The translations under genes were made by a program, and so were the position numbers. The notes beneath the pieces were generated by a model, which searched no databases, had not been told where the DNA came from, and was given only the letters and a program-made list of their open reading frames with translations. A stretch of DNA of 64,000 nt. Source: Enterobacteria phage vB_EcoM_IME540. The stretch is from the sequence record MT150133.1, one strand, 5' to 3'. Below, one piece after another: positions 1 to 64,000 of this stretch. Within the stretch, counting starts at the first letter, position 1. Every line of letters starts with the position of its first letter.

Positions 1-8
1 ATATTCAT

Positions 9-149
9 TTATTCCTCACCTTCATGTTTATGAGCAATTTCTTCGAATTCGCTGTCACAGTCTAAACAGGTTGCGTTATCCCAAGCATCAAATACCGCTT
101 GGTCTTCATAGACTGAACAACCACATACTACACATTCAAATTCTTCCAT
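9..149 (-). CDS. small Cys-rich hypothetical protein (46 aa, below ORF-track cutoff)
   Basis: ATG at 147-149 directly abuts stop of upstream ORF (TAAATG); GAGGA SD upstream; Cys pairs CxxC and CxxC suggest a zinc ribbon. Confidence 0.35.
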   Translation of the reverse strand: MEEFECVVCGCSVYEDQAVFDAWDNATCLDCDSEFEEIAHKHEGEE

Positions 150-344
150 TTAGATTTCCTCAATGCGAGCATCATGTTCATAAACTTCTACGTCGTCGAC
201 ATAGGCCTTGACTAGAATACTATTGACTTCAGCGAATTGGGTAGCCACCCACACAATATCGTTTTCACGCACTGAAGCTTCTTTGGTAGCGGTATCACCG
301 TTGGCGAAATGGCCGACAAATTTTACTTTAATTGATTCAGACAT
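150..344 (-). CDS. small hypothetical protein, possibly Dmd-like (T4 61.5 region)
   Basis: 64 aa ORF next to gene 41 where T4 has the 61.x/dmd genes; size similar to Dmd; similarity recalled, not verified. Confidence 0.4.
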   Translation of the reverse strand: MSESIKVKFVGHFANGDTATKEASVRENDIVWVATQFAEVNSILVKAYVDDVEVYEHDARIEEI

Positions 345-662
345 TTAGATTTCCTCGCAGAAGGCCCATTCAGCATGATAAACCGTAGCGCCTTTAGTAT
401 CATTTAAACAAACCACATCCACCGGAGCAATTACACGATAAAGACGGGGTTCTCCTCCCACTGAACGAGCTGCACGTCCAGCATAAATCTTAGCCAAACC
501 GATATCTTCAGTAAAGAACACACGATTTAGGTTTTTCTTACGACCGGTTTCAGACAGAACTCCTGTTTCCTCAGGAGGACAAAGCATATTACCGATATTA
601 GCGACACTACAACTTCCATGGTAATACACTTTATATTCTGCTTTACAGTCGATGGTTTTCAT
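345..662 (-). CDS. hypothetical protein (105 aa)
   Basis: ORF-track start is TTG; trimmed to ATG at 660-662 with GGAGA SD; early promoter element immediately upstream. Confidence 0.5.
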   Translation of the reverse strand: MKTIDCKAEYKVYYHGSCSVANIGNMLCPPEETGVLSETGRKKNLNRVFFTEDIGLAKIYAGRAARSVGGEPRLYRVIAPVDVVCLNDTKGATVYHAEWAFCEEI

Positions 663-679
663 TTTGTTCTCCAAGTTGA

Positions 680-716
680 TAGGTCTATAGTATCACGCCT
701 ACAGGAGATGTAAACC
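680..716 (-). promoter_or_regulatory. T4-type early promoter element (GTTTAC-N17-TACTAT)
   Basis: rc reads GTTTACATCTCCTGTAGGCGTGATACTATAGACCTATCAAC; member of a repeated family; sits upstream of ORF 345..662. Confidence 0.6.
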
Positions 717-724
717 CTTAAAAA

Positions 725-746
725 CAAAAAAGGAGCCGAAGCTCCT
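725..746 (-). terminator. intrinsic terminator hairpin (UUCG tetraloop) downstream of gene 41
   Basis: minus strand AAGGAGC-UUCG-GCTCCTT followed by T-run. Confidence 0.5.
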
Positions 747-2185
747 TAAAATTTGATAGATGCTGCTAAATCGTCCAAATCACTTCTATTAACACGCGTC
801 TGTCGATTGACCTCGGCCTGGCGATTCATCTCACCTGTAGCCTCACGAACAGTGTTCACTGGGCCTGGGTTGGAATCATCTTCAACTTCGTACCAACGTT
901 GATTTCCTTTCTTAACGCCAATCTTAAATTTGTTGTAGTAGCTCTTATCGCCATAACGAGATTTAAGCTGCTTAACCATCTGCATACCCATCTGAGCGAA
1001 CTCTTCTGTCTCGACCACACCCAACATGAAGTCTGCAGTATGTGCAATACCAAAGGATTCAGCAATATCGGCCATATCGATTTCGGCTGCAACGTTCGCA
1101 CCACGAGTAGTCTGGGCTGCAGTCCACAACAGTAATTTCTTCTCTACTGCAAGTCCACGTAGTTCTTCAGCAACCATCTTAATCAATCCGTAACTGTTTT
1201 CAGAGAAAACTTTCGTACGAGACGATGCACAGATAGCCAAGTAGTCAACGATAACGACCTGTGGGACAAAGTTTTGTTTGAGCTTGTATTCGTTTAATAA
1301 TGCACGGAATGTATCGGCATTAGCACCGCCAGTAGGATACTGTTTAATCTTTAAACGACCCAAGGTAGCAGTTGAACGCCATTTATCCATCTTAGCTTTA
1401 TATTCAGGCCAAGAGACGTGACCATCGTCAATATCGTCTAGTGATACATCCAGAAGGTTGGCATCGATACGCTTAGCACATACTTCCTCTGCCATCTCCA
1501 TGGAGATATAAAGAACATCGTAACCCGATTGAAGATAATCAGCAGCCAATGAACACAGACCCAGAGACTTACCTACGTTTGTTCCTGCCAACAATACGTT
1601 TTCAGTACCAAACTCAGCACCACCCTTGGTAATCTTATTCAGAATATTAAGACGGAATGGAACCTTACGTGCTTTATCAGAATAACTTTTGAATCGTTCT
1701 TCATAGTCATCCATCCAGTCATGACCTAATTCAGAATCGAAACAAATCGATAATGCATCACGCATGATATCTGGAATAGCACCAATACCTGGAAGTTTTC
1801 TATTTTGTTGCTCAACTGGAAGGTCGGCATTAGTTTGGATTTCAATGATTTTTGAAGTTGCATTATACATCGCTGCTTTCTGAACGTATTTCTCCGTCTC
1901 TTTAACCAACCATTCTTGGTCTTCAGGCCCGGAGTTCAGCGAACTTAAAAGCTCTTTAGCGCCTTGATGTTCAACTTCTGAAAGCGTACTGTTATCTAAT
2001 GCAATGCTCAATGCGTTCTTAGAAGGCACTGCATTATATTCATTGACGTGTTTTTTAATTTCTTTGAAAAGGGTCTTTGCAGGACCCTGGTCAAAATAAG
2101 AATCATTCATATAAGGCCAGACCTTAGTGAAATAATCACTATTGCCTAGCAGTTGAGCCAAAATAGTTTCTACCACTTCCACCAC
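746..2185 (-). CDS. 41: replicative DNA helicase gp41
   Basis: 479 aa; near-collinear with T4 gp41 (MVE...FxKVWPYM..., Walker A GTNVGKS, C-terminal LDxLAxxxKF). Confidence 0.95.
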   Translation of the reverse strand: MVEVVETILAQLLGNSDYFTKVWPYMNDSYFDQGPAKTLFKEIKKHVNEYNAVPSKNALSIALDNSTLSEVEHQGAKELLSSLNSGPEDQEWLVKETEKYVQKAAMYNATSKIIEIQTNADLPVEQQNRKLPGIGAIPDIMRDALSICFDSELGHDWMDDYEERFKSYSDKARKVPFRLNILNKITKGGAEFGTENVLLAGTNVGKSLGLCSLAADYLQSGYDVLYISMEMAEEVCAKRIDANLLDVSLDDIDDGHVSWPEYKAKMDKWRSTATLGRLKIKQYPTGGANADTFRALLNEYKLKQNFVPQVVIVDYLAICASSRTKVFSENSYGLIKMVAEELRGLAVEKKLLLWTAAQTTRGANVAAEIDMADIAESFGIAHTADFMLGVVETEEFAQMGMQMVKQLKSRYGDKSYYNKFKIGVKKGNQRWYEVEDDSNPGPVNTVREATGEMNRQAEVNRQTRVNRSDLDDLAASIKF

Positions 2186-2499
2186 CTCTTAGATTTAATT
2201 TTATCCAGTTCTTCTTGTATTTGCATTGTAACACATTTTTCTACATGAAGCGCTAGCTCTTCTTTTCGGTCTTCGGAAGGTGTTCCGAAATCAACCGACA
2301 CTTTTCCATCTTTCTCAATAACAATATTCATCACATAAACGATGTGAGCAGTGCCATCGGGTAAAGTAAGCATAATTTCCTGCTTAACCGATCCCATTGA
2401 CTTACGGATTATATCTAATGATTTCTCATAATAACGAGGGTCACTAGGACCCTCTTCGGTATCTTTAACGAAATTATCTAAATCAGATAAATCAGTCAT
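2170..2499 (-). CDS. 40: gp40-like head vertex assembly protein
   Basis: 109 aa ORF at the syntenic position between 41 and uvsX; size matches T4 gp40. Confidence 0.55.
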   Translation of the reverse strand: MTDLSDLDNFVKDTEEGPSDPRYYEKSLDIIRKSMGSVKQEIMLTLPDGTAHIVYVMNIVIEKDGKVSVDFGTPSEDRKEELALHVEKCVTMQIQEELDKIKSKRWWKW

Positions 2500-3664
2500 C
2501 TAAATCCATCTCTTCCAAATCGTTTTCGATATCAGCGGCGCTTTGGGCATTACCACCTAATTTAACAGCAACGTTCTTAGAGACACGAGAGTTAATAAGG
2601 TCGTTCACTGCATCGTCAACTTCTTTAATAGAATTAATTGCACCGAGCTTATACTTATTCTCGATTGCTTCACGGAACGGGGCATGTTTAAACAGCGGTC
2701 CCCAGAACTCGACACAATCGGTAGCTTTAGCACGCCATGCTTTTTCTTCTTGAACCATTTCGCCTGTGGTTTCGTCAAGGAATGCACGATTATACCAGCC
2801 AGCTTTAGGTTTCACGACAAAGCCAATATCAGTAGCCATTTCAAGCAATCCACTGAATGGGTCGATACCACCTTCGAAGTTAACGGTGATAGGGAACGTT
2901 GATTTCTCTTTAACCGTACGAGATTTCTCAGCCTTCAGTGTGAAGTCATAACCAGTGAGCTCGGTACCATCTTTAACCTGACGTTTAGAGATAAAGAACA
3001 CGGTAGAAGCAGAGTACAGAATACCAGTACCACCACCCATAATCTCTTTAGGATACATTCCACCAATTTCCATAGCCGTGTGGTTGATTGCTACACAAGG
3101 GATATCTTTGATAGTCAGATAAGGTGTTACGATACGGAACAGAGATTTCAGTGACTTAGCACGGGTCATATCACCTACAACTTTCTCGTTCAAAGCATCT
3201 TCGGTTTCTTTCTTAGAAGCAGTGTTACCAATGGAGTCGATAAAGATAATAACCTTTTCGCCACGAGTAATTTCTTCTAACTGGTTGGTCATATCAACTT
3301 TAAGCTGTTCGACTGACTGGATTGGTGTATGAACCACACGTTCCAAATCAACACCCATCGAACGGAAATAAGATTCTGAAGCACCAAACTCAGAGTCATA
3401 GAACAAACAAATTGCGTCTGGATATTTCTTCATATATGCCGCAACCATGGTAAGTCCAAACAACGTTTTAAAGTGTTTAGATGGAGCAGCAAAGATTGTC
3501 AAACCTGATTGTAAGCCTGCATTCAACGCACCGCCTAATGCAATATTCAGCATAGGGATACGAGTAGGAACTTCGTCACGACCATTAAACAATTTAGATT
3601 TGGTCAGGTCGGCGGTCATTTTAGAAGTAGAAGCTTTAATCAAACGGGATTTTAAATCAGACAT
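2492..3664 (-). CDS. uvsX: UvsX recombinase (RecA-like)
   Basis: 390 aa; N-terminus MSDLKSRLIKASTSK and overall sequence match T4 UvsX. Confidence 0.95.
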   Translation of the reverse strand: MSDLKSRLIKASTSKMTADLTKSKLFNGRDEVPTRIPMLNIALGGALNAGLQSGLTIFAAPSKHFKTLFGLTMVAAYMKKYPDAICLFYDSEFGASESYFRSMGVDLERVVHTPIQSVEQLKVDMTNQLEEITRGEKVIIFIDSIGNTASKKETEDALNEKVVGDMTRAKSLKSLFRIVTPYLTIKDIPCVAINHTAMEIGGMYPKEIMGGGTGILYSASTVFFISKRQVKDGTELTGYDFTLKAEKSRTVKEKSTFPITVNFEGGIDPFSGLLEMATDIGFVVKPKAGWYNRAFLDETTGEMVQEEKAWRAKATDCVEFWGPLFKHAPFREAIENKYKLGAINSIKEVDDAVNDLINSRVSKNVAVKLGGNAQSAADIENDLEEMDLDD

Positions 3665-3741
3665 TATATTTTTCCATAGGCATCATTATATTTTACTCAC
3701 GTTTTAAGATAGGGTAATTATATCACTTCACATTTACAGCG

Positions 3742-4635
3742 TTAAAGGACCACGTCCTCATAACTTGGCATTTCGTGCTCAGAATGGATGTGGGCACCGA
3801 AATAAATGAATTCAGCCAGACCAGGATGGAATACTAAACTGGGATTCTCATGATAAATGATATGAGGTCTTGATTTCAGAATCTGATAATATTCAACCTT
3901 ACTCGGTTTGAATTTAATAATCTCTACATCAGGACGATGGTCTTCACGCTTAAATGAATCATTCGGATCGGTGATATAAAGGCGAGAACCTTCAGCCGCA
4001 GCTTGGTCTACAACTCTTTCGAATTGATAGCATTTATCTGAGATACGGAATGGATGGAAAATACCATCAATTTTAATAGGCGCTAGACCTTCAGAGTAAC
4101 GCTCAATTACTGCGGGATTAATTACCTTTTGGTCTACAAAAATCTTATCAGAGGACGCACCTCGTGACACCAGGACGTCTTTCTGACATTGATTCAAGAC
4201 TGTAGTATAAATCGAACGTTCAACTGAGGACACGTCGGTATCAATAAACTCGTCGATATAATAACGAGGAACTTCAGGGTCCATTGTAATGTTAAAGTTG
4301 AATTGTACAGTCTGAGTGCCATCATAACCTGTGATATCGGTTACCAATCCTGAGCAGTCATAGTATTCGATTAACGAATCAACAACGAACTCGTTTTCAG
4401 ACCAAAAATGTTTACGAGTTTCATAAGCATTTTCTTTATACCAAAGCGGTACAAAATTCAGTTCAGGAAATAATTCAATGCATTCTTTGATATCGCTCGA
4501 ATTTCTAGGATAAGCCAGATAATCACCTGGGCAAGCACGGTTTAAATGGAGTTGAAAATTACCGTCCTTAAGGACGGCATATTCACCTGTTTCGTAACTA
4601 CGCATACTGAAAATAGGAACGATAAACAAACTCAT
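3742..4635 (-). CDS. hypothetical protein (297 aa) at the T4 beta-gt position
   Basis: long ORF translationally coupled to gene 42 (ATGA overlap at 4632-4635); no resemblance to T4 beta-glucosyltransferase that I can recognise. Confidence 0.6.
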   Translation of the reverse strand: MSLFIVPIFSMRSYETGEYAVLKDGNFQLHLNRACPGDYLAYPRNSSDIKECIELFPELNFVPLWYKENAYETRKHFWSENEFVVDSLIEYYDCSGLVTDITGYDGTQTVQFNFNITMDPEVPRYYIDEFIDTDVSSVERSIYTTVLNQCQKDVLVSRGASSDKIFVDQKVINPAVIERYSEGLAPIKIDGIFHPFRISDKCYQFERVVDQAAAEGSRLYITDPNDSFKREDHRPDVEIIKFKPSKVEYYQILKSRPHIIYHENPSLVFHPGLAEFIYFGAHIHSEHEMPSYEDVVL

Positions 4636-5330
4636 TTCAGGAATCCTCGAACGTAGTCAAAATCACGTTCAAATACGTGTGCACTAACCATAGTATGGGA
4701 ATACGTACCCAGACCAACACCACACTGTTCAGCAATAAAGGCCATCAGTTTACCCTGCAGATAGAAATCCAGCTGCATAACAATAGCACAGTTCTGTGAA
4801 CGCATATGGGTATGTGCATAAAGACGTCCATCACGAATATAATATGTCACTGAATCAGTACATGGATATTCTAAGGATTCGTCAGAATCAAGGAGGGCTT
4901 GGTCTTGTTCTTGGAGAATTTGGAACACAACTCGTCTTGAGTTAGGCTTCTCTTTAAGCTCTTTAAGTAAGGCTGGGAGTTGGGCCACAATTCTAGGTCC
5001 ATAGAAAGTGTTGAAGTTTGCAGGCAATACGTCACTTTTCGGCTTATCAATGAACTTAGCAACATTAGGGTATTCCTTAAATGCTTCGGCGGCGTCAGTA
5101 CCACCAGAAATCATAAACTTCCAGAAAGATTCGGCATAATCATAGTTGATACGATTAATACGAGGGTCGGTGAATTTATAGGTGCTTGCATCCAGTACTT
5201 CTACCGAAGCAGAACCAATTTCATAACAACAGCCGATACGAGAATCAACTGCAAACTGTGGAGCTTCCAGGATTTCTTCGTTCATTTGCTTAAACGCGTT
5301 TTCAAAACTAACAGCGGTAATGTGTTTCAT
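4632..5330 (-). CDS. 42: dCMP hydroxymethylase (thymidylate-synthase fold)
   Basis: 232 aa; PCTDSVTYYIRD and RSQN motifs parallel T4 gp42 CTNTVQYLIRD / RSND; syntenic with T4 gene 42. Confidence 0.8.
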   Translation of the reverse strand: MKHITAVSFENAFKQMNEEILEAPQFAVDSRIGCCYEIGSASVEVLDASTYKFTDPRINRINYDYAESFWKFMISGGTDAAEAFKEYPNVAKFIDKPKSDVLPANFNTFYGPRIVAQLPALLKELKEKPNSRRVVFQILQEQDQALLDSDESLEYPCTDSVTYYIRDGRLYAHTHMRSQNCAIVMQLDFYLQGKLMAFIAEQCGVGLGTYSHTMVSAHVFERDFDYVRGFLK

Positions 5331-5863
5331 TTATTCACCTTATTTTCAATATATTCATTCAGACGTTTTAATTCTACCATATCGACGTTAAGCAAGTTAT
5401 TATGGCCGTCGTGATTTAAGATTTTAAACACGTTTTCAAAACATGTTTCATATTGCCGGATAGTTAGGTTGAACTCATCTTTGGTTAATTTAATAAGGTC
5501 ATCTTCAAAGTCTTTATCCAGTGGATTACGGGTTAAAATAACCTCAATAATATTGAATTCAGATTTAAACCCTTTCCAATCTTCCAGTTCTACATAAGGG
5601 TCCATTTCACCACGAAGGAATCCAGAGTAAACAATATTACTAGGATACCCACGGTCTAAGATGTAGACAAAATTAGGGTCTAAAAACTTATACAACGTCT
5701 CGACTAAAGCCTTGTCATTATCAGTCCCTAATGAAATGCATTTGCCATTAATCTTTTTAGGGAAATCAATAAGACGATATTTCTTATCAGATAAAAGTGA
5801 TTCAATTAAAGTAGACTTCCCGGAATTATCCGGGCCGTCGATAACAATGATTTTTGGTTTCAC
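5327..5863 (-). CDS. P-loop kinase, thymidylate-kinase-like
   Basis: Walker A IVIDGPDNSGKST and TMK-like DRGY motif (YILDRGYPSNIVYSG); 178 aa. Confidence 0.65.
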   Translation of the reverse strand: MKPKIIVIDGPDNSGKSTLIESLLSDKKYRLIDFPKKINGKCISLGTDNDKALVETLYKFLDPNFVYILDRGYPSNIVYSGFLRGEMDPYVELEDWKGFKSEFNIIEVILTRNPLDKDFEDDLIKLTKDEFNLTIRQYETCFENVFKILNHDGHNNLLNVDMVELKRLNEYIENKVNK

Positions 5864-6234
5864 GGATGATATGCCTTATAGGTTTCAAGAGTTCCTTCAC
5901 GAACCATTTCTTTAAAGTGGTCAGGACGGATTGCTCGGTCATCGATGATAAAAGTATAACTCGGCTTATGTGTAAGCAGATTGTGATATTTCAATCCAAT
6001 CTTTTCAAGGTTCTTAACTAATGCAGGAACTACTTCAACCAAGATTCGACCTGGGCCGCATGAAGTCATACCACGGGCAGTGAACAAGGTAATCTCGTAC
6101 CCTTCATCATAAAGCTTATTAATCACGGACACCATTTCGGTGTCCGGTTTAAAGTTTTCGTAATCACGGTCATCTTGCCAGTGAGTAATGGTATTATCGA
6201 TATCAAAACACAGATGCATTAAATTTTCTTCCAT
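5860..6234 (-). CDS. HAD-superfamily phosphatase (small, capless)
   Basis: all four HAD motifs: FDIDNT, LFTAR, HKPS, FIIDDR; alternative ATG at 6219 couples to upstream stop (TAATG). Confidence 0.65.
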   Translation of the reverse strand: MEENLMHLCFDIDNTITHWQDDRDYENFKPDTEMVSVINKLYDEGYEITLFTARGMTSCGPGRILVEVVPALVKNLEKIGLKYHNLLTHKPSYTFIIDDRAIRPDHFKEMVREGTLETYKAYHP

Positions 6235-7892
6235 TGTTTGTGGAGTTCGGTAGAACCTGTAGGTTTATATTTTACACCAGTTTCCTGGTCAAGCAAAACC
6301 CACTTATCAGGACAACGAGTGATAATTTGAGCCGTGATAGGGTCGCGAACTTCATCAACGAATTCACCTGTGATAAGCTTACGCTTACGAGGATGCCGCT
6401 TCAGCAGCACACTCAGTTGATATAGCCCATTGTAATAAGCGCCCAGAGCTTTCAGAGGGTTATTTTTAAAGTAACCTGCCAATGCCATCCAGATAACAGC
6501 AATCCAGAGCTTGTGCTTAAATGTACACATCGGAATATCATCTAAAGGCATAACCTTTTCAATATCAACGAATACACGAGTTCCGTTACGAGTTAAGCCA
6601 CCCCATAGAGGGTCAGAGTTAAATTTGTCATAACCATCGATAGAATAAAGCACCTTAGCTTCATCATAAATCGCAGGGCCTTTAGAACTATTACCAAAAT
6701 AACCACGTGGGTCGATGATTTTAATATTACCTTCGTCCGACAACATAATATTACTGTAGTGCGGGTCGCCATGAATAAGTTGGTACGGTTCTTTATGTTC
6801 AGACAGAATTTCTAAGGCGTGACGAAGAAGTTTTTCTGGGTCGCCTACCTTGAAGTCGTTAACATGGGTAATACCCTGTGGAGCAAAGCCTTCAATCAAT
6901 CCGGCAATAGAAGCATTACGAATAAGGACCTTGTCCAATACTTCTTTCTTAACATCAGAATACCATTGCTCATCGGATGGATTATCGATAGTTCCACCGA
7001 ATGAACGTAATGCACTAATGACCTTATAAACCATGAGGACTTTAGTTTCTTTAGACATAAACCGATAGGCGTCTGCCATGGTGCGACCAAAGATACGTTC
7101 CATTTTAATGAATTCACCTGGAGCAAAGTCTACAATGCTAGGAACGAATTCAGAATCAATAGAATTGTACCAATTGATTTCTTTAGATTGGATTTCTTTA
7201 CCTAATTCGTTTGTAGGTACTTTAATAGCTAGATTCTCAGTGAACTCTAATTTATTAAATTCACGGTTAATTTCAGAATCTTCATGGGCCTTAGCCAGTT
7301 TCAGTTTGTCACCAACATCAACTACAAAGTCTAACTTACGTTCAGTCAAATGGACCATTGAATCCAGGTTGTCAGCAAGGTCTTCACCATAATTAGAACG
7401 GTCGAAACCTGTCCAATTAGCCACCTGATACAAGCCAACTACGCCACCACCGGTACCAATTTCACGCAAGTACGGTTCTTCAAATGTAAAACGACAGTCA
7501 GTCCCATAGGTATAACAGTAGTCGTTATCCCACTCAACTTTATGACCTTCAGGAATAATATCACACCAGTTAAACAAGACATTGTGCCCAATGATATCTT
7601 CGGCAATGCAATCGATAGCATGAGCCGAACCATTGGCAACATCAACGTTACGAATAGTGAATTTAGGCTTATCACTATTAATCATGTTAATGGATTTAAT
7701 ATAGCCTTTAACGAGGTCGTTAAATTTGCTGTGAATAACCAGAATAATTTCATCTGATTGATTACTATACAAATCATACAAATGTTTTAATACAGTATGT
7801 TGTTTGTAGTTAACCAGTACCTTCGGGATTTCGTTGGTAATTGGATACAACCGTGAGCCAAGACCCGCGCCTAAAATAACAACCTTTTTCAT
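6219..7892 (-). CDS. bifunctional nucleotidyltransferase (N-terminal) / APH-ChoK-like kinase (C-terminal)
   Basis: N-terminus VVILGAGLGSRL (sugar-1-P/LicC-type NTase glycine loop); C-terminus LIHGDPHYSNIM...IIDPRGY (Brenner HGDxxxxN kinase motif); start trimmed to MKKVVILG with GAGGAA SD. Confidence 0.7.
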   Translation of the reverse strand: MKKVVILGAGLGSRLYPITNEIPKVLVNYKQHTVLKHLYDLYSNQSDEIILVIHSKFNDLVKGYIKSINMINSDKPKFTIRNVDVANGSAHAIDCIAEDIIGHNVLFNWCDIIPEGHKVEWDNDYCYTYGTDCRFTFEEPYLREIGTGGGVVGLYQVANWTGFDRSNYGEDLADNLDSMVHLTERKLDFVVDVGDKLKLAKAHEDSEINREFNKLEFTENLAIKVPTNELGKEIQSKEINWYNSIDSEFVPSIVDFAPGEFIKMERIFGRTMADAYRFMSKETKVLMVYKVISALRSFGGTIDNPSDEQWYSDVKKEVLDKVLIRNASIAGLIEGFAPQGITHVNDFKVGDPEKLLRHALEILSEHKEPYQLIHGDPHYSNIMLSDEGNIKIIDPRGYFGNSSKGPAIYDEAKVLYSIDGYDKFNSDPLWGGLTRNGTRVFVDIEKVMPLDDIPMCTFKHKLWIAVIWMALAGYFKNNPLKALGAYYNGLYQLSVLLKRHPRKRKLITGEFVDEVRDPITAQIITRCPDKWVLLDQETGVKYKPTGSTELHKQWKKI

Positions 7893-7952
7893 TATCTGTT
7901 CCTCAAGTGAATGTAGGTACATTATACACTATTTTTAATAAATTGGTATTGC

Positions 7953-8453
7953 TTAAATCTTATCTTTACCGATTTCAATACACTGTTCTATTGCCGCCGG
8001 TGCTTTGGTCTTGAGCTTATCGATTTGTTTCTTATAATCACGAGCTTTACCGAAGCTCTCGGTTTCGAGCATTTCGTAATAACGAGCCTCGTGGATGGAA
8101 ATCTGTAGATTGATATGGTTTACGCACATCGCATACAGTTTCTGCTTTTTGTACAAATCATCTTGACGCTTCATTTCTGCCTGGTGTTTGGCTAGTACCG
8201 CTTCACGCTTGGACTCTTGTTCACGTTGGAATTCGATTTCTTGTTGAGCATATTTTGCACAGTTATTACCGCATTGATTATTAGCTCGGGTGTACACAAG
8301 TCCAGAACCTGCACGGAATTTCATTTCGCCATCGAATTGTTTCTGTTCAGCTGCGATACGAGCTTTACCAACTTCATCGGCCGAAACTGTATCACCATAT
8401 TGGACCGCGCAACCTGATAGGAGCATACTCATTGCGATAATTAACTTTTTCAT
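7953..8453 (-). CDS. lipoprotein (signal peptide + lipobox LLSGC)
   Basis: MKKLIIAMSMLLSGC lipobox; charged coiled-coil-like mature part; adjacent to imm. Confidence 0.65.
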   Translation of the reverse strand: MKKLIIAMSMLLSGCAVQYGDTVSADEVGKARIAAEQKQFDGEMKFRAGSGLVYTRANNQCGNNCAKYAQQEIEFQREQESKREAVLAKHQAEMKRQDDLYKKQKLYAMCVNHINLQISIHEARYYEMLETESFGKARDYKKQIDKLKTKAPAAIEQCIEIGKDKI

Positions 8454-8460
8454 AATATCC

Positions 8461-8598
8461 TCAATTAAAACAGTTATACTTAATTTGTGCTATAAGAATA
8501 ATCCATCCAATGATGAGTGTCGGAATCATTGGGGGAATTGCCACTGCCCAATAAATGGTAAAGGCAGTCATTATAAGAAATAAAATAATTATTTTCAT
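8461..8598 (-). CDS. small hydrophobic membrane protein (45 aa, below ORF-track cutoff)
   Basis: ATGA overlap with imm stop at 8595-8598; MKIIILFLIMTAFTIYWAVAIPPMIPTLIIGWIILIAQ is almost entirely hydrophobic. Confidence 0.4.
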   Translation of the reverse strand: MKIIILFLIMTAFTIYWAVAIPPMIPTLIIGWIILIAQIKYNCFN

Positions 8599-8831
8599 TG
8601 CTTAACAATAATGATTTGTGCGTTTGATTTACGTTCAGCGACGATAGCCCAGATTAAAGCCACTACCCAACCAATCATCGTCCAGCCTAACAGGAGATTA
8701 AGGAAGAAAATTCCGACATTACTACGAGTGCCTCGCAGAAGAGCCAGAATCCATGGTAAAAAGTAACCGATGAACATAATAACCAGAGAACCGAATCCTA
8801 AAACACCAGCACTAACGATTAAAGCTTCCAT
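8595..8831 (-). CDS. imm: superinfection immunity protein Imm-like (two TM helices)
   Basis: 78 aa membrane protein with GWVVALIWA-type motif; syntenic with T4 imm beside gene 43. Confidence 0.6.
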   Translation of the reverse strand: MEALIVSAGVLGFGSLVIMFIGYFLPWILALLRGTRSNVGIFFLNLLLGWTMIGWVVALIWAIVAERKSNAQIIIVKQ

Positions 8832-8849
8832 TGTAATTTCCTCATGTAG

Positions 8850-8892
8850 TTGATAGGAAGGATACTACCACGTTCCTTGTGGTATGTAAACA
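8850..8892 (-). promoter_or_regulatory. early promoter-like element upstream of imm (degenerate copy)
   Basis: rc GTTTAC-N17-TAGTAT with TG two bases upstream of -10. Confidence 0.4.
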
Positions 8893-8893
8893 C

Positions 8894-11605
8894 TTAAAAG
8901 TCGAACATATCAAATAATGTTGCTTTTTTCTCGTAGTCGATTTTAGCAGACTCAGTAAAACCGGTCAGAGGTTTGATAAAGGTCTTTTGGAACAGTACGT
9001 TGTAGTCCATCCAACGGAGGACTTGGTCACGAATCTGAACCGGAAGTTCAATACCTGACGGCCATGCCATACAAGCTTCACCAAACGGGTTGCCTTCTTT
9101 AAGTGGCAGTACATATACCTTTTCACCATCAACGATACGAGGCATAGTCAAATCACCTGCAGAAGCACGCATGTAAGCTAAGCAACCTTTGATGTGGTAT
9201 GGACATTTAGAACCCGGGAATCCACCTTCATTATATTTCTCGATGTTGTTAGCACTGGATACTGCTGCAATGCTTACATAATCGAGTTCGTTAAATTCCT
9301 TATTAAACTGTTTGAAATATTCTTGCAAAGATGCCTCGCCTTCCTGAAGCATACGACGGATACATTCCTTCAGAGCTTTCTGAACTGCTTTAGGTGTACT
9401 TGATTTCTGAGTTTCGAGACCCATGATTTTCAAGTGTGGTTCAGCATAACGAGTACCTTCCATGTCCCAAACGTTAAGTGCATAACGTTTCTTGCCTGTC
9501 CAGAATCCACCAAGGCCTTTAGAACCAAGTGGAGGACCTGCGATAGCTTCTCGGTCCATGAACATCAAGTGTTGTTTGTTGTTCATGTATTCGCACATCT
9601 CACGGAAGCCTGCATCAATAGCTGGTTCCATACGTTCACGTGCAAATTTATCTAAGAAGTCTACCCAGTGGTTAGTATCACGGAATTTATCTTCGCCTAC
9701 TTTATTGATGATTGCATCTGCCTTAACATAAATGGAGTCAGTATCACCGTAGAGCACGAACTTCTGGTTTTCAGTCTTACACACGCTATTCAGATATTCG
9801 TTAACCTTACGTTCAATCCATTGGAGGGCCATTTGACCAAACAATGTGATTGCAGTTGCGTTCCTGAGGTCATAGTAACGGAACCATACGTTACCAAGTG
9901 CACCATAAAGGGAGTTGATAAGCAACTTACGGTTAATCTGAGCAGTGTTACCTGCAACTTCAGTGAGCTCGGCTTTCTTCAACATTTCTCTTAAAGAAGG
10001 CGCTGACAGTGCTTTAATCTGGGCTTTTATTTCGTCAGAGAAGTCAAAACGATAATCGATATCCAGTGGACTATCAACTGAGAGATTAGGATTTTCCAAT
10101 GCTTCTTTAATTAACTCACCATTACGTTGAGCTGCAAGCATGTAACCTTTATGTTCTTTACGCTGCAAGAATACCTTGGTGATTTCTGTCGGAATCACAC
10201 CTTCACGGTCTTTATAGTACATCATGCCGTTAGGAGAGCAACTGTAGGTGTCGCTAGGACGCTGAGCAGTTCCGGCAATATATTCATGTATCGGTGCGTT
10301 AGCGAATGTCCCTGCGATGGTCTCTGGGCTTATATTCACTTGTCGAATGATACTCGGATACAGAGATGTAAGGTCGAAACTCATTACATATTTGTAAGCG
10401 TTAGGAATCGGTTCCTTAACGAAAGCACCAGGATAAGGTTGGACCACGTGCGAACGAGCTTGTGGAATTACCTTGCCTTGTTCTTTAAGGCTATTAAAGA
10501 TAATAGCGTCCCAAGTCTTAATTGGGCTGAACACCGACTGAATCTGCATCTTGGCATAATAACCCATGTCCAAACTCAGAAGAATGAACTGACGCTTCAT
10601 ATCAATCTGCACTACACGATATACGTCGATAATGTTATAGGAAATATATCGTTGGTGGTTCGTCTCACGTAACTTGGAGATTGGGCCATCATATTTCAAC
10701 TTACCTACTTTCAATTCATATTCAGAAACATAATCCAGAGAATAAGAAGGCTGGTTGGTGAAGCTGAATTTTTTATAGAGGTCGATATAATCCAGAACAG
10801 AGATACCGAACAATGTAATGATTTCACGAGCACCGTACATGTTCTCAATAACTTTAACACGAGTTTTACGATGTGGGCTTAATCGCTTAGCAGTGTTCTC
10901 ACCGAACAGATTTTTCAGACGGTTATAAACGTACGGTACGTCAAACGACTCAACGTTCCATCCAGTCAAAATCACAGGAGTTTTCTGTTGCCAGAAATTC
11001 AAGTACTCAAGCATCATTTCTTCTTCAGAATTAAACGGAAGATAAACGATTTTGTCAATGATTTCCTGTGGAACTTCGTCACCACCTTCGTCTTGGAGTT
11101 TCTCAGCGATTTTAATCGACCACTCTTCAACAGTACCATAAGGCGAAACTAAAAGGTCGAATACATAGAATTTATCGTCAATCGAGTCGTAGTGGGTAAT
11201 GGCATCGATAGGATGTTTAGCCTGAGCTGGTTCAGGGAATCCATCAGGAGATGTTACCTCGATGTCGAAGTTAGCAATACGAATCTTAGAAGAATCATAT
11301 TTGATTTCTTTACGATAGGTATCAGACAAATAGGCTAATTTATAGTCGTCCATACCCAGGGCTTCGAGACCCATATCATCCATACGTTTCATCCATTGGG
11401 ATGCATCACGCATAGAATCGAATTCTTTCTTAACACAACCCTTACCATAGATATCAATGTATTTTACGGCTTGCTCTGGATTAGCATGCATAAACATTGT
11501 AGGCTTGTATGGAACTTCACGACTACGTTCGTTACCATTTTTATCGATGTAACGTTCGAGAATATTATCACCGATTTGTTCGACTGTCAAATAGAATTCT
11601 TGCAT
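8894..11605 (-). CDS. 43: DNA polymerase gp43 (family B)
   Basis: collinear with T4 gp43; ORF-track TTG start trimmed to MQEFYLTVEQIGDN (T4 starts MKEFYISIE) with AAGGA SD. Confidence 0.95.
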   Translation of the reverse strand: MQEFYLTVEQIGDNILERYIDKNGNERSREVPYKPTMFMHANPEQAVKYIDIYGKGCVKKEFDSMRDASQWMKRMDDMGLEALGMDDYKLAYLSDTYRKEIKYDSSKIRIANFDIEVTSPDGFPEPAQAKHPIDAITHYDSIDDKFYVFDLLVSPYGTVEEWSIKIAEKLQDEGGDEVPQEIIDKIVYLPFNSEEEMMLEYLNFWQQKTPVILTGWNVESFDVPYVYNRLKNLFGENTAKRLSPHRKTRVKVIENMYGAREIITLFGISVLDYIDLYKKFSFTNQPSYSLDYVSEYELKVGKLKYDGPISKLRETNHQRYISYNIIDVYRVVQIDMKRQFILLSLDMGYYAKMQIQSVFSPIKTWDAIIFNSLKEQGKVIPQARSHVVQPYPGAFVKEPIPNAYKYVMSFDLTSLYPSIIRQVNISPETIAGTFANAPIHEYIAGTAQRPSDTYSCSPNGMMYYKDREGVIPTEITKVFLQRKEHKGYMLAAQRNGELIKEALENPNLSVDSPLDIDYRFDFSDEIKAQIKALSAPSLREMLKKAELTEVAGNTAQINRKLLINSLYGALGNVWFRYYDLRNATAITLFGQMALQWIERKVNEYLNSVCKTENQKFVLYGDTDSIYVKADAIINKVGEDKFRDTNHWVDFLDKFARERMEPAIDAGFREMCEYMNNKQHLMFMDREAIAGPPLGSKGLGGFWTGKKRYALNVWDMEGTRYAEPHLKIMGLETQKSSTPKAVQKALKECIRRMLQEGEASLQEYFKQFNKEFNELDYVSIAAVSSANNIEKYNEGGFPGSKCPYHIKGCLAYMRASAGDLTMPRIVDGEKVYVLPLKEGNPFGEACMAWPSGIELPVQIRDQVLRWMDYNVLFQKTFIKPLTGFTESAKIDYEKKATLFDMFDF

Positions 11606-11639
11606 TTCATTTCCTTTATAGACGAGTGATTGTCTTTTG

Positions 11640-11686
11640 TTTGTTGATGAATCATTATACTCCAAAAGGGACCGAAGTCCCTTTGC
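11640..11686 (-). promoter_or_regulatory. UUCG hairpin plus TATAAT upstream of gene 43 (candidate terminator / translational-operator region)
   Basis: minus strand AAAGGGAC-UUCG-GTCCCTTT then TGGAGTATAATGA about 45 nt before the 43 start. Confidence 0.4.
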
Positions 11687-11899
11687 TTAAATTTCTATTG
11701 TCTGACGTTTAATAGTTGAATTACCATCTTCGTCTTTAGTTTTAATCATAGCCTGGAAGACTTGCTGGCCAGGATGTAGTAACTTTTGGAGGTCCTTTTG
11801 AAATTCTATTTGGAGCTCTTCGGAAAGGTCAAAAATCGTTTGAGTTGGAGAAAGTCCGTATACCTCTTTAAGACGTTCACACGTTTCAATTTCAAGAAT
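11687..11899 (-). CDS. hypothetical protein (~70 aa)
   Basis: ORF between regA and 43; start trimmed to an internal ATG to avoid a 65-nt overlap with regA. Confidence 0.4.
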   Translation of the reverse strand: MLEIETCERLKEVYGLSPTQTIFDLSEELQIEFQKDLQKLLHPGQQVFQAMIKTKDEDGNSTIKRQTIEI

Positions 11900-11903
11900 C
11901 ATA

Positions 11904-12266
11904 TTAATTACCAATGGTATACTTAGACAGTAGTTCCCAGTCATTTTTCTGCTTAAAGGAAATGACACGGAAATTATTAGTGATTTCGAACAGCTCAGAG
12001 TCGTCTACTATATCAATCAGTCCCCACTCCTTAAGAAGCTGGGCAATTGAATCACGACGTTGGTAGTCTTCACCATCGATATCAACTTGGCGGCCATCCA
12101 TACGTAACATCTCTTTAAAGTGGACGATATAATATAGCCCTTGCTTTTGCAGAATGTGGCAGGATTGATATAGTTTCTTTTCTTTATTATTAGCGATACC
12201 CATACGAGTTAGGGTCTCTTTCACTTTCAAGAAGTCTTCAGGTTGTTTCAGAGTAATTTCAATCAT
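11904..12266 (-). CDS. regA: translational repressor RegA
   Basis: 120 aa; MIEITLKQPEDFLKVKETLTRMGIANNK... nearly identical to T4 RegA. Confidence 0.95.
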   Translation of the reverse strand: MIEITLKQPEDFLKVKETLTRMGIANNKEKKLYQSCHILQKQGLYYIVHFKEMLRMDGRQVDIDGEDYQRRDSIAQLLKEWGLIDIVDDSELFEITNNFRVISFKQKNDWELLSKYTIGN

Positions 12267-12272
12267 TTTAAT

Positions 12273-12845
12273 TTACCATTCCAATGCTTTCTTTTTCAAG
12301 TCTTTTTGTTCTTTAACATTTTTGGTTACGGATTTCAGGAACTCGTCCGTAACCAACCCTTTCATCTTCTTAAGCATCGCCGGAAGATGGCCTTTAATTT
12401 TATAAGTCTCGAGATAACGATAAGCGTCATCATTATTAATTGAATGGTATTTCATCAATAAACGAGTAATAAAAACTACACTAACTTCATCATCATGGGC
12501 CTTAGCCCATTTACCAAATCTCTTACCCTTAGGAACCGCGTGTAAAAGATAGTTAAAATGACTTTGGTCATCAAGTTTCAAACAGTTAACCATTGCAGCT
12601 TGCATAATGCAATCCACATGTTGGCTCAAACTATTATCGAGCCAAAATTGATTGTAGTTTTCCGACTGAGCCAAGTTACGTTGGTTCTTACCATATGTGA
12701 TATCGTTCATAATGGCAAACAATTCGTTTTCAGCCTTTTCTTTAAATGAATCGGCCAAGGCTTGAATAGCGGCATCGTTACGTTGTTTCCAAGCAACTTC
12801 ATGTTCGTTCAGTTCGACGTCATCATCAAAAAGACTTATAGCCAT
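12273..12845 (-). CDS. 62: clamp-loader subunit gp62
   Basis: 190 aa; collinear with T4 gp62 (C-terminal VTDxFLKxVTKNVKEQKxLKKxALEW). Confidence 0.9.
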   Translation of the reverse strand: MAISLFDDDVELNEHEVAWKQRNDAAIQALADSFKEKAENELFAIMNDITYGKNQRNLAQSENYNQFWLDNSLSQHVDCIMQAAMVNCLKLDDQSHFNYLLHAVPKGKRFGKWAKAHDDEVSVVFITRLLMKYHSINNDDAYRYLETYKIKGHLPAMLKKMKGLVTDEFLKSVTKNVKEQKDLKKKALEW

Positions 12846-13795
12846 TGGAGCTCCAGAGCAAGTTGGATGAACAGATAAGTCATGTGAATTTCTGGGTTAG
12901 CCGCAATACCGTGGTATTGGTTATTTTCACCGACAATTTCATACATTCTAACAATGCTTGGCCCAGGCAATTTACCATAGAGTTCGTTAGCCAGCGCCAT
13001 AATAAAGTTGGAATAGTCATTGACATGGCGTGGAGCTAATGCACGGAGTTCTTTAAAGTTTTTATCTTTAAGTGCAGCCACTACTTCATCAATAGGCGAA
13101 TTGGTATTCATTACAATACTCAAAATGCCTGTATCGATTTTACCACTGGATGAGTAACGGTCTAGTTGGTTAACTGTTTTACGGAAGTCAGGAAAGTTTT
13201 GTTTAACTAAGGCAGCAATAACTTTAAGGTCTTCGACTTCGATATTTTCGTTTTTACAGATTGCTACAGCACGATGAATCATTTCTTTCATCATGGATGT
13301 TTGGTCGGCCGGAGTGGCTTCACCAAATTTAATAACACGACAACGGGATTGAAGTGGACCGATAATACCATCAATATTGTTTGCTGTAATAATTACAGAA
13401 CAGTTTGAGGAATAGGCTTCTAAGAACGAACGAAGGTGACGTTGAGCTTCAGCAACACCGGCGCGGTCGAATTCGTCGATAACAATTACCTTACGCTTAC
13501 CTTCGATAGATTTGGAAGATGCAAAACGAGTAAGTTCATTACGAACGAAATCAATACGGCAGTCAGAACCGTTAACAAACAACATGTCTGAATTTGTATC
13601 AGCACACAATGCTTTAGCTACGGTAGTTTTACCTGTGCCTGGTGAAGCAGAGACTAGGATAATGTTAGGGATTAGGCCCTTATTAACAATGGCTTGGAGG
13701 GTTTCTTTATCATGCGCAGGCAGAATACACTCAGATAAAGTACCTGGACGATATTTCTGTTCGAACATGAATTCATTATTGTTTACTGTAAGCAT
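12836..13795 (-). CDS. 44: clamp-loader ATPase gp44 (AAA+)
   Basis: 319 aa; Walker A SPGTGKTT, VIVIDEFDR, SRC motif; collinear with T4 gp44. Confidence 0.95.
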   Translation of the reverse strand: MLTVNNNEFMFEQKYRPGTLSECILPAHDKETLQAIVNKGLIPNIILVSASPGTGKTTVAKALCADTNSDMLFVNGSDCRIDFVRNELTRFASSKSIEGKRKVIVIDEFDRAGVAEAQRHLRSFLEAYSSNCSVIITANNIDGIIGPLQSRCRVIKFGEATPADQTSMMKEMIHRAVAICKNENIEVEDLKVIAALVKQNFPDFRKTVNQLDRYSSSGKIDTGILSIVMNTNSPIDEVVAALKDKNFKELRALAPRHVNDYSNFIMALANELYGKLPGPSIVRMYEIVGENNQYHGIAANPEIHMTYLFIQLALELQWL

Positions 13796-13821
13796 ATTAA
13801 TTTCCTCAGGTTTGTTTTTAC

Positions 13822-13841
13822 ATTATACTCCAAGGGAGGAA
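13822..13841. repeat. perfect 18-bp palindrome GGGAGGAATATTCCTCCC between genes 45 and 44
   Basis: read directly; followed on the minus strand by GGAGTATAATG (-10-like) and the SD of gene 44. Confidence 0.5.
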
Positions 13842-13857
13842 TATTCCTCCCTATGCT

Positions 13858-14556
13858 TTAGAACGAGTGGCTTGAGCCTGCTTCCATAGCCAATACATAA
13901 GAAGCTTGTGAACCTTCAAACTTGGCTGCGAAACGAGCGTCCTGGCCTTCACCACGGGCCCATAACAATACATGGTAATCGGCAGGCATCATTTTCATAT
14001 TAGTTTTGTTGATAATGAATTTGAATTCAGGGCCATCATGGTCTGCAACCACTAAGGAATACAATGGACGGGCCAGGTCCTTATCATCAACTTGTTTGTA
14101 GCCATTGATTACAATTTTACCATTGTCTACAGTAATAGCAAATGTATCAATACTCAGTCCAGAGGACACACGCATCAACTGTTGGTAATCTTCGGCTTTA
14201 AGGTCAAAAATAACTTCAGCCACCGGGAACGGAATAGCTTTGCTTGGGAATGCAATTGTACTTGGGTCGGCAATAGGCCACTTAATAGTTGAACGTTGGT
14301 CTTTAATAATTAGAGTGGTTTGGTCTTCACTTACCGAAACTTCAGCACTATCAGATACCAATGACAGAATACTTAAGAAGCCGTTCAAATCATAGATTGC
14401 GGCTTCGATATCAAAGGTATCACTTACAGTAGCTTCACCATAACTTGCACCCGTTACTGAACGAGTTAGAATAGTGTTACCAGGCTTAAGCATGATACCT
14501 GGGTTAATACTGGAGAAGTTTTTCAGAATGTTCAGAGTTTCTTTAGAGAATTTCAT
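13858..14556 (-). CDS. 45: sliding clamp gp45
   Basis: 232 aa; syntenic and similar in length to T4 gp45 (228 aa); AAGGAAA SD. Confidence 0.9.
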   Translation of the reverse strand: MKFSKETLNILKNFSSINPGIMLKPGNTILTRSVTGASYGEATVSDTFDIEAAIYDLNGFLSILSLVSDSAEVSVSEDQTTLIIKDQRSTIKWPIADPSTIAFPSKAIPFPVAEVIFDLKAEDYQQLMRVSSGLSIDTFAITVDNGKIVINGYKQVDDKDLARPLYSLVVADHDGPEFKFIINKTNMKMMPADYHVLLWARGEGQDARFAAKFEGSQASYVLAMEAGSSHSF

Positions 14557-14580
14557 AATGTTTCCTTATCAAGTCAAAAA

Positions 14581-14994
14581 TTAAGCAATAACGATCATTT
14601 GTTTACGAATGGATTCAGGCAGAGATTCAATATACTCTGGAATCTGGGAAGCAACAATAGCACCAGCTTCAAGCAGTTGTTCGTCAAAATCTACACAATA
14701 ATCATCTTCGAGACGTTCAGAACCATCACGGTCGATAACCAGTTTAGCACCTGCGGCCAGTGAATCATTATAGTGGCGACGCATAATTTCTACCCACTTA
14801 TCGGATACGTCGTTATCAATGATACCGTAGAGCATGAACTTAGTTTCTTGTGGAAGAGACTGCAGACGACGTGCAGAGTCGGTATCAATATTCAGTACCC
14901 ATGATTTACGGATACGGTTTTGATTATGTGGGTTGGAATCAGTACGAATGGTTTTAACTTGGATATCTTTAACAGTAATAGCGTTAGCAAACAT
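14581..14994 (-). CDS. rpbA: RpbA-like RNA polymerase binding protein
   Basis: position between 45 and 46 as in T4; start trimmed to MFANAITV; identity by synteny only. Confidence 0.45.
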   Translation of the reverse strand: MFANAITVKDIQVKTIRTDSNPHNQNRIRKSWVLNIDTDSARRLQSLPQETKFMLYGIIDNDVSDKWVEIMRRHYNDSLAAGAKLVIDRDGSERLEDDYCVDFDEQLLEAGAIVASQIPEYIESLPESIRKQMIVIA

Positions 14995-15054
14995 AATATT
15001 TTCTCTCATTTGGTTGGTAGATGTATTATAAATCAATATTTTAAAGCACTTAAT

Positions 15055-15246
15055 TTAATCAAAGTATTCATAAACGAACCAGGCAGGATTCCTGTTCGAC
15101 ATGATTCTATCATACTCTGACTTAAAAGCATTTCGGAGATAATCTTCAGTAACAAGATGTTCGTCTCCAGAGAAGTTATTAACTAAAACATACCGCTTTA
15201 GTTCAGGAACGGCCAACAAATGCTGGCCTGTTATAAAATCACTCAT
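15055..15246 (-). CDS. hypothetical protein (T4 45.2-like, 63 aa)
   Basis: small ORF tightly packed upstream of rpbA; size and position as T4 45.2. Confidence 0.5.
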   Translation of the reverse strand: MSDFITGQHLLAVPELKRYVLVNNFSGDEHLVTEDYLRNAFKSEYDRIMSNRNPAWFVYEYFD

Positions 15247-16925
15247 TCCAACACCGTGAATCGTCCAACTTTCTTCATTTGAAGATGTTGGCCATAAGCT
15301 TGTGGGTCATGGTCTCGGTGAGAGATAATGAACACGTTCGTATCCTCAAGGCTATTCAAGATGGTTGCAATGGTCTTAACGCCTTCAGCGTCAGTAGCAC
15401 TGTCAAATACCTCATCAAGAATTAACGTGCTGATATTAACACCTGATACCTTAGAAGCAATATCGCGCCATGTAAAAAGTAGTGCGATATCAATACGTGC
15501 TTTCTCACCCTGTGAAAATGAAGCATAACTAAAGTCTTCACGTCCACGTGATTTAATCGTCTCATTGAACTCTTCGTCTAGTGTAAAGACGTAGTCAGCT
15601 TCCATAATCTTCAAATAAGAATTTATCTGCTTATTAAAGATAGGAATGTATTTCTTAATAATGGAACCTTTAATACCAGTATCCTTCAACATTTCTGTCA
15701 GAATTCCACGATGATATTTTTCCATTACTAAGGACGATTTGGTAGAGACGATTTTATCAAGCTCTGCTTGAAGCGCGGCAATCTCTTCGGCATTACTTAC
15801 GAACTCAGCAGCTGCTTGGTCAATTAATACCTTAACTTTTTTGGCTTTCTCTACAGCAGTAATAGCTTGTTGCTTATGAGTAGCTATCTGAGATTTAATA
15901 GCCAGCGCTTTATTACGTTGTTCGGTTACTTGGTCCTTAATGAGCTTGAGTTCTTGGTACTGCTCATTAATCTTATCCAAAGATTTTTGAAGCTCAAAAT
16001 TCTTATCCTTAATTTTAGTAAGGATATTTCCATGCTCTTCCAATCCTTGCATACATGTAGGACAACTACCACCGGTTTCGTATAACTTAACAACCTTAGT
16101 AAAGGTCGCCATATCATTCTTGATTGCAAATCCTTTATTGCTCAGGTCACTCATAGAGTCGCTAGGGTCATCATCGACGATGACATTGAGTAATTCATCA
16201 GTTAGTTTTTCTATATTGCCCTTCGCAGTCCTGGCTTCTTTAACGAGCTCGTCATACATTACTTGTAGACGTGCTGCGTTCTCGCCGGATAATTTACGCT
16301 GTCGTTCTTCGTTATCATTATAAATTTTAATTTGCTGGGTAATAGAATCCTGTTTAACATCGATTACTTGGATTTGGCTATTAGTCTCACGAATCAAAGA
16401 TTTGTTCAACTTATCCATATCCGCTAATACAGAAACCTCTAAGAGGTCTTCGACGAGTTTTCTTCTTGCAGGAGTGGATAGGCCCATAAAAGGGGTATAT
16501 CCAGCTGTGCCGAGTACGACAATCTGTTTGAAGCTTGTGTAGGACATTCCGATAAGCTGTTCAAATTCCGCTTGGAAGTCTTTACTGCTGGCAGATTCAT
16601 CAAGACGTTCACCGTCACAAGAGATTTCAAAAACGTTGGGTTTTTGCCCGCGTTTGATGTAGTATTCTTTGCCATCATATTCCATCCACAGTTCGACCAA
16701 AAGGTCTTTCTTATTACTTGAGTTAATCAACTGCCCTTTCTTAACATCACGAAAAGGCTTACCGAACAGAGCAAATGTAACGGCTTCAAGGAACGTAGAT
16801 TTCCCTGCGCCGTTTTTACCCGTGACTAAGGTCTTTTGGACCTTATCAAGTTGGATTGTAATAGGTTGCTGGCCTACCGACATAATATTTTTATATGTTA
16901 CTTTCTTTAACTTAAAAGTCTTCAT
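15243..16925 (-). CDS. 46: recombination endonuclease subunit gp46 (Rad50/SbcC-like)
   Basis: Walker A TGKNGAGKST, coiled-coil middle, signature FSQGE, Walker B LILDE; start trimmed to MKTFKLKKV (T4 MKNFKLNRV). Confidence 0.9.
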   Translation of the reverse strand: MKTFKLKKVTYKNIMSVGQQPITIQLDKVQKTLVTGKNGAGKSTFLEAVTFALFGKPFRDVKKGQLINSSNKKDLLVELWMEYDGKEYYIKRGQKPNVFEISCDGERLDESASSKDFQAEFEQLIGMSYTSFKQIVVLGTAGYTPFMGLSTPARRKLVEDLLEVSVLADMDKLNKSLIRETNSQIQVIDVKQDSITQQIKIYNDNEERQRKLSGENAARLQVMYDELVKEARTAKGNIEKLTDELLNVIVDDDPSDSMSDLSNKGFAIKNDMATFTKVVKLYETGGSCPTCMQGLEEHGNILTKIKDKNFELQKSLDKINEQYQELKLIKDQVTEQRNKALAIKSQIATHKQQAITAVEKAKKVKVLIDQAAAEFVSNAEEIAALQAELDKIVSTKSSLVMEKYHRGILTEMLKDTGIKGSIIKKYIPIFNKQINSYLKIMEADYVFTLDEEFNETIKSRGREDFSYASFSQGEKARIDIALLFTWRDIASKVSGVNISTLILDEVFDSATDAEGVKTIATILNSLEDTNVFIISHRDHDPQAYGQHLQMKKVGRFTVLE

Positions 16926-17175
16926 CGTTATAAGCATCCTTGATGCATGATTCAGCCATATGAATTAATGTTTCTGGAGTATCATCTACCATTACATTAA
17001 AGCTAAATTCCACAGCCCAATCGGTAGCAACATAGACTTTAATAAGCTCGTTGGTATCGCGAGTGCTCACGGCTTCAAACCAGAACTTGATTGTACTAGG
17101 CTGTCCATCGTCATCAATAACGATACAGTCGTGTTCTAGTTCGAGGCCTGATTTTTTGAATTCATCTAAAGTCAT
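16912..17175 (-). CDS. hypothetical protein (T4 46.1-like)
   Basis: 87 aa ORF between 47 and 46. Confidence 0.5.
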   Translation of the reverse strand: MTLDEFKKSGLELEHDCIVIDDDGQPSTIKFWFEAVSTRDTNELIKVYVATDWAVEFSFNVMVDDTPETLIHMAESCIKDAYNDEDF

Positions 17176-18194
17176 CGTGTAACCTCATTATAAAGTTGTG
17201 CAGCCATGGTCTTAAGGGCTTTAACATCGTCTTCAGTGTGGCCGTCAGGAAGGGCATCGATATAATCATACATCATATCCAAGAGGGACTTGACTTCATC
17301 TTCCTCTTCAGAATCATCGATATCAACACTGTTATCTACCTTAGACACAATACGTAAAGAATGGACGACCTTTTCAAGCTCTGATTCGAACTTGGTAAGC
17401 CCGTCATCAATTTTATCGACTATAACACGAACCGCAATATTTGTAAAATCTTTGTAATCGATAGTCGCATTCGGATAATGAATCTTACGATGCCAACAAG
17501 TTTCATTGATGATGAAATCCATTTTATGGGTTTCTGTATCGAAAATCCAGAAGCCACGAGGGTCGTTCTCATCACCTGCAGTCAGGGTCCATGGCGTACC
17601 AATATACTTAACGTTTGCTGCATCAGAAATAGTGTGGAAGTGCCCAGACCATACCTGCTTATACTTCTTAAGGAAATCAGGTTCTAAACCATGAGATTTC
17701 ATTCCTTTATAGAAATAGAAACCATTTAATTCCCAGTGACCTATACAGAAATCTGCTGTGGTATTTTTGATATGGTCCATGATATCGGTCGTGTTTTCTT
17801 CACACATCCATGGAATCAAATCAATTTCGGTGCCATCAAAGTTAACCGTAGTGGGTTTCTCAATAACCTTGATATGGTCATATTTACCCAGAACTTCAGA
17901 AGCAGCGTTCGGTGTCAAGGTATTTTTGTAGTGGGCATCGTGGTTGCCTACGACAGTATACATGGTAATGCCGTTGGTTTTAAGCAAATCTGAAATATGT
18001 CTAGCAAATTCCATGCACTTATGAGTAATTGCTTTACGAACATCAAATATATCACCGTACTGAATCCATACAGTAATGCCATTTGCTTTAGAATAATTGA
18101 TGGCATCTTTGATGCCGGCCAATTGGATGTTTTGCACCCAAGGGTCGTCGTTCTTCACTCCAAGGTGCCAGTCACCCGTATTAAGAATTTTCAT
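17172..18194 (-). CDS. 47: recombination nuclease subunit gp47 (Mre11/SbcD-like)
   Basis: phosphoesterase motifs GDWHLG, GNHD, GHxH; start trimmed to MKILNTGDWHLG (T4 MKILNLGDWHLG). Confidence 0.9.
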   Translation of the reverse strand: MKILNTGDWHLGVKNDDPWVQNIQLAGIKDAINYSKANGITVWIQYGDIFDVRKAITHKCMEFARHISDLLKTNGITMYTVVGNHDAHYKNTLTPNAASEVLGKYDHIKVIEKPTTVNFDGTEIDLIPWMCEENTTDIMDHIKNTTADFCIGHWELNGFYFYKGMKSHGLEPDFLKKYKQVWSGHFHTISDAANVKYIGTPWTLTAGDENDPRGFWIFDTETHKMDFIINETCWHRKIHYPNATIDYKDFTNIAVRVIVDKIDDGLTKFESELEKVVHSLRIVSKVDNSVDIDDSEEEDEVKSLLDMMYDYIDALPDGHTEDDVKALKTMAAQLYNEVTR

Positions 18195-18798
18195 TACGTA
18201 TTCGTTCCCACATTTTGGAGGCTGCTTTAGAAGCAGAGCCAGGAAGTTTACCTTTGACCCACCCATCAGGAATATTAGATGGGTTAATCAGTTTATGTTC
18301 TATTCCGTTATTATACCACTTCCTGCCCTTATTATGACTAGATGCTTTATAATTAGGTGAACGACCTTCTACGTATCCTTCCGGGACTGTAGGTGCAAAG
18401 GTTTGTTCCAATGTAACAGGATTATAGGAATGAATATACCCTTTAGCATTATGAGAGCCGTAAAGAGGGTGTTGCTCTTTAGGTAGCGAAAGCCCAAAGA
18501 ATCCTTTAGGAGCTGCGACAGCCCTATTAAAGAATAGAGGATTTTGGGCCGCATCGGTTCTTAACTGGTACATTCTTTCAGCTTCTAAAGCCTCTTCTCT
18601 TGTAGGGTGTTCACTTACAATACACGAGTCAAATAATTCTGGATGCTCTAAAAGCTCATTTTTATAGATTTCTTTATATGCTTTAGAAAGGACACTCCCG
18701 TGATATCCTTTTAAATGCTTCTCTAAAGTGGTAGACCCTATATAAAACGGTGGAAGCTTAGTCCCGGAATATATTGTCAGGTATGTGATGTATTTCAT
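18181..18798 (-). mobile_element. homing endonuclease-like gene (GIY-YIG-like N-terminus, NUMOD3 C-terminus)
   Basis: FYIGSTT near N-terminus; C-terminal KGRKWYNNGIEHKLINPSNIPDGWVKG matches the NUMOD3 DNA-binding motif; occupies the slot where T4 has alpha-gt. Confidence 0.6.
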
Positions 18799-18828
18799 AG
18801 ATTTATTTTATCATCCATTCAGAAAGCA

Positions 18829-18852
18829 AAAAAGGAGCCTAAGCTCCTTTAC
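18829..18852 (-). terminator. intrinsic terminator hairpin
   Basis: minus strand AAGGAGC-UUAG-GCTCCTT followed by TTTTTT. Confidence 0.5.
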
Positions 18853-19070
18853 CAACTAATACACCATACAGAGGTTCATGAGAAGACCTGAACTTAATAG
18901 GCTTATATGTAATAGTACCTTCATTTTCTGCTTTAATACGAGCGGCTTCAAATTGAAGAATCATCTCGTTTTTGTCAGATTTAATCTTATCAAAATCCAT
19001 CGAATTCGTCATTCATACAACCTCTTAAACTTTTTCGTATTCGTCTTTCATTAGCCGCCTGTCCACGTTA

Positions 19071-19271
19071 TCATCGTTGCCACCATTTCTTAAGTTGATG
19101 AGAATCTACCCAAACCTTGGCTACGGGCTCAATCCGAAAAATTCCATCGGAATACTGGCCGACCATTTTATATTCGGTTTCGGACTGCTTAATACAGATA
19201 TTACCGTATGAGCGAAGTCTAAAGGCGGCTCCAATAAGAAGCCGTTTAAAGGGTTTATTTACTAGGGCCAT
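19071..19271 (-). CDS. hypothetical protein (66 aa)
   Basis: ORF on the coding strand downstream of 55; no recognisable motifs. Confidence 0.35.
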   Translation of the reverse strand: MALVNKPFKRLLIGAAFRLRSYGNICIKQSETEYKMVGQYSDGIFRIEPVAKVWVDSHQLKKWWQR

Positions 19272-19566
19272 TGACGATTTCCCAAATTTGTTTGCGGGTA
19301 GATTCCCACATCAATTGAACAAGTTCATCAGTAACAGGTTGACGGTAAATACCACGTAATTTAATTAAAGCGTACTTATATGCTTCAAAGTTGTTTTCAA
19401 GTACAGCGCCTTGGGCATGGAGATTTAAACGACGGATTTCACGAGCATTCTTCTTAAGAATCTTGGCCGCTTGAGAATTAGCTTCTTTAATATTGTGCTC
19501 TTCTAAACGTTGCTGGGCTTCTTCAATTTGCTCATCAGTCAATTGAGAAATGTCATGGCTTTGCAT
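19255..19566 (-). CDS. hypothetical protein (103 aa)
   Basis: ORF in the 55.x region, tightly packed. Confidence 0.5.
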   Translation of the reverse strand: MQSHDISQLTDEQIEEAQQRLEEHNIKEANSQAAKILKKNAREIRRLNLHAQGAVLENNFEAYKYALIKLRGIYRQPVTDELVQLMWESTRKQIWEIVNGPSK

Positions 19567-19567
19567 A

Positions 19568-19834
19568 TTAATCCTTTGGAGTCAATTCAATAGTGAAGTA
19601 GAAATTAGCGTTCTCAACATGATAACGGTAATCTACGTTATTGTCAGGAGAAGTGAATTCAATATTCCTGACGTTAAGTGGGTCAATATCAATAGGAAGA
19701 CCTTTAACATCCCGTAATATCAATTTAATAAAATAAGGGAGTGCTTCAAAGTCTTCCATTCCATCTAAAAGTGGAGTGATATTAATCTGATGTTCCATAT
19801 AAAAAATCCAGTTCACCAACTTTAGGTTCGGCAC
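19568..19834 (-). CDS. hypothetical protein (start uncertain)
   Basis: 88 aa ORF overlapping the 3' end of gene 55; ORF-track start is GTG. Confidence 0.45.
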
Positions 19835-20339
19835 TCTTATCAGACCCTGGCGCTTTAGTTAAAGAGGTTTCATACTGTGTCATTTTATCGTAGATATCTT
19901 GGATAAAGGTTTCATCTGCAATACCTACCATATCGTCATCATTACTGTCATAGACATTATGGACGAAGTAGCTATATTTCTTTGCCATTTCTTTACGTTC
20001 TTTTTTGATACGCTGAACGAAGGCATTAAAACAAGCCATAGTGATATATGCATGCGGGTTGTCGTATTTTGTTTCGTCGAAGTTGTGAAGACCTTTAATC
20101 GAAGCTTCGATTCCATCAGCAATCATTTCTTGCTTCCAAGATTGGGTATATCCTGAGAAGTTGAAACGTTTACTTAGTCCTTCAGCAATGAGCATAATAG
20201 CCAAGCCGATAACGTCGTTCTGGCGAACTATTTTATTAGGATCGGTATTTTCTCTAAGCTCTGTTTTCCATTGGGTAATAGCTTTCAGAAGCTCCTTATT
20301 ATTTACATAGTTATTTTTAGTCAGTTTAATTTCGGTCAT
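19782..20339 (-). CDS. 55: late-transcription sigma factor gp55
   Basis: 185 aa; NYVNNKELL...[46 protein letters not shown] matches T4 gp55. Confidence 0.95.
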
Positions 20340-20405
20340 TGTTACCTCAGATAACTCAAATCATAGGTCTATTATATCATAGTATTTGAAGACCCTTTTA
20401 AAGCA

Positions 20406-20669
20406 TCAACGGAGTAAGCAATAAGCCTGAAATACGGTTTCAAGGATTTGTGTGAACTCGGAATAAGAAATTGTATCAGTACATCCATGTTCAGACATAT
20501 ATCCACAAAATTCTTTAAAAAGACCTGGATATTCGCGATGGTTGTATTTGGAAATATGAGACTTCCATACTAAAGAAGTCTCACCACAAACAAACTCAAC
20601 ATCCATACAGTTATCTATTAAGAAAAATCCGAGACCTTCGTAGGCGAGGGTGGTGGATATGGGTTTCAT
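20406..20669 (-). CDS. hypothetical protein (87 aa)
   Basis: coding-strand ORF. Confidence 0.45.
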   Translation of the reverse strand: MKPISTTLAYEGLGFFLIDNCMDVEFVCGETSLVWKSHISKYNHREYPGLFKEFCGYMSEHGCTDTISYSEFTQILETVFQAYCLLR

Positions 20670-20932
20670 TGTAGGAATCGAGCTCCTTCCAAGGCATCAT
20701 CTAGGTTATCGAACTCGTCGACGTAATCAACACCGCCAACCTCATCTTTTGCATACAGCCAATACTGTTTAAACTCGTATTCAATAATAAAGTGGTCGCC
20801 TTCAATTTGAAGAACCCCATCACCATTAAATTGAACTGCATAACCTGTAAAGCGGACATCATTCAAGAGTTCTTCTTTCATAGCAATCATTTCCAAGTTT
20901 TTATCGTAATTAGAGAGTTTTATTTTAATCAT
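20666..20932 (-). CDS. hypothetical protein (88 aa)
   Basis: coding-strand ORF, 4-nt overlap coupling. Confidence 0.5.
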   Translation of the reverse strand: MIKIKLSNYDKNLEMIAMKEELLNDVRFTGYAVQFNGDGVLQIEGDHFIIEYEFKQYWLYAKDEVGGVDYVDEFDNLDDALEGARFLQ

Positions 20933-21258
20933 TTCGCTGCCTTAACAATTTTCAGGTCAACGAATTTTTTCTTACGTTGGTTTTTCATACGACGGATAGT
21001 TTTATCAGAGATTTCACCAGGGGCCCAAGCTTTAGATTCTACACCAAAGGCAGCGACATCGAATTCATCGAGGATATATTGAACCAGAATTTCACGAATA
21101 CCGTTCTTACCAATTTTCTGGTCTTTAGAGTGCATGATAGGTAACAGTTCAGCAACCCATTGGTCAAGAACCTGAGGAGTTACAAAACCAGTTTTCATCA
21201 GTTCGTTTACTTTATCGAAAGCGAAAGAGTTCAGTACGTTTTTAATAGCTTGTGACAT
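20929..21258 (-). CDS. hypothetical protein (~110 aa)
   Basis: start trimmed to MSQAIKNV with GAGGAAA SD, downstream of a consensus early promoter at 21299-21327. Confidence 0.5.
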   Translation of the reverse strand: MSQAIKNVLNSFAFDKVNELMKTGFVTPQVLDQWVAELLPIMHSKDQKIGKNGIREILVQYILDEFDVAAFGVESKAWAPGEISDKTIRRMKNQRKKKFVDLKIVKAAK

Positions 21259-21298
21259 AATAATTTCCTCAGTTTTAAATTTATAATCCGTAGGACCA

Positions 21299-21327
21299 TT
21301 ATACTCTGGTCCCAAGAGTTTGTAAAC
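21299..21327 (-). promoter_or_regulatory. early promoter (GTTTAC-N18-TATAAT) with -10 inside an inverted repeat
   Basis: rc GTTTACAAACTCTTGGGACCAGAGTATAATGGTCC; inverted repeat GGACCA...TGGTCC brackets the -10. Confidence 0.55.
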
Positions 21328-21527
21328 TATTTTTGTGTTTTGGCGCCTTTCCAACCTTCATACATCATTGCTGCGGAAATTAACAAAGCACCTGAGCAAC
21401 TTGAATATTTGTGATTCCAAAACCAGTTCAGAAAAACTTCATCATCAATACCTTGGGCCATCATATTTTCAAAGAACTGACGACGGGCTTCAGCAATTCG
21501 CTGTGATAATTTAGATTCAGGATTCAT
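21327..21527 (-). CDS. hypothetical protein (66 aa)
   Basis: coding-strand ORF. Confidence 0.4.
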   Translation of the reverse strand: MNPESKLSQRIAEARRQFFENMMAQGIDDEVFLNWFWNHKYSSCSGALLISAAMMYEGWKGAKTQK

Positions 21528-21659
21528 TTAAATTTTCCAATTGCCATTTTCATCAATGAATTTAACCCAGTCATTTACTGACCACTTGGTTGTATCGCCT
21601 TTTGGAGCAGAATTTAAAGTATATAGTCCTTGCTTAAAAAGCATTCGTTTGATATTCAT
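21528..21659 (-). CDS. hypothetical protein (~43 aa; may extend to 21752)
   Basis: internal ATG preceded by TGAGGAAAAT, overlapping the stop of the upstream ORF. Confidence 0.35.
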   Translation of the reverse strand: MNIKRMLFKQGLYTLNSAPKGDTTKWSVNDWVKFIDENGNWKI

Positions 21660-21666
21660 ATTTTCC

Positions 21667-21960
21667 TCAGCTGTAACGATAGCACTCGTTTGATTTACGT
21701 TTTGCAACTCGATGAGAAGTATTGTAATCAGGTTCATCATCGTTGTAAACATCTTTTTTCAGCTTTCTTACTTCTTTACGAAGCTGTCGATTCATTTCAT
21801 TCTTAACTTCAGAATCAACGCCTCTCATACGTTTCCACTTGTCAGAACGGAAGATATTTTCTTCAACCAAATCCTGACTTACGCCGTCTGGTGCTTTACG
21901 ACGTCCGGAATAATAAAAATCTTTTACAGACAATTCTTTACGACGGATAGTTTTACCCAT
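21667..21960 (-). CDS. hypothetical basic protein (97 aa)
   Basis: Lys/Arg-rich ORF. Confidence 0.5.
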   Translation of the reverse strand: MGKTIRRKELSVKDFYYSGRRKAPDGVSQDLVEENIFRSDKWKRMRGVDSEVKNEMNRQLRKEVRKLKKDVYNDDEPDYNTSHRVAKRKSNECYRYS

Positions 21961-21962
21961 AG

Positions 21963-22217
21963 TTACCTCAGCAGTTTGTATCCAATAAGATTTTTAATGT
22001 ATTGGACATCTTTGACATCCAAATCCAACTTAATATCTTTCAGGCGTTCAGCCAGAGTAAGAAATGTTACACGTTTCCAATTCTTAACAGGACAGCAATA
22101 AGTTTTTGGGCCGTTAGCGATTTCAATATTTTTATCAGTGATGGTGAGAAAAATCAGGCGCTCATCATCCAGATTAAGGGTGACGATATTTTTCATTGAA
22201 TGTAATTTCAGGCTCAT
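21963..22217 (-). CDS. hypothetical protein (84 aa)
   Basis: ATGA coupling to the upstream small ORF. Confidence 0.5.
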   Translation of the reverse strand: MSLKLHSMKNIVTLNLDDERLIFLTITDKNIEIANGPKTYCCPVKNWKRVTFLTLAERLKDIKLDLDVKDVQYIKNLIGYKLLR

Positions 22218-22390
22218 AATTTGATTTCCTTAGCTATCGAACAAAATACACCACGGTCACAAATCATTTTAATATTAAGATCAATTATGATATACCACAC
22301 ATCCAGGCTAGATATTTCAGTTACTAGAACAGCTTTGCCGTTGATTGAATAATACTGGTCGACTTTAATTTCTTTATCTTGGATAGTCAT
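22214..22390 (-). CDS. hypothetical protein (58 aa, below ORF-track cutoff)
   Basis: ATG with GAGGAG SD just downstream of a promoter element; stop overlaps next start (ATGA). Confidence 0.45.
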   Translation of the reverse strand: MTIQDKEIKVDQYYSINGKAVLVTEISSLDVWYIIIDLNIKMICDRGVFCSIAKEIKL

Positions 22391-22419
22391 AATGTTCTCC
22401 TCATGTGTTGATAGGATAG

Positions 22420-22448
22420 ACTATAACACATGAGGAGAGGAAGTAAAC
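22420..22448 (-). promoter_or_regulatory. early promoter element (GTTTAC-N17-TATAGT)
   Basis: rc GTTTACTTCCTCTCCTCATGTGTTATAGT. Confidence 0.5.
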
Positions 22449-22449
22449 A

Positions 22450-22815
22450 CTAATCTTCAATTAAATCTCGGTCATAACCAAGTTCAATCAAAAGTGACTT
22501 AAAGGCAGGAATATTTTCTATTTTCTTATTATCGACAAAGATGACAGGATAGCGTATCGCTAAGCTCTTGAAACCGGCGCGTTTGGCCAATGATACTATA
22601 AGAGGCTTGTCATATACTGCGCCTGACGGCGTCTGGTTAATCACAGGATAGAAAGTATGTGGGATAGAAAGGGAATTTAGGAGCGATAGAACTGCAATGC
22701 ACCCTGGACAGCGCATGACTGTCTCAGGGATGCCATAGATTTCGATTTTAGTTAACTTTTGGTCCACAGGAAATAACTCCTTGGTAGTCCCAAGTTTTGA
22801 TAACTTCGTCTTCAT
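22450..22815 (-). CDS. glutaredoxin/NrdH-like redoxin (start uncertain)
   Basis: CPGC active-site motif after a beta-strand (KIEIYGIP); C-terminal YPVIFVDNKKIENIP resembles the glutaredoxin fold; upstream extension to 22911 is possible. Confidence 0.45.
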   Translation of the reverse strand: MKTKLSKLGTTKELFPVDQKLTKIEIYGIPETVMRCPGCIAVLSLLNSLSIPHTFYPVINQTPSGAVYDKPLIVSLAKRAGFKSLAIRYPVIFVDNKKIENIPAFKSLLIELGYDRDLIED

Positions 22816-23044
22816 TAGTTCTGTATGGGACGTAAATCTGTACAAGGAAACCTGTGTCATCAAAAGAGAAGTAGACAGTAGGTTTAATACCATGAATCTC
22901 TGACAGAGCATAGATGTCTTTAAGGTCTTCTTCCTTACCTTTAAAGAATTCAGGGTTCAGGTCACAGTCATGGAAGTACCAGTCATCACCGAACTTTTCC
23001 CAAGTGGTCCAATTCAAAGCTACATACTCTTCAAAACGTTTCAT
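22748..23044 (-). CDS. hypothetical protein (98 aa)
   Basis: ORF; its 3' end overlaps the redoxin-like ORF in another frame. Confidence 0.45.
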   Translation of the reverse strand: MKRFEEYVALNWTTWEKFGDDWYFHDCDLNPEFFKGKEEDLKDIYALSEIHGIKPTVYFSFDDTGFLVQIYVPYRTNEDEVIKTWDYQGVISCGPKVN

Positions 23045-23268
23045 TCTTTCACCTTCATCATTTTTGCAATAACACTATGAACAGCCTGGATTCGTTTGTC
23101 GAACTCGGCCCCTTCAAGACCTTTTTCAGTACTCAGAGCACCAATAATCATGAACAGCAATCCAAACGGAATAGCCAGGATTAAAAGGCATACGATAAAC
23201 AGAACCAATGTTATATTAGCCAGGATATCAGAAACAGCATTACGAAATTTATTCATACGATAGTCCAT
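23041..23268 (-). CDS. small membrane protein (75 aa)
   Basis: one long hydrophobic segment ITLVLFIVCLLILAIPFGLLFMIIGAL. Confidence 0.5.
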   Translation of the reverse strand: MDYRMNKFRNAVSDILANITLVLFIVCLLILAIPFGLLFMIIGALSTEKGLEGAEFDKRIQAVHSVIAKMMKVKE

Positions 23269-23362
23269 GTATTAGTTACAACAAATAACCATTGAGCAGG
23301 ATACTCAACACCCATGCGCCGGATAATATCATTCATAGATTCGGTTAAGCCATAAAAATTAA

Positions 23363-23836
23363 TCATTTAAGCGATTTCCTCAGTTGTTTTTTGAATGAAT
23401 CCACCATTTGTTTCTTAGTGTCAGATTCATTATAAGTCATTCCATGTGAAAGCATTTCAGCAATCATTTCTTCCTTACCCAACCTGCTGAACTCTTTGGT
23501 TTTATCAGGAACGAAATTAGGATGAATATTGTTTTCAGTATAATCAGCTTTCAGATAGACCAGCAAATTCTCTAACCATTCGAGGTAGTCAACGTTTTGA
23601 CCTTTAAGACCAGAACGGTTGAACTTATGCTTCATTTGTCCTTCTGCAGCATTGCACAGGTTACATAGTAAACCACGAACCTTACCGGCTTTTGGCCCGT
23701 TTAACTCGTGGTCGTGGTCAAGGTGGTTACTTTGAACATCAGGGTTTAATTCACGTTTACAAATCAAACACTTACCACATTGTGCATCATAAAGTTTTTG
23801 TTTTTCTTCTTTGTATAATTTGCCGGTCAACAACAT
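23363..23836 (-). CDS. 49: endonuclease VII (Holliday junction resolvase) gp49
   Basis: 157 aa; MLLTGKLYKEEKQK...HLDHDHELNGPKAGKVRGLLCNLCNAAEGQ nearly identical to T4 endo VII. Confidence 0.95.
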   Translation of the reverse strand: MLLTGKLYKEEKQKLYDAQCGKCLICKRELNPDVQSNHLDHDHELNGPKAGKVRGLLCNLCNAAEGQMKHKFNRSGLKGQNVDYLEWLENLLVYLKADYTENNIHPNFVPDKTKEFSRLGKEEMIAEMLSHGMTYNESDTKKQMVDSFKKQLRKSLK

Positions 23837-23871
23837 AATAAACCCTTACCATTATTAGATAAGGGTATTTA

Positions 23872-24081
23872 TTATTTTTCAAATGTACTATAAAACGAGC
23901 GATGCAACCGTTTAAATTGTCGAAGCATCTTTTTAGTAGGACGGGTGTATAATCCTACACAGGTGGCCATAAACTGGTCGGTAGGACTTCCTTTAATAAG
24001 AAGTTTCCAGACCTTACCACCGTTTAACTTTTCGGTATAAATCAATTCAGTTTTCATAGTAAAACCCAAACTCCATATCAA
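23872..24081 (-). CDS. hypothetical protein (69 aa)
   Basis: coding-strand ORF. Confidence 0.4.
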   Translation of the reverse strand: MIWSLGFTMKTELIYTEKLNGGKVWKLLIKGSPTDQFMATCVGLYTRPTKKMLRQFKRLHRSFYSTFEK

Positions 24082-24179
24082 TTAAATCATTGTTTGAAGG
24101 TTCATTATACTCTATTTCGGAATCGTTGTAAACAGGTTCCTCTGGCTCGACAGTTTCCCATCGAGCGGTATACCATGGC

Positions 24180-24488
24180 TTAACGGTCACACCACCAACT
24201 ACTTACTTCAAAATCAGGTTCACCGTGTTCCCAGTACCAAGGGCCGACTGGATGCCAATCACCGTGTTCATCTTCTTCAAATTCTTCAGATTCAAGCCCA
24301 ACGTATTGCCATTGGACTTCATAAGCAGTACCACCGATTACAACGGTGTTCTCGCCATATGGATGGGCTACAACAAAGTCAATACCTTCTGCTTTGGCTA
24401 ACCAAACCATATATTCGTATAGTTTATATTCCAGGTCATCTTCGGTGCCATCACCTAGAAAAATGGTTTGTTCGTTTAATTCAATCAT
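24180..24488 (-). CDS. hypothetical acidic protein (102 aa)
   Basis: coding-strand ORF, Trp/Glu rich. Confidence 0.5.
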   Translation of the reverse strand: MIELNEQTIFLGDGTEDDLEYKLYEYMVWLAKAEGIDFVVAHPYGENTVVIGGTAYEVQWQYVGLESEEFEEDEHGDWHPVGPWYWEHGEPDFEVSSWWCDR

Positions 24489-24673
24489 AACTCCACCATA
24501 AATTCAAATAGCTGGCCATGTACACAGGTATCAGTCCAACCCCATTCGTTGGCTTCTTCTTTTAACCAATCCGGGAGATTTGCCAATACGGTTTCTTTAC
24601 TAGGCGCAGGAGTATTAAACTCACTTGCAAACTCTCTTGCGCAGGTTTCATAAGCTGTATCAAATTCGGTCAT
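24485..24673 (-). CDS. hypothetical protein (62 aa)
   Basis: coupled ORF (ATGA overlap). Confidence 0.45.
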   Translation of the reverse strand: MTEFDTAYETCAREFASEFNTPAPSKETVLANLPDWLKEEANEWGWTDTCVHGQLFEFMVEL

Positions 24674-24831
24674 TTAAAGTTCCAGAATGAAGCACCAACC
24701 AGAAATAAAGGCCAACAAATCATAGACGTCAGCCACCAACAAAAATCACCGGAATCATCTAATTTAGCTAGGGTCTTAGCATAACCAATACCGATGATAA
24801 GATACAAAACAACCAACATTAATTCAATCAT
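24670..24831 (-). CDS. small membrane protein (53 aa, below ORF-track cutoff)
   Basis: ATGA overlap with the nrdC stop; two hydrophobic segments. Confidence 0.4.
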   Translation of the reverse strand: MIELMLVVLYLIIGIGYAKTLAKLDDSGDFCWWLTSMICWPLFLVGASFWNFK

Positions 24832-25091
24832 TTGAAATAAGCTCGCAGTCGGTCAAAGCCACCAATAGAAGTTCCGTCCGGAGCAAATACCTGAGGCATA
24901 GTCAAACCTACCTGAGATTCGCGACCAAGAGCAGTCAAGAGTTCAGCAATCTTCTCATCATCAAATACACCTTTTTCCGGCATCACGTTAATGAATTCGT
25001 AAGGTTGTTTCTTAACATCAAGCAGACGTTTGGCATTATCACAGAAAACACAACGGTGGATATTTGAATCGTAACCATAAACTTTAAACAT
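24828..25091 (-). CDS. nrdC: thioredoxin/glutaredoxin NrdC
   Basis: 87 aa; MFKVYGYDSNIHRCVFCDNAKRLL... near-identical to T4 NrdC, CVFC active site. Confidence 0.9.
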   Translation of the reverse strand: MFKVYGYDSNIHRCVFCDNAKRLLDVKKQPYEFINVMPEKGVFDDEKIAELLTALGRESQVGLTMPQVFAPDGTSIGGFDRLRAYFK

Positions 25092-25092
25092 T

Positions 25093-25329
25093 TTAAATTC
25101 CTAATATTTGTTTGAATGCTTCAGAACGGTCGAGTTCTGTTCCATATTTTTCCATGTGCTCATATTTTAAATTATACACATCAGATAGTATATTATTATA
25201 CGAGCGAGTTAAAGCAGATTTTAAAACTGAATAACTGTCTGGGAATTTACCATGCTCTTTATAATAAGCTAGGGTAAGTTCGCGGACCGCCTTATCGGCC
25301 GCCTCTACATATTCTTTGCGCTTTGCCAT
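25093..25329 (-). CDS. hypothetical protein (~78 aa)
   Basis: start trimmed to MAKRKEY; N-terminal extension in the ORF track looks non-coding. Confidence 0.4.
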
Positions 25330-25627
25330 TTTCGTCTCGCTCAAATCGGTGTTTACAATGACGGCATTTGTAACGAAGATTACTAGTCTGCCAATGGACC
25401 AATTGGACCTGTTCTGTACCGCACTCAGGACAGTTAGGAACATCCTTAGAAGCTTGTTCTCGTCGTGCGACCATAGCCATTACAGCATCCCAATTAACGG
25501 CATCACCATAATCATCACAACCATGAATTTTACCAACCAATTCAACTTCAACATCCTCGGCTTTAATAAATTTCAATAAACCAGTATTAGATGCTGAAGC
25601 AATATCTTCAGCTAAACGTTGTTTCAT
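25292..25627 (-). CDS. zinc-ribbon protein (111 aa)
   Basis: CPECG...CRHC four-Cys motif. Confidence 0.5.
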
Positions 25628-26634
25628 TTCAGCAGCTCCAGAGCCTGTTCAAGACGGTCTAAACGATTGGTAGACTCTTCCCAAAGTTTCTTGGCGGCGG
25701 TATATTGGCCAGTCAGTTTTTTGTTGATAGCAAGGGCGTCTTTATACGCTTTTTCCAAGGCAACGACTTCCGGTAACTTGGATTTAGTAATTGGTGTAGG
25801 GGCCATGATAGGGCTGTTCAAGTCGTTAATCAAGTCTTCTAATGTAGCAGGCTCTTTATCAGTGTTCACAATTTCCTCACATTTTTCTTTGTAAATTTCA
25901 GCATCAGTTTTTGGAACGGTACATTTGATTTCACGGACTGTTACTAAGACCTCATATCCTTTCCAGCCTAAGTGGTGTTTAACTTCTTGGGTCTCATATT
26001 TCTCTACGGTATCCATCAGAGCTAAAGCTTGTTCGATAGTATTCAAGGTATCGTAAGCAATATCTTGATACTTTACAACTTCCGCATCATCTTTAGGTTT
26101 CCTATTAGGTGACCAAATAACAGAAATAATAGCTTTTCCTTTATAACTATTTGTTTTAATCATGCAATTAGCCATCGGGTGAATAGTACGACAATCACCG
26201 GAAACTATAGTTTTAGAGGCCGCTTTGAGAATTAATGCAGAGTTAGCCTTGAATTCGCTAACCCAACGTTGCGGAAATAAACTATTAGGGTCCATACCTT
26301 TAATTTTGATATAACCTTTTATGGTATCACCAAACCATTTGTAGCTAACAACACGGTTGGAACCTGGATATTTCTCTTTACCGAACTCAGAAAGGATGTC
26401 CTTATTGACCAGGCGCGAAAGCAGTCGAGAACCTTTAAATGTTTTAATGATATCATGAATGCACAAACGGCCTGCAATCTTTTCGATTTCAGCTTTGAAA
26501 CAGCGCGATAATGCATCATCAATTTGGTCGACCCATTTATTGATATTAGAAACTATTACCTCGTATGGGGTTAACGGAGGGGTGTTGGTAGTGATATACG
26601 TAGTAAAGGCATTGATGTATTCAGTACGAGTCAT
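25624..26634 (-). CDS. hypothetical protein (~336 aa) with C-terminal coiled coil
   Basis: start trimmed to MTRTEYINAF with GAGGAG SD downstream of the promoter at 26662-26690. Confidence 0.55.
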   Translation of the reverse strand: MTRTEYINAFTTYITTNTPPLTPYEVIVSNINKWVDQIDDALSRCFKAEIEKIAGRLCIHDIIKTFKGSRLLSRLVNKDILSEFGKEKYPGSNRVVSYKWFGDTIKGYIKIKGMDPNSLFPQRWVSEFKANSALILKAASKTIVSGDCRTIHPMANCMIKTNSYKGKAIISVIWSPNRKPKDDAEVVKYQDIAYDTLNTIEQALALMDTVEKYETQEVKHHLGWKGYEVLVTVREIKCTVPKTDAEIYKEKCEEIVNTDKEPATLEDLINDLNSPIMAPTPITKSKLPEVVALEKAYKDALAINKKLTGQYTAAKKLWEESTNRLDRLEQALELLK

Positions 26635-26661
26635 GATATTCTCCTCAGTAGATTTAAAAAG

Positions 26662-26690
26662 ATTATACTCCATCCGTCCTTGGATGTAAA
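26662..26690 (-). promoter_or_regulatory. early promoter (GTTTAC-N17-TATAAT)
   Basis: rc GTTTACATCCAAGGACGGATGGAGTATAAT. Confidence 0.55.
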
Positions 26691-26692
26691 CA

Positions 26693-27574
26693 TTATTTTA
26701 GAGCTAATACTGCCGCGCTAAGCTTGTCACGCTGGATTTCCATGTTCTTGATGCGAATCAATACGTCTTGAATACTCTTTTTCTCATCTTCGATCTGGCC
26801 GTTTAAACGGTGGATTGATTCCTGGAGGTGGTCCTCATGATACTTCTCGATAGGTTTCATCGTAGGGTTAGTAACAACCAAAGAATTATCAGGTTTAATT
26901 TTCCAATGATACGGTTCAGAATTGAATGGACTCGGTACAGCCGTGGTTTTGAATCTGTCATAGGCTGCATACTGGCCTACGCTGTCACATGATACTGCAG
27001 AGATACGTCGTTCCATTTCCGGTTCCTTTTGTTGGGATTGATAAGGGGCATAAGACAAAAGATATTCACGAGTTAGTTTAACATTAAAATACACTGCATC
27101 GGGCCGTCCGGAACAATCAGCATATTCATCTGTTGTAACCTTATATGATTCTACAGCCTTAATACGGGTCATTGCTTCCCTGAATAAGGTTTCAAATGCT
27201 TCACGAAGGGCCTTATTACCTTTTGAGGTAGGACGGAAACGAACTTGAATGCCGTCATTCAGAATATTAATGACTAGGTTACGAGCCGTAAAATTAATAT
27301 TCTTGATATTGACAGGAACCGTAGAAATACGTCCCGCGGTAGCCAAGAGGTCTTTGATATTAGCTCGCAATGTTACACCAAACAGGTGGGCTGGGCCACG
27401 GCAATAATCGTTCAAAGAACTAATATAAGTCCCTTTACGACCTACACCATAAGTATAATTACCATTACAAATATGGCCGAAGTCGGCCAGCCGATCGATA
27501 GCGATACGCTTGGTTACACCAAAATCATATCGGGAATATTCTTTACGTGTTTTAATGTTCATATTAAAGTCCAA
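26693..27574 (-). CDS. hypothetical protein (293 aa)
   Basis: coding-strand ORF; C-terminal heptad-like region. Confidence 0.55.
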   Translation of the reverse strand: MDFNMNIKTRKEYSRYDFGVTKRIAIDRLADFGHICNGNYTYGVGRKGTYISSLNDYCRGPAHLFGVTLRANIKDLLATAGRISTVPVNIKNINFTARNLVINILNDGIQVRFRPTSKGNKALREAFETLFREAMTRIKAVESYKVTTDEYADCSGRPDAVYFNVKLTREYLLSYAPYQSQQKEPEMERRISAVSCDSVGQYAAYDRFKTTAVPSPFNSEPYHWKIKPDNSLVVTNPTMKPIEKYHEDHLQESIHRLNGQIEDEKKSIQDVLIRIKNMEIQRDKLSAAVLALK

Positions 27575-27779
27575 ATAATTTTTTATAGAATTTAGCCATA
27601 GGCCACACTATAGCCAGAACAATACCTGTAACCCAGAATATAGGCCAGGCGAGAGTAGTGAACACTGCATCATACTCATCACCTTTTTCAAAACAGCTGT
27701 CAAATTTGTGGATTAATACAGTAGTAATGAATCCTATCACAAGGTATCCAAAAATAGAACCAATAATTAAAGTAGCCAT
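27564..27779 (-). CDS. small membrane protein (71 aa)
   Basis: two hydrophobic helices. Confidence 0.5.
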   Translation of the reverse strand: MATLIIGSIFGYLVIGFITTVLIHKFDSCFEKGDEYDAVFTTLAWPIFWVTGIVLAIVWPMAKFYKKLFGL

Positions 27780-27780
27780 A

Positions 27781-28620
27781 TTAATCCTTAAGAAGATTTA
27801 GGATATCGATATATTTCTGGCGTTCAGCCTTGGCTTTAGCATTCAAACCAGAGAGTCGGAAAATCTCATCATCTTGTTGCTGAATTGTAACATTCAAGCA
27901 AGTAAGCAAATTGCTAAAATACTCGATTTGAGCTTGATGCTTCTCATTGCTGCGCACTGGTACAGGTTCCGGTTTAGGAGCTTCTGAATGACTCTTAACT
28001 TCATTACCTGGCTTAACAAGTTTAATACGCCAGCCTGTACTGGTATTAACATTATCGAAGGTAAGAATACCGCTACGTTCGAGTTCAGACAAAGCCAATC
28101 GAAGATGGAATTTCCAGTTGTCATATTGACAACCACTAAAAGTTGAAGTAAGATACTCGTTTTCGTTACCTGGTTGGTTGACAATATTAAAGATAATCCA
28201 ATCGCCTGAACCATTAGTCTTAAATGGCATTTGCTTATCTTTACCTAAAGCTAGACGAGCACCCAGTGCTAGTAAACGTCGTTGGTTAGTACGAAGGTCT
28301 TTAACAACTTCATCAAATGACATCGCCGGGATTAAACGACCATAGAGGTCATAGCCTTTGTTATAATTTCTAAGAATAATTCTGGCGTTAGCACGAGTCA
28401 ACATACCGGCCCTGTGAAGAGATTTCATGACTCGGTCTTCTAACGTAAACATCCTAGTCTTGTCAAAGATTTTAGTGAATTCATCTACAGAAATACAAAC
28501 TTCAAACTTTTCCCACATCATGGCCAAAACCTTTTCAACCACTTCTTTAGAACTCGGAATACGTCCGAATTTAACAACTTTTTTAACTTCAGAACGAATT
28601 TGATTAATTGCCTGTGACAT
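27781..28620 (-). CDS. hypothetical protein (279 aa)
   Basis: coding-strand ORF with AGGAAA-type SD. Confidence 0.55.
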   Translation of the reverse strand: MSQAINQIRSEVKKVVKFGRIPSSKEVVEKVLAMMWEKFEVCISVDEFTKIFDKTRMFTLEDRVMKSLHRAGMLTRANARIILRNYNKGYDLYGRLIPAMSFDEVVKDLRTNQRRLLALGARLALGKDKQMPFKTNGSGDWIIFNIVNQPGNENEYLTSTFSGCQYDNWKFHLRLALSELERSGILTFDNVNTSTGWRIKLVKPGNEVKSHSEAPKPEPVPVRSNEKHQAQIEYFSNLLTCLNVTIQQQDDEIFRLSGLNAKAKAERQKYIDILNLLKD

Positions 28621-28683
28621 AATAATTTCCTCAGTAAGTAATTAAGAACCTAGAACCATTATACCATCCTTGGTATAAAGCGT

Positions 28684-29208
28684 TTATGCGAGAACCGTCT
28701 TTAAACGCTCTTCAAATTTCTGAAGCAGAGCTTGGCGTTCAGCTCGTTGTGATTTGTACTGCTCGATACGACCTGAAGTGAGGGCGTACTGTTCGTTTAC
28801 TGATTCCCGCATGAATTCAGGAATCTCTTTACAAGCTTTGATTTCGTCAAACTTATCAATAACAGCTTGTTGTTCAGCAATCAGATTATCGAAATAAGCG
28901 ATATCAGATTTAACGTTTGCCAGGTCGGATTCGGTAGGCATTAAACGTTTGTTACGTTCAGCTTGATAAGCTTGATTGGTTTCACGGCTCCAGTGAAGAG
29001 TACGTTTTTTGTTGGTGTTTTTATAGAGCTCTACAATACCAACTGAATCGATGATAACAATCCAGTTCCAACGGCTTTTGTAAATCTCTCCTCCAGATAC
29101 AGTAATCTCATTACCACAAGCAACGTCGTTAAAGAACTTGCTTTGTTTTTCAGATTTGAAATTACCGTTGTTGAAATTAATCAGTGAAAAAATATCTTTA
29201 GCGTTCAT
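28684..29208 (-). CDS. hypothetical protein (174 aa)
   Basis: coding-strand ORF preceded by a promoter element. Confidence 0.5.
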   Translation of the reverse strand: MNAKDIFSLINFNNGNFKSEKQSKFFNDVACGNEITVSGGEIYKSRWNWIVIIDSVGIVELYKNTNKKRTLHWSRETNQAYQAERNKRLMPTESDLANVKSDIAYFDNLIAEQQAVIDKFDEIKACKEIPEFMRESVNEQYALTSGRIEQYKSQRAERQALLQKFEERLKTVLA

Positions 29209-29234
29209 GATAACCTCCAGTAGTTGATATGTCT

Positions 29235-29263
29235 ATAGTATCATTTCTACTGGAGATGTAAAC
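29235..29263 (-). promoter_or_regulatory. early promoter element (GTTTAC-N17-TACTAT)
   Basis: family member: gtctatagtatcatttctactggagatgtaaac. Confidence 0.55.
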
Positions 29264-29265
29264 AA

Positions 29266-29607
29266 CTAATAGAAACTTTTTTCACCTGCTTGTCCACTAA
29301 ACCACGCTGATTGGGTCACAGTTTTCCTTTGTTGAGCGATACGCTCTTGATAATCACTACGAATGGCGCGCTGCTTATCTCTGAAGTCGCCTGCCAACTT
29401 TACCTGCTTGCGGTCTAGATTTATTAAGGCCTGGGTCTTCGCGGCCAAGAGCAATCTCCTGTAGTCTCCTTCTTCGGATTCAGTTTTATAAACTCTATTA
29501 GTATATCCGTCGACAACTTCTTTATCATAGTCCTCGACGGACTGTTTCATGGCATCACGATGGGCCAAACCTGCGTTATAAAGATTGTAAATAAATTGTT
29601 CGAACAT
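29266..29607 (-). CDS. hypothetical protein (113 aa)
   Basis: coding-strand ORF. Confidence 0.45.
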   Translation of the reverse strand: MFEQFIYNLYNAGLAHRDAMKQSVEDYDKEVVDGYTNRVYKTESEEGDYRRLLLAAKTQALINLDRKQVKLAGDFRDKQRAIRSDYQERIAQQRKTVTQSAWFSGQAGEKSFY

Positions 29608-29616
29608 AATTTATCC

Positions 29617-30597
29617 TTATTTCAGAAGTGTAACTTCAGAGATTTCACCCCAGTCATTTTTATCGGTGGCAATGAAATCCGCCAGATAAAGAGCTGTACG
29701 TAATGATACGTTACGAAGACGAGATACATTAGCCTTCATCCATGCTAAAGCTTGGTAAGTCTCGGCGTCAGTCAGACCACGGTTTTGCATCATATCAGTG
29801 GACAGGATAACGTCTTCAACACGAACCATAATCTCTTCGTTCGAGTGAACTCCGAGGTCTAAGTAAACTGAACGCGATACTAAAGCCTGGAGGTGTGGAG
29901 CAAGTTTAGTTCCACGCTCTAATTCACGGTCGATATCAACGTTGGTGATGAACACGATGGTGCCTTCGTATTCGAATTCTTTATCGATGTTTTTATCATC
30001 GAGATAAGAACTTGAAGTGCTCCAGCACACCTTACGTTTTTCACCGGTATCCAATGCCGCTTTCAGAAGGTTCAGGATATCCATATCAGAGAATACATCA
30101 ACATCATCGATAAGAAGAACACTATTAGGGCCGCGGTTATTCCAAAGCTGCTCGTAAAGACCGATTCCACTAATCTTTCCGTTGATTGATTTATATTCGA
30201 TAGTTTCATTTTCGTGGGCATTCTGTAATGCTTTATCCAAAGAATACGTTTTACCAATACCTGCGGCACCAGAGATGATAAGGGAACGAATTTTACCATC
30301 GATGATTCCGTTGGTCATCATGTTCATTACTTTAAAACGTTTGTTGATGCGATGTTTCATTTCTTCAGCGGATTCAGTAACAACTGCAGGAGCTTCAGCA
30401 CCTTCGGTTTCGATATCACATTTGAACACCCATACACCACGTTCAACACCATCAATCTGTACGAATACCTTGCCATCACCGAGGTGAGCTTCGGATTCAT
30501 GAATTTTATTAGGGAACCAGGTTTTACCTGAACTCATGAACGTACCAGAGATTACATTACCGCGATAGATACCTTTGTTGATTTTGATAGTTAACAT
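29617..30597 (-). CDS. P-loop NTPase (AAA-like), unknown function
   Basis: Walker A SGAAGIGKT and Walker B VLLIDDVD; start trimmed to MLTIKINKG with GGAGA SD. Confidence 0.55.
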   Translation of the reverse strand: MLTIKINKGIYRGNVISGTFMSSGKTWFPNKIHESEAHLGDGKVFVQIDGVERGVWVFKCDIETEGAEAPAVVTESAEEMKHRINKRFKVMNMMTNGIIDGKIRSLIISGAAGIGKTYSLDKALQNAHENETIEYKSINGKISGIGLYEQLWNNRGPNSVLLIDDVDVFSDMDILNLLKAALDTGEKRKVCWSTSSSYLDDKNIDKEFEYEGTIVFITNVDIDRELERGTKLAPHLQALVSRSVYLDLGVHSNEEIMVRVEDVILSTDMMQNRGLTDAETYQALAWMKANVSRLRNVSLRTALYLADFIATDKNDWGEISEVTLLK

Positions 30598-30634
30598 TAT
30601 ATTCTCCATTTCACTCAGTAGATTTGATAGGTCC

Positions 30635-30663
30635 ATAATAACATGCTCTACGAGAGTGTAAAC
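30635..30663 (-). promoter_or_regulatory. early promoter element (GTTTAC-N17-TATTAT)
   Basis: rc GTTTACACTCTCGTAGAGCATGTTATTAT. Confidence 0.5.
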
Positions 30664-30702
30664 TCTTTTTTGCACTAAACCCAAAAAGGAACCCGAAGGT
30701 TC

Positions 30703-30891
30703 CTAAATTGCATTCCAATAATTATGGAAGCGGATATTATTAATGGCCCACTCAACAAATCGTCTTATCTGTTTAGGCGTTGGTTTACATACGTACTTGA
30801 TATTGCCGCGGCGTCCAGTTTCTTTACATACTGCTTCAAGATACCATCGGCGAGTTTTATGAGGCCTTCCATATGATAAAAAGACCTTCAT
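30703..30891 (-). CDS. hypothetical basic protein (~62 aa)
   Basis: ORF-track start is TTG; trimmed to MKVFLSYGRPHKTRRW. Confidence 0.4.
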   Translation of the reverse strand: MKVFLSYGRPHKTRRWYLEAVCKETGRRGNIKYVCKPTPKQIRRFVEWAINNIRFHNYWNAI

Positions 30892-30898
30892 TTCTTCG

Positions 30899-31909
30899 TT
30901 ATCGATAATAAGCGTTGTGATTGTCAAGGTATACCTCTTCAACAAACTTGTCCCAGAACTTCATATCTACCTTCTCAGGCATACCGTTCTTAGCAGCCTG
31001 GATGGCTAGGACTTCAACCAAATCAACAGTATCTTCAAGAAGTTCTTGAACTTCTTTAAATGGTAATTCACCGGCTTTAATAAGCTTAATGATAGAGGCT
31101 TCGCGCAATGGGAACACCAGGTCGCCTGTTTGGTAGATTTCCAACAATTGATACCCTGCGCGATAAGCATGGCTCAGAGCTTTCCAGTCAATACCTTCGT
31201 TAGCTTCAGCTTTACGGGCCCGTTCACCATATTCCGCATCGAGCTTATTCAGAGATTGCTTGAGCTCGATTAAAGATAAAGTAGTTTGGTACTTACGTCC
31301 GAGAACAGTATAGAACGTTTGAGGGCCTGTTTTCTCATGGTTATGGAATACCCATTCACAGAACTCGTTTTCAGGGAGTCGATGTTTAATATCTTCTACA
31401 CGAGTACGACGTTGCTTAGTCGAACCATCTTCTTGATAATCGACCCACTGTTCAGGAATCTGGTTGACTATTGCCAATACACCACGCAGAGCAGCCAGAC
31501 GAGAACCCTTAACACCATATTTAGAAGCTTGCTTGCGGACGTACCCTAAATAGGCTTTCATGTTGGTTGTATAGAACCGTGAACGGTTGTCTTGGATAAA
31601 TTTCCATACATCAGGTAAATCAGATTTAACCACCATTTCGGGTGGAGTGTGGAGCATATCCAGAGCAACGGTTTCGCCATCAGCAGCCAGTTTAAAGAAA
31701 TATTTCAGGCTATAAAGCTCATGGTCAACATCATCTTTAGTGTTTTTGGAAGCAGTGTTATTCGTGTTCAGGTTGGTATGGTTCATAGCCGTACCTAACA
31801 GAATATCACGCGGATGCGGAACAAAGATTTCTTTAAAATCGACATCAGATTCCGGAGTACTTGTTCCATAAAGGTGGCTACCGAAGTAGCCCTTCATAAT
31901 TGTTCTCAT
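30899..31909 (-). CDS. nucleotidyltransferase-fold protein (Pol-beta superfamily-like), unknown function
   Basis: GSHLYGTSTPESDVDF fits the minimal NTase GS-x(9-13)-DxD signature; ORF-track start is GTG, ATG candidates at 31909 and 31897. Confidence 0.5.
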   Translation of the reverse strand: MRTIMKGYFGSHLYGTSTPESDVDFKEIFVPHPRDILLGTAMNHTNLNTNNTASKNTKDDVDHELYSLKYFFKLAADGETVALDMLHTPPEMVVKSDLPDVWKFIQDNRSRFYTTNMKAYLGYVRKQASKYGVKGSRLAALRGVLAIVNQIPEQWVDYQEDGSTKQRRTRVEDIKHRLPENEFCEWVFHNHEKTGPQTFYTVLGRKYQTTLSLIELKQSLNKLDAEYGERARKAEANEGIDWKALSHAYRAGYQLLEIYQTGDLVFPLREASIIKLIKAGELPFKEVQELLEDTVDLVEVLAIQAAKNGMPEKVDMKFWDKFVEEVYLDNHNAYYR

Positions 31910-32364
31910 TCTTTGTTCTCGAAGTGGATTACAGGACACATCTTAGATTTACGAGCTTTAATGTATTGAATAACGATATTTTCTTTAATTTCCTTTCCTT
32001 CACGTTTAGCTTTAATTAGTTGCCATTCCTTTTCTTCTTTACGTAAATCATACCAGGACCATAAATTCATTAGGCCATACATTAAACCAACGGCTACCGC
32101 TAGAATAAGAGCCAGTGTAACCAGTCCTAAAATAAAACCTAAACTTAAACCAACAGGAGTACTCAATACAAAGAACTGCTCCAATATACCGGCACCTGCA
32201 ACAGTTAAGCCGAAAATAGTACTACCTGCAAGCACAGAACATATAAAGCACACCCAAACCATTTTCCAGAAGTAAGCACACAAAGAGTGTGGTCGAGAAT
32301 GACGGTCATAAAAACGGTCATGAAGTTTAGCGTGCCAAGAGTTTGCATTGATAATCATAATCAT
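31906..32364 (-). CDS. membrane protein (152 aa)
   Basis: two long hydrophobic helices, charged C-terminus. Confidence 0.5.
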   Translation of the reverse strand: MIMIINANSWHAKLHDRFYDRHSRPHSLCAYFWKMVWVCFICSVLAGSTIFGLTVAGAGILEQFFVLSTPVGLSLGFILGLVTLALILAVAVGLMYGLMNLWSWYDLRKEEKEWQLIKAKREGKEIKENIVIQYIKARKSKMCPVIHFENKE

Positions 32365-32374
32365 AATATTTTCC

Positions 32375-32935
32375 TTAAGAGTTCATAGTTGGGATAACAG
32401 AGTTCAGATAAGAGACTAAAACTTTTAGTTCGTCTTTAGTAAATACCACTTCACTTTCACCATCGTGTCTTTGGGTCAAGGATAGCAAATCACGACCCTG
32501 ATATTGATACACGGTTAATTCAGTATCATAATCCAGTTCTTCTTCGTCGCCTTCAAATGTTTCACTAGAGCGAATTACAGCATCTTGGCCAGGGACTTTC
32601 CATTCGACTTCTGGCTTGCATTCTTCCTGGAACAGTTTGAAAATACAATCAAAGAATTTATCAGAATCGCTGATGCTCAGACATTCAATACCATTTTCCA
32701 GATTAAACCCAGTTTCATTTTTATAGATATAGGCAAACACATCATCATTGATATCGATAGGAGCCCTATGTCGACCGTTAAGATAATCATGTCTATCTAA
32801 AACCATTAAATCATAAAGCGGTTTAATATCAGCGATAGTCAGTACGATTTTATCGTCTTCTTGTGAAAGCTCAATTGCGTTATTAACTACTTCAGCGGAC
32901 AGTTCGCCAAACAATTCAGTTGTTTCAATAATCAT
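32375..32935 (-). CDS. hypothetical acidic protein (186 aa)
   Basis: coding-strand ORF. Confidence 0.5.
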   Translation of the reverse strand: MIIETTELFGELSAEVVNNAIELSQEDDKIVLTIADIKPLYDLMVLDRHDYLNGRHRAPIDINDDVFAYIYKNETGFNLENGIECLSISDSDKFFDCIFKLFQEECKPEVEWKVPGQDAVIRSSETFEGDEEELDYDTELTVYQYQGRDLLSLTQRHDGESEVVFTKDELKVLVSYLNSVIPTMNS

Positions 32936-32945
32936 TTTCTATTCC

Positions 32946-33212
32946 TCAACGGTTATGTTTTAAAATACTATAAAGCTCTTCGACTTGGTCTGCATTCAGA
33001 CAAATCATATCATTTTCTTGTTGGAGCGTAATTCCACCTTTTTCTTCCCAATCTTTAACAAAGACGTCATCGTCAGATTCTTCAACATCTGCTAAAAGGA
33101 CAATCACACCATCTTCAGAACAACCATTTGGGTCATATAACATTACAGTTTCCTCGCTAACCATGAAAAGAATAAACCAATTAAAACAGGCCCTACAGCC
33201 ATTGTTAACCAA
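32946..33212 (-). CDS. hypothetical protein (88 aa; TTG start in ORF track)
   Basis: coding-strand ORF; likely begins at internal MLYDPNG. Confidence 0.4.
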   Translation of the reverse strand: MVNNGCRACFNWFILFMVSEETVMLYDPNGCSEDGVIVLLADVEESDDDVFVKDWEEKGGITLQQENDMICLNADQVEELYSILKHNR

Positions 33213-33262
33213 GCCCAGGGTTCTAAGTAATAAATCATCTCATACTCCTGTGCCAATAGCCA

Positions 33263-33445
33263 TTATGCTTTCAACTCATTAAGATACTCAACCAATGCCG
33301 CTTTAGAGTTATCCAAATCTCGTTTACACTGCTCTATTGCGGAATATGAATAGCCTTCACAATGTTCTACTGCACTATCATAAGAATCACGTTCAATAGC
33401 AGTAGCCAGCTTAAGGATTTGTTCAATCTGTTCAGTAGTTAACAT
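33263..33445 (-). CDS. hypothetical protein (60 aa)
   Basis: coding-strand ORF. Confidence 0.4.
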   Translation of the reverse strand: MLTTEQIEQILKLATAIERDSYDSAVEHCEGYSYSAIEQCKRDLDNSKAALVEYLNELKA

Positions 33446-33449
33446 ATTA

Positions 33450-33686
33450 TCACCAGTATTTGTTGATGGTAGAAATCAATTCTTGGGCTTGAGTAGTCTT
33501 CAGCTTACACCCACAACCCTTTAATGTATCTTTAAGGAGCCATGGTTCCTTGAGCTCGTCCTTTTCTAGGCGAATTCTGTATCCTCGATAATCGACAAAG
33601 ATGCTTCGGTCGTCGAATATCTTAACCTCAAGAAGGCGGTTATTAATTTCATATTCTAATGAAACCGTAGTACTTGTAAGTTTCAT
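33450..33686 (-). CDS. hypothetical protein (78 aa)
   Basis: coding-strand ORF preceded by a promoter element. Confidence 0.5.
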   Translation of the reverse strand: MKLTSTTVSLEYEINNRLLEVKIFDDRSIFVDYRGYRIRLEKDELKEPWLLKDTLKGCGCKLKTTQAQELISTINKYW

Positions 33687-33714
33687 TTTGTTCTCCTCAT
33701 TAGTTGATAGGTCT

Positions 33715-33743
33715 ATAGTATCACGTTCCTAGAGGATGTAAAC
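33715..33743 (-). promoter_or_regulatory. early promoter element (GTTTAC-N17-TACTAT)
   Basis: family member: gtctatagtatcacgttcctagaggatgtaaac. Confidence 0.55.
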
Positions 33744-33756
33744 ACCTAAACGAAAA

Positions 33757-33782
33757 AAGGTCCCACCGAAGTGAGACCTTTG
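33757..33782 (-). terminator. intrinsic terminator (8-bp stem, UUCG loop, T-run)
   Basis: minus strand GGTCTCAC-UUCG-GTGGGACC then TTTTTTCGTTT. Confidence 0.55.
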
Positions 33783-33783
33783 A

Positions 33784-34167
33784 TTATTCTAACGTTAGCA
33801 AATACTTAGTCTGGTAAAAGACCCCAGTGATATCGTCCAAAGTCGACTGGATGGCCTTAGGAAGGGTATCATAGATTTTATCAGATGCTTTAAGAAGCTC
33901 GTCAAGAAAATCTACCGGGTCCTTAGGCAAGTCTGAAGCAGACGGTAATGATGCTTTATATTCTTTGCCACTGAACCCGAGATATTGCTCGCTAAATTGG
34001 TCCAGCGGTCCTTGAACTTCTACATAATAGAAGTCATATGCTTTGTGTCTTGCATAGCTTTTGGTTTCTAAATGGGCTGACTTAAAATAGGCTAAAGAAA
34101 CCAGTAGCCAACCAATATAAGAATCCACTTCAGACCCTCGACCGGGTACGAAATCATTGAACTTCAT
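33784..34167 (-). CDS. hypothetical protein (127 aa)
   Basis: coding-strand ORF ending at the terminator. Confidence 0.5.
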   Translation of the reverse strand: MKFNDFVPGRGSEVDSYIGWLLVSLAYFKSAHLETKSYARHKAYDFYYVEVQGPLDQFSEQYLGFSGKEYKASLPSASDLPKDPVDFLDELLKASDKIYDTLPKAIQSTLDDITGVFYQTKYLLTLE

Positions 34168-34447
34168 CTTCCACCTTCATTAGTTTTGCATAACGCTCTC
34201 CGATGGCGCGACCTTCAATTGAGCACGCTTCTATAGTCCGACAACTTGAAATCTTCCAAGAAGCCGTAACATAGGCCCAATAGTCTTCGGAGGCTTTTAC
34301 GCTGGGTCTACTCATTTGCGCATAAACAGGCATCGCACTACTAGCAAATGCATCCATCAATTTATCGTTGGTACCATTTGCTAGTGAAACTGTAGGGCTT
34401 AAACATCCCGCCATAAGGATACAAGCCGCTGTACGGAAAATATCCAT
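34154..34447 (-). CDS. putative lipoprotein (97 aa)
   Basis: N-terminus MDIFRTAACILMAGC has a lipobox-like LMAGC; TATAAATA late-promoter motif about 95 nt upstream. Confidence 0.45.
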   Translation of the reverse strand: MDIFRTAACILMAGCLSPTVSLANGTNDKLMDAFASSAMPVYAQMSRPSVKASEDYWAYVTASWKISSCRTIEACSIEGRAIGERYAKLMKVEDEVQ

Positions 34448-34538
34448 ACAAAAGTCCTTTGTTGTTTTATACTATTTGCCTTTCGGCCTTAACCGATAGC
34501 GATTACCAAAAGCTAAAGCTCTACGGTTAGTATTATTA

Positions 34539-34546
34539 TTTATAGC
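34539..34546 (-). promoter_or_regulatory. late promoter motif TATAAATA
   Basis: rc of tatttata; upstream of ORF 34154..34447. Confidence 0.35.
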
Positions 34547-34693
34547 TTTTTAAGCTTACGACAATAAGAATAGAACACGTCGTTAAAATTATGCTCAACC
34601 CAATTCCTCTGTATAGGCGAGGTAATGGAAAGCATATAATGCGCTTTAATTAAATCCATCCCATTTTTATTAGGACACTCTTTATTATTAGCA

Positions 34694-34819
34694 TTATACG
34701 TCGCTGCTACAACCTTCTATCTCTCTTTTGTAAGCCACATCATCCATGATAGGCGAAAGAACAATATAAGAAATAGCCACAGCGAACGCTAGAATTAAAA
34801 TCTTTGAATTTAGGTCCAT
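34694..34819 (-). CDS. small hydrophobic peptide (41 aa, below ORF-track cutoff)
   Basis: ATG with GAGGG SD; MDLNSKILILAFAVAISYIVLSPIM. Confidence 0.3.
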   Translation of the reverse strand: MDLNSKILILAFAVAISYIVLSPIMDDVAYKREIEGCSSDV

Positions 34820-34826
34820 AGTACCC

Positions 34827-35399
34827 TCAACTCGTTATTTCTATCCAGTGCTTCCTGCACAATGACACGTAAGAATCGTTGCCACCTATAGAAACTTGGG
34901 CTCCGTCCTTAATTGCGATACCATCTTGGATACGAGCCGTCATAGTAGCTTTACGGCCGCAATGGCACACACCTTTGTACTCAACGAGTTTATCTGCCGT
35001 AGCGAGTAATTCAGCAGAGCCAGGAAACAGTTTACCCTGAAAATCAGTTCTTAGCCCATAACACATAACTGGAACATTATAATTGTCTACTATCTTCGCC
35101 AGTTGTTTTATCTGTGCAGGTTCTAAGAACTGTGCTTCATCCACAAATACACAGTGGATATCTTTTTGAGATTCAGCCCAACGATAGAACTCGTATAGGT
35201 CCATATCCGGAGTCACGGCATTAGCCTCTTGACTAATCCCTATACGAGACGAAATGCTATGGCTTGATTCTCTATTGTCTACCGCGGGCTTTAAAAGGAG
35301 TACGCCCATACCACGTTCTTTGTAGTTATGAGCTGCCGTTAGCAATGAAGCGGTTTTCCCGGAATTCATCGCCGCATAGTGAAACATCAAGCTTGCCAT
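34827..35399 (-). CDS. tk: thymidine kinase
   Basis: 190 aa; P-loop YAAMNSGKT and C-terminal Cys cluster typical of type II TK; syntenic with T4 tk. Confidence 0.9.
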   Translation of the reverse strand: MASLMFHYAAMNSGKTASLLTAAHNYKERGMGVLLLKPAVDNRESSHSISSRIGISQEANAVTPDMDLYEFYRWAESQKDIHCVFVDEAQFLEPAQIKQLAKIVDNYNVPVMCYGLRTDFQGKLFPGSAELLATADKLVEYKGVCHCGRKATMTARIQDGIAIKDGAQVSIGGNDSYVSLCRKHWIEITS

Positions 35400-36124
35400 T
35401 TAAATACAACTCCTCTATAAGAGCAATTAGGATAACCTTTGCTTATAGCTATCTTTTTAAACATATATGCTGAAGGCTTATTGGATTCTTCCCATAAGAG
35501 TTTTAATTCATCGTAAAATTTCCAAGATTCGTTTCTTATAGGAGAAGGTTTTCCTGCCATAGCGCCCTTTTTACCGTACATGGGATTCTTTTTGCCCTTT
35601 TTGGCGTTACTCATATTTTCTATGGTTTCAGCGCTATGTTTAAATCCTTTTAATTTTTTAGAGGCTAATCCTATTTTAGCTTTATGCTCATCACTAAATC
35701 CTATTCTATTGGAATAATGGTTTAAACCTTTATTAGAAGTGGTGAATTTAGAAGCTTCTATTCTGGCTTTGCTCCATTTAACTCCTTTTCTAGACCTAGA
35801 CATTTTCTGTTTAGTTAAATTAGATAATTTGGTTCCTTTCTTTTTACCTCTTCCGCCATCAGCAAAATTTAAAGAATGCTTACCATATTTTAATTTAGCC
35901 TTTTCAACTAAAGGAATTTCGGCGGCATACGCCTCTTCTTCAGATTCGAAGAATTCTAATATACGAGTTTTATAAGGATGCTTTTTACAAATATTTTTAA
36001 CTACCGTACCACTTCCATAATACCCGTCTGAAAGATTATCAGTGGAGTGTTTACCTACATAGTAATAATTTGCCTTATGGGTTTTTATTACAGTCAAGTA
36101 ATTATAATGGAATTCCTTTGCCAT
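35387..36124 (-). mobile_element. GIY-YIG homing endonuclease (Seg-like)
   Basis: YYYVGKHST...DGYYGSG GIY-YIG core plus a basic repeat-rich DNA-binding tail; overlaps the tk start by 13 nt. Confidence 0.75.
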
Positions 36125-36133
36125 ATTACCTTC

Positions 36134-36340
36134 TTAAAGCGTATTCACATAAGCTATTAATTCGTTTTCTTTCTCATCAAATCGATTGACAAATTCTTCC
36201 TGATGTTCGGGAGATAGCGGGCCATATTCATCATAAAAAGAATTTGCTTCTGCATGCTCATCTAGAAGTTCATGGATAAGCTCAAACAATTTATCTTTCT
36301 GTTCTTTACTCAGACTCATAACCATTGTACCTTTAAGCAA
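36134..36340 (-). CDS. hypothetical acidic protein (68 aa)
   Basis: coding-strand ORF. Confidence 0.45.
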   Translation of the reverse strand: MLKGTMVMSLSKEQKDKLFELIHELLDEHAEANSFYDEYGPLSPEHQEEFVNRFDEKENELIAYVNTL

Positions 36341-36528
36341 TATTCTTCTACATGCTGCTTACGTTTATTTTTATCTATAAAAGTATATTCAACATATTCA
36401 CCGATATACCATTTATCGGTGTTGTGTTGACTTTTTATAGGGCATTTAGTTACTCGGGTTTCGGACCAGTGTCGAATAATTTCCGCTTTATTTTTAGGGT
36501 CAAACGGATGCGGGTAATGGGCTTTCAT
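36316..36528 (-). CDS. hypothetical protein (70 aa)
   Basis: coding-strand ORF. Confidence 0.45.
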   Translation of the reverse strand: MKAHYPHPFDPKNKAEIIRHWSETRVTKCPIKSQHNTDKWYIGEYVEYTFIDKNKRKQHVEEYCLKVQWL

Positions 36529-36967
36529 AATCTACCACCACTAAATTAATATCAGGAGTAAACAAATTAATCAATTGGTAAACCTTGTCCCAATCACCAC
36601 CAGCAATACCACAACCGATGCGAGGAATATAAATTCTTGGTTTAAACAAAAGACCTTTTGCTTGTTGATTTAATTCTATCATACAGTTTACTAAAGCACC
36701 GTAATCAAGATTAGGGCCTGGTTCGTATTGGGTGTATAAATTATAGCAAATTTGGCCCTTATTACCTGTGGCTTGAGTAAACGTGCCAAGTTTTTCCAAA
36801 TGGCCTAAATAAGTGGTTTTATCGATAGCGAGAATAGGCGGATAAGCCTTAGCCAATTGCCCAGCTACACCTGAACCCATTGTGTGGAAACAGTTACACC
36901 CGTGTGCAACATTATTACCTTGAAGAAATAGGGCGACAATATCGCCCTTAATATAATCAATAATCAT
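36500..36967 (-). CDS. macro-domain-like protein (ADP-ribose binding/processing)
   Basis: GDIV...NNVAHGCN...GSGVAGQL...IPRIGCGIAGG resembles macro-domain GDIT / NAAN / GGGV / I-P-x-IS-G-GxxG motifs. Confidence 0.5.
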   Translation of the reverse strand: MIIDYIKGDIVALFLQGNNVAHGCNCFHTMGSGVAGQLAKAYPPILAIDKTTYLGHLEKLGTFTQATGNKGQICYNLYTQYEPGPNLDYGALVNCMIELNQQAKGLLFKPRIYIPRIGCGIAGGDWDKVYQLINLFTPDINLVVVDYESPLPASV

Positions 36968-37320
36968 TTAGAGTTTAATCCTCGATTGTATGAATCAACG
37001 AGTCTGTCTACCATAGACGCGCACATTTCTTTGTACTTTTTATCAGATGGAATACATTCAGTAACGTTTAGACGTTGCTCGTATCTTTTAGAAAGAGTTT
37101 TCTCTTTCATTCGACGATGCTCTACGTCGTTCTGCCCATCTTTAAAAGCAGCCGTGATTTTTGAACTGAATTCGATAATGCATTCAGTATTACTCGGATG
37201 ACAATAATCTTTTGCTGTACGGGTAGCATACTCGACAATTGAATTATTACTATCATAAACTTGTGACGCTAATACTCCCGGAGCAATCAACATAAGCGCT
37301 ATAGTCATCTGCTTAATCAT
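36964..37320 (-). CDS. secreted protein (signal peptide)
   Basis: N-terminus MIKQMTIALMLIAPGVLASQ is a signal peptide; Cys-containing mature domain. Confidence 0.5.
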   Translation of the reverse strand: MIKQMTIALMLIAPGVLASQVYDSNNSIVEYATRTAKDYCHPSNTECIIEFSSKITAAFKDGQNDVEHRRMKEKTLSKRYEQRLNVTECIPSDKKYKEMCASMVDRLVDSYNRGLNSK

Positions 37321-37884
37321 TTAATATACCGCCTCAAACATCTTTTTAGATTTTAGATAATTGGCCTTTTCTAGAACTTCAGAAGCATATTTACTGCCTG
37401 CTTCGACGTTCCAGCCCGCATTATAAGAAGCAATCGCTTTTCTCAGGTCACCTTTGTGAACATCAATCCAATAAGACAGTTCAATGTAGGCCCAAGAGGC
37501 ACTGTTCTGTCGTTTTTGGACCATACGAATTATTTCTTTGTCTGACATCTTCCAACCTACCTGTTGAACACGACTTCTTAACGTAGGCAAGTAATTTTGG
37601 AACATGCCATAAGCATGGTGCTTATCTTTATTTAAACCCTGATTAATTCCGGCAGATGATTCCTGCCATAGTAATCCGGCCATAATATATCCTAATCCTT
37701 TTTGATTAGGGGTTTCTTTGAACTTTCCCGACTTTTGGTATTGTTCACCGAAAGCATACGCATAATGTAAATTATCGAGCTGGGTTTCTGTAAATACGGG
37801 TTCTGCTGCACTTACAGAAAACGAACCACACATAATAGCCGCTATTAAAGAATATTTAAGTTTTTTTAGAAAAATCATAATCAA
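37321..37884 (-). CDS. lytic transglycosylase (SLT-domain) with signal peptide
   Basis: LLWQESSAG (catalytic E-S) and AYNAG-like ASYNAGW motifs; N-terminal signal peptide. Confidence 0.55.
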   Translation of the reverse strand: MIMIFLKKLKYSLIAAIMCGSFSVSAAEPVFTETQLDNLHYAYAFGEQYQKSGKFKETPNQKGLGYIMAGLLWQESSAGINQGLNKDKHHAYGMFQNYLPTLRSRVQQVGWKMSDKEIIRMVQKRQNSASWAYIELSYWIDVHKGDLRKAIASYNAGWNVEAGSKYASEVLEKANYLKSKKMFEAVY

Positions 37885-38590
37885 TAAGTCCTCGGTAATC
37901 TACATTAGGGAAGCCGTTCTTAATTGCGATTTTACTAAATCTTCCACACTTGAGCTTATTATTATCTACCCATAATTTATATAATTGTGAATACATCGGT
38001 TCATGCCATATAGGGGATTTACGCAAAGAGGCTTTTTTCCTTTCTATAGTTTCTTTAGAATTTTGTATGGCTTTAAATTTTTGTCTATTTTCAGGATTTT
38101 CAAAATACTTAACCCGTTTTTCAGACATTTTAGCTTTTACTTTTGGCGAATTTAAAATTTCTTTGAGCCGTTCTTTAGAGCCTTCCTTTTCAAAATACTT
38201 TATTAAAGCCATTGAATGAGCAGCCCTATTTTCCTTTTTAGAGAAAAATAAAATTTTATTAATAGATTGCAATTTTGAAAATGATTCTTTAGCCAACTTA
38301 TAATTTTCAGAATCTACAAAATAAGACCTTTGTTTTGAATTTGAAGTAGAGCTCATATTTAACCAGGCAAAATTCAACCCATAGTGGTTTGGATTAGCTT
38401 TGGCTAGATACATATGGGCCAAATAATGTTCATCAGCATAAAGCTCAACTAAATTGTCTTGAGTGTCAGGACCACCAACACAACTCGGAATTATATGATG
38501 CTTTTCTGTATAGGCGTCATTAGGTGTATCCCTAGATAAGGCCGCATTTATTATTTTATAGTAGTCATATGGATATTTTATAGTTTCCAT
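37856..38590 (-). mobile_element. HNH homing endonuclease (Mob-like)
   Basis: EKHHIIPSCVGGPDTQDNLVEL...EH HNH motif; C-terminal tail resembles that of the Seg-like protein at 35387. Confidence 0.7.
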
Positions 38591-38597
38591 ACTGTCC

Positions 38598-39056
38598 TCA
38601 CAAGTAAATTACTTTCGTGCTGGTTTTACCTTCTAAACGTTTAGAGTTAACAAATGCCATACGACATTTAAGGGAATATCCTTTATCAGGATGTTTACGG
38701 TCTACTGTCATACCTAGCCATAAGGTTTTATCGGTAATTTCGAGACGCAATGGCCGATACACTTTACCAGGGACAATTTCGGATTCTACATCAGGCAGAG
38801 GTTCCTGGATTAAGAATTCATGGATTTCTTTAACATGGTTATGGAGTTGCTTGAATAAAGCAAAAACGTATTTTTCGTCGATTTCACGTTGGATAGCACG
38901 GTCCAACAAGTGGTTAGAGTACTTAATAAAGAAGGCTGGGACTCCGCTCTTAATGGCGGCTTTTTTGATGGACGTATTCAGTTCACGGAATTCGGTTTCG
39001 AACTGACGACGTAATTTATTGCGGCGGATGAATACTTCTGAATTAATTTCTGACAT
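38598..39056 (-). CDS. regB: endoribonuclease RegB
   Basis: 152 aa; EVFIRRNKLRRQFE...HLLDRAIQREIDE matches T4 RegB. Confidence 0.85.
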   Translation of the reverse strand: MSEINSEVFIRRNKLRRQFETEFRELNTSIKKAAIKSGVPAFFIKYSNHLLDRAIQREIDEKYVFALFKQLHNHVKEIHEFLIQEPLPDVESEIVPGKVYRPLRLEITDKTLWLGMTVDRKHPDKGYSLKCRMAFVNSKRLEGKTSTKVIYL

Positions 39057-39084
39057 TTTGTAATCTCCTGTAGTTGATAGGTCT

Positions 39085-39113
39085 ATAGTACCACGTCTAC
39101 AGGAGATGTAAAC
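39085..39113 (-). promoter_or_regulatory. early promoter element (GTTTAC-N17-TACTAT)
   Basis: family member: gtctatagtaccacgtctacaggagatgtaaac. Confidence 0.55.
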
Positions 39114-39117
39114 TGCT

Positions 39118-39327
39118 TTATTCTTGGAATGGGGTAAGTTTTCCAGCAGCTGAACAAATTTCTACCAGTACAGGGTAAAACTCTTTCACTTGTTCAAGGC
39201 GTTGGGCTGCATACTGTACTTCACCTTCTTCGAGACAAGCCATTTGGTCGTCAAGCAAGTATTTGTGGTAGCCAGTACAGGCTTCACCGATGATACGCTG
39301 GAAATCTTGTAAACTTTCAATTTTCAT
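39118..39327 (-). CDS. hypothetical protein (~69 aa)
   Basis: start trimmed to MKIESLQDF, giving an ATGA overlap with the upstream ORF. Confidence 0.45.
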   Translation of the reverse strand: MKIESLQDFQRIIGEACTGYHKYLLDDQMACLEEGEVQYAAQRLEQVKEFYPVLVEICSAAGKLTPFQE

Positions 39328-39605
39328 CAGTATTTTTCCTCGGGTTGGAAAACGGAACGACACGCCCACATACTTGCTTCTTTCAGACGGTCAATTGCAT
39401 TACGAATCTGGGTGATGCGTTCATGAGCCTGGTCTAGTTCTTGTTCAGAAACCTCTTCGGTATCTAAGTTCATATAATGAGTAACATGTTCTTCTTCCAG
39501 AGCTTTAAACATTAACCCAAGACGAACTTCAGCATCTTTGATAGCGTTTACTTTACCGATTTTATCGTCGGTATGCGGCTTATAACCCTTGATATCTTCA
39601 ATCAT
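39327..39605 (-). CDS. hypothetical protein (92 aa)
   Basis: coding-strand ORF. Confidence 0.5.
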   Translation of the reverse strand: MIEDIKGYKPHTDDKIGKVNAIKDAEVRLGLMFKALEEEHVTHYMNLDTEEVSEQELDQAHERITQIRNAIDRLKEASMWACRSVFQPEEKY

Positions 39606-39820
39606 TTCACTTCCTCGCCAGTTGCGATATCATATTCTACCAAACGAAGGCCTTCAGTCCAACCTTGCACGGAGATATAGGTAGTCGGGTAAATCATTTC
39701 TTTACCATTCCACCGACCGCCATCCCAGACTTCCAGAAAGTCTTGTTCACCTGGTCCATTAAGCCATTCAACAAATCTTTTCAGAGCTTCTTCAGAACCT
39801 TCAATTGTCAATTTAGACAT
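39602..39820 (-). CDS. hypothetical protein (72 aa)
   Basis: coding-strand ORF. Confidence 0.5.
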   Translation of the reverse strand: MSKLTIEGSEEALKRFVEWLNGPGEQDFLEVWDGGRWNGKEMIYPTTYISVQGWTEGLRLVEYDIATGEEVK

Positions 39821-40106
39821 ATTTTTTCCAATCAGAAATCATATGAATCTCTTGGTCATAAGTCAAGAGACTACGAGCAATAATACCCTTACAAGGCCCT
39901 GAGATGAACTCGAGAGTGAAGTAAGGAACCTGTTTCATTAATCGGATACTAGGAGCATGACATCTAAAACGAGAGCCCTTAAAGGGCCCTGTCATGAATA
40001 CATATTCCAATGGGTAGAAATAAGCATATTCGAAATTTGCAGTAAGGTCCTCTCTTCGAACCTTACGTGAGAAATAACAGAACTCAAAAAGTTCTTCATC
40101 AGTCAT
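39813..40106 (-). CDS. hypothetical protein (~97 aa)
   Basis: start trimmed to MTDEELFEF to avoid a 52-nt overlap. Confidence 0.45.
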   Translation of the reverse strand: MTDEELFEFCYFSRKVRREDLTANFEYAYFYPLEYVFMTGPFKGSRFRCHAPSIRLMKQVPYFTLEFISGPCKGIIARSLLTYDQEIHMISDWKKYV

Positions 40107-40633
40107 CATTGCATTCCTATCACAAAGAACAGAGGCAAAGGCTTGTCGCCTTGGCACATAAATTTATTAATCATTACCTGGTAAGCTTCATAGAACTTAT
40201 CCATCGCTGGAAGGCGCATTGGCTCTTCGATAATAATCAATAATCGAGTAACAGATAGTCCACGATACTTATGGAAATTGTCTTCATCAAGGAAACTGCG
40301 CACAGTATCATAGACAACAAAACCAGGACCTTCGACTTGGAGATGTGGGTGTGCCTTAGAAACCTGTTTTATTACATTACAAATTTCTCGCGAGCGATGC
40401 GAAGAACTCGACATAACAATCACATCATTACCCTTGGAAACCCAATCAGCGGCGAACTGAGCAAGGGCACTTGTTTTACCTGTTTGGCGTCCGCCATCAA
40501 GTCGAAGAGTACCAAACTCTTGCATTCTTGAAGCAGGTTCATACCATGTGTATTGGTCTGAGTCTAAACGTTCAATGGCGCGTTCAGCGAAGGCGTGCAT
40601 TAAGGTTAGATAAATGGGAGTTAAAAATTTCAT
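40106..40633 (-). CDS. P-loop protein (175 aa), unknown function
   Basis: Walker A GGRQTGKTS; hydrophobic Walker B-like LLIIIEEP. Confidence 0.5.
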   Translation of the reverse strand: MKFLTPIYLTLMHAFAERAIERLDSDQYTWYEPASRMQEFGTLRLDGGRQTGKTSALAQFAADWVSKGNDVIVMSSSSHRSREICNVIKQVSKAHPHLQVEGPGFVVYDTVRSFLDEDNFHKYRGLSVTRLLIIIEEPMRLPAMDKFYEAYQVMINKFMCQGDKPLPLFFVIGMQ

Positions 40634-40793
40634 AGTAGTCTCTTAGTGGTGGGGCCATTCCTTGGCACATAATTCGTCCATGTATCCGTATGTAAACCCT
40701 TTACCGCACTTGGGCTCGACCTTATTACAGGTAGGGAAAGGTCCATCACTCAGAGGACGCGACGTTCATGAGGAGAGGGCCGGCTTGCCTTTA

Positions 40794-41093
40794 TTAGAAA
40801 GAACCAGAACCTCTAATTGTGTTCTGGCGACCTTTATTTTCTAATTCGGAGTGGTCGATTTCATATGCTTGTGCTACGCCAAAGGCCTTTTTAACTTTAG
40901 CTAAAGAACCTTTAGATGTAACAATATTAAAAGTATTACCTTTGGTAAAATCAACAAAATCGACTTGTACGCCCTGTTTACCGAGGCTTGCTACAATAGC
41001 ATCAACATATTCTTGGTCTAAATTGCCTTGAACTCCAATTTGAAATGCTTTAGGAGCTTTGGCTTCTGTGATAAATTCTTGATAAGTTTTCAT
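40794..41093 (-). CDS. internal-protein-like capsid-targeted protein (IPII/IPIII region)
   Basis: N-terminus MKTYQEFITEAK matches the T4 internal-protein capsid targeting leader MKTYQEFIAE; sits beside denV as T4 ipII/ipIII do. Confidence 0.6.
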   Translation of the reverse strand: MKTYQEFITEAKAPKAFQIGVQGNLDQEYVDAIVASLGKQGVQVDFVDFTKGNTFNIVTSKGSLAKVKKAFGVAQAYEIDHSELENKGRQNTIRGSGSF

Positions 41094-41136
41094 TGTTATT
41101 CCTTAAGTTGATAGAAGTATTCTATCACGGATTTAA

Positions 41137-41553
41137 TTAAGCGTAAATAGCCTTGCCATAATGTTTGTACCAGGTAGGACGCTGTGCAATTTTTTCATCC
41201 AAACGGGTCTGAGATATAGCAATAGAAGCTTCGTGTGGAGTATAGTCACCACGGAATTCCTGAGGAATGCCACTAATGTCCTGGACAGTAGTATCCTTGA
41301 TATTAAAACCACGTTTTAAACATTCGGCTATAAGCTCAATTTGTCGCTTACGTAAAAATTCAAGCTTATCGTAAAAGAATGTAACATGGCCTGTGCCAAG
41401 GATAAAAGTAGGACTGATTTTGAAATCACGGACACGTTTACCATTAGCAACATGCTTACGAACTGCACCGAAAACACGTGGTAATTCACGATATTCAGCC
41501 ATTAAGTGTTGGTCGGCCAATTCAGATACTAAGGTAAGGTTGATACGAGTCAT
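41137..41553 (-). CDS. denV: endonuclease V (pyrimidine-dimer DNA glycosylase) DenV
   Basis: 138 aa, essentially identical to T4 DenV ([29 protein letters not shown]...). Confidence 0.95.
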
Positions 41554-41581
41554 TTTTTAATCTCCTGTAGTTGATAGGTCT

Positions 41582-41610
41582 ATAGTATCATGCCTACAGG
41601 AGATGTAAAC
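41582..41610 (-). promoter_or_regulatory. early promoter element (GTTTAC-N17-TACTAT)
   Basis: family member; the adjacent TATAAATA at 41612-41619 is formed by the last codons of the upstream ORF. Confidence 0.55.
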
Positions 41611-42009
41611 TTATTTATAGGTTTTCATCCAATTCTTGAACAAAGCTGCGACGTCTTTCTCTTTAACGTTCAGTTTAACGTCCAACATTTTACCACCGGC
41701 AGCACGTGTCTGACGAATCTTAGCAGTACCGGTTTCGCCATTCCACTCAACATAATACTGTCCGGTGTTCATTGCAATACCGTCGCCGTAGTCTTCATTT
41801 TTAGAAGTGGTGAATGCCAGCTTCATAGTCTTAGATACACGAGCCTGCATGCCTGTCTGAAGGGCATTACGAACGCGAATAACCTGAGGAGTGGCCTGGG
41901 TCAGGTTTTCATTCAGTTCTTCAGTGAACTCTTCAGATTCAAACATCGCCAAAAGTTCTTTAGATGCAGGAATTACATTCTCTGCGATAAATTCATTATA
42001 AGTTTTCAT
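41611..42009 (-). CDS. internal-protein-like capsid-targeted protein (132 aa)
   Basis: N-terminus [11 protein letters not shown] (CTS-like leader). Confidence 0.6.
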
Positions 42010-42490
42010 ATGCTTTCCAAGTACCTGTTTTAAATGTGGAAATCACGCGCTTAGCACGATTAGGAGTTTGTTTATACCAACGGGATTGAGCCAGGTTAAC
42101 TGCTGCATCATCCCAACGTTTTTGCTGAAGCATACGCAGAGAGTTAGTGAACCCTGCTACGCCTGCTTCACCCATTTGGAAGACCATGTTAATTAAAGCA
42201 CAACGACGAACTTCGTCCAGTACATCATAAACAGGTTTCAATTTAGGATTACGCAGAATAGCTCTACGAGCATTTTCAACCGACCGGTTAAAGAGTTGTT
42301 CGGCTTCAGCCATAGTAATACGACCATTGCAAACTCGACCCATAAGCTTATCAAGTTCAGCCCGAGCAACATCTTTAGAAGGATTCTTAGTAATCAATTG
42401 GCCAATACCAATAGTATAGTATCCCTCAGTATCCTTATATAAGTCTAATTTACAGCCTTCATCAAGGCGTAACATATCAAAAATATCCAT
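41996..42490 (-). CDS. e: lysozyme (endolysin) E
   Basis: 164 aa; [12 protein letters not shown]...[13 protein letters not shown]...[14 protein letters not shown] matches T4 lysozyme. Confidence 0.95.
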
Positions 42491-42520
42491 AATACCTCCT
42501 GAGTATAGGAGGTATTTATA
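42491..42520 (-). promoter_or_regulatory. gene e leader: late promoter TATAAATA overlapping an SD-sequestering hairpin
   Basis: minus strand TATAAATA-CCTCCTATACTCAGGAGGTATT-ATG; inverted repeat ACCTCCT/AGGAGGT pairs the SD. Confidence 0.55.
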
Positions 42521-42970
42521 TCAAAAGAGCGAGTCTAAAACCTTAAACATCGACGGGCCCATGACATATTCCCATTGAGGTCGTTTAATCAAGGCGAACG
42601 CATCGAATTCAGGAATAGTACGACCCTCAGGGAATGTATGGTAAGCCGTACATTTGCAATCCTTGAACTGCTCGTGTTCCACAGGCACCGTATATAAGAA
42701 CAGATGTAGATTCTTATTGCTTGAATATTTGAACTCACCTAGGTCTTTCAGGAATGCAGGATCGTATGCTGTGAATCCAATCTCTTCTTCGGTTTCGCGC
42801 ATTGCCGCTTGAATAGGCTCTTCGCCTGGTTCGACATGACCTTTAGGAATGTCCCATTTATGACGCATATTCTCTGGATTACGAGAGCCTGTTACACGAC
42901 CCATGACCAGTTCTTTATCAACGGTCATGAATAAAATACCTGCCGATAATTCCTTAGCTTTCTTACTCAT
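42521..42970 (-). CDS. nudE: Nudix hydrolase NudE
   Basis: Nudix box GHVEPGEEPIQAAMRETEEEIG; start trimmed to MSKKAKEL (149 aa). Confidence 0.8.
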   Translation of the reverse strand: MSKKAKELSAGILFMTVDKELVMGRVTGSRNPENMRHKWDIPKGHVEPGEEPIQAAMRETEEEIGFTAYDPAFLKDLGEFKYSSNKNLHLFLYTVPVEHEQFKDCKCTAYHTFPEGRTIPEFDAFALIKRPQWEYVMGPSMFKVLDSLF

Positions 42971-43199
42971 CGTCTCGTTCCCATGATTGTTTAAAAATAT
43001 CTTGCATAATAATTTGAAGTCTATTTTCTGTTGATGGACTTTCACTATCAGACACTTGAAGCATATAGTCACCAATAGGACAGAACATATCCAAGTCGCT
43101 TTCTAAATCTTCTTTGATTTTCTCTTCTGACGTTCCGGTATCATAGGAATACAGATAAGAATCACATGACTCGGATTTAATATAAATCGCAATACTCAT
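42963..43199 (-). CDS. hypothetical acidic protein (78 aa)
   Basis: coding-strand ORF. Confidence 0.45.
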   Translation of the reverse strand: MSIAIYIKSESCDSYLYSYDTGTSEEKIKEDLESDLDMFCPIGDYMLQVSDSESPSTENRLQIIMQDIFKQSWERDDE

Positions 43200-43789
43200 T
43201 TACGGCATTCCTCAATAAACTCATTTAAATTCCGTTTGATTTTACCTTCGTCGTAAAGACGTTGTTGACGACGTAAACGCCATGGCATTTCAATAGCCAA
43301 GCACCAAATACTTAAAGCAGCGCCAGCTGTGAAAAGGTTCATTAATCCAGCACCAATAATAGTTCGTTCTAGCGCATCATTCCAGTTAGCATCGATTAAA
43401 AATGAACTCAACACTAACATTGGAAGTAAAGTAATAAAATATGCTACAACATATCGTCTGAACGTAAGCCATTCAGTATCGATGAGCTTAGCCTTTCCAT
43501 CTTGGAGACAAATATACTTATCGTCAGTGCGGGTGATTTTCTTTACTGGTTGCCAGCCGTTTACGATATAGCCCATTTTATATTCCTCAATTAAAAGCTG
43601 TTTCATTTCGGCAGTACAACCTGACCAATCTATTGTACTGGCTGAAATTCCTTCATCACCGTCATCGATATTTCGCCAGGACTTTTTAATAATCATATGT
43701 TCACCACTTGGGATAATAATTCCAGCATTTTCCGACCGACGGATGAAGTTTGTATCAATACCCATACAACCGGGTTCATAAAGGGCCAT
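43196..43789 (-). CDS. hypothetical membrane-associated protein (197 aa)
   Basis: hydrophobic stretches; C-terminal NLNEFIEECRK motif shared with two other ORFs. Confidence 0.5.
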   Translation of the reverse strand: MALYEPGCMGIDTNFIRRSENAGIIIPSGEHMIIKKSWRNIDDGDEGISASTIDWSGCTAEMKQLLIEEYKMGYIVNGWQPVKKITRTDDKYICLQDGKAKLIDTEWLTFRRYVVAYFITLLPMLVLSSFLIDANWNDALERTIIGAGLMNLFTAGAALSIWCLAIEMPWRLRRQQRLYDEGKIKRNLNEFIEECRK

Positions 43790-44478
43790 TACCAGCCCTC
43801 CATAGGGAATTCCAGATATACTTGAGCATTAACGCGGATTTCATTAGTAATCTTTTTAACTCGGTCGGTATTACGAGACACACGACCAAACCAGCGCCAA
43901 CCGTTACTTACTGCACGAGAACCTGTATGCCATGTCTGCCAATCAAACTGGAGCAACGTGCGGTCGGGGGCATCCCACTTGGTTAATTCATTAGACTCAA
44001 TTTTTTCCAGAACTTCTTTATGCCACTGGCGATAGATAAGTTCGCCTTCAGGAATCTGACTGAATTGTGCAGTTCCGGTTGCAAAATGAGTAGGACACAC
44101 ATCAGCGTTAACAAGACCAAGAATATGTTCAGAATGGTATCGAGGATTATCATAATCAGGTTGCCCTGCGGTAATAAAGTGTTGACCCACCGGAATATCC
44201 GGGCGTGGTACATCATCATGGTGGAAGCCTGGAATTGCAGGGTACCAGCCAGGCATTAACATGTGTACACGGGAATCAAATACAATATCAGGGCCACATT
44301 GCCAATCTTCAGGCAGGTTTTCAATAAAGCTACGAGTAATAGGACCGCCATGTTTATGAGCAAAATAAGCATCGCAATTAAAGAACATAGGCTCATTTTT
44401 AATCATATCATTACTGATATCTTGAGCAAAACCACCTACTGCACGAGCTTTAGAATTAAAAATTTTTGGACCGTTCAT
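43789..44478 (-). CDS. hypothetical protein (229 aa)
   Basis: coding-strand ORF with His/Asp-rich segment PGFHHDDVP. Confidence 0.5.
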   Translation of the reverse strand: MNGPKIFNSKARAVGGFAQDISNDMIKNEPMFFNCDAYFAHKHGGPITRSFIENLPEDWQCGPDIVFDSRVHMLMPGWYPAIPGFHHDDVPRPDIPVGQHFITAGQPDYDNPRYHSEHILGLVNADVCPTHFATGTAQFSQIPEGELIYRQWHKEVLEKIESNELTKWDAPDRTLLQFDWQTWHTGSRAVSNGWRWFGRVSRNTDRVKKITNEIRVNAQVYLEFPMEGW

Positions 44479-44492
44479 AATATTTTCCTCAC

Positions 44493-44705
44493 TTACTTTT
44501 TGTTGAAAAAGTACATTTTACCTTTAGGGGATAAGGATACACGAAGTGCGTTACCAATACCAACTGAACATTTAACCAGGTCAGCAGATTTCAATTCACC
44601 AAATGCTTGACGAAGGTCACCGTCACGAGTGTTAACCATCAGGCATTTAGCACCAGCTGCACGAACTTCGTTTAACATGTTGATTGCTTGGTTAGAAAGT
44701 TTCAT
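44493..44705 (-). CDS. hypothetical protein (~70 aa)
   Basis: start trimmed to MKLSNQ with ATGGAGAATAAAATG leader; promoter element lies further upstream. Confidence 0.45.
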   Translation of the reverse strand: MKLSNQAINMLNEVRAAGAKCLMVNTRDGDLRQAFGELKSADLVKCSVGIGNALRVSLSPKGKMYFFNKK

Positions 44706-44742
44706 TTTATTCTCCATTTCACTCTGTTGTTTTGATAGGTCT

Positions 44743-44771
44743 ATAGTATCACACCTATAGACCTTGTACAC
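44743..44771 (-). promoter_or_regulatory. early promoter element variant (GTGTAC-N17-TACTAT) with perfect inverted repeat
   Basis: ggtctatagtatcacacctatagacc: 9-bp inverted-repeat arms GGTCTATAG / CTATAGACC. Confidence 0.45.
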
Positions 44772-44783
44772 TGTTTTGTGCAA

Positions 44784-45743
44784 TTATTTTTCGAAAGGAC
44801 GAATTAAATGTTGGTTACGCTTAAACCGTTCAATGTAGTCGTTTTCACCTAAAGTCTTGTACATATTAACCACAGCTTGGTAGTTTTCCCATGCATAAGT
44901 GCGGAACCAACCTGAAGTGATTGAGGTGCACACTTTCTCAAGGGCCATATAGAAACTTAATGATGGTGAAATATTGAAGTCATTAGGAACCTGTGAACGT
45001 TCTAGTGCCAGGACACAAGTTTCTTCATACACACCAGCCAGTTTAATAGCTTCAGGCAAAGCCTCGAACTTCTCACGAGAGGTCATGACTTCAGAACCTT
45101 CCTTCATATAAAAGGTATATGCAGGGCGCCCTGCCAATGCCACTGCTTCATGGATAGAGTCGTGGTCCAGAGTATAAATGGGATCATTAAAGAACGATGA
45201 TTTGTTTACATCCAATTTAGGGTGGGAATAGCTCAACGTTTCTTTTTGACGTTGCAACATAATTTCCTGGAGTTCTTCGTTAAGGGTGATACCTTTATTA
45301 CGAAGGTATTTGATGTGGGACATGGTTTTCAAGAAGAACGGATTATTCTTCAAGAAACGATGGGAGGTTTTGATAGCCAGACAGATATCAGGGGTTGCCC
45401 AATAGAAACCTGTAAGACGGTCCTTTTTAATATGATTTTCGGCATATTTCAGGAGACGATAACTTGAGGTGAAATCTTCGTCTTGAAGCTCACCGGTAAT
45501 TTCTCGTACGTTAGTCAGGGCACGAACGATATAAGCTTCAAAATAGGTTTCTTTACCATTGTACATGCATTTAAAAGCCTGGACATCAGGGTTATCCACA
45601 GGAACATGGGCACCAAACATCCGAGCTTTAAAGTGATTCCATGAGCCTTGGTCGGCAATGAAATCCCAATCAGAATTTTCGATATGCTTACTTTCAATCA
45701 GACCAGCGTGGTGCAGTGCACGAGAACCAATAACTAACATCAT
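44784..45743 (-). CDS. hypothetical protein (~320 aa)
   Basis: start trimmed to MMLVIGSRAL with GAGGA SD. Confidence 0.55.
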   Translation of the reverse strand: MMLVIGSRALHHAGLIESKHIENSDWDFIADQGSWNHFKARMFGAHVPVDNPDVQAFKCMYNGKETYFEAYIVRALTNVREITGELQDEDFTSSYRLLKYAENHIKKDRLTGFYWATPDICLAIKTSHRFLKNNPFFLKTMSHIKYLRNKGITLNEELQEIMLQRQKETLSYSHPKLDVNKSSFFNDPIYTLDHDSIHEAVALAGRPAYTFYMKEGSEVMTSREKFEALPEAIKLAGVYEETCVLALERSQVPNDFNISPSLSFYMALEKVCTSITSGWFRTYAWENYQAVVNMYKTLGENDYIERFKRNQHLIRPFEK

Positions 45744-45762
45744 AATATTTTCCTCAGTAAAC

Positions 45763-46002
45763 TTAAATTTCAGCGACGTAATCGTTATGCAATTCCCACA
45801 TATCATCAGAATTATTCTTAATGATAGGAATTATCTCATTAGAGATTTCTTCAGCATAAGGGTCATTGATACAGTGGGCATCTTCAAAACGAACACCGTA
45901 ATCAGACTTCTTATAAGAGAAGCCATAAATCTTTTTAAACTTGGCGCGAGTAATGCGTACCGGTTCATTAGACTTATCGGACATCGGAGCGTAATACCAC
46001 AT
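45763..46002 (-). CDS. hypothetical protein (79 aa)
   Basis: coding-strand ORF. Confidence 0.5.
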   Translation of the reverse strand: MWYYAPMSDKSNEPVRITRAKFKKIYGFSYKKSDYGVRFEDAHCINDPYAEEISNEIIPIIKNNSDDMWELHNDYVAEI

Positions 46003-46045
46003 ATGTTCTCCTCATGTTTGTGTAGGGTAATAGTAACATGATTTT

Positions 46046-46396
46046 CTAGAGTTGTACATCACTTCTGCAATATTCTAAAAATAATTTATCATTGTCTACT
46101 GTATCCCAACGACGCCAAGACGGGTTCCAGACCAAAGCGTTGTCACCACAATCATTGAGCTTAAAATGGTCGTAGTACATAGCTATGTGTCTAGTCTCGT
46201 CACCAGAGAACCCCAGTATAGGCTCACCGTGGGTGTGATACATATGATGGTGCATTGAGAGGTCGCATTTGTAAAACATCTCACGTTTACCACGAACGAA
46301 CAAGAAGGCCTGTCCATTCATATAGAATTCTTTATTTGTTTTCAAAAGATATTTGAATACTGAATCTTTATGCATAAGTCCTCCTACCACATCCAT
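46046..46396 (-). CDS. hypothetical His-rich protein (116 aa)
   Basis: coding-strand ORF; HHHMYHTH segment. Confidence 0.5.
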   Translation of the reverse strand: MDVVGGLMHKDSVFKYLLKTNKEFYMNGQAFLFVRGKREMFYKCDLSMHHHMYHTHGEPILGFSGDETRHIAMYYDHFKLNDCGDNALVWNPSWRRWDTVDNDKLFLEYCRSDVQL

Positions 46397-46405
46397 GTGG
46401 TTAAA

Positions 46406-46633
46406 TTATTTTCCTAACGAAATACGAGTAGGTTTTTTACCGAAATAGTCTTCATAAGAACCATCTAAACGACCTGCTTTAGACCGACAATATGAATCGT
46501 ACTTTTTGTAATAAGTCATCTCAGTATTATAACGCGGGTGTCTATCAGCCATAATAATACTTAACGGCCAACCTTTGGCATAATCGCGAAGACCATTTAT
46601 TTTACGAATGTATCTTTTCTTTAATTTTAGCAT
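46406..46633 (-). CDS. hypothetical basic protein (75 aa)
   Basis: coding-strand ORF. Confidence 0.45.
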   Translation of the reverse strand: MLKLKKRYIRKINGLRDYAKGWPLSIIMADRHPRYNTEMTYYKKYDSYCRSKAGRLDGSYEDYFGKKPTRISLGK

Positions 46634-46851
46634 GAGCTCGGATACCAGATTTTACCATCGGCCTGAGCAACGAAGGTGCGTCCAGCTTCTTCACCATAAC
46701 AAGAGCTATTCAGCCAATCTTCGAGACGAACTTCACCGTCATAATCGTCGAGCTCAACACCAAAACTTTGAGCAGAAGCCATATCTTTTACTTTCTTATA
46801 CAGTGCAGCCAGTTCAAGTGCGGCTTTTTCTAATTCATTAATATCAGTCAT
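46627..46851 (-). CDS. small paralog family member A (C-terminal WYPSSC)
   Basis: start trimmed to MTDINELEK; C-terminus ...GKIWYPSSC. Confidence 0.5.
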   Translation of the reverse strand: MTDINELEKAALELAALYKKVKDMASAQSFGVELDDYDGEVRLEDWLNSSCYGEEAGRTFVAQADGKIWYPSSC

Positions 46852-46861
46852 TTTTATCACC

Positions 46862-47074
46862 TTAGCAAGACATAGAGGATGTAAACCAGAAACCTTCACC
46901 ATCTGGGATACCGTAATCATCACGGGCCCATTCATAATCATCATATTCCGGATTCTTTGGAGAAATGTATTGTCCACGACCAGAAACATGGAACTCTTCA
47001 CCCGTTTCGTCAGCCACGGCCTGGCCTTTACGTACTAATTCGCGGATTTGTTTTTCAATTTCATCAATAGTCAT
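46862..47074 (-). CDS. small paralog family member B (C-terminal WFTSSMSC)
   Basis: 70 aa; N-terminal helix MTIDEIEKQIRELV; C-terminus GFWFTSSMSC. Confidence 0.55.
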   Translation of the reverse strand: MTIDEIEKQIRELVRKGQAVADETGEEFHVSGRGQYISPKNPEYDDYEWARDDYGIPDGEGFWFTSSMSC

Positions 47075-47083
47075 TTTATTTCC

Positions 47084-47365
47084 TTAACATTCAGAAGAAG
47101 AGGACACCCAACCGCCATTTTCTAGGCTGGTGGTGTAATCATGCTGGTTTACAATAGCATACTGGGCTTCACCGTATTCTTCCCAGTGGGCAAGGTCGGC
47201 TTTCAAGGCGCCAGGAGAATAATAGTCACCGCCCATACCGCGAGCAGGGTATATATTAAAATGAGTCTCATATTTGTTAGCAATTTCCTCGGCACGACGA
47301 ATAGCTTTATGGATATCATTTACTGCGTCAGCCAGCTCTTTATTTTTACGGTAATCATTCATCAT
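47084..47365 (-). CDS. small paralog family member C (C-terminal WVSSSSEC)
   Basis: 93 aa; C-terminus GGWVSSSSEC. Confidence 0.55.
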   Translation of the reverse strand: MMNDYRKNKELADAVNDIHKAIRRAEEIANKYETHFNIYPARGMGGDYYSPGALKADLAHWEEYGEAQYAIVNQHDYTTSLENGGWVSSSSEC

Positions 47366-47374
47366 AGCGTTTCC

Positions 47375-56748: not shown

Positions 56749-57185
56749 CCTAATTTTTTCAGTGAGTTTTCGGTAATCAATCTGAAATTAATTCCCATTT
56801 TATCTGCTGTAGCTTTAGCAGCTTTCCATTTATCTTTATTTACACTCCATGTATAATGTTCGTTGATATATCTCTTTTTAGCAGCTGTAGTCATTTTAGC
56901 AGGCGCCGCTGGAGGATGGGTCTCTTTAAAAGGTTTGACTTCGAAAAAGAATTGTTGACCATTGTCGAACTTCACCCAGAAGTCCATAAAATACCGACGT
57001 TTCTTTCCATCAGCGTTACTAAAATATGGAATCACAACCTCTTCCGAGTTCCACTGGACGACATTAGGATGGTTATCAAGCCAACGCATAAGCCATGCTT
57101 CCCAAGAGGAACGATATTGGATTTTCTTCCAATCACCTTTATATTTTTGTAAGTTTGTAGGTTTAAATTTCCCTGAGTAGGCCAT
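56736..57185 (-). CDS. 4: head completion protein gp4
   Basis: 149 aa, syntenic; size matches T4 gp4; GGAGGCACTATG initiation region. Confidence 0.8.
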
Positions 57186-57230
57186 AGTGCCTCCTTATAA
57201 ATATTAATATTATTTATACTCGGAGGCACT
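57186..57230. promoter_or_regulatory. divergent late promoter region between genes 4 and 53
   Basis: TATAAATA on both strands (57196-57203 plus; about 57209-57216 minus) flanked by inverted repeat TAGTGCCTCC / GGAGGCACTA carrying both SDs. Confidence 0.55.
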
Positions 57231-57833
57231 ATGCTCTTCTCATTTTTCGATCCCATCGATTACGAATCAAAAACAGTCAAGCCAGATTCCGGCTCATTAA
57301 CTGATGCCGATGTACTGAGCGTACCGATGACTGATATATTTAGAAACTATAAAGAATATTTTGATAAAGTGGCTAAAAATTATACACTTAAAACATATTA
57401 TATCAGTGGGGCCCCTCGTCCAGAAGAATTAGCCCATCAACTTTATGGTAACGTGCAATTATATTGGGTCCTTTTAATGTGTAACAATATCTATGACCCT
57501 TATTACGGCTGGATTACAGGCCAAGAATCTGCGTATCAAGCAGCTATTCAACGTTATGCTACTGCAGGCGGAAACCAAGTCCTTTATCATGTCAATGAAA
57601 AGGGTGAGAAATTCTGGAATCTAGTAAATACTCCGGAAAATCCTTATACTTGGTACGATAAAGGTGATACAGAAAAACGTTATCCTCAATATGAAGGTCC
57701 TTTGGCTGCAGTAGATATTTACGAGGACGCCATTCGTAAAAATGAATATAAGCGCGAAATAAAGATTATAGACCCTAATGACATCGAGTCCTTTGTTTCC
57801 GCTTTAATTAGAGAAATGGAGAAGTCACTCTAA
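57231..57833 (+). CDS. 53: baseplate wedge protein gp53
   Basis: 200 aa, syntenic immediately before gene 5; late promoter upstream. Confidence 0.8.
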   Translation: MLFSFFDPIDYESKTVKPDSGSLTDADVLSVPMTDIFRNYKEYFDKVAKNYTLKTYYISGAPRPEELAHQLYGNVQLYWVLLMCNNIYDPYYGWITGQESAYQAAIQRYATAGGNQVLYHVNEKGEKFWNLVNTPENPYTWYDKGDTEKRYPQYEGPLAAVDIYEDAIRKNEYKREIKIIDPNDIESFVSALIREMEKSL

Positions 57834-58468
57834 TGTTTTATTACGTCTATAAAATAACCAATATAATTAATGGTAAATTTTATATCGGTGCTCATAGTAC
57901 ATCAAATATGGATGACGGTTATATGGGCTCAGGTAAATTAATTAAACGCGCTATACTAAAATATGGCATTGAAAATTTCAAAAAAGAAATATTAAAATTT
58001 GTTGATTCTAAAAAAGAAATGTATGAACTCGAAAAAGAACTTGTTGTCCTTACTGAAAATTCATACAATTTAAAACCGGGCGGTTCCGGTGGGTTTTTAA
58101 AACATGATAACTTTAAAGGCAGGTCCCATAGTCAGAAAACCAAAGATATTATGAGCGCTAATAACTCAGGCAAAAACAATCCTATGTATGGTAGAAAACG
58201 AGACCAACACGGAGAAAAAGCACCTAATTATGGTAAAAAGTGCTCTGAGGCTAAAAGAAAATTACTTTCTGAAAAATCTAAATCCTATTTTGAAAACCTT
58301 CAAACCATAACTAAAAATCTCGGCTTTGGTCCTACATCGGTTGAAACTAGATATGTATCAAGACATATTAAAAAGCTAGGATTAGATTTTTATAAATTTA
58401 ATCGTGATATAACAGAAACTAATGTTTCCATAGTTAGAAATATTTTAGAACAAAGGAAAGCGCTATGA
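57833..58468 (+). mobile_element. GIY-YIG homing endonuclease (Seg-like) between genes 53 and 5
   Basis: YKITNIINGKFYIGAHST...DGYMGSG; shares a nucleotide with the gp53 stop (TAATG at 57833). Confidence 0.8.
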
Positions 58469-60207
58469 TTAACATGTCTGATAATGTAAGTTGGTTCGTC
58501 GGTGTGGTTGAAGACCGTATGGACCCACTCCAACAAGGACGCGTTCGAGTTCGTGTCTGGGGCCTGCATCCTTACGAAAAGGTCCAAGGTCCTGTAAAAG
58601 GCCTTCGTACAGAGGATTTACCGTGGATGTCCGTATTAATGCCTACATCTTCTGCCTCTGTTTCTGGTATCCAAACCGCTATGACTGGTATGGTTCCAGG
58701 TACTCAGGTTTATGGGCACTTTCTTGATAAGTGGAAATTAAACGGGCTTGTCCTCGGTACATATGGTTCCGCTTCAAGACAAAAGGCTAATCCTAATGAA
58801 GGTTTTAGTGACCCGACAGGTCAATACCCACTTTATTTGGGTAATGATGCTGCAGCACTAAACCGAGGTGGTGAAGTTGGATACGATGCCACTTCTAACG
58901 TAATACAAGATGCAAACACCGATGTAGGTATTAACCCAGACGGTTTGGATTTGAGCCAAGTCAAGCCTGATGATAATCCTAATTTCACAATAGAAAACAT
59001 GCTTCATCGTGATGAAGGGCTTAGACTGAAGGTATATTGGGATACCGAAGGTTATCCTACTATAGGTATAGGCCACCTTATCACACCACAACCTATTAGA
59101 GATATGAATCGAATAAACAAAATATTATCTAATCAGGTAGGACGAGAAGTTAAAGGTAACCCTGGTGCAATATCAATGGATGAGGCTTCTAAATTATTCC
59201 AAGAAGACCTTAAAAAAGTCCAAAACGATATAGGTCGGCATAGTGTTGTAGGTCCTGTTTACAATAAAGAAAACCGTTCAAGACAAATGGCTCTTGAAAA
59301 CATGGCTTTCCAAATGGGATTAGGTGGATTGGCTAAATTCCGTGGAATGCTTAGTGCAATGCTAATAGGCGATTATAAAAAGGCATTTGAGGAAGCTCGT
59401 AATTCAGTATGGTTTAACCAAACTAAAGGTCGCGCATCAAGGGTGTCAATGATTATCCTCACAGGTAACATGGAATCATATGGTATTATGGCCCCTAAAG
59501 AAAGGTCATTTAATGGCCGTTCGTATAGAATGATTCAAACCTTTGTGGCCCCTACAAATTCAGACCCTGCCGACCCGTGGACTCCAGAAGACACAAGGAT
59601 TCTTTTTAAAGAACCTGATTCTAGTTATAAAGGCGAATATCCATATGTCCAAACCATGCAAACTGAAGGCGGGCATATCCAAGAATTCGATAATACCCCA
59701 GGGCAAGAACGATACCGTTTAATCCATCCTACCGGTAGTTATGAAGAAGTTGCTCCTGACGGACGTAAAACTTCTAAGACGGTAGCCGATGGTTATTATA
59801 TGACCCAAGGCGATTCAAATACTTATGTTGGTGGTAATAATAAGGTCAATATAGGCGGCGATGAAACCTATTATAATATGGCAAACGTTCGTCGTCAAAC
59901 TGACGGGTCTGAAAGCATCCATATTCGTGGTAATGAAACTAAAACAGTAGAAGGTGACGGAACCCTTATTGTTAAAGGAAACGTAACAATTCTTGTCGAG
60001 GGTAGTGCTGATATAACTGTTAAGGGCGATGCTAAAACATTAGTTGAAGGCAATCATGACTATACCGTAAATGGAAACGTTAAATGGTCTGTAAATGGAA
60101 ACGTTGATATGACTGTTGCAGGTAATTGGTCTGAAACTATGTCAACTATGAGTTCTATTGCATCAGGTCAATATACTATTGATGGTTCGAGGATTGACAT
60201 TGGCTAA
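58465..60207 (+). CDS. 5: baseplate hub / tail lysozyme gp5
   Basis: 580 aa; N-terminal NVSWFVGVVEDRMDPLQQGRVRVRVWGLH OB-fold region, central lysozyme domain, C-terminal beta-helix repeats. Confidence 0.95.
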   Translation: MINMSDNVSWFVGVVEDRMDPLQQGRVRVRVWGLHPYEKVQGPVKGLRTEDLPWMSVLMPTSSASVSGIQTAMTGMVPGTQVYGHFLDKWKLNGLVLGTYGSASRQKANPNEGFSDPTGQYPLYLGNDAAALNRGGEVGYDATSNVIQDANTDVGINPDGLDLSQVKPDDNPNFTIENMLHRDEGLRLKVYWDTEGYPTIGIGHLITPQPIRDMNRINKILSNQVGREVKGNPGAISMDEASKLFQEDLKKVQNDIGRHSVVGPVYNKENRSRQMALENMAFQMGLGGLAKFRGMLSAMLIGDYKKAFEEARNSVWFNQTKGRASRVSMIILTGNMESYGIMAPKERSFNGRSYRMIQTFVAPTNSDPADPWTPEDTRILFKEPDSSYKGEYPYVQTMQTEGGHIQEFDNTPGQERYRLIHPTGSYEEVAPDGRKTSKTVADGYYMTQGDSNTYVGGNNKVNIGGDETYYNMANVRRQTDGSESIHIRGNETKTVEGDGTLIVKGNVTILVEGSADITVKGDAKTLVEGNHDYTVNGNVKWSVNGNVDMTVAGNWSETMSTMSSIASGQYTIDGSRIDIG

Positions 60208-60241
60208 TATCCTACCGATGAGCACTGATTTAGGAGATTCC

Positions 60242-60739
60242 ATGGAAGGAAGCTCTATCGATGTTACGTTTACCGCTCAACTAGAAACAAACGAAACATT
60301 AGTCGAAATAAATATAACAGAATATGAGCCAACAGAAGGCATCACAGTTGATGGAGCTCATTTATATGGAACCTACGAATCGGTATTTGGATTCTCTGAG
60401 GATGCATTAAAATACCGATTAGGTGACGAATTTAAAACTGCTGGTTCATGGAAAGATTTACCGGAGGACGAGAGCACCCAATTATACCTCTGGAAAGCCC
60501 CTAGTAATCTCCAGAAGACTTTTTCTTATACGGTCACATTAATCTATGACTTTCAGGAAGAGACGTCAGGAGGTGATACAGGGAACTCAGGAGGTAGTAA
60601 TTCCAGAGCCGGTAACGAAACCGATCCGCCTCCTGCTCCAATAAGAAAAACCCTTACTAAGGTTTATACCAAGGTTATAGTGGGTAATTGGAGTCGCTGG
60701 GGAGACCAATTAAGAGAATATGTATATGCGAGGCCATAA
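60242..60739 (+). CDS. gp5.1-like protein
   Basis: start trimmed to the ATG after AGGAG SD at 60232-60236; syntenic between 5 and 5.4. Confidence 0.5.
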
Positions 60740-61032
60740 TGTCGGGCTTAAGTTATAACCAATGCGTAACCGCAGGTCATGAAGCATGGCCTCCTACAGT
60801 AATAAACGCCACCCAAGGTAAAGTATTTACGGGTGGTATTCCTGTATTAGTAGATGGTGACCCTATTACAGAACACACCGAAATTAAAAAACCATATGAA
60901 ACCCATGGTGGGGTAACCCAACCTAGAACATCAAAGGTATATGTTACAGGCAAAAAGGCCGTCCAGATGGCAGACCCTATTTCGTGCGGAGATACAGTCG
61001 CACAAGCCTCATCTAAAGTATTCATAAAATAG
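60739..61032 (+). CDS. 5.4: PAAR-repeat spike tip protein gp5.4
   Basis: [21 protein letters not shown]... near-identical to T4 gp5.4; start trimmed to the internal ATG (97 aa). Confidence 0.9.
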
Positions 61033-61040
61033 GAATTAAA

Positions 61041-62999
61041 ATGGCTACTCCTACGAATTACCAATTAACAAGAACCGTTAACGCTATCCCAAAAGTATTT
61101 GTGGGAGCTACGTTTGAAGAGATTAAAAAGAATATTATCGATTGGCTTTCTAGTCAGAAAGAATTCCAGGATTATGATTTCGTAGGTTCGCGAATGAATA
61201 TCCTGATTGACATGTTAGCTTACAATACCCTGTATATGCAGCAATTTGCTAACACTGCTGTATATGAATCATTTATTGGCACAGCTAACTTGCGTTCCTC
61301 TGTAGTCCAGGCTGCACAGGATAATGGCTACCTTCCTAGTTCTAAATCAGCAGCAAAAACAAGTATCATGTTGACCTGTACCCAGGCTCTTAATGAAAAG
61401 AATATTCGTATCCCACGTGGTACTAAATTCTTGGCTTATGCCCGTGATACTTCGGCCGACCCGTATGCTTTTGTTACCACGGAAAACGTTATTGCCGTAC
61501 GTGATGTTAACAACCAATATCTTCCTATTGTATCTTTAGCACAGGGTCGTATTATCCGTACCGAACTCAAGTATGACCCTAAAACTCCTATTCTTATTCG
61601 CGACCCGGATATCGACCGTCAAGAAGTTAAGCTTTATGTTGATGGTGCAGAATGGATTAACTGGACTAATAAATCAATGGTTCACGCTGGTAGCACATCT
61701 ACCATTTATTATATGCGCGAAACCGTAGATGGTAATACAGAATTCTTCTTTGGTGAGGGTGAAGCTGAGAAATCTGTTGCTGGTGGAGTATTGGAAGCTA
61801 ATTATATTGGTGGTCTAAAACCGGTTAAAGATTCTACCATTGTTATAGAATACCTTCGAACAGATGGTGAAGTTGCAAACGGTGCAGTTGACTTTAGTTA
61901 TGCTGACTCCTTAGCATATATTACGGTAGAAAAAATTACTGAAAACTACAACAACGACCCTGATTATGTGGGTGCTGATGGTGGTGGTGACCCTGAAGAT
62001 ATTGAACGTATTCGTGAATTGGCTGTAGTTAAGCGCGAAGCCCAGATGCGTGCTGTAACTGGTACAGATTATGATACATTCGTTTCGGAACGATTTGGGT
62101 CTATTGTACAAGCAGTACAAACCTTTACCGATTCAAATAAACCAGGTTATGCTTTTGTTACTATTAAGCCTAAATCCGGATTATATTTGACGGCGGTACA
62201 ACGCGAAGATATCCAAAATTATCTTTCAGAATTTAACTTGGCACCTATTACTCCTTCGGTTATTTCTCCTGACTACTTGTTCTTGAAGCATAAAATTAAG
62301 GTTTCATATGCACTGAACAAATTACAGGAATCTGAACAGTGGTTGTCAGCCCAAATCCTTTCCCAAATAGACCGTTATTATATTAACGAAGTTGAGATAT
62401 TCAACCATGGGTTCGCTAAGTCTAAAATGTTGTCTTATATTGATAATGCCGACCATAGTATCCTTGGTTCTTCTGCTACGGTGACCATGGTTCGCGAGGT
62501 ATTGAACTTTTTCAAAACACCTGAATCAGGTATTAAATACTATAATCAATACACCAACCGTTCTGTAGCTTCTAGTGAATTTGAGTTCGTCCCAACAAAC
62601 GTATCTGATGATATTAAATCTTATAACGTGCGTATTGTTGCTACAGATAAAGACGAACGGGGCGATGGTAAAATGGTTATAGGTCCTTTCCGACCTGGTG
62701 ATGTAATTGAAAACCAATACATCCAACCTTATACCGGAGATGACTTCGATAAAATGGCAGCGCCTGCAGACCAATCAGTTTACTATGTTATTGGCGAAAT
62801 TGATTATTACTCAGACTTTATTTTCTGGGATATCGCCGCAATAGGCCTTACTTCAGATCGTTTTGAAGTCCAGTCTATTGAACTTTATGCAGGGCCAGAC
62901 CAAGACAACATCTTTACCAAAGACGGTTCTTTAATCGTATTTGAAGATGACCTTCGCCCTCAGTACACAACTATAGAGTTGGAACCCATTACAATATAA
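61041..62999 (+). CDS. 6: baseplate wedge protein gp6
   Basis: 652 aa, syntenic; size matches T4 gp6 (660 aa). Confidence 0.9.
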   Translation: MATPTNYQLTRTVNAIPKVFVGATFEEIKKNIIDWLSSQKEFQDYDFVGSRMNILIDMLAYNTLYMQQFANTAVYESFIGTANLRSSVVQAAQDNGYLPSSKSAAKTSIMLTCTQALNEKNIRIPRGTKFLAYARDTSADPYAFVTTENVIAVRDVNNQYLPIVSLAQGRIIRTELKYDPKTPILIRDPDIDRQEVKLYVDGAEWINWTNKSMVHAGSTSTIYYMRETVDGNTEFFFGEGEAEKSVAGGVLEANYIGGLKPVKDSTIVIEYLRTDGEVANGAVDFSYADSLAYITVEKITENYNNDPDYVGADGGGDPEDIERIRELAVVKREAQMRAVTGTDYDTFVSERFGSIVQAVQTFTDSNKPGYAFVTIKPKSGLYLTAVQREDIQNYLSEFNLAPITPSVISPDYLFLKHKIKVSYALNKLQESEQWLSAQILSQIDRYYINEVEIFNHGFAKSKMLSYIDNADHSILGSSATVTMVREVLNFFKTPESGIKYYNQYTNRSVASSEFEFVPTNVSDDIKSYNVRIVATDKDERGDGKMVIGPFRPGDVIENQYIQPYTGDDFDKMAAPADQSVYYVIGEIDYYSDFIFWDIAAIGLTSDRFEVQSIELYAGPDQDNIFTKDGSLIVFEDDLRPQYTTIELEPITI

Positions 63000-63026
63000 G
63001 CCTCTTCGGAGGTTTAAGGAGATTTA

Positions 63027-64000
63027 ATGTCTGTACAAGCGCCTTATGTTACTAGTCTGAGAATTGATAAACTCTCGGCTAACCATGTGAGCATTCTTTG
63101 GGATGACGTAGGCGCCAACTTCTATTATTTTGTAGAACTGGCCCAAACGAAGGATGCGGGTGTAGAAATTCCCGACGATAGATTATTTTGGAGAAATTTA
63201 GGTTACACCCCTAACAACGAATGGTTTGAAGAGGCATTCATTTCTCCTAATTCGTTTTATAAAATGCGAGTTGCGGTGGCAGCCCAGGGGTTTGAGCAGT
63301 CTGAATGGGTTTATACTGAAGAATTTGAAACTTTCTCTACCAACGCATATACATTTGAGCATATGCGTGAATTCACTTTGTCTAATAAGTTTATTGAAGA
63401 AAAATTCACAAACAATAACCAGAATTATGTGAACTTTAATACTGACGCCATTATGGCTTCTTTGATGAGTGAAGATTTTAACTTTACCCCTGCATATTCG
63501 CATTTGTCATCTATATCGAATTATGTTTTAAAAGCCGATCGTTTCCATGAAATCCAAGGAAGCATCCAAGCTGTTTGTAAAGACCCTAAACGTTCTATTT
63601 TAATGGAACTTGGTGGTGTACTTTACCTTTTAGAAAGATTCCAAAGCACCGCTAAGGTTTCTAATGATAAAGGGCAGAACTGGCATTATATCCGTTTGTT
63701 TAATGACCGGGTAGGTAATCCTGTTTCACGTACGGTACATTACCAAACCGACACGACCACTTATGTTCTAGGTTATGACCAAATATTTTACGGGCGTAAA
63801 TCAAGTGATATTCGTTGGTCTGCTGATGATGTTAGATTTAGTTCCCAAGATGTAACATTTGCTAAAATCGGTAGTGATATTGACCTTCCATTTGAAATCG
63901 AGATATTTGGTTCTTATGCGAAACTTCCTTTGCCTATTTCCACTATTGCTGAAGCTATGTGTGCTTCGGACGATTTCATTTATGTTGCAGGTAGAGACAG
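63027..64000 (+). CDS. 7: baseplate wedge protein gp7 (5' partial, runs off window)
   Basis: open frame from the ATG at 63027 (AAGGAG SD) to the window end; syntenic after gene 6; not in the ORF track because it has no stop. Confidence 0.8.
   Translation, partial: MSVQAPYVTSLRIDKLSANHVSILWDDVGANFYYFVELAQTKDAGVEIPDDRLFWRNLGYTPNNEWFEEAFISPNSFYKMRVAVAAQGFEQSEWVYTEEFETFSTNAYTFEHMREFTLSNKFIEEKFTNNNQNYVNFNTDAIMASLMSEDFNFTPAYSHLSSISNYVLKADRFHEIQGSIQAVCKDPKRSILMELGGVLYLLERFQSTAKVSNDKGQNWHYIRLFNDRVGNPVSRTVHYQTDTTTYVLGYDQIFYGRKSSDIRWSADDVRFSSQDVTFAKIGSDIDLPFEIEIFGSYAKLPLPISTIAEAMCASDDFIYVAGRD

Follow-up and report, generated by a model that had tools for sequence, protein, structure and literature searches.

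The UUCG-tetraloop hairpins that recur in the 64-kb window (the whole stretch of DNA analysed, 64,000 nucleotides) are very probably this phage's copies of the C(UUCG)G hairpins long known from intercistronic regions in T4-type phages, and they form three working classes. The window represents a Dhakavirus, a JS98/IME08/QL01-like T4-type phage with 95–98% identity to Dhakavirus genomes, and its gene map was taken from IME08. Judged from sequence comparison, the recurring hairpins are real and under selection, and most of them would be terminators or terminator-plus-promoter cassettes. The phenomenon is already known: knowledge of the UUCG hairpins goes back to Tuerk et al. 1988, and that of PeSL cassettes to 2010.

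All five UUCG hairpins claimed in an earlier note on this DNA are present, displaced by 0–5 nt, and two more sense-strand C(UUCG)G hairpins are found at 30687–30704 and 31876–31891. The sequence C-UUCG-G is read in all seven sense-strand hairpins (at 730, 11665, 30687, 31876, 33756, 48568, and 63001), and UUCG is the commonest tetraloop of sense-strand hairpins at stem cut-offs of ≥6 and ≥7 bp alike. There are six perfect-stem UUCG hairpins of at least 7 bp, whereas 200 dinucleotide shuffles gave 0.48 on average and never more than 3; with the cut-off lowered to 6 bp, 8 are observed and 1.46 expected. Several UUCG hairpins of 4–6 bp also occur inside genes of the window.

The six strong hairpins are all intergenic, within the ~7.5% of the window that is non-coding according to a crude gene model. 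All six are carried by the transcribed strand, each starting 0–7 nt past a stop codon. In the folding-energy check that the earlier note had proposed, they fold as drawn, with MFE values of -9.7 to -16.5 kcal/mol (z from -1.6 to -6.1). The enrichment over shuffles and the intergenic sense placement bear out the proposal that these hairpins form a recurrent, non-random class. In orthologs across genera the hairpin is kept at each site with compensating stems, the exception being the stem at 63001, which is invariant. A search of the whole window against Rfam at the gathering threshold returned two tRNAs only.

The seventh hairpin, GGCUAC-UUCG-GUAGCC (6 bp, 31876–31891, minus strand), is located inside the nrdC.11 coding sequence, over the codons G-Y-F-G-S. 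The peptide motif is conserved, and in several lineages synonymous TAT/TTT variants break the hairpin without compensation. It was rejected as a regulatory element on these two grounds and is probably incidental.

Terminator cassettes and intercistronic hairpins

Three of the hairpins, all on the minus strand, are followed by a U-run and an early-type promoter. The hairpin AAGGAGC-UUCG-GCUCCUU (730–747; 725–745 in the earlier note) overlaps the gene 41 stop codon and folds with an MFE of -10.9 (z -3.6). Its U-run is found at 720–729 and the TG-extended promoter TTTACA-16-TACTAT at 687–714, downstream of the hairpin. At least four compensating stems are seen among its orthologs, and each of them keeps the UUCG loop, the U-run, and the early promoter. 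The 7-bp hairpin AGGAACC-UUCG-GGUUCCU (30687–30704), which is found downstream of nrdC.11 and a small ORF, precedes a U-run at 30677–30686 and the promoter TTTACA-16-TATTAT at 30635–30662. The stems of its orthologs read GGAACC, AGGCC, GGACCC, and GGGAGCC, all closing as CC-UUCG-GG, and the T4 ortholog is at 55414–55433. The most stable of the three, AAAGGUCUCAC-UUCG-GUGGGACCUUU (33756–33781, 11 bp with one G-U pair, MFE -16.5, z -6.1), comes after rI.-1 and has its T4 ortholog at 58797–58814; the U-run at 33745–33755 and the promoter TTTACA-16-TACTAT at 33715–33742 lie downstream of it. Beyond the U-run, the early promoter GTTTACA-N16-TAYTAT is common to all three sites.

At least five U within the 8 nt after a GC-rich stem-loop, as in intrinsic terminators, are found at 730, 30687, and 33756, and are absent from the sense strand at 11665 (U4), 48568 (UAUUU), and 63001 (UUU). 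In an independent scan the hairpins at 730 and 33756 were terminator-like, in agreement with the earlier suggestion that hairpins with T-runs are terminators, as was the one at 30687, which had escaped that note. Their anatomy (GC-rich stem, tetraloop, U-run) and homology suggest that the three act as intrinsic terminators. With a strong early promoter 12–23 nt past each terminator, they would form PeSL cassettes, named after the promoter-early stem-loops which, with the promoter-middle stem-loops (PmSL), are described for T4-like myoviruses (Arbiol et al. 2010, PMC2839356; Comeau et al. 2014, PMC4122927). In a typical PeSL, an intergenic stem-loop precedes a sigma70-like early promoter, which leads to an SD and ATG; the stem-loop and promoter pairs at the three sites agree with this order. 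Such cassettes would insulate neighbouring early transcription units and could also serve as recombination linkers. The arrangement is not obligatory: of the 16 early promoters in the window, only three are preceded by a UUCG hairpin with its U-run. Among the other 13, twelve lack any strong hairpin in the 60 nt upstream, and the remaining one has a hairpin with a GAAA loop and no U-run.

Two further hairpins have no U-run and were not terminator-like in the terminator scan. The hairpin GGGAGAC-UUCG-GUCUCCC (48568–48585, minus strand) is separated by 7 nt from the stop of e.6 on its 5' side and by 5 nt from the SD run GGAGGAGAGGAG, at 48552–48563, on its 3' side. Its position is conserved in relatives with other stems and loops, and the T4 ortholog (69291–69306) is likewise without a U-run. 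The other, with the core CCUC-UUCG-GAGG (63001–63012, plus strand; MFE -9.7, z -3.1), can be extended to 62997–63016 by G-U and A-U pairs and is found between the gene 6 stop (62997–62999) and the gene 7 SD AAGGAG (63016–63021), the gene 7 ATG being at 63027. This hairpin occurs only in Dhakavirus and close relatives, with UUCG, UCCG, or UUAG loops, and has no covariation support because the stem is invariant among the few lineages that have it. The earlier note had it as a 5' leader structure of gene 7; the stretch that separates this gene from gene 6 has no late promoter, which means that the hairpin does not belong to a primary 5' leader, and it lies instead between cistrons of a late polycistronic mRNA.

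For both of these hairpins our best guess is the "RNase-resistant structure" that had been offered as one of the options. Located between co-transcribed cistrons and immediately 5' of the next SD, they would most likely be barriers to 3'-exonucleases, or punctuation shielding the upstream cistron once the mRNA has been cut by an endonuclease, and would attenuate transcription weakly at most; their anatomy and homology point to an effect on RNA stability.

The region upstream of gene 43

The hairpin AAAGGGAC-UUCG-GUCCCUUU (11665–11684, minus strand) begins 2 nt past the stop of a small ORF (11687–11968) and is the ortholog of the T4 regA/43 hairpin. Among 15 lineages, 99% of the cells of the stem alignment are paired, a percentage inflated by the choice of the sequences with a hairpin finder, and six of the seven pairs show double-sided changes, a stem diversity which is independent of that selection. 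None of 500 shuffles was as good, and slid registers collapse. The loop is UUCG in 11 of the 15 lineages.

Immediately downstream of the hairpin there is the conserved GGAGTATAAT, which matches the -10 of the T4 gene 43 middle promoter (P43). The TATAAT homologous to the P43 -10 is found at 11654–11659 (minus strand), and GG(A/G)GTATAAT is kept across genera. The "GGAGTATAATG" that follows the hairpin is this promoter element and not an SD plus ATG, and the gene 43 start is the ATG at 11605–11603 (MQEFY, matching T4 MKEFY), 60 nt downstream of the hairpin, which is not adjacent to the gene 43 SD. The annotated start should be corrected to ATG 11605; relatives annotate an upstream TTG. In T4, the P43 start site is at 29933, downstream of the T4 hairpin (PMC2988021 Table 1).

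The T4 gp43 translational operator includes a hairpin with the loop AAUAACUC (PMC3014915). Its homolog in the window is a separate, non-UUCG hairpin, AGAC-AAUCACUC-GUCU, followed by AUAAAGGAA with the SD (11620–11635, minus strand). Like the operator, whose loop type is AAUAACUC (-UAAC-), this hairpin has a loop of 8 nt and is contiguous with the gene 43 SD, whereas the one at 11665 has a 4-nt loop and precedes the promoter -10, at a distance of 60 nt from the AUG.

In the arrangement we propose, the UUCG hairpin would sit over positions -20 to -38 of a middle-type promoter for gene 43. Judging from the homologous T4 P43, transcripts initiated there, with a predicted start near 11648, would not contain it. 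In RNA that reads through from the 45-44-62-regA unit, the hairpin would most likely be a terminator or attenuator, rated as weak due to its short U4 tract; with only U4 before GGAG it does not satisfy the simple sense-strand rule for terminators, and the terminator role may be weak or absent. Autoregulation by gp43 would use the separate operator hairpin at 11620–11635. A second role for the DNA of the UUCG loop, as MotA box in the promoter of gene 43 (in T4, the GCTT of the loop is placed at about -30 of P43), was dropped as a general explanation because GCTT is not conserved, the window having ACTT and other lineages CCTT or AGTT.

Alternative explanations

The suggestion that the hairpins upstream of genes 43 and 7 (and the one at 48568) serve as RegA- or gp43-type translational operators, bound by protein, drew on the position of the first two upstream of a ribosome-binding site and on the hairpin within the T4 gp43 operator. 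It is now very improbable. The true gene 43 start lies well beyond the UUCG hairpin, promoter-initiated gene 43 mRNA would lack that hairpin, and the operator homolog is found elsewhere, with the loop AAUCACUC in place of AAUAACUC, then AUAAA..GGAA, and is conserved across genera, where its stems show compensating changes. A RegA site is A+U-rich and without structure, and it covers the AUG or lies just 5' of it (PMC3014915), so that a GC-rich tetraloop hairpin is not of the RegA type; the UUCG hairpins are GC-rich and structured and overlap no AUG. Hairpins of this type also follow genes that have nothing to do with regulation by RegA or gp43. Annotations should not label the UUCG hairpins as operators for these proteins; they gain three predicted intrinsic terminator/early-promoter cassettes and the placement of the gene 43 promoter -10 and of the operator homolog. 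The earlier interpretation is partly supported, namely for the recurrent class and for the T-run terminators, and is not supported for the operators or for a primary 5' leader at gene 7. The two U-less hairpins could, with a considerably better though still low probability, tune downstream translation and not RNA decay, by keeping the SD single-stranded or by setting how tightly reinitiation is coupled to termination. Both end 3–5 nt before the next SD and start 1–7 nt past the upstream stop, and genera that lack the 6/7 hairpin have genes 6 and 7 tightly coupled through an ATGA overlap; however, the stems are not complementary to the SD, and the hairpin downstream of e.6 is conserved down to T4 with variable SD spacing. 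A role as RNase-resistant punctuation is preferred for these two.

A more serious competitor, still less probable than a function in RNA, places the primary role at the DNA level, with the RNA function secondary: the stem-loop and promoter would be a linker for recombinational shuffling of accessory genes, or the hairpin DNA would contribute to the promoter, for instance with a MotA box at -30. Relatives differ in the genes past the nrdC.11 terminator and in the small ORFs that separate regA from the gene 43 hairpin, the 16 early promoters of the window are near-identical, the 12-mer TGGAGTATAATG follows two of the hairpins, and the GCTT of the T4 loop and the PeSL literature (PMC2839356, PMC4122927) fit as well. 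Yet the pairing is kept by co-varying stems while the primary sequence changes, which argues for selection on structure and not on a DNA recognition sequence; GCTT varies between lineages; and the hairpins are always in the sense orientation directly after stops, with the U-runs on the side relevant to RNA. Chance palindromes without function are very improbable. Chance fits weak or coding cases, such as 31876–31891 and the 4–6 bp intragenic hairpins, but is refuted for the six intergenic hairpins by the ~12-fold excess of long stems over shuffles, the covariation at the gene 43 site, and the T4 orthologs with their compensatory changes, and it does not account for the placement of all six between genes on the sense strand. 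Hairpins that hide GGAG RegB sites were rejected as a unifying idea because GGAG is present in only three of the six stems.

Comparison with known systems

E. coli Rho-independent terminators consist of a GC-rich stem-loop and a 3' U-run. The hairpins at 730, 30687, and 33756 share with them the GC-rich stem, the stable tetraloop, and the 3' U-run, whereas those at 11665, 48568, and 63001 are without a canonical sense-strand U-tract. The T4/RB69 gp43 translational operator occupies the same leader region upstream of gene 43 as the UUCG hairpin, but differs from it in having a stem of 4–5 bp and an 8-nt loop, AAU(A/C/U)ACUC, beside the SD.

The resemblance to PeSL and PmSL cassettes, whose terminator function was lacZ-tested in RB49 (PMC2839356, PMC4122927), is closer. 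At 730, 30687, and 33756 a stem-loop terminator is followed in the intergenic spacer by an early promoter of the form TTTACW-N16/17-TAYWAT, the T4-group consensus being TTTACW-N17-TAYWAT (PMC4122927); at 11665 and 13833 a hairpin followed by a middle-type -10 is PmSL-like. An association with variable accessory ORFs may be shared as well. The published accounts of PeSLs and PmSLs that we consulted (PMC2839356, PMC4122927) do not single out UUCG loops.

The closest counterparts are the C(UUCG)G hairpins in the intercistronic regions of bacteriophage T4 (Tuerk et al. 1988, PNAS 85:1364, as cited in PMC8948821), with the same loop, C-G closing pair, and intergenic sense-strand placement. That class is marked by an exceptional thermal stability and by its block to reverse transcriptase; the six strong hairpins of the window are likewise predicted to be very stable, with the folding energies given above. 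The T4 GenBank records carry no promoter or terminator features for the compared region, and a literature search for T4 3'-end maps or Term-seq gave nothing usable; the comparison is based on our own census of UUCG hairpins in the T4 genome. T4 lacks a hairpin after gene 41, has overlapping genes 6 and 7 where the window has a hairpin, and carries a UUCG hairpin in the 45-44 spacer, in place of the AUAU-loop hairpin of the window. At four of the six window sites (regA/43 and downstream of nrdC.11, rI.-1, and e.6) the T4 UUCG hairpins are orthologous, with the stems rewritten and the loop kept. This retention, together with that in most lineages at the gene 43 site, leaves a slight chance that some factor of the phage or the host, for example an RNase, an antiterminator, or a NusA-like protein, reads the loop as such, beyond its stability and fast folding. 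If so, the two U-less hairpins, downstream of e.6 and at the gene 6/7 junction, would form a dedicated code of mRNA punctuation setting the stability of individual cistrons. Across genera, the comparison adds no new principle and gives a clean illustration, at the sequence level, of tetraloop hairpins maintained by compensatory evolution.

UUCG hairpins and their gene context

All five UUCG hairpins described in the earlier note are present in the window: AAGGAGC-UUCG-GCUCCUU at 730-747 (minus strand; previously placed at 725-745, a few bases off), AAAGGGAC-UUCG-GUCCCUUU at 11665-11684 (minus), an 11-bp stem including one G-U pair at 33756-33781 (minus), GGGAGAC-UUCG-GUCUCCC at 48568-48585 (minus), and CCUC-UUCG-GAGG at 63001-63012 (plus), extendable to 62997-63016. 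A census of the window revealed two more sense-strand C(UUCG)G hairpins, at 30687-30704 and 31876-31891 (both minus). When perfect stems (G-U allowed) were counted against 200 dinucleotide shuffles, the window contained six UUCG hairpins with stems of at least 7 bp (mean 0.48 and maximum 3 in the shuffles) and eight with at least 6 bp (1.46 in the shuffles). UUCG is the commonest tetraloop in sense-strand hairpins at either stem length, and among the ~20 strongest non-coding hairpins, whatever their loop within 3-8 nt, six carry it. These counts clearly exceed chance, and the original observation was, if anything, understated. Counts of the hexamer CTTCGG are 24 for the plus strand, which is mostly antisense, and 12 for the minus strand, against an expectation of ~20 for the two combined; a codon effect, from CCGAAG read in the sense frame, is the probable cause of the antisense excess.

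The window shows 95-98% identity to the Dhakavirus genomes QL01, IME08, WG01, and JS10, and the gene order was taken from the T4-style annotation of IME08. The minus strand carries, in order of decreasing coordinates, the early and middle genes 4, 2, 3, 1, 57, tRNAs, e, denV, regB, tk, rI.-1, the nrdC cluster, 55, 47, 46, 45, 44, 62, regA, 43, uvsX, 40, 41, and dmd, and the plus strand, from ~57.2 kb, the late baseplate genes 53, 5, 6, and 7. The window encodes tRNA-Arg(tct) and tRNA-Met(cat) at 50953-51027 and 51740-51810 (minus); a third tRNA (Asn), annotated between them in the close relative IME08, was not detected in the window. The six strong hairpins (the five initial ones and 30687-30704) all lie in the ~7.5% of the window scored as non-coding by a crude gene model; each is on the transcribed strand and starts 0-7 nt 3' of a stop codon. 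These six fold as drawn, with minimum free energies of -9.7 to -16.5 kcal/mol and z-scores of -1.6 to -6.1. The hairpin at 31876-31891 is located within the nrdC.11 codons G-Y-F-G-S, which belong to a conserved N-terminal motif. In several lineages, synonymous TAT or TTT variants destroy it with no compensation, and it is probably incidental.

Putative terminator and early promoter cassettes

The hairpins at 730-747, 30687-30704, and 33756-33781 are followed by U-runs (UUUUGUUUUU, UUUUGGGUUU, and UUUCGUUU, respectively) and were scored terminator-like in an independent scan. At 12-23 nt beyond each of them lies GTTTACA-N16-TA(C/T)TAT-(A/G)GACCTATCAA. Sixteen near-identical early-type promoters (GTTTACA-N16/17-TAYWAT), many trailed by AGACCTATCAA, are present on the sense strand below 57.3 kb. 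A UUCG hairpin with a U-run stands upstream of only three of them, and a GAAA-loop hairpin (24145-24166) upstream of one. The three hairpins with their promoters constitute the PeSL (promoter-early stem-loop) cassette published for T4-like phages, for which the promoter consensus in the T4/PST group is TTTACW-N17-TAYWAT and one stem-loop from RB49 gave termination equal to rrnB T1 in a lacZ assay (PMC4122927, PMC2839356).

Orthologs of the cassette after gene 41 show four or more distinct stems (GGAGC, GGAGGC, GGACC, AGGGC), all with UUCG, a U-run, and a promoter. After nrdC.11 the stems are GGAACC, AGGCC, GGACCC, and GGGAGCC, all closing with CC-UUCG-GG, and the next gene beyond varies from phage to phage. 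These differing stems support selection for the hairpin structure. With such anatomy and homology, the three hairpins would act as terminators, the role that had been proposed for hairpins with T-runs.

Another terminator-like hairpin, AAAGGAGC-UUAG-GCUCCUUU with a U-run, is found at 18831-18850 (minus); it shares a nearly identical stem with 730-747, and no early promoter was detected downstream of it. Long DNA palindromes with 10-13 bp arms (e.g. AGGTCTATAG...CTATAGACCT) at 53739-53766, 44737-44764, and 49679-49710 (minus) extend over the -10 and the start region at three early promoters, and a similar palindrome is seen at the T4 promoter after gene 41. The transcript would include only part of each; the palindromes may have a DNA-level role, or the 3' arm may form a 5'-end hairpin.

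The hairpin upstream of gene 43

For the hairpin at 11665-11684, the earlier interpretation was a candidate RegA- or gp43-type operator in the gene 43 leader, with the SD and start codon in GGAGTATAATG. Translation contradicts this start: the ATG there (11655) is out of frame with gene 43 and meets a stop after 22 codons. Based on homology to T4 gp43, the true start is the ATG at 11605-11603 (MQEFYLTVEQIGDNI, MQEFY..., vs MKEFYISIETVGNNI in T4), with the SD AAGGAA just upstream; relatives such as IME08 have gene 43 annotated from an upstream TTG (923 aa). The arrangement of the regA-43 junction is common to T4 and the window. In T4 the regA stop is followed by AAGGGGC-UUCG-GCCCCUU, AUUU, GGAGTATAAT, ~10 nt, the operator hairpin AGCCU-AAUAACUC-GGGCU, AUAAACUAAGGAA, and AUG. 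The mapped start of the T4 middle promoter P43, 29933 (PMC2988021 Table 1), falls just past TATAAT. In the DNA the UUCG hairpin thus occupies about -20 to -38, and mRNA initiated at P43 does not contain it. A separate operator homolog is present in the window at 11620-11635 (minus), AGAC-AAUCACUC-GUCU, then AUAAAGGAA, the loop being one base apart from that of T4 (-UCAC- vs -UAAC-). Relatives show the loops AAUUACUC and AAUAACUC with compensating stems (AGUC/GACU, GGUC/GGACC), and this natural variation bears on the RNA specificity of gp43. RegA sites, in turn, are unstructured A+U-rich sequences that overlap the AUG (PMC3014915), and a translational operator at 11665-11684 was therefore rejected.

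We read this hairpin instead as a putative element that weakly terminates or attenuates transcription reading through from the regA unit and that overlaps a middle-type promoter (similar to PmSL, the promoter-middle stem-loop). The module of hairpin, GG(A/G)GTATAAT, operator, SD, and ATG is kept in 15 distinct lineages of several genera. In these sequences the stem is 99% paired, with the caveat that they were picked by a hairpin finder, and six of seven pairs show changes on both sides; none of 500 shuffles matches this, and slid registers collapse. The loop is UUCG in 11 lineages, with UCCG, UACG, GAAA, and UUAC found once each. The interval between regA and the hairpin holds variable small ORFs as insertions, 11687-11968 (minus) among them, and the hairpin thus travels with the gene 43 promoter region.

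In the 45-44 spacer, an AUAU-loop hairpin at 13833-13852 (minus) is followed by TGGAGTATAATG, and the identical 12-mer follows the UUCG hairpin (13821-13852 and 11653-11684, minus). T4 has a UUCG hairpin and TATAAT in this spacer; a gene 44 middle promoter is absent from the T4 promoter table (PMC2988021 Table 1).

Intercistronic hairpins and comparison with T4

The hairpin at 48568-48585 is located 7 nt past the e.6 stop and 5 nt ahead of GGAGGAGAGGAG-N7-ATG, leaving no room for a promoter; it has no U-tract, and the terminator scan made no call. Its position is conserved, with GGGGGC-UUU/AAA-GCCCCC or GGGCCUC-CUCG-GAGGCCC in other lineages, and T4 carries AGGGGC-UUCG-GCCCCU directly after e.6, likewise without a U-run. 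At 63001-63012 the hairpin separates the gene 6 stop from the gene 7 SD. Late promoters (TATAAATA) near this block are found only at 57196 (plus) and 57211 (minus), so genes 6 and 7 would be transcribed together, which makes the hairpin intercistronic and not part of a primary 5' leader as previously suggested. It occurs only in Dhakavirus and the nearest relatives, with UUCG, UCCG, or UUAG loops on a CCUC/GAGG stem that does not vary; genes 6 and 7 overlap as ATGA in other genera and in T4. Both hairpins most likely serve as a barrier to 3'-exonucleases or as mRNA punctuation, with a role in translational coupling as a reasonable rival.

The small accessory ORFs at 30703-30945 and 11687-11968 (minus) are wedged between a conserved gene and the downstream hairpin. 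Relatives may have, lack, or replace the ORF at either place (downstream of nrdC.11, or between regA and the hairpin of gene 43), a turnover that appears consistent with cassette-mediated shuffling. No Rfam family was found for the hairpins or cassettes of the window, as expected for generic terminator hairpins. What novelty remains lies in the lineage-specific instances, one after gene 41 and one at the gene 6/7 junction, and in the idea, still unproven, that a factor reads the identity of the loop. The phenomenon itself is already known: C(UUCG)G hairpins were first described from T4 mRNA, as abundant and mainly intergenic elements (Tuerk et al. 1988, as summarised in PMC8948821). Ten sense-strand UUCG hairpins lie in the homologous 64.7 kb of T4; four of these, with stems that differ, are orthologous by position to hairpins of the window, and the terminator-promoter cassettes of the window belong to the published PeSL/PmSL class.

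Follow-up and report, generated by a model that had tools for sequence, protein, structure and literature searches.

Five genes between uvsX and imm of Enterobacteria phage vB_EcoM_IME540 most likely form, judging from their sequences, a cluster that makes arabinosyl-5-hydroxycytosine to replace cytosine. The finding holds up but is not novel. The system was published for related phages in 2025-2026, and Dhakaviruses, to which IME540 belongs, have already been named as carriers of the cluster on synteny alone (Lee et al., NAR 2026, PMC13326640). Our analysis provides orthology, domain content, an active-site signature and a fold, and from these we infer the DNA chemistry of IME540; we found no nucleoside analysis of any Dhakavirus in the searchable literature. 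The DNA analysed was a stretch of 64 kb (the window), and whole-genome statements are taken from the near-identical phage QL01, which is 99.5% identical across the cluster region. The features discussed, in window coordinates, are:

2492-3664, minus strand: uvsX
3742-4635, minus strand: 297-aa putative GT-B glycosyltransferase, GT4-like (GT1)
4632-5330, minus strand: thymidylate-synthase-family protein (TS homolog), 232 aa; Pfam PF00303, E 6e-14
5327-5863, minus strand: P-loop TMK-like kinase, 178 aa; phrog_761 "thymidylate kinase", E 2e-39
5860-6234, minus strand: HAD phosphatase, 119-124 aa; DIDNT motif
6219-7922 (maximal ORF), minus strand: fused NTP_transferase and APH kinase (NTase-kinase); Pfam E 2.5e-8 and 9e-6
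8595-8831, minus strand: imm; Pfam Imm_superinfect, E 5e-18
8894-11665, minus strand: DNA polymerase
17172-18266: gene 47
18181-18798: 205-aa ORF in the slot between genes 55 and 47
19782-20339: gene 55
54478-55239, minus strand: gp1-type dNMP kinase, outside the cluster

The stop and start codons of the five genes overlap (TAATG, GTGA, ATGA and ATGA). Because these overlaps link the genes, we read them as one translationally coupled operon, the output of which is most likely DNA whose cytosine is replaced by 5-hydroxycytosine carrying a sugar. An earlier note on this DNA, made from the sequence alone, had described the same gene content, and all of its ORFs are indeed present on the minus strand. 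It had also seen small ORFs and an endonuclease where T4 has alpha-gt; the slot holds the 205-aa ORF, annotated as an HNH endonuclease in QL01, and otherwise small ORFs. Finally, it had raised a possible correspondence to arabinosyl-type systems, and all five proteins do have RB69 orthologs. The clusters of RB69 (gp45-gp55), HY126 (Afh) and DLP3 each contain an ortholog of every gene of the IME540 cluster, with identities to the RB69 proteins of 78% for the TS homolog, 63-69% for GT1, 62% for the HAD phosphatase, 41-44% for the NTase-kinase and 37% for the TMK-like kinase. RB69 and HY126 (Mosigvirus) share with IME540 the location between uvsX and DNA polymerase and the D169N signature discussed below. 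The TMK-like gene, however, lies upstream of the TS homolog in IME540 and downstream of GT1 in RB69.

The TS homolog occupies the position of T4 gene 42. From its sequence, it is most likely an O2- and flavin-dependent dCMP 5-hydroxylase (5hodCMP synthase), an assignment we make because it resembles RB69 gp48 far more closely than T4 gp42 (25% identity) and carries Asn169. The crystallised homolog PDB 9iqu is 79% identical (E 1e-124), and PDB 9iqc/9ir2 were also matched. In a MAFFT alignment with E. coli ThyA, T4 gp42, RB69 gp48 and 9iqu, the catalytic Cys146 of ThyA is kept, and L143E, N177D (the Asp of dCMP specificity) and D169N are found; T4 gp42 and ThyA both have Asp at position 169. Asn at this position marks enzymes that make 5-hydroxy-dCMP with O2 and flavin (Lee et al. 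2026, PMC13326640). RB69 gp48 yields 5hodCMP with incorporation of 18O2, and hydroxylase activity has been demonstrated for RB69 gp48, DLP3 gp80 and nine others (PMC13326640). The IME540 enzyme would likewise hydroxylate dCMP at C5, using O2 and flavin, to give 5-hydroxy-dCMP.

Could the enzyme instead be a T4-type dCMP hydroxymethylase, making hmC that then receives a sugar other than glucose, as in arabinosyl-hmC? The earlier note had inferred hmC DNA, and the genomic position, the membership in the thymidylate synthase family, the label dCMP hydroxymethylase on several GenBank records of the TS homolog and the 2018 report of arabinosyl-hmC in RB69 (PMC6024577) all point that way. Nevertheless, neither Asp169 nor close similarity to T4 gp42 is found, RB69 gp48 makes 5hodCMP, and the RB69 modification has been revised by NMR and MS from arabinosyl-hmC to arabinosyl-5-hydroxycytosine (PMC13326640, PMC13390438), a result also obtained with an independent Mosigvirus (PMC13390438). 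Hydroxymethylation is thus very improbable, and the claim of hmC DNA is not supported. The hydroxymethylase label itself is an interpretation that fails on the low T4 gp42 identity and on Asn instead of Asp. The T4 hmC/glucosyl-hmC system (gp42, alpha-gt, beta-gt) does share its genomic slot with the IME540 cluster, together with its general logic: a TS-family enzyme produces a dCMP bearing a hydroxyl, kinases convert this to the triphosphate, and a GT-B enzyme attaches a sugar to the hydroxyl.

Two phage kinases are candidates for the next step from 5-hydroxy-dCMP. The TMK-like kinase, a nucleotide kinase with a GPDNSGKS P-loop and a DRG motif, is the sequence ortholog of RB69 gp45 and most likely phosphorylates modified dCMP. 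The gp1-type dNMP kinase is identical at 252 of 253 residues to QL01 gp145, annotated as a deoxynucleoside monophosphate kinase. Its RB69 ortholog, gp159, turns 5hodCMP into 5hodCDP in vitro (PMC13326640), and the IME540 kinase probably belongs to the nucleotide branch at this same step. One or both of these enzymes, followed by the host NDP kinase, would convert 5-hydroxy-dCMP to the triphosphate, and the phage polymerase would incorporate it. QL01 encodes dCTPase, alc, denA and denB, as expected for full cytosine replacement.

The 297-aa protein encoded next to the hydroxylase was modelled confidently as a GT-B, GT4-like fold of the retaining type. By sequence it is orthologous to RB69 gp47:46 and DLP3 gp79, and we predict that it moves the first arabinose onto the 5-OH of 5-hydroxycytosine. 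It had been described as an unknown protein where T4 has beta-gt; it is indeed not a T4 glucosyltransferase, but it is no longer anonymous, being a GT-B ortholog of arabinosyltransferase 1. A tblastn search with T4 alpha-gt and beta-gt matched nothing, either in the window or across the complete QL01 genome, in keeping with the proposal that the sugar is not T4-type glucose. A point against this reading is that UDP-xylose pyrophosphorylase activity in vitro has been reported for the homolog of this protein in Shewanella phage Thanatos (54% identity; PMC12838424).

At what level does the first transfer occur? Single purified DLP3 transferases left 5hoC-DNA unarabinosylated in vitro (PMC13326640), so the acceptor may be either nucleotide or DNA; the authors of that study cannot separate the two levels either. 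If the first sugar were added to 5hodCMP before replication, the TMK-like kinase would be dedicated to the glycosylated nucleotide and the polymerase would incorporate a glycosylated dNTP. This would give a role to a kinase that otherwise has no obvious job, since RB69 gp1 phosphorylates 5hodCMP, and it would fit the adjacency of the TS homolog, GT1 and the TMK-like kinase both in Pootjesviridae (PMC13326640) and in remote jumbo-phage-like contigs with little else in common. That adjacency is equally explained, however, by a kinase that phosphorylates 5hodCMP. Moreover, every phage DNA glycosylation characterised so far, in T4 and its relatives, is post-replicative, and DLP3 gp76 and gp77 act on DNA (PMC13326640). 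Nucleotide-level transfer is therefore unlikely.

The remaining two genes would supply the sugar. The NTase-kinase contains Pfam NTP_transferase (residues 13-110) and APH (residues 356-427) domains, is 44% identical to RB69 gp53 and 41% to RB69 gp52, and carries the motifs GAGLGSR and HGDPHYSN; its catalytic motifs are all common to the RB69, Thanatos and DLP1 orthologs. By sequence it is the ortholog of AfhE and RB69 gp53:52, with a predicted role as an arabinose-5-phosphate 1-kinase and UDP-arabinofuranose pyrophosphorylase. The HAD protein, the ortholog of AfhF and RB69 gp51, matches PDB 9iqw (E 1e-51) and 1xpj (E 7e-12); at 119-124 aa it is too small to hold a cap domain, as its earlier description as capless had it. 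Lacking an isomerase of its own, the phage would draw arabinose-5-phosphate from the KdsD/GutQ pool of its host. The APH-like domain would phosphorylate this sugar phosphate at C1, the HAD enzyme would strip the 5-phosphate from arabinofuranose-1,5-bisphosphate, and the NTase domain would join arabinofuranose-1-phosphate and UTP into UDP-arabinofuranose. The suggestion that the phage runs its own NDP-sugar pathway thus holds up, with RB69 orthologs for kinase, phosphatase and nucleotidyltransferase alike.

Might the NTase-kinase and the HAD protein instead have nothing to do with DNA and work, for example, in capsule metabolism or in LicA/LicC-type metabolism of phospholipid head groups? There is a weak sequence match to the CTP:phosphocholine cytidylyltransferase 1jyk (E 1e-3), and the HAD protein matches the NCBIfam capsule biosynthesis phosphatase family TIGR01689 (E 3e-14), itself a weak pointer. 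Yet translational coupling ties both genes to the TS homolog and GT1, the gene set is syntenic in >350 phage genomes, and the HY126 orthologs AfhE and AfhF, whose activities have been demonstrated, make UDP-arabinose according to the summary in PMC13326640. We regard an unrelated pathway as extremely improbable and place both proteins in the arabinose branch.

How does the IME540 cluster differ from its relatives? RB69 encodes an isomerase (gp55), a second arabinosyltransferase (gp3) and a U32-like protein (gp50); neither the window nor the QL01 genome gave a tblastn match to gp55, a homolog of gp3 or a U32-like protein, and chorismate mutase is absent from the window. By sequence, the Dhakavirus cluster is the most reduced version among those found. 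The isomerase is an accessory feature, present in 270 of about 354 GT1-carrying phage records, and it is not strictly defining because the loci of Marfavirus, Bragavirus and Thanatos lack it too. Because gp3 and gp55 homologs are missing, and the larger window ORFs include no further glycosyltransferase, we predict mono-arabinosyl-5-hydroxycytosine, made by the single transferase from host arabinose-5-phosphate; the modified base of RB69, by comparison, bears one or two arabinoses. Shewanella phage Thanatos, which also has one GT1-type transferase, is by analogy the best precedent: its DNA bears one pentose per cytosine (PMC12838424) and is called mono-arabinosylated by Lee et al. Thanatos nonetheless has RB69-type gene order, an RB69-type NTase-kinase, a U32-like gene and chorismate mutase. 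Marfavirus (Klebsiella phage VAC36/F48) and Bragavirus (Proteus phage SJ_PmiM) share the IME540 order of NTase-kinase, HAD, TMK-like kinase, TS homolog, GT1 and uvsX and have no phage isomerase, but in them the TMK-like gene and the TS homolog are separated by two additional genes, first a U32-like one and then chorismate mutase.

The NTase-kinases fall into two clades, with 71-82% identity within the Dhakavirus/Marfavirus/Bragavirus type (82% and 72% between IME540 and the latter two), 56-59% within the RB69/Thanatos/DLP1 type and only 44-48% between them, the last figure also being the identity of the IME540 enzyme to those of phages whose arabinose is proven. No matching split is seen in the TS homolog, GT1 or HAD. 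Might the same 5-hydroxycytosine scaffold then carry a different or additional sugar, either because the NTase-kinase activates a different pentose phosphate of the host or because a second transferase has escaped recognition and lengthens the chain? All three examined genomes with the IME540-type NTase-kinase lack a phage arabinose-5-phosphate isomerase near the cluster, and Pootjesviridae put hexoses on the same scaffold (PMC13326640). Among these, Rhizobium phage RL38J1 shares the triad of kinase, GT1-like transferase and D169N TS homolog but attaches galactose and glucose, has no NTase-kinase/HAD sugar branch and belongs to another phage family; GT1 also has a weak match (25% identity) in a Rhizobium phage. 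Against a different sugar, the fixed differences between the clades are scattered, and every recognisable catalytic motif is the same in both clades, for the NTase and the kinase domain alike. Two more points count against it: GT1 shares 66-69% identity with its RB69 counterpart, and hosts produce arabinose-5-phosphate for Kdo synthesis. The correlation is also imperfect, as the Thanatos locus lacks the isomerase yet has the other NTase-kinase type. Another sugar is improbable, and arabinose remains our preferred reading. There is a small chance that the Dhakavirus module is a functionally distinct minimal variant, wholly dependent on O2 and host arabinose-5-phosphate, whose separate NTase-kinase clade may activate a non-arabinose pentose. 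This variant would be without the U32-like protein and chorismate mutase of its enteric-phage relatives, two genes suggestive of a prephenate-dependent, O2-independent hydroxylase route. If so, the consequence would be an undescribed glycosyl-5-hydroxycytosine, or no DNA modification in the anoxic gut.

Two gene starts call for comment. For the NTase-kinase, ATG 7892 has a GAGG ribosome-binding site, whereas a TATAAT hexamer overlaps ATG 7922; 7892 is also supported by RefSeq and by the PHROG alignment and is most likely the true start (gene 6219..7892). For the HAD gene, starts at 6234 and at 6221, the latter in the TAATG overlap, are both possible.

The window comes from a Dhakavirus, a genus of T4-like phages. 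Its first 17 kb are 98.7% identical to Escherichia phage QL01, and nucleotide identity to QL01 is 99.5% over 3742-7922, an interval that 51 phage records span to at least 80% in one match. The genes around it are as follows.

Genes in and around the modification cluster (window coordinates, strand)
746-2185, minus strand: gene 41 helicase
2170-2499, minus strand: gene 40
2492-3664, minus strand: uvsX
3742-4635, minus strand: 297-aa ORF, the putative glycosyltransferase GT1
4632-5330, minus strand: thymidylate-synthase-family ORF, 232 aa (TS homolog)
5327-5863, minus strand: P-loop kinase, 178 aa (TMK-like)
5860-6234, minus strand: HAD phosphatase, 119-124 aa
6219-7922, minus strand: nucleotidyltransferase/APH-kinase fusion (NTase-kinase), 557-567 aa
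7953-8453, minus strand: lipoprotein-like ORF, 166 aa, with lipoprotein signal MKKLIIAMSMLLSGC (phrog_1754, function not assigned)
8461-8598, minus strand: hydrophobic ORF, 45 aa (phrog_3610)
8595-8831, minus strand: imm
8894-11665, minus strand: DNA polymerase

Because stop/start overlaps (TAATG, GTGA, ATGA, ATGA) connect all five cluster genes, these appear to form a single translationally coupled unit. For the NTase-kinase the most likely start is ATG 7892, a position served by a GAGG ribosome-binding site and concordant with RefSeq and the PHROG alignment; the alternative ATG 7922, read directly, sits within a TATAAT hexamer. In a scan of 3400-9000 for sigma-70 promoters and terminators, the number of sites was not above that in shuffled sequence, and the reading of promoter and start near 7892 is taken solely from the TATAAT/GAGG context, not from the scan. 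The 166-aa (7953-8453) and 45-aa (8461-8598) ORFs separate the modification operon from imm, a position occupied in RB69 by the isomerase gene.

Which modified cytosine would this operon produce? The earlier note had proposed hydroxymethylcytosine (hmC), made by a gp42-type dCMP hydroxymethylase. That claim is not supported: the TS homolog is only 25% identical to T4 gp42 and has a D169N signature instead. By blastp it is 78% identical to RB69 gp48, and it matches PDB entries 9iqu/9iqc/9ir2 (E 1e-124), which are presumably the enzyme of the Mosigvirus-type phage HY126 because they share 98.7% sequence identity with RB69 gp48. Lee et al. (NAR 2026, PMC13326640) identified the maker of 5-hydroxy-dCMP (5hodCMP) as a thymidylate synthase homolog, RB69 gp48 or DLP3 gp80, that takes up 18O from O2 and co-purifies with FMN. 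Its activity marker is Asn in place of Asp169 (E. coli ThyA numbering), and nine of nine further D169N homologs gave 5hodC (PMC13326640). We aligned the TS homolog to E. coli ThyA, using a reference sequence checked for length and key residues. Cys146 is kept and L143E, N177D and D169N are present; T4 gp42 has Asp at position 169. Because of these four residues the window protein is, by alignment, a carrier of the published 5hodCMP-synthase signature and not a gp42-type hydroxymethylase.

The system itself is already known, since it is of the same kind as those of RB69, HY126 and DLP3 and Dhakaviruses have been named as carriers; the pathway was solved in 2025-2026 for RB69, HY126, DLP3 and Serratia phages. 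DNA of RB69 and of Acinetobacter phage DLP3 contains mono- and poly-arabinosylated cytidines (Lee et al., NAR 2026, PMC13326640), with the sugar ether-linked to 5-hydroxycytosine (5hoC), not to hydroxymethylcytosine (PMC13326640). A separate Mosigvirus study found the same 5-arabinosyl-dC and describes the prior arabinosyl-hmC call for RB69 as erroneous (PMC13390438). For Dhakaviruses, as for other listed genera, Lee et al. hold that synteny "strongly suggests" the pathway (PMC13326640). Searchable literature yielded no nucleoside data for Dhakavirus DNA. As a discovery, the cluster thus carries little weight, Dhakaviruses being already listed.

The sugar branch is predicted to follow the RB69 pattern. 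By blastp, the NTase-kinase corresponds to RB69 gp53 and gp52 (44% and 41% identity) and the HAD protein to gp51 (62%). The latter matches PDB 9iqw (E 1e-51), presumably AfhF because the accession adjoins 9iqu/9iqc/9ir2. As relayed in PMC13326640, He et al. (Nat Chem Biol 2026) showed that the bifunctional HY126 AfhE turns arabinose-5-P into the 1,5-bisphosphate and, at a later step, makes UDP-arabinose, and that the HAD enzyme AfhF takes off the 5-phosphate. In the most likely pathway here, the APH-like domain would convert arabinose-5-P to arabinofuranose-1,5-bisphosphate, the HAD protein would yield arabinofuranose-1-P, and the NTase domain would form UDP-arabinofuranose.

Two gene layouts exist: the TMK-like gene lies after GT1 in RB69, Thanatos and DLP1, and before the TS homolog in Dhakavirus, Marfavirus and Bragavirus. 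The NTase-kinase forms two clades paralleling these layouts (window 6219-7892 compared with RB69, L002; Klebsiella phage VAC36, L010; Proteus phage SJ_PmiM, L011; Shewanella phage Thanatos, L012; and locus L013). Identity is 71-82% among phages with the Dhakavirus/Marfavirus/Bragavirus layout and 56-59% among those with the other; across the two clades it is 44-48%. No such split is seen for the TS homolog, GT1 or the HAD protein. Does the divergent clade have altered catalytic motifs that would point to another sugar? The alignment lends this no support, and another sugar is the less likely reading: all catalytic motifs are common to both clades and the fixed differences are scattered. Carriage of a phage arabinose-5-P isomerase matches the clades imperfectly.

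The predicted transferase is GT1, which would place the sugar on the 5-OH. It corresponds to RB69 gp47 and gp46 (69% and 63% identity by blastp), a single ORF split through sequencing error. GT1 has no match in Pfam, NCBIfam or PDB sequences, and its GT-B fold is apparent from structure prediction only; the AlphaFold model, built from an alignment of 40 database homologs, has a mean pLDDT of 94.8, and Foldseek concurs. The base-proximal linkage is reported as alpha (Lee et al., PMC13326640), which would fit a retaining-type fold. Another 297-aa ORF, QL01 gp086, was considered as a GT1 paralog and rejected, its window counterpart being an unrelated DUF7235 protein. Thanatos TH1_063 (L012:6995-7897) is 54% identical to window 3742-4635 and has a GT-B fold. 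Reports on it conflict: one paper describes UDP-xylose pyrophosphorylase activity in vitro (PMC12838424), and Lee et al. regard it as the arabinosyltransferase (PMC13326640); the expected pyrophosphorylase would be the bifunctional NTase-kinase TH1_060.

Searches by tblastn of the window and the complete QL01 genome gave no match to RB69 gp3 (second arabinosyltransferase), gp50 (U32-like) or gp55 (arabinose-5-P isomerase), and Pfam found no further glycosyltransferase among the larger window ORFs. In our phage collection, homologs of GT1 occur in 354 records, of the NTase-kinase in 367, of the isomerase in 270 and of the U32-like protein in 222; the gp3-type transferase (212 records) is confined to Mosigvirus-like coliphages and Acinetobacter phages. 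Because gp3, gp50 and gp55 homologs are absent, the Dhakavirus cluster is, on gene content, the most reduced version among those seen. Its product should be the mono-arabosyl form because there is a single transferase, as in Thanatos, where one pentose is found per cytosine. Since there is no phage isomerase, we infer that arabinose-5-P is drawn from host KdsD/GutQ. These enzymes supply arabinose-5-P in the established Kdo biochemistry of E. coli. The reduced set (one transferase, no isomerase, no U32-like gene) offers a natural test of which pathway parts are dispensable in E. coli.

What does the TMK-like kinase (37% identical to RB69 gp45 by blastp) contribute? In the predicted nucleotide branch, the TS homolog would hydroxylate dCMP, the product would be phosphorylated by the phage gp1 kinase and/or the TMK-like kinase and then by host NDP kinase, and the phage polymerase would insert the modified nucleotide. 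The gp1 kinase is encoded at window 54478-55239 (252/253 residues identical to QL01 gp145), and a dCTPase for dCMP supply lies in QL01 upstream of the window region. On the simple reading, the TMK-like protein is most likely a 5hodCMP kinase. The rival is that the first sugar is added before replication. In its favor, RB69 gp1 already phosphorylates 5hodCMP, single transferases are inactive on 5hoC-DNA (both PMC13326640), and two otherwise differing jumbo-phage-sized contigs keep the TMK-like gene beside the TS homolog and GT1. For the first sugar, Lee et al. left both nucleotide and DNA as candidate acceptors (PMC13326640). The 5hodCMP kinase assignment is nonetheless the one we prefer. In those contigs (L007:6426-9576, 383 kb; L008:1-9682, 356 kb), distant GT1 homologs are flanked by the TS homolog and TMK-like kinase. 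Close by is a Flavodoxin_2 (FMN reductase-like) gene, and L008 additionally encodes a SIS isomerase and an APH kinase; this suggests that hydroxylase, transferase and kinase form a conserved core that brings its own flavin supply.

Related loci outside the window carry a U32-"peptidase"-like protein.

U32-like loci in related phages
L002:26492-27661: RB69 gp50
L010:8675-10077: Marfavirus VAC36
L011:3485-5278: Bragavirus SJ_PmiM
L012:8462-9852: Thanatos

At 79-86% identity across Mosigvirus, Marfavirus, Bragavirus and Thanatos, it is the most conserved cluster protein, above the hydroxylase, and RB69 gp50 has a CxxxxCxxxCxxC motif at its C-terminal end. Lee et al. label gp50 merely a "sugar or heterocycle reductase" (PMC13326640). 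RlhA, TrhP and UbiU/UbiV belong to the U32 family; these hydroxylases work independently of O2 and use prephenate, which chorismate mutase makes (PMC6599085, PMC10990095). In Marfavirus, Thanatos and Bragavirus the next gene after the U32-like one encodes a small chorismate mutase (Pfam CM_2, 34-47 bits against a cut-off of 27 bits); RB69 gp49, tested as its counterpart, is not one, and none was found in the window or the full QL01 genome. Because U32 hydroxylases use prephenate and chorismate mutase makes it, the pair may give phages of facultative anaerobes an additional, anaerobic way to 5-hydroxycytosine. This route, if true, would be needless for phages of the aerobe Acinetobacter, and its absence in Dhakavirus would be unexpected; in our collection no Acinetobacter phage record and no Dhakavirus has the U32-like protein. 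On a 26-kb metagenomic contig (L009:7496-11220), a GT1 homolog lies beside a TMK-like kinase, a GT47-like protein and a U32-like protein sharing 50% identity with RB69 gp50, and no TS homolog occurs within 8 kb on either side; here the U32-like protein may stand in for the flavin hydroxylase.

Apart from hmC, what the earlier note deduced from raw sequence was for the most part right: Pfam and PHROG assignments concur with its domain calls, neither the window nor QL01 has a homolog of T4 alpha-gt or beta-gt, and genes 47 and 55, which bound the alpha-gt slot, do enclose small ORFs and one ORF whose QL01 annotation is HNH endonuclease. The hmC error mirrors database annotation and 2018 literature. 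Annotation in public records (QL01 NC_028847 gp041-045, VAC36 and others) is misleading: "dCMP hydroxymethylase" or "thymidylate synthase" stands for the hydroxylase, "polynucleotide kinase" or "phosphoheptose isomerase" for the HAD phosphatase, and "hypothetical" or, in some, "RNA polymerase binding protein" or "cysteine desulfurase" for GT1. Phages of this kind are frequent isolates for therapy, and sugar-coated cytosine bears on restriction digestion, nanopore base-calling, CRISPR editing and type IV restriction sensitivity. Elsewhere, the window differs from QL01 by four insertions (approximately 35395-36266, 37779-38602, 50769-51799 and 57835-58465), at least two of which encode homing-endonuclease-like proteins (NUMOD3 ORF, 35387-36124; GIY-YIG/NUMOD3 ORF, 51033-51698).

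Follow-up and report, generated by a model that had tools for sequence, protein, structure and literature searches.

A predicted GT-B glycosyltransferase in the beta-glucosyltransferase slot of Enterobacteria phage vB_EcoM_IME540, candidate for the first arabinosylation of 5-hydroxycytosine

Which enzyme occupies the place of the T4 beta-glucosyltransferase in Enterobacteria phage vB_EcoM_IME540? The stretch of DNA analysed here (the window, 64,000 nucleotides of record MT150133.1) carries on its minus strand a 297-aa ORF (3742..4635, ATG start and TAA stop), which a preliminary description, made from the sequence alone, had correctly placed without giving a strand. The gene order in the window is uvsX, 297-aa ORF, thymidylate synthase (TS) homolog, kinase, HAD, kinase/nucleotidyltransferase, a 166-aa ORF, an imm-like gene and 43. 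Comparison with the order in the T4 record (uvsX, segA, b-gt, 42, imm, imm.1, 43) bears out the claim that the ORF lies in the beta-gt slot. The lack of likeness to the T4 beta-gt sequence, also pointed out in that description, holds as well: homology to T4 beta-gt was rejected (BLASTP E 5.7, HHalign probability 0.2%).

The family to which the ORF belongs (phrog_3891) and the role proposed for it are already in the literature (2025-2026 papers), with the activity predicted. Arabinose in RB69 DNA was described by Thomas et al. 2018, with ORF003c proposed as the transferase. Lee et al. (NAR 2026, PMC13326640) reported that this arabinose is ether-linked to 5-hydroxycytosine (5hoC) and that the TS homolog gp48 produces the 5-hydroxy-dCMP; RB69 had earlier been assigned 'hmC', which has since been corrected. 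In the same work, RB69 gp46:47 and DLP3 gp79 are named 'arabinosyltransferase 1' and hypothesised to act as the initial transferase; later arabinose units are attached to the DNA by RB69 gp3 and DLP3 gp76/77, and the Dhakaviruses are among the genera with a syntenic cluster (PMC13326640). The separation of gp46 from gp47 is put down there to a sequencing error within a single gene, and the frame break between the two is indeed visible in the RB69 record. The 297-aa ORF is 63% and 69% identical to gp46 and gp47; it is the ortholog of the protein named by Lee et al., and its family and proposed role are therefore published. Arabinosyl-5-hydroxycytosine itself is a recently recognised modification that reportedly shields phage DNA from type II restriction, from the Brig1 glycosylase and from certain CRISPR-Cas systems. 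It is in turn a target of BrxU and other type IV enzymes. The present analysis adds a prediction of mono-arabinosylation for the Dhakaviruses, the finding that profile libraries miss the family, the invariable presence of an Asn-signature TS homolog near it even in very distant phages, the acidic character of the family, and its fusions to kinase and HAD domains.

A block of five coupled genes

The ATG of the 297-aa ORF (4635-4633) shares bases with the TGA stop (4634-4632) of the 232-aa gene upstream. This ATGA overlap of start and stop (4632..4635, minus strand) had been noticed earlier and indicates translational coupling to the TS homolog. At this overlap the minus strand reads ...GAGGATTCCTGAAATGAGT...; a GAGGA motif resembling a Shine-Dalgarno sequence precedes the ATG by 8 nt. 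The phrog_3891 profile matches residues 1-296 (E 4.6e-158), homologues were found in 350 phage records, and 117 homologue clusters (90% identity) start at the same N-terminus. Moreover, 24 positions are invariant in an alignment of 40 family sequences. Judged by its sequence, the ORF is a real gene. WG01_42 of Escherichia phage WG01 (genus Dhakavirus), which is 99.7% identical to it, is annotated as 'hypothetical protein', and so is the family in nearly all of 40 records sampled from the 350.

All five genes of the block overlap start to stop, by 16, 4, 4 and 4 nt, and they form one tightly coupled block for this reason. The most upstream gene (6219..7892, minus strand) encodes a bifunctional protein of 567 aa, with a sugar-1-phosphate nucleotidyltransferase at the N-terminus and an APH-type kinase at the C-terminus (Pfam NTP_transferase and APH). 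It is a homolog of RB69 gp52:53 (41-44% identity to gp52/53) and of HY126 AfhE. The start of this gene is likely the ATG at 7892, though the longest ORF reaches 7922; phrog_4098 matches from residue 11 (E 5.5e-269), GAGGA precedes the ATG at 7892, and a 1674-nt gene is annotated in WG01. The gene that follows (5860..6234, minus strand) encodes a 124-aa HAD phosphatase, a homolog of RB69 gp51 (62% identity) and of HY126 AfhF, whose best NCBIfam match is TIGR01689 capsule biosynthesis phosphatase (E 2.3e-14). In HY126, AfhE and AfhF convert arabinofuranose-5-phosphate to UDP-arabinofuranose, according to the summary of He et al. in PMC13326640. By homology, the 567-aa kinase/nucleotidyltransferase is proposed as the maker of UDP-arabinofuranose, and the HAD protein as an arabinofuranose-1,5-bisphosphate 5-phosphatase, the latter from what is summarised of the HY126 work.

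Next in the block is a 178-aa P-loop, thymidylate-kinase-like nucleotide kinase (5327..5863, minus strand), whose GTG start overlaps the stop of the HAD gene. It is a homolog of RB69 gp45 (37% identity) and matches phrog_761 (E 2.4e-39), with weak Pfam and NCBIfam kinase matches. In RB69, a TMPK-like kinase gene lies after the glycosyltransferase (GT) gene, whereas in the window the kinase gene precedes that of the synthase.

The 232-aa product of the gene directly upstream of the 297-aa ORF (4632..5330, minus strand; Pfam Thymidylat_synt) had been called gene 42. This name does not hold: the protein shares only 25% identity with T4 gp42, against 78% with RB69 gp48, the 5-hydroxy-dCMP synthase. 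The diagnostic motif reads MRSQN in the 232-aa protein and in RB69 gp48 and MRSND in T4 gp42, with Asn against Asp at what we take to be the position of D169 in E. coli ThyA (the T4 and RB69 sequences being those of database records). Asn at this position is the signature of a 5hodCMP synthase according to Lee et al. (PMC13326640). Similarly, the 232-aa protein matches the solved phage enzymes PDB 9iqu/9iqc/9ir2 at E ~1e-124 (9iqu 1.7e-124), against 4e-6 for T4 gp42 (1b49). By signature and similarity, the protein is of the 5-hydroxy-dCMP synthase type and not a T4-type hydroxymethylase.

Several RB69 genes have no homolog in the window, namely gp49, gp50 (U32-like), gp55 (arabinose-5-phosphate isomerase) and the second GT gp3. 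Since the isomerase gp55 is among them, arabinose-5-phosphate would have to be supplied by the host; in E. coli it is made by KdsD and GutQ. The GC content of the five-gene block equals that of the window (0.39), so that a compositional sign of recent acquisition is absent. When the surroundings of the block were scanned for promoters and terminators, the yield was no richer than that from shuffled sequence, and we make no claim on transcription signals for this reason.

Predicted fold and conserved residues

Sequence profiles say little about the 297-aa protein. None of 40 phrog_3891 family members matched a Pfam glycosyltransferase family at E <= 1, no NCBIfam glycosyltransferase model was matched by the family, and Pfam gave no functional match for the ORF alone. 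No nucleotidyltransferase match was obtained in Pfam or NCBIfam either, and a PDB profile search with the family came back empty. A profile search of 1.84 billion representatives returned only 241 relatives. With all sequence-profile routes empty, the fold is known only from structure prediction.

Remote homology and structure prediction had been suggested as the way to decide between a GT-A and a GT-B fold, and of the two methods it was structure prediction that gave an answer. The confident predicted structure has the GT-B fold, with two Rossmann-like beta/alpha/beta domains and an inter-domain cleft. The top structural matches of this model are all UDP/NDP-sugar glycosyltransferases or the related UDP-GlcNAc 2-epimerase. 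T4 beta-glucosyltransferase has the GT-B superfold too. The 297-aa protein shares with it the slot downstream of a TS-superfamily gene and, presumably, the transfer of a sugar onto a C5-oxygenated cytosine; close structural similarity to T4 b-gt was not found for the model.

In the 40-sequence alignment, R197 (in the motif FRISD), K246 and H270 are invariant in the C-terminal half, and E275 is kept acidic, being Glu, or Asp in four members. The invariant residues of the N-terminal domain include R12, S13, D24, G25, N26, N69, R74 and N113. The candidate donor-binding residues among these were placed by eye against the predicted secondary structure. The EX7E motif of GT4 enzymes was not evident in the alignment when read by eye. 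The equivalent segment of the ORF is VFHPGLAEFIYFG, with the invariant His270 and an acidic residue five positions later, not eight.

The bacterial retaining GT4-type GT-B enzymes (sucrose-phosphate synthase 6kih, BshA, MshA, PimA and WaaG) are 8-16% identical to the 297-aa protein, which is about 60-100 residues shorter than they are. It also differs from them in that no family member matches Pfam Glycos_transf_1 or Glyco_transf_4, in having H270-x4-E275 in place of EX7E, and in its predicted acceptor, which is a nucleobase hydroxyl. The protein is likewise unrelated in sequence to RB69 gp3 (HHalign probability 0.3%), DLP3 gp76/77 and the HY126 glycosyltransferase (PDB 9iqz). The gp3-type proteins, in which a GT4-type N-terminal domain can be recognised, have about 366 aa; it is they that put the second and third arabinose on the DNA.

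Transferases and sugar counts across phages

The gp3-type transferase was found in 212 phage records. It is present in one copy, at >=95% identity, in Mosigvirus-type coliphages, and at <60% identity in Acinetobacter phages (two copies in the listed records) and in one Tegunavirus record. No Dhakavirus or Shewanella phage is among the 212 records, and in WG01 nothing but two small ORFs lies in the rIIA-39 slot. The phrog_3891 family, with its 350 records, is the wider of the two, and it would be the transferase common to all such clusters.

The numbers of sugars reported go in step with the numbers of transferases. Thanatos, with a phrog_3891 family member alone, is reported to be mono-pentosylated, its DNA carrying one pentose on a hydroxylated cytosine. 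RB69, NP and Bas46/47, with a family member and one gp3-type GT, are mono- and di-arabinosylated, and tri-arabinosylation is reported for DLP3; related Acinetobacter phages (Maestro among them) have two gp3-type copies. This parallel makes the phrog_3891 family the best candidate for the addition of the first sugar, and the family probably sets the base-proximal linkage. As a Dhakavirus lacks the gp3-type second transferase, a single arabinose per cytosine is expected. The DNA of this phage group is accordingly predicted to be mono-arabinosylated, in contrast to the di- or tri-arabinose of RB69 and DLP3 DNA. With one transferase only, and with host arabinose-5-phosphate, the Dhakaviruses would offer a minimal system for the first arabinosylation step, be it on DNA or on the nucleotide.

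The association with the TS homolog extends to distant members of the family (30-40% identity). On contigs of 356 kb, 383 kb and 42 kb these lie beside a TS homolog and a kinase, some with SIS-isomerase and APH-kinase genes. The GT gene adjoins the TS homolog or is one gene away in the loci L007, L009 and L011 and in Thanatos, and the TS homologs of all four have the motif MRSxN. Thanatos resembles the window in that the TS homolog is followed by the GT, and in having a single GT in the genome.

Fusions were also found among the relatives. At least eight carry an N-terminal HAD-like domain (DFDGIF...ITGDST), and at least nine, among the 24 long proteins in 150 listed representatives, join the GT to a P-loop kinase (LEGFDRIGKD), in both domain orders. 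The fused kinase partner matches Pfam Thymidylate_kin (E 1.2e-4) and the profile of the cluster kinase (HHalign probability 81%, E 1.3e-5). The HAD-like partner matches a 207-aa gene of L007; against the 124-aa HAD of the window the HHalign probability is 0.3%. Single-sequence phmmer searches of the fusion partners against the kinase and HAD proteins of the window gave no match.

Proposed pathway and competing readings

We consider it probable that the 297-aa protein is a compact, sequence-divergent GT-B glycosyltransferase, and that its most likely role is to add the first, base-proximal sugar in the DNA-hypermodification pathway that leads to arabinosyl-5-hydroxycytosine. The choice of 5-hydroxycytosine as acceptor and of arabinose as sugar follows from the 5-hydroxylase signature upstream and from the neighbours of the UDP-arabinofuranose pathway. 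The 232-aa TS homolog would convert dCMP to 5-hydroxy-dCMP, as suggested by its 78% identity and its signature residue; this synthesis is established in the literature for its RB69 and DLP3 orthologs. The 178-aa kinase, with host or phage kinases, would then bring the product to the triphosphate, for incorporation by the polymerase. Separately, the 567-aa protein and the 124-aa HAD may make UDP-arabinofuranose from host arabinose-5-phosphate, by homology to HY126 AfhE/AfhF. The 297-aa protein would bind UDP-Araf in its C-terminal Rossmann domain, with R197, K246, H270 and E275 as likely donor-binding residues (placed by eye), while the N-terminal domain would present the 5-OH of 5-hydroxycytosine for transfer of the arabinose. 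The product is probably an alpha-arabinofuranoside, made by a retaining reaction like that of GT4-like enzymes; an alpha linkage has been proposed for the base-proximal sugar by Lee et al. (PMC13326640). If T4 is a guide, the 5hoC that receives the arabinose probably lies in replicated DNA.

The individual DLP3 glycosyltransferases, gp79 included, had no activity on 5hoC-containing DNA with UDP-Araf or UDP-Arap (PMC13326640). In the literature covered here, PMC13326640 and PMC12838424 among it, there is no report of arabinosyl transfer by any phrog_3891 family member. The preliminary suggestion of a replacement DNA glycosyltransferase stands as regards the enzyme class, through the GT-B model and its UDP/NDP-sugar enzyme matches, but not as regards DNA, which is not established as the acceptor over the nucleotide. 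Indeed, Lee et al. cannot tell a first arabinosylation on the mononucleotide from a post-replicative one (PMC13326640).

Arabinosylation of 5-hydroxy-dCMP (or of the di- or triphosphate) by the 297-aa protein before replication, after which the TMPK-like kinase would act on the sugar-bearing product and the polymerase would insert it, is an alternative that we regard as unlikely. The protein has a net charge of -18.6 and the family a median pI of 5.2, against 9.05 for T4 beta-gt, a strong acidity that is unusual for a DNA-binding role. Net charge is, however, a crude proxy for DNA binding, and RB69 gp3, whose DLP3 homologs act on DNA, has a pI of 6.3. The N-terminal, acceptor-side domain of this acidic protein has the conserved basic residues R12, K23, R33, R74 and R124, and the gene is translationally coupled to that of a hydroxylase acting at the nucleotide level. 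An extra nucleotide kinase comes straight after the GT in two cases with confirmed homology, RB69 and L007, and probably also in L009 and Thanatos, but it could equally simply be a 5hodCMP kinase. The GT-kinase fusions, known in both orders, point the same way; HAD-GT fusions also exist, however, which shows that steps not following one another can be fused in this pathway, and the kinase fusion therefore counts for little as a sign of arabinosylation of the nucleotide. In addition, the later arabinose additions happen on DNA, as noted above. To our knowledge, all characterised phage base glycosylations are post-replicative, as are those by the T4 alpha- and beta-GT. Taken together, acidity, coupling to the hydroxylase, the dedicated kinase and the fusions leave arabinosylation before replication a minority reading. 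If it were true, arabinosylated dCTP would be incorporated by the phage polymerase, and we know of no earlier case in which a base was glycosylated in the nucleotide and not on DNA.

The remaining readings change the reaction or the substrate. TH1_063 of the Shewanella phage Thanatos, 52% identical to the 297-aa protein over the full length (E 1e-97), formed UDP-xylose in vitro when given UTP and xylose-1-phosphate (PMC12838424), and did not transfer to DNA, dCMP, dCTP or cytosine, which are acceptors without a 5-OH (PMC12838424). Its authors assigned it as a UDP-xylose pyrophosphorylase, at odds with the GT-B fold and with the arabinosyltransferase proposal. The 297-aa protein could accordingly make the activated sugar (as a UDP-pentose pyrophosphorylase or a phosphorylase-like enzyme) while another protein transfers it. 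Some GT-B enzymes do use sugar-1-phosphates or run in reverse, such as the GT35 phosphorylases and the GT4 trehalose phosphorylase. This role is nevertheless improbable, since the fold is GT-B and not that of a nucleotidyltransferase, and a nucleotidyltransferase is encoded nearby: the 567-aa protein has a genuine NTP_transferase domain, and its HY126 homolog is reported, in the summary of that work, to make UDP-arabinose. The same reading would leave Dhakavirus and Thanatos with no transferase candidate, and the TH1_063 assay would also fit a GT that binds UDP-pentose and runs partly in reverse. A further reading, a GT-B-like UDP-sugar-modifying enzyme of the 2-epimerase type (for example a UDP-pentose-tailoring epimerase or hydrolase) and not a transferase, we regard as very improbable. 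Finally, the earlier proposal of another hmC-modifying enzyme, here taken as a non-orthologous enzyme that stands in for beta-gt and would glucosylate hmC in DNA or modify it in some other way, has the shared slot and the GT-B fold of the T4 alpha- and beta-GTs in its favour. It is scarcely tenable against the other evidence. The upstream enzyme, only 25% identical to T4 gp42, has the 5-hydroxylase signature (R-S-x-N, not the R-S-x-D of T4 gp42), the neighbours would build a pentose nucleotide, UDP-arabinofuranose and not a glucose donor, and orthologous clusters yield arabinosyl-5-hydroxycytosine, the 'hmC' of RB69 having been corrected.

If the 297-aa protein is the first arabinosyltransferase, the modification would be predictable from sequence, by the combination of a phrog_3891-family GT and an Asn-signature TS homolog. 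Serratia phage 92A1, the DNA of which is reported to contain arabinosyl-5hoC, has a phrog_3891 family member.

The overlapping block and its thymidylate-synthase homolog

The 297-aa ORF at 3742-4635 (-), encoding the GT-B-fold candidate for first arabinosyltransferase of 5-hydroxycytosine (GT), belongs to a block of five consecutive genes joined by start/stop overlaps at 3742-7922 (-). The order is kinase/nucleotidyltransferase, HAD phosphatase, P-loop kinase, thymidylate-synthase (TS) homolog and GT. The overlaps are 16 nt between the first two genes, 4 nt (GTGA) between HAD and P-loop kinase, and 4 nt (ATGA) between P-loop kinase and TS homolog. The ATGA overlap (4 nt) said in the preliminary description to couple GT to its upstream neighbor was confirmed. 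A 77-nt gap separates the end of GT from uvsX, and the GC content of the block (0.39) is the same as that of the whole window.

That neighbor (4632-5330, (-)) had been named gene 42, an assignment that must be replaced by the 5-hydroxy-dCMP-synthase type: it carries an MRSQN motif, with Asn at the ThyA D169 position, and is 78% identical to RB69 gp48 but only 25% to T4 gp42. It also matched PDB 9iqu/9iqc (E 1e-124). Based on the signature, the gp48 identity and the PDB match, the modification made by this phage is probably 5-hydroxycytosine and not hmC.

Comparison with RB69 and gene boundaries

In a comparison with the RB69 locus (L004), no homolog of RB69 gp55 (arabinose-5-phosphate isomerase), gp50 (U32-peptidase-like), gp49 or gp3 (second GT) was found within 1-64000 of the window. 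Dhakaviruses thus seem to have a pared-down form of the cluster, with arabinose-5-phosphate presumably supplied by the host KdsD/GutQ. The GT gene is still divided into ORF046c and ORF047c in the RB69 RefSeq record (NC_004928, 24597-25497; L002/L004), and in BFVD each half is entered as a "protein" of its own. Translation of 24597-25497 stays in frame for ~180 codons before a shift occurs, in agreement with the sequencing error to which Lee et al. (PMC13326640) attribute the split.

For the 567-aa kinase/nucleotidyltransferase gene, the longest ORF starts at 7922 (-), but the true start is probably the ATG at 7892 (-). A GAGGA motif precedes this ATG by 7 nt, and a start here agrees with the annotated WG01 protein (557 aa); the PHROG and Pfam matches to the 567-aa ORF begin nearby, at residues 11 and 13, respectively. 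Between this sugar-nucleotide gene and an imm-like gene lies a 166-aa ORF (7953-8453, (-)) that matches phrog_1754 (function unknown) and corresponds to WG01_47, annotated "hypothetical". Its N-terminus, MKKLIIAMSMLLSGC, looks like a lipoprotein signal.

Fusions and distant relatives of GT

Among metagenomic GT relatives, nine have a P-loop, thymidylate-kinase-like domain fused on either side of GT (P0206, P0221, P0226, P0242, P0245, P0248, P0211, P0201, P0223). Eight others carry an N-terminal HAD-phosphatase-like domain (P0131, P0145, P0151, P0158, P0171, P0172, P0191, P0215), which matches a 207-aa gene of contig L007; no match to the 124-aa HAD of the window was found.

Flavodoxin_2 (flavin reductase-like) genes occur near GT and an Asn-signature TS homolog on two contigs, both >350 kb (L007, 1978-2523; L009, 6426-6932), in keeping with the flavin dependence that has been reported for the hydroxylase. 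A UDG-family gene also adjoins in L007. P0117 (31% identity; L008), the relative that has diverged furthest, may serve a different modification system, since no TS homolog was found within 10 kb of it. In the region 9496-13220 of L008 it is flanked by a small AAA/P-loop protein on one side and by faint Peptidase_U32 and Exostosin_GT47 matches on the other, with a PolIII-alpha gene adjoining this neighborhood. Finally, other Serratia phages, namely Muldoon (BFVD A0A5P8PH66) and SP1, carry family members that form a very distant branch (20-23% identity, TM 0.76).

Follow-up and report, generated by a model that had tools for sequence, protein, structure and literature searches.

A thymidylate kinase-fold P-loop protein encoded beside a predicted 5-hydroxy-dCMP synthase in a Dhakavirus-type T4-like phage

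Organization of the modification module

The 64,000-nucleotide stretch of Enterobacteria phage vB_EcoM_IME540 (MT150133.1) analyzed here, referred to as the window, belongs to a Dhakavirus-type T4-like phage and includes a run of five overlapping genes that code for an AfhE-like protein, a HAD phosphatase, a small P-loop kinase, an N169/D177 ThyA homologue, and a glycosyltransferase (Table 1). The packing around the kinase gene is operon-like, in that its GTG start overlaps the HAD stop codon upstream within GTGA, and its own stop overlaps the start codon (ATG) of the ThyA gene downstream within ATGA. A promoter and terminator scan of positions 3400 to 9000 is uninformative on the transcription unit (17 versus 17.8 in shuffled sequence, and 3 versus 3.6). 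The kinase gene is real and conserved and is no chance open reading frame, because a family-profile search finds 95 homologues (a single-sequence search gives 9 matches only, so the profile is needed), it matches phrog_761, named 'thymidylate kinase' (E 2.4e-39), its AlphaFold model has a mean pLDDT of 93.6, and dN/dS is 0.04 to 0.11 in comparisons with other Dhakavirus-like genomes at unsaturated dS.

Table 1. Coordinates of the kinase, its motifs, and related genes in the window
Feature	Position	Strand	Details
Candidate first glycosyltransferase, GT1	3742..4635	minus	297 aa; phrog_3891, E 4.6e-158
ThyA homologue, predicted 5-hydroxy-dCMP synthase	4632..5330	minus	N169/D177 (E. coli numbering, from alignment)
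TMK-fold P-loop kinase	5327..5863	minus	178 aa from a GTG start; orthologous to the 'nucleotide kinase' RB69p045 / DLP3_078
Family-specific DFEDDLIK segment of the kinase	5489..5512	minus	aa 118-125; at the TMK arginine-rich LID position, by alignment only
DRGY motif of the kinase, equivalent to TMK DR(Y/H/F)	5645..5656	minus	aa 70-73; read from sequence
Walker A / P-loop of the kinase, IVIDGPDNSGKST	5810..5848	minus	aa 6-18; read from sequence
HAD-family phosphatase, AfhF / RB69p051-like	5860..6234	minus	phrog_1238, E 6.3e-41
Bifunctional NTP-transferase and APH-like kinase, AfhE / RB69p052:53-like	6219..7922	minus	567 aa
Gene 1-type deoxynucleoside monophosphate kinase	54478..55239	minus	Pfam DNMK PF21448, E 5.6e-90, 301 bits

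An earlier note on this DNA described the product as a TMK-like P-loop kinase with a Walker A and a DRGY motif, additional to the gene 1 kinase and lying within a modification module. Both motifs are read directly from the sequence, the DNMK match identifies a separate gene 1 kinase on the same strand, and the neighboring genes bear out the location. The ThyA homologue matches Pfam Thymidylat_synt (5.9e-14) and is very similar to proteins of solved structure (9iqu/9iqc, E 1.7e-124), and it carries the D169N change proposed as diagnostic in ThyA homologues (PMC13326640). GT1 has no match in Pfam or in a PDB sequence search, and its putative role as a glycosyltransferase follows Lee et al. (PMC13326640); in every core locus, Mosigvirus (RB69-genus) genomes included, a GT1 homologue adjoins the ThyA homologue.

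On the upstream side, the HAD gene matches an NCBIfam capsule biosynthesis phosphatase (2.3e-14) and its AfhF-like role is taken from PMC13326640; its RefSeq relatives carry the wrong label 'phosphoheptose isomerase'. The AfhE-like protein contains NTP_transferase (2.5e-08) and APH (9.1e-06) Pfam domains, is without a match in a PDB sequence search, and is predicted, after PMC13326640, to make UDP-arabinofuranose (UDP-Araf). That route runs from arabinose-5-P through arabinose-1,5-P2 and arabinose-1-P to UDP-Araf and is covered in full by AfhE and AfhF homologues (PMC13326640); according to that paper, which cites He et al. 2026, the sugar kinase of the route is the APH-like C-terminal domain of the AfhE-like protein. 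Homologues of the arabinose-5-phosphate isomerase (RB69p055) and of RB69p050 were not found within the window.

5-Hydroxycytosine (5hoC) glycosylation is a phage DNA hypermodification described recently (2025-2026) for which the base and sugar pathways are largely assigned, and the kinase is the one conserved gene of the cluster without an assigned or tested role in the literature accessible to us. The gene has been catalogued already through its RB69 and DLP3 orthologues: Table 1 of Lee et al. (NAR 2026; PMC13326640) gives RB69p045, DLP3_078, and RL38J1_214 the untested designation 'nucleotide kinase'. The window kinase is a direct orthologue of RB69p045 (NP_861735.1; 37% identity, BLASTP E 9e-35), and DLP3 (PQ034586) and RB69-like genomes are among its tblastn matches, whereas RL38J1_214 is only a weak relative (87% probability as a family match). 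The RB69 cluster shares with the window the N169/D177 synthase, GT1, the HAD phosphatase, and the bifunctional NTP-transferase/kinase. Neither an enzyme assay of any family member nor a further description of the kinase was found in the accessible literature, searched with the Afh gene names and 5hodCMP, although He et al. (2026) or Mahler et al. (2025) may give the gene an assignment.

Fold and active site of the kinase

The kinase has the three-dimensional fold of thymidylate kinases (TMKs), which are both its closest folds and its closest profile matches; gluconate- and shikimate-type P-loop sugar kinases are the closest match in neither comparison. The family profile aligns over its full length in the PDB with YorR (2.6e-13) and vaccinia TMK (3.9e-10), and TMK, YorR, and dCK are the structural neighbors given for the RB69p045-type kinase (PMC13326640). 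All residue mapping of the active site comes from profile alignments. In a 53-sequence family alignment (A2), D12 and K16 of the P-loop are invariant, as are D70, R71, and Y79. The loop, DGPD12NSGK16ST, aligns with those of yeast and vaccinia TMKs, with D12 opposite the acidic P-loop residue of TMKs and N13 opposite the catalytic Arg of class I TMKs. The DRGY region, followed by a conserved S75-N76-x-V78-Y79, aligns with DRY..S..AY of the yeast, vaccinia, and S. aureus TMKs, with the third position of the DR motif being G, F, or C in this family versus Y, H, or F in TMK. In TMK structures, the P-loop Asp, the DR pair, and the Tyr are contact residues for a deoxynucleotide, touching its 3'-OH, its phosphates, and its 2' position, and because D12, D70-R71, and Y79 are invariant and aligned with these contact residues, they point to a dNMP as the probable acceptor.

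Other parts of the active site depart from canonical TMKs (vaccinia 2v54, S. aureus 4dwj, yeast 1tmk), relative to which the window kinase is ∼20 to 40 residues shorter. By alignment it has no TMK P-loop or LID arginine; the LID region is shortened, reads TRNPLDKDFEDDLIK, and is replaced by the conserved DFEDDLIK, in which A2 shows almost no variation at F119, D121, D122, and I124. An acidic residue stands at the position of the TMK thymine/phosphate-binding Arg, in a low-confidence stretch of the alignment.

YorR, of the SPbeta prophage of Bacillus (PDB 2axp/3kb2), is likewise a small TMK-like protein but is without the DFEDDLIK segment; we know of no assigned function for YorR and, to our knowledge, of no modified cytosine in SPbeta. 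The T4 gene 1 kinase (PF21448, 1dek) is the known phage means of phosphorylating 5-substituted dCMP, and the window kinase shows neither the DNMK profile match nor the 1dek fold. The 5-hmdU DNA kinases (5-HMUDK) resemble it as small phage P-loop kinases encoded in base-hypermodification clusters, but identity with that family was rejected because an hhalign comparison of A2 with the proven member M6 gp54 covers only 23 P-loop columns. The 5-HMUDK proteins act on hydroxymethyl groups in DNA, converting them to leaving groups, whereas glycosylation from a UDP-sugar needs none.

Distribution, gene order, and domain fusions

Among 1,756 UvsX-bearing T4-like phage records, 343 have the kinase and 342 have an N169-type synthase, with nearly equal genus-name breakdowns; compared in this way, by record totals and genus names, the kinase is restricted to phages with a 5hodCMP-synthase-type ThyA homologue. 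The syntenic site in T4 is the 42-bgt pair, where no kinase gene is annotated. In 31 of 33 core IMG/VR loci there is a same-strand N169/D177 ThyA homologue within 2 kb of the kinase, and the remaining two are truncated contigs. The kinase distribution tracks a cytosine-modifying enzyme rather than thymidylate metabolism, which sets it apart from canonical TMKs. Between genera, the kinase diverges faster (36 to 45% identity) than the synthase (66 to 86%).

The window is organized HAD-kinase-synthase-GT1, with the kinase upstream of the synthase, whereas in most genera the order is ThyA-GT1-kinase, with the kinase directly following and overlapping GT1 and lying apart from the sugar genes. RB69 and DLP3 also have the kinase after GT1, as does RL38J1 (ThyA-GT-kinase), a phage that uses hexoses. 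In two loci (L022 and L030), tail genes surround a flavodoxin-like gene, synthase, GT1, and kinase, and neither an AfhE nor a HAD gene lies within 10 kb.

Distant relatives of the kinase also associate with ThyA homologues; 13 of 47 overlap or directly adjoin one, all 13 with the cytosine-type D177, and for about half none is detectable nearby. P0147 is a fusion of the kinase and a ThyA homologue, and L039 is a fusion of an NTP-pyrophosphatase and the kinase, near an N169 synthase and a dCMP deaminase; a methyltransferase lies between kinase and synthase in this otherwise nucleotide-level module. In PW916 the genes run NTP-PPase, kinase fusion, TS homologue, dCMP deaminase. Some further distant relatives carry a fused UDG-like domain or a fused HhH-GPD domain, the latter a Pfam assignment that looks, on visual inspection, like the MBD4 glycosylase domain.

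Proposed role and alternative substrates

The earlier note had suggested a modified nucleotide or a sugar as the substrate, and the first of these is the better supported, by context, synthase co-occurrence, and fusions. Since the kinase travels with the 5-hydroxy-dCMP synthase gene, a modified nucleotide and not a sugar is its most likely substrate, and the best reading of these patterns would link it to the base half of the cytosine-hypermodification module rather than the sugar half. We infer its substrate and the direction of its reaction: with slightly better than even confidence, it is a 5-substituted-dCMP (5-hydroxy-dCMP) kinase that is partly redundant with gene 1. Phage dCTPase would supply dCMP, the adjacent ThyA homologue would hydroxylate it to 5-hydroxy-dCMP, the kinase would use ATP to turn the 5-substituted dCMP into the diphosphate, and host NDP kinase would make the triphosphate for the phage polymerase.

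The kinase step would overlap with that of gene 1 in T4-like phages. In RB69, the product of the gene 1 orthologue (gp159) phosphorylates 5hodCMP to 5hodCDP, and expression of synthase and gene 1 kinase suffices for 5hodC incorporation into E. coli DNA (PMC13326640); the proposed function would thus be analogous to that of the T4 gene 1 kinase, and a plain 5hodCMP kinase would be redundant here, where the enzyme probably contributes extra flux or specificity and not a step of its own. The recurrence of the synthase-kinase pairing in unrelated phages suggests that the two came together as a mobile cassette. Several observations count against a 5-substituted-dCMP kinase, including the TMK catalytic arginines missing by alignment (N13, and DFEDDLIK in place of the LID), scores below the Pfam and NCBIfam cutoffs for both TMK and CMK, the faster divergence relative to the synthase, and the half of distant relatives without a nearby ThyA homologue. 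If the kinase is indeed dedicated to 5-substituted dCMP, then synthase plus kinase would form a minimal portable cassette for 5hoC DNA, with the transferase optional; such a cassette would aid the prediction of modified-cytosine phages from sequence, and the enzyme would be useful for modified-DNA engineering and the enzymatic production of modified dNDPs and dNTPs.

A possible but doubtful alternative is that the substrate of the kinase is a 5-O-glycosylated mononucleotide, with GT1 adding the first arabinose to 5hodCMP and the kinase phosphorylating the bulky arabinosyl-5hodCMP, which gene 1 could not, such that glycosylated dCTP is polymerized and glycosylation is pre-replicative. The overlap of the kinase gene with GT1 in most genera, the similar RL38J1 order, and the position of the L039 methyltransferase agree with this, and it would explain why hmC phages have gene 1 alone whereas every 5hoC phage has a second kinase. 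Individual glycosyltransferases were without activity on 5hoC-containing DNA, and Lee et al. leave the option open, but later arabinoses are added to DNA in vitro, and expression of synthase plus gene 1 kinase alone brings 5hodC itself into E. coli DNA (PMC13326640). Distant relatives also stand next to ThyA homologues without an intervening transferase. T4 glucosylation is post-replicative, which counts further against a glycosylated substrate; if that substrate were nevertheless correct, glycosylation would differ in timing from that of T4, and the sequence of steps now accepted for glycosylating phage DNA would change.

It is unlikely that the kinase is an ordinary thymidylate (dTMP/dUMP) kinase boosting dTTP supply, even though TMKs are its nearest folds and profiles and the product name is used by phrog_761 and many RefSeq records. 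It scores 15.1 bits against Pfam PF02223 (cutoff, 27), over residues 8 to 24 only, and 19 bits against TIGR00041 (cutoff, 83.25), where the P-loop alone is matched, and by alignment neither the thymine/phosphate-binding Arg nor the LID arginines are conserved. The gene is also absent from the ∼1,400 T4-like records lacking an N169 synthase, although these phages equally need dTTP, and the T4 gene 1 kinase already phosphorylates dTMP.

Less probable still is a protein that works on DNA or is no nucleotide kinase, for example a base kinase for 5hoC in DNA in the manner of the 5-hmdU DNA kinases, or a regulatory NTPase of the modification complex. The HhH-GPD and UDG-like fusions recall how 5-HMUDK is paired with glycosylase-like transferases (PMC8989533), and missing LID arginines are atypical of an NMP kinase. 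However, the resemblance to M6 gp54 ends at the P-loop, a UDP-sugar glycosyltransferase does not need a phosphorylated acceptor, and the fusions with synthase and NTP pyrophosphatase point toward the nucleotide pool; the 5hoC hydroxyl is marked by 18O2 labeling (PMC13326640), and the bridging oxygen is reportedly that of 5hoC in DNA.

The sugar substrate of the earlier note, a sugar or sugar phosphate of the UDP-arabinose route phosphorylated as by gluconate or shikimate kinases, is very improbable, as the AfhE and AfhF homologues cover that route with a kinase domain of their own, and the P-loop kinase lies behind GT1 and apart from the sugar genes in most genera, persists in L022 and L030 without nearby arabinose genes and in the hexose-using RL38J1, and conserves the TMK deoxynucleotide-contact residues.

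The kinase gene and its predicted fold

The region is ∼99% identical to Escherichia phages QL01, WG01, and Bp7, a Dhakavirus-type group, and the window comes from a T4-like phage. Five consecutive minus-strand genes, from the AfhE-like NTP-transferase gene through that of the candidate first glycosyltransferase (GT1), overlap stop-to-start and are followed by uvsX; the 5' end of the kinase gene shares GTGA with the upstream stop, and its stop shares ATGA with the downstream start. From this packing we infer a single transcription unit, and a scan for consensus promoters and terminators around the cluster gave nothing above chance. The syntenic stretch of T4 (43-imm.1-imm-42-bgt-segA-uvsX) has no kinase. 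Between gene 43 and the AfhE-like gene lies an ORF of 166 aa with no significant family match, and imm and imm.1 occupy the matching T4 position. RefSeq and PHROGs name the orthologues of the HAD phosphatase 'phosphoheptose isomerase', which looks like a propagated annotation error because the profile matches are HAD phosphatases (capsule biosynthesis phosphatase, 2.3e-14).

Coordinates of the kinase gene, its neighbors, and the gene 1 region in the window
Feature	Position	Strand	Remarks
297-aa protein of phrog_3891 (candidate GT1)	3742..4635	minus	
ThyA homologue	4632..5330	minus	
TMK-like kinase ORF	5327..5863	minus	GTG start, 178 aa; N-terminus MKPKIIVIDGPDNSGKST; LDRGY inside
HAD phosphatase (AfhF-like)	5860..6234	minus	
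NTP-transferase + APH-like kinase (AfhE-like)	6219..7922	minus	
166-aa ORF	7953-8453	minus	Lipoprotein-like N-terminal signal MKKLIIAMSMLLSGC
Acb1 anti-CBASS phosphodiesterase homologue	53785-54240	minus	Directly downstream of gene 1 kinase; Pfam Acb1, 8.9e-59
Gene 1 dNMP kinase	54478..55239	minus	Pfam DNMK 5.6e-90

The kinase ORF is a real gene. The family profile finds 95 homologues of 165 to 230 aa, nearly all in T4-like phages, and dN/dS against other Dhakavirus-like genomes is 0.04 to 0.11 at dS 0.33 to 0.46, with similar values for neighboring genes. Among 53 diverse members, D12, K16, D70, R71, and Y79 are invariant, and near-invariant positions include K36 (FPK motif), S75, N76, R84, R112, and F119-x-D121-D122-x-I124 (DFEDDLIK). 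When 1.84 billion representative proteins were searched exhaustively with the profile, 437 reached E ≤ 1e-3, of which 46 had E ≤ 1e-10; the family is therefore small, and its members are phage encoded in every source inspected.

The earlier note's description of a P-loop and DRGY ORF resembling thymidylate kinases (TMKs), separate from the gene 1 kinase, agrees with the sequence, with the Pfam match of gene 1, and with the predicted fold, which is TMK-like in a confident AlphaFold model (pLDDT 93.6). Six TMKs score 12.4 to 11.4 in the fold ranking, ahead of PPK2 (11.3), SPbeta YorR (10.9), M. tuberculosis TMK (10.4), deoxyguanosine kinase (9.5), a putative gluconate kinase (8.3), and the T4 gene 1 kinase (7.8), and Foldseek against the PDB and viral models agrees. 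The sugar substrate that the note had suggested by analogy with gluconate and shikimate kinases fares poorly here, as the former scores well below the TMKs and shikimate kinase is missing from the top 60. Solved-structure matches of the family profile are YorR (2.6e-13) and vaccinia TMK (3.9e-10, full length), and in these alignments the P-loop Asp, D-R motif, and S..VY segment of the kinase coincide with TMK motifs, whose residues contact the deoxynucleotide 3'-OH, phosphates, and 2' position.

The kinase is nonetheless not a canonical TMK, and its scores fall far short of the Pfam and NCBIfam cutoffs, whether for dTMP kinase or for (d)CMP kinase. Whereas class I TMKs have a P-loop arginine, the kinase has Asn at the aligned position; its LID appears shortened, with an acidic DFEDDLIK segment instead, and the TMK arginine that reads thymine O4 probably aligns with an acidic residue, in the region where model confidence is lowest. 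YorR (PDB 3kb2), the closest solved relative by sequence, has an entry titled 'in complex with phosphorylated GDP', which hints that the nucleotides bound by small TMK-like proteins of phages may include ones besides dTMP.

Association with cytosine-modifying ThyA homologues

Cytosine is replaced by arabinosylated 5-hydroxycytosine (5hoC) in RB69 and Acinetobacter phage DLP3; the flavin-dependent 5-hydroxy-dCMP (5hodCMP) synthase is a ThyA homologue marked by D169N, the arabinosylation cluster is common to Dhakaviruses, and the sugar route is assigned, with the AfhE homologue a bifunctional kinase and uridylyltransferase and the AfhF homologue a phosphatase (Lee et al., NAR 2026, PMC13326640). 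Table 1 of that paper lists a 'nucleotide kinase' (RB69p045, DLP3_078, and RL38J1_214) with structural matches to TMK, YorR, and dCK, which its text neither discusses nor tests (PMC13326640). The kinase described here is an orthologue of RB69p045 (37% identity, E = 9e-35) and belongs to this already catalogued family; the present comparison adds that the kinase is linked to dCMP-type ThyA homologues across the family and that nucleotide-level fusions occur. Homologues of RB69p055 (arabinose-5-phosphate isomerase) and RB69p050 (peptidase-like) were not found in window positions 1-64000, and arabinose-5-P may come from host KdsD/GutQ or from an isomerase gene outside the window.

The ThyA homologue of the window aligns with N at 169 and D at 177 (E. 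coli numbering); at the family level it is almost identical to two solved structures, 9iqu and 9iqc (E = 1.7e-124). The kinase profile retrieved 80 IMG/VR loci, 33 with core-family kinases and 47 with distant relatives. An N169/D177 ThyA homologue lies within 2 kb on the same strand in 31 of the 33 core loci, and the other two are 4-kb contigs ending inside the neighboring gene. The usual core order is synthase-GT1-kinase, with kinase-synthase-GT1 in Dhakavirus- and Marfavirus-type genomes. Phage database records with the kinase number 343 and those with the N169-type synthase 342, with almost identical genus-name breakdowns, and 1756 carry T4-type UvsX. Between genera the kinase diverges faster than the synthase, and all 5hoC T4-like genomes examined retain it under purifying selection. 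Of the 47 distant loci, 13 have a kinase gene that overlaps or directly adjoins one for a ThyA homologue, all 13 with Asp177, the cytosine-specifying residue also present in T4 dCMP hydroxymethylase.

In two GC-rich myovirus contigs (GC 0.56), a flavodoxin-like gene, N169/D177 synthase, GT1, and kinase form a compact module among tail genes (L022:7756-10534 and L030:7503-10552; those of L022 include T4 gp15-like and sheath genes), with no AfhE or HAD homologue found within 10 kb. The Flavodoxin_2-like gene is possibly a flavin reductase, and the module fits a flavin-dependent hydroxylase with a sugar other than phage-made arabinose. Rhizobium phage RL38J1, a hexose user, has the order synthase-GT-kinase (genes 216-215-214); RL38J1_214 is a weak relative of the family, and a separate gene annotated as dNMP kinase weakly resembles gene 1 (E = 4e-4).

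Candidate substrates

The simplest reading of this genomic context is that ThyA homologues that modify cytosine have their nucleotide kinase partner in this family; the kinase would phosphorylate 5hodCMP, product of the overlapping synthase gene, in line with the modified-nucleotide substrate proposed earlier. The main weakness is redundancy, in that the gene 1 orthologue of RB69 already makes 5hodCDP from 5hodCMP in vitro (PMC13326640). This redundancy, and fast divergence set against retention under purifying selection, keep alive the improbable reading that the kinase serves a substrate beyond gene 1, such as a 5hodCMP that GT1 has arabinosylated. On this point Lee et al. state that they cannot distinguish mononucleotide from DNA as the acceptor of the first arabinose, and report no activity of individual glycosyltransferases on 5hoC DNA (PMC13326640).

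A sugar kinase is disfavored by the fold ranking, by a sugar route that is complete without it, by its persistence where arabinose genes are absent, and by conservation of the TMK deoxynucleotide-contact residues. Three points likewise disfavor annotation as a plain dTMP kinase: the family thresholds are not reached, the TMK arginines are missing, and the gene is strictly associated with that of a cytosine-modifying enzyme. Alignment with M6 gp54 is limited to the P-loop, which disfavors a DNA-base kinase like the 5-hmdU DNA kinases.

Fusions in distant relatives

One representative protein (P0147) is a kinase-ThyA fusion. In L039:8338-11617 (IMGVR_UViG_3300028840_000981), a MazG/PRA-PH NTP pyrophosphatase is fused to a distant TMK-like kinase and followed by a SAM-dependent (O-)methyltransferase, an N169/D177 synthase, and a dCMP deaminase, a gene content suggesting that this phage makes 5-methoxycytosine; no such phage is described in the literature examined. 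In Pseudoxanthomonas phage PW916, an NTP-PPase gene is followed in order by those of a kinase fusion, a TS homologue, and a dCMP deaminase, and the unannotated gene L086:2307-3287 of this phage codes for a kinase with a HhH-GPD domain. Such C-terminal HhH-GPD fusions measure ∼315 to 360 aa and also occur among the representative proteins (P0120-P0139) and in loci L044, L046, L050, L053, and L059. The HhH-GPD domain resembles by eye the MBD4 glycosylase domain (WKFF..LN, PLGL, GLGKYAADSY, EPxDKEL), and the fusion gene lies directly upstream of a D169/D177 (dCMP-type) ThyA homologue; the fusion may act as a glycosylase in repair or maintenance, on modified cytosine that has been deaminated.

Follow-up and report, generated by a model that had tools for sequence, protein, structure and literature searches.

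A minimal HAD phosphatase of Enterobacteria phage vB_EcoM_IME540 as the probable Dhakavirus ortholog of AfhF in a proposed arabinose pathway

What does a stand-alone HAD phosphatase of about 120 aa do in a phage genome, and at which step does it act when its gene adjoins a sugar kinase/nucleotidyltransferase fusion? The window analyzed here, i.e. the whole 64,000-nucleotide stretch of Enterobacteria phage vB_EcoM_IME540 (MT150133.1), is a T4-like replication region, with the gp41 helicase, UvsX, the gp43 DNA polymerase, gp45 and gp44/62 in its ORF list. In a megablast search, positions 3700-8000 matched Escherichia phage QL01 along their whole length (99.5% identity) and phage WG01 at 99.3% identity, both phages belonging to the genus Dhakavirus, or JS98 group. 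The genes of interest, and the catalytic motifs of the HAD protein, are as follows:

6219..7922, minus strand: AfhE-like fusion protein, with a sugar-1-phosphate nucleotidyltransferase at the N-terminus and an APH-type kinase at the C-terminus (RB69 gp52:53 ortholog)
5860..6234, minus strand: HAD phosphatase, minimal C0-type (probable ortholog of HY126 AfhF and RB69 gp51), longest ORF, 124 aa
6196..6204, minus strand: HAD motif I, D11-I-D13 (the Asp nucleophile and the Asp that serves as general acid/base), invariant in 41 homologs, codons read from the sequence
6079..6081, minus strand: HAD motif II, T52, ahead of the invariant R54 and G55 (41-homolog alignment)
5965..5967, minus strand: HAD motif III, K90 (41-homolog alignment)
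5938..5943, minus strand: HAD motif IV, D98-D99 (Mg2+ ligands; 41-homolog alignment, codons checked)
5327..5863, minus strand: P-loop nucleotide (dTMP-kinase-like) kinase, RB69 gp45 homolog (phrog_761, E 2e-39)
4632..5330, minus strand: 5-hydroxy-dCMP synthase homolog with a thymidylate-synthase fold (78% identity to RB69 gp48)
3742..4635, minus strand: homolog of RB69 gp46:47, the first DNA arabinosyltransferase (63-69% identity over both RB69 halves; phrog_3891)

The original prediction of a complete set of four HAD motifs in about 120 aa was borne out. Motif I reads D11-I-D13-N-T15, T52 of motif II lies within LFTARG, and motifs III and IV are provided by K90 and D98-D99. We aligned the protein with 41 homologs (32-92% identity to the query) from a search of 5.8 billion proteins; D11, D13, T52, R54, G55, K90, D98 and D99 were invariant in all 41, as were Y25, N39, L41 and G45. 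An AlphaFold2 model built on this alignment (pLDDT 88, pTM 0.83) consists of a small, bare Rossmann-like core without an inserted cap, with a short flap after motif I only. The crystal chains that match it are themselves just 123-134 residues long, and the predicted lack of a cap domain therefore stands. The ATG at 6219 (M6) shares TAATG with the stop of the upstream gene; several homologs begin with a Met at this place (MNLCFD...), and the QL01 gene starts here in RefSeq. The coding sequence is therefore probably 5860-6219, or 119 aa, and the shorter start would leave the domain unaffected.

A PDB sequence search gave 9iqw as the best match (E 2e-53), an entry entitled 'phage HY126 encoded D-arabinose 1,5-diphosphate phosphatase AfhF', followed by 1xpj (E 6e-12), a Vibrio cholerae protein of unknown function. 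Foldseek also placed 9iqw at the top (E 1.5e-16, TM 0.86, 62% identity). RB69 gp51, which is identical to 9iqw across the aligned part, matched 5863-6228 at 62% identity in tblastn; motif I is DIDNT in the IME540 protein vs. DVDDC in HY126 and RB69. The phrog_1238 profile matched with an E value of 6e-41, generic HAD models from Pfam and NCBIfam did so weakly, and a homolog was found by tblastn in 389 phage records. Matches such as those to phrog_1238, 9iqw and TIGR01689 lie well outside what chance would give. Similarity to the solved enzyme, motifs I-IV, a cap-less core of ~120-130 aa and the neighboring genes are all shared with AfhF. The HAD gene thus very probably encodes the ortholog of AfhF in Dhakavirus, a cap-less phosphatase that depends on Mg2+, in the proposed arabinose pathway. 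To this assignment our own analysis contributes the homology and fold of the protein, the conservation of its motifs, the synteny and the overlaps between genes, while the substrate, the order of steps and the Mg2+ dependence are those given for orthologs in the literature. The AfhF family itself is already known, having been characterized structurally and biochemically in 2025-2026, and Dhakaviruses are already listed with the cluster.

The protein had been likened to KdsC/GmhB-type sugar-phosphate phosphatases. The activity class and the analogy with GmhB are upheld, but not membership of either family by sequence: no GmhB equivalog matched at E<=1, and for KdsC there was no NCBIfam match and the Foldseek scores to 1k1e/2r8e were E 0.025-0.09 and TM 0.33-0.43. 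A HAD-IIIA assignment failed as well (TIGR01662, 22.7 bits where the cut-off is 44.6, with only residues 8-54 aligned). The TIGR01689 model, 'EcbF-BcbF capsule biosynthesis phosphatase', matched end to end (E 2e-14), with a score of 53.4 bits vs. a curated cut-off of 162 bits, making this a related family rather than an equivalog. GmhB (D-glycero-D-manno-heptose 1,7-bisphosphate 7-phosphatase, HAD-IIIA) has a HAD core without a large cap, as in AfhF, and like AfhF acts between the anomeric kinase and nucleotidyltransferase steps, where it strips a sugar 1,n-bisphosphate of its distal phosphate. The logic of ADP-heptose synthesis (GmhA, HldE kinase, GmhB, HldE adenylyltransferase) thus parallels that of the proposed arabinose pathway. 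KdsC, the Kdo 8-phosphate phosphatase (C0 HAD), is also a cap-less sugar-phosphate phosphatase, and acts on a monophosphate.

The gene bears names in databases that do not fit its fold. It is labeled 'phosphoheptose isomerase' in PHROGs (phrog_1238) and in many RefSeq phage genomes, and 'capsule biosynthesis protein' or 'putative polynucleotide kinase' in other phage records. The first label, i.e. GmhA, is a mis-annotation: the protein had no SIS match in Pfam or NCBIfam and its fold is that of a HAD phosphatase. The annotation of a gene misnamed in dozens of RefSeq/GenBank phage records is hereby fixed.

The gene was also expected to lie inside a kinase/nucleotidyltransferase module, and it does indeed adjoin the AfhE-like fusion through an overlapping stop and start. 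The latter ORF matched the Pfam families NTP_transferase (E 2.5e-8) and APH (E 9e-6) as well as phrog_4098 (E 5e-269), and RB69p052/053 (gp52:53) aligned with 6222-7892 at 41-44% identity in tblastn. The longest version of this ORF, starting at 7922, opens within a TATAAT element. Its true start is probably the ATG at 7892 (M11), which is preceded by a GAGGA Shine-Dalgarno sequence and is also the RefSeq start, giving a protein of 557 aa. On the other side, the GTG start of the nucleotide kinase overlaps the HAD stop (GTGA); RB69p045 (gp45) matched this gene at 37% identity over 5372-5857. The next ORF, matched by RB69 gp48 over 4638-5330, is far closer to PDB entries 9iqu/9iqc (E 2e-124) than to the T4 dCMP hydroxymethylase gp42 (E 4e-6), and the tblastn match to RB69 gp46:47 spans 3745-4635. 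Stops and starts overlap at every junction of the five-gene block (TAATG, GTGA, ATGA and ATGA), an arrangement that points to a single translationally coupled unit. A scan of 3600-9000 for sigma-70 promoters and terminators yielded no more sites than shuffled sequence; a TATAAT is visible by eye just upstream of the AfhE-like start. Between the AfhE-like gene and the imm/DNA polymerase genes lies a 166-aa ORF (7953-8453, minus strand) with a lipoprotein-type N-terminus, MKKLIIAMSMLLSGC..., which belongs to phrog_1754 (function unknown) and has no RB69 counterpart in the interval.

Much of this block can be read against published work on phages whose DNA carries arabinosylated 5-hydroxycytosine, as in RB69 and DLP3 (PMC13326640, NAR 2026), a base that replaces the arabinosyl-hmC originally proposed for these DNAs (PMC6024577). 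RB69 gp48 has been confirmed experimentally as a 5-hydroxy-dCMP synthase, gp46:47 has been proposed as the first arabinosyltransferase, and Dhakaviruses are among the groups with a syntenic cluster that are placed with the arabinosylating phages (PMC13326640). According to the account of He et al. 2026 given in the same paper, HY126 AfhE is an arabinose-5-phosphate kinase as well as a UDP-arabinose pyrophosphorylase, and AfhF a Mg2+-dependent phosphatase converting Araf-1,5-P2 to Araf-1-P. The kinase would thus act on arabinose 5-phosphate, the HAD enzyme would then remove the 5-phosphate and the nucleotidyltransferase would come last, i.e. the phosphatase would work between the two activities of AfhE.

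We propose the same route for IME540. The host enzymes KdsD and GutQ would supply D-arabinose 5-phosphate, which the C-terminal kinase domain of the AfhE-like protein would phosphorylate on C1 to give arabinofuranose 1,5-bisphosphate. The HAD phosphatase would then take off the 5-phosphate: D11 would be the nucleophile and D13 the acid/base, T52 and K90 would hold the phosphate, and D98/D99 would bind Mg2+. The N-terminal nucleotidyltransferase domain would convert arabinofuranose 1-phosphate and UTP to UDP-arabinofuranose, and the 297-aa glycosyltransferase would move the arabinose onto 5-hydroxycytosine in phage DNA. The adjacent thymidylate-synthase-like enzyme is predicted to make 5-hydroxy-dCMP and the adjacent kinase to phosphorylate it. 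Homologs of RB69 gp55 (arabinose-5-phosphate isomerase), gp49, gp50 and gp3 (second arabinosyltransferase) were found neither in the window nor in the rest of QL01. Since the isomerase is missing from the phage, the supply of arabinose 5-phosphate by the host and the identity of the sugar are matters that we infer.

On the order of steps the original prediction fared badly. It suggested that the HAD enzyme might act ahead of the kinase on a host phosphosugar, in which case a pentose 5-phosphate such as arabinose 5-phosphate would be converted to the free sugar and the kinase domain would phosphorylate the latter on C1. These are the roles given in Table 1 of PMC13326640, where DLP3 gp81/RB69 gp51 'dephosphorylates Araf5P to Ara' (an older role) and the kinase domain 'phosphorylates Ara to Araf1P', and the two orders look alike at the level of the genes themselves. 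However, the PDB title of the ortholog names a D-arabinose 1,5-diphosphate phosphatase, and He et al., as reported in the text of PMC13326640, have the kinase acting on Araf5P and AfhF on Araf1,5P2. In this published work on the ortholog the phosphatase follows the kinase and precedes the nucleotidyltransferase, leaving the earlier order unsupported. Distant relatives of the HAD gene, described below, pair with HldE-type kinase/nucleotidyltransferase genes, i.e. with a bisphosphate route, and we consider action on the monophosphate unlikely. Less likely again would be a pathway with the same chemistry and another pentose, for example ribose 5-phosphate via ribose 1,5-bisphosphate, leading to a non-arabinose pentosyl-5-hydroxycytosine. 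The missing isomerase, gp50 and gp3 homologs would fit such a pathway, as would the fact that an arabinose-5-phosphate isomerase occurs in 276 records of the phage collection vs. 389 for the HAD gene, and that no member of the set has diverged more than AfhE (41-44% identity to RB69). Yet close similarity to the RB69 counterparts is seen for the HAD protein (62%), for the glycosyltransferase (63-69%) and for the hydroxylase (78%), and the grouping of Dhakaviruses with arabinosylating phages in PMC13326640 also argues for arabinose. In E. coli, KdsD and GutQ form arabinose 5-phosphate constitutively on the way to Kdo, so that an isomerase encoded by the phage is dispensable.

We give hardly any credence to a third possibility, that the protein is a nucleic-acid or nucleotide phosphatase (a polynucleotide 3'-phosphatase or 5'(3')-deoxyribonucleotidase) with no part in sugar activation. 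A best structural match to a polynucleotide 3'-phosphatase was to speak against a sugar phosphatase; the best matches being 9iqw, a sugar-bisphosphate phosphatase, and 1xpj, with no polynucleotide phosphatase in their place, the sugar reading therefore passes this check on structure. The score against the polynucleotide kinase 3'-phosphatase family (PF08645) was 12.7 bits vs. a Pfam gathering threshold of 22, and those for deoxyribonucleotidases were likewise below threshold. The HAD protein stands alone beside a sugar kinase/nucleotidyltransferase, with no fusion to a polynucleotide kinase domain, and QL01 carries a separate PseT polynucleotide kinase/phosphatase gene.

Returning to a phosphatase that acts on the 1,5-bisphosphate, independent support for its place between kinase and nucleotidyltransferase comes from distant homologs (~100 aa long, 31-43% identity) in cyanophage P-SSM2 and in marine and freshwater viral contigs, of which three metagenomic contigs were examined. 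These are flanked by a PfkB sugar kinase on one side and a cytidylyltransferase-like nucleotidyltransferase on the other, the domain pair of HldE, at the following loci:

L007, 3874-5667 (P-SSM2)
L008, 705-5737
L011, 3913-5664

In gene content these loci look like a split HldE/GmhB-style cassette for some activated sugar. Epimerases, cupins and carbamoyltransferases are also found among the neighbors. The nearest bacterial family is TIGR01689, whose founding member, BcbF of Pasteurella multocida, is predicted to take part in attaching the type B capsule's fructose side chain; attempts to obtain a bcbF mutant failed (PMC13552107). A link between BcbF and arabinose, which would have required arabinose in this capsule, was dropped in view of its composition, a backbone of GlcNAc-ManNAcA carrying fructose and glycine as side chains (PMC13552107). 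The role predicted for BcbF hints that minimal HAD enzymes of this family may help to activate a variety of sugars.

The Dhakavirus set thus comprises the hydroxylase, the nucleotide kinase, a single glycosyltransferase, AfhE and AfhF, and differs from that of RB69 in its layout as well. In RB69, gp50, gp49 and the hydroxylase come downstream of the HAD gene, and gp45 adjoins uvsX, whereas in IME540 the nucleotide kinase (37% identical to gp45 and starting with GTG) directly follows the HAD gene and separates it from the hydroxylase. We infer from this reduced set that Dhakaviruses would obtain their arabinose 5-phosphate from KdsD/GutQ of the host and attach just one arabinose. A bolder version, in which AfhE and AfhF have shifted to another host pentose phosphate and the DNA carries a pentosyl-5-hydroxycytosine other than the arabinosyl one, strikes us as improbable; its lesser form would be a strictly mono-arabinosylated base dependent wholly on KdsD/GutQ. 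No chemical analysis of Dhakavirus DNA was found in the literature searched.

Globally, our data place IME540 among the phages predicted to replace cytosine with arabinosyl-5-hydroxycytosine. Since this modification alters how sensitive a phage is to restriction, CRISPR and type IV systems, it matters when therapeutic phages are chosen. The prediction that follows for the genus is that Dhakaviruses would modify their DNA with a smaller gene set, relying on the arabinose 5-phosphate of their host.
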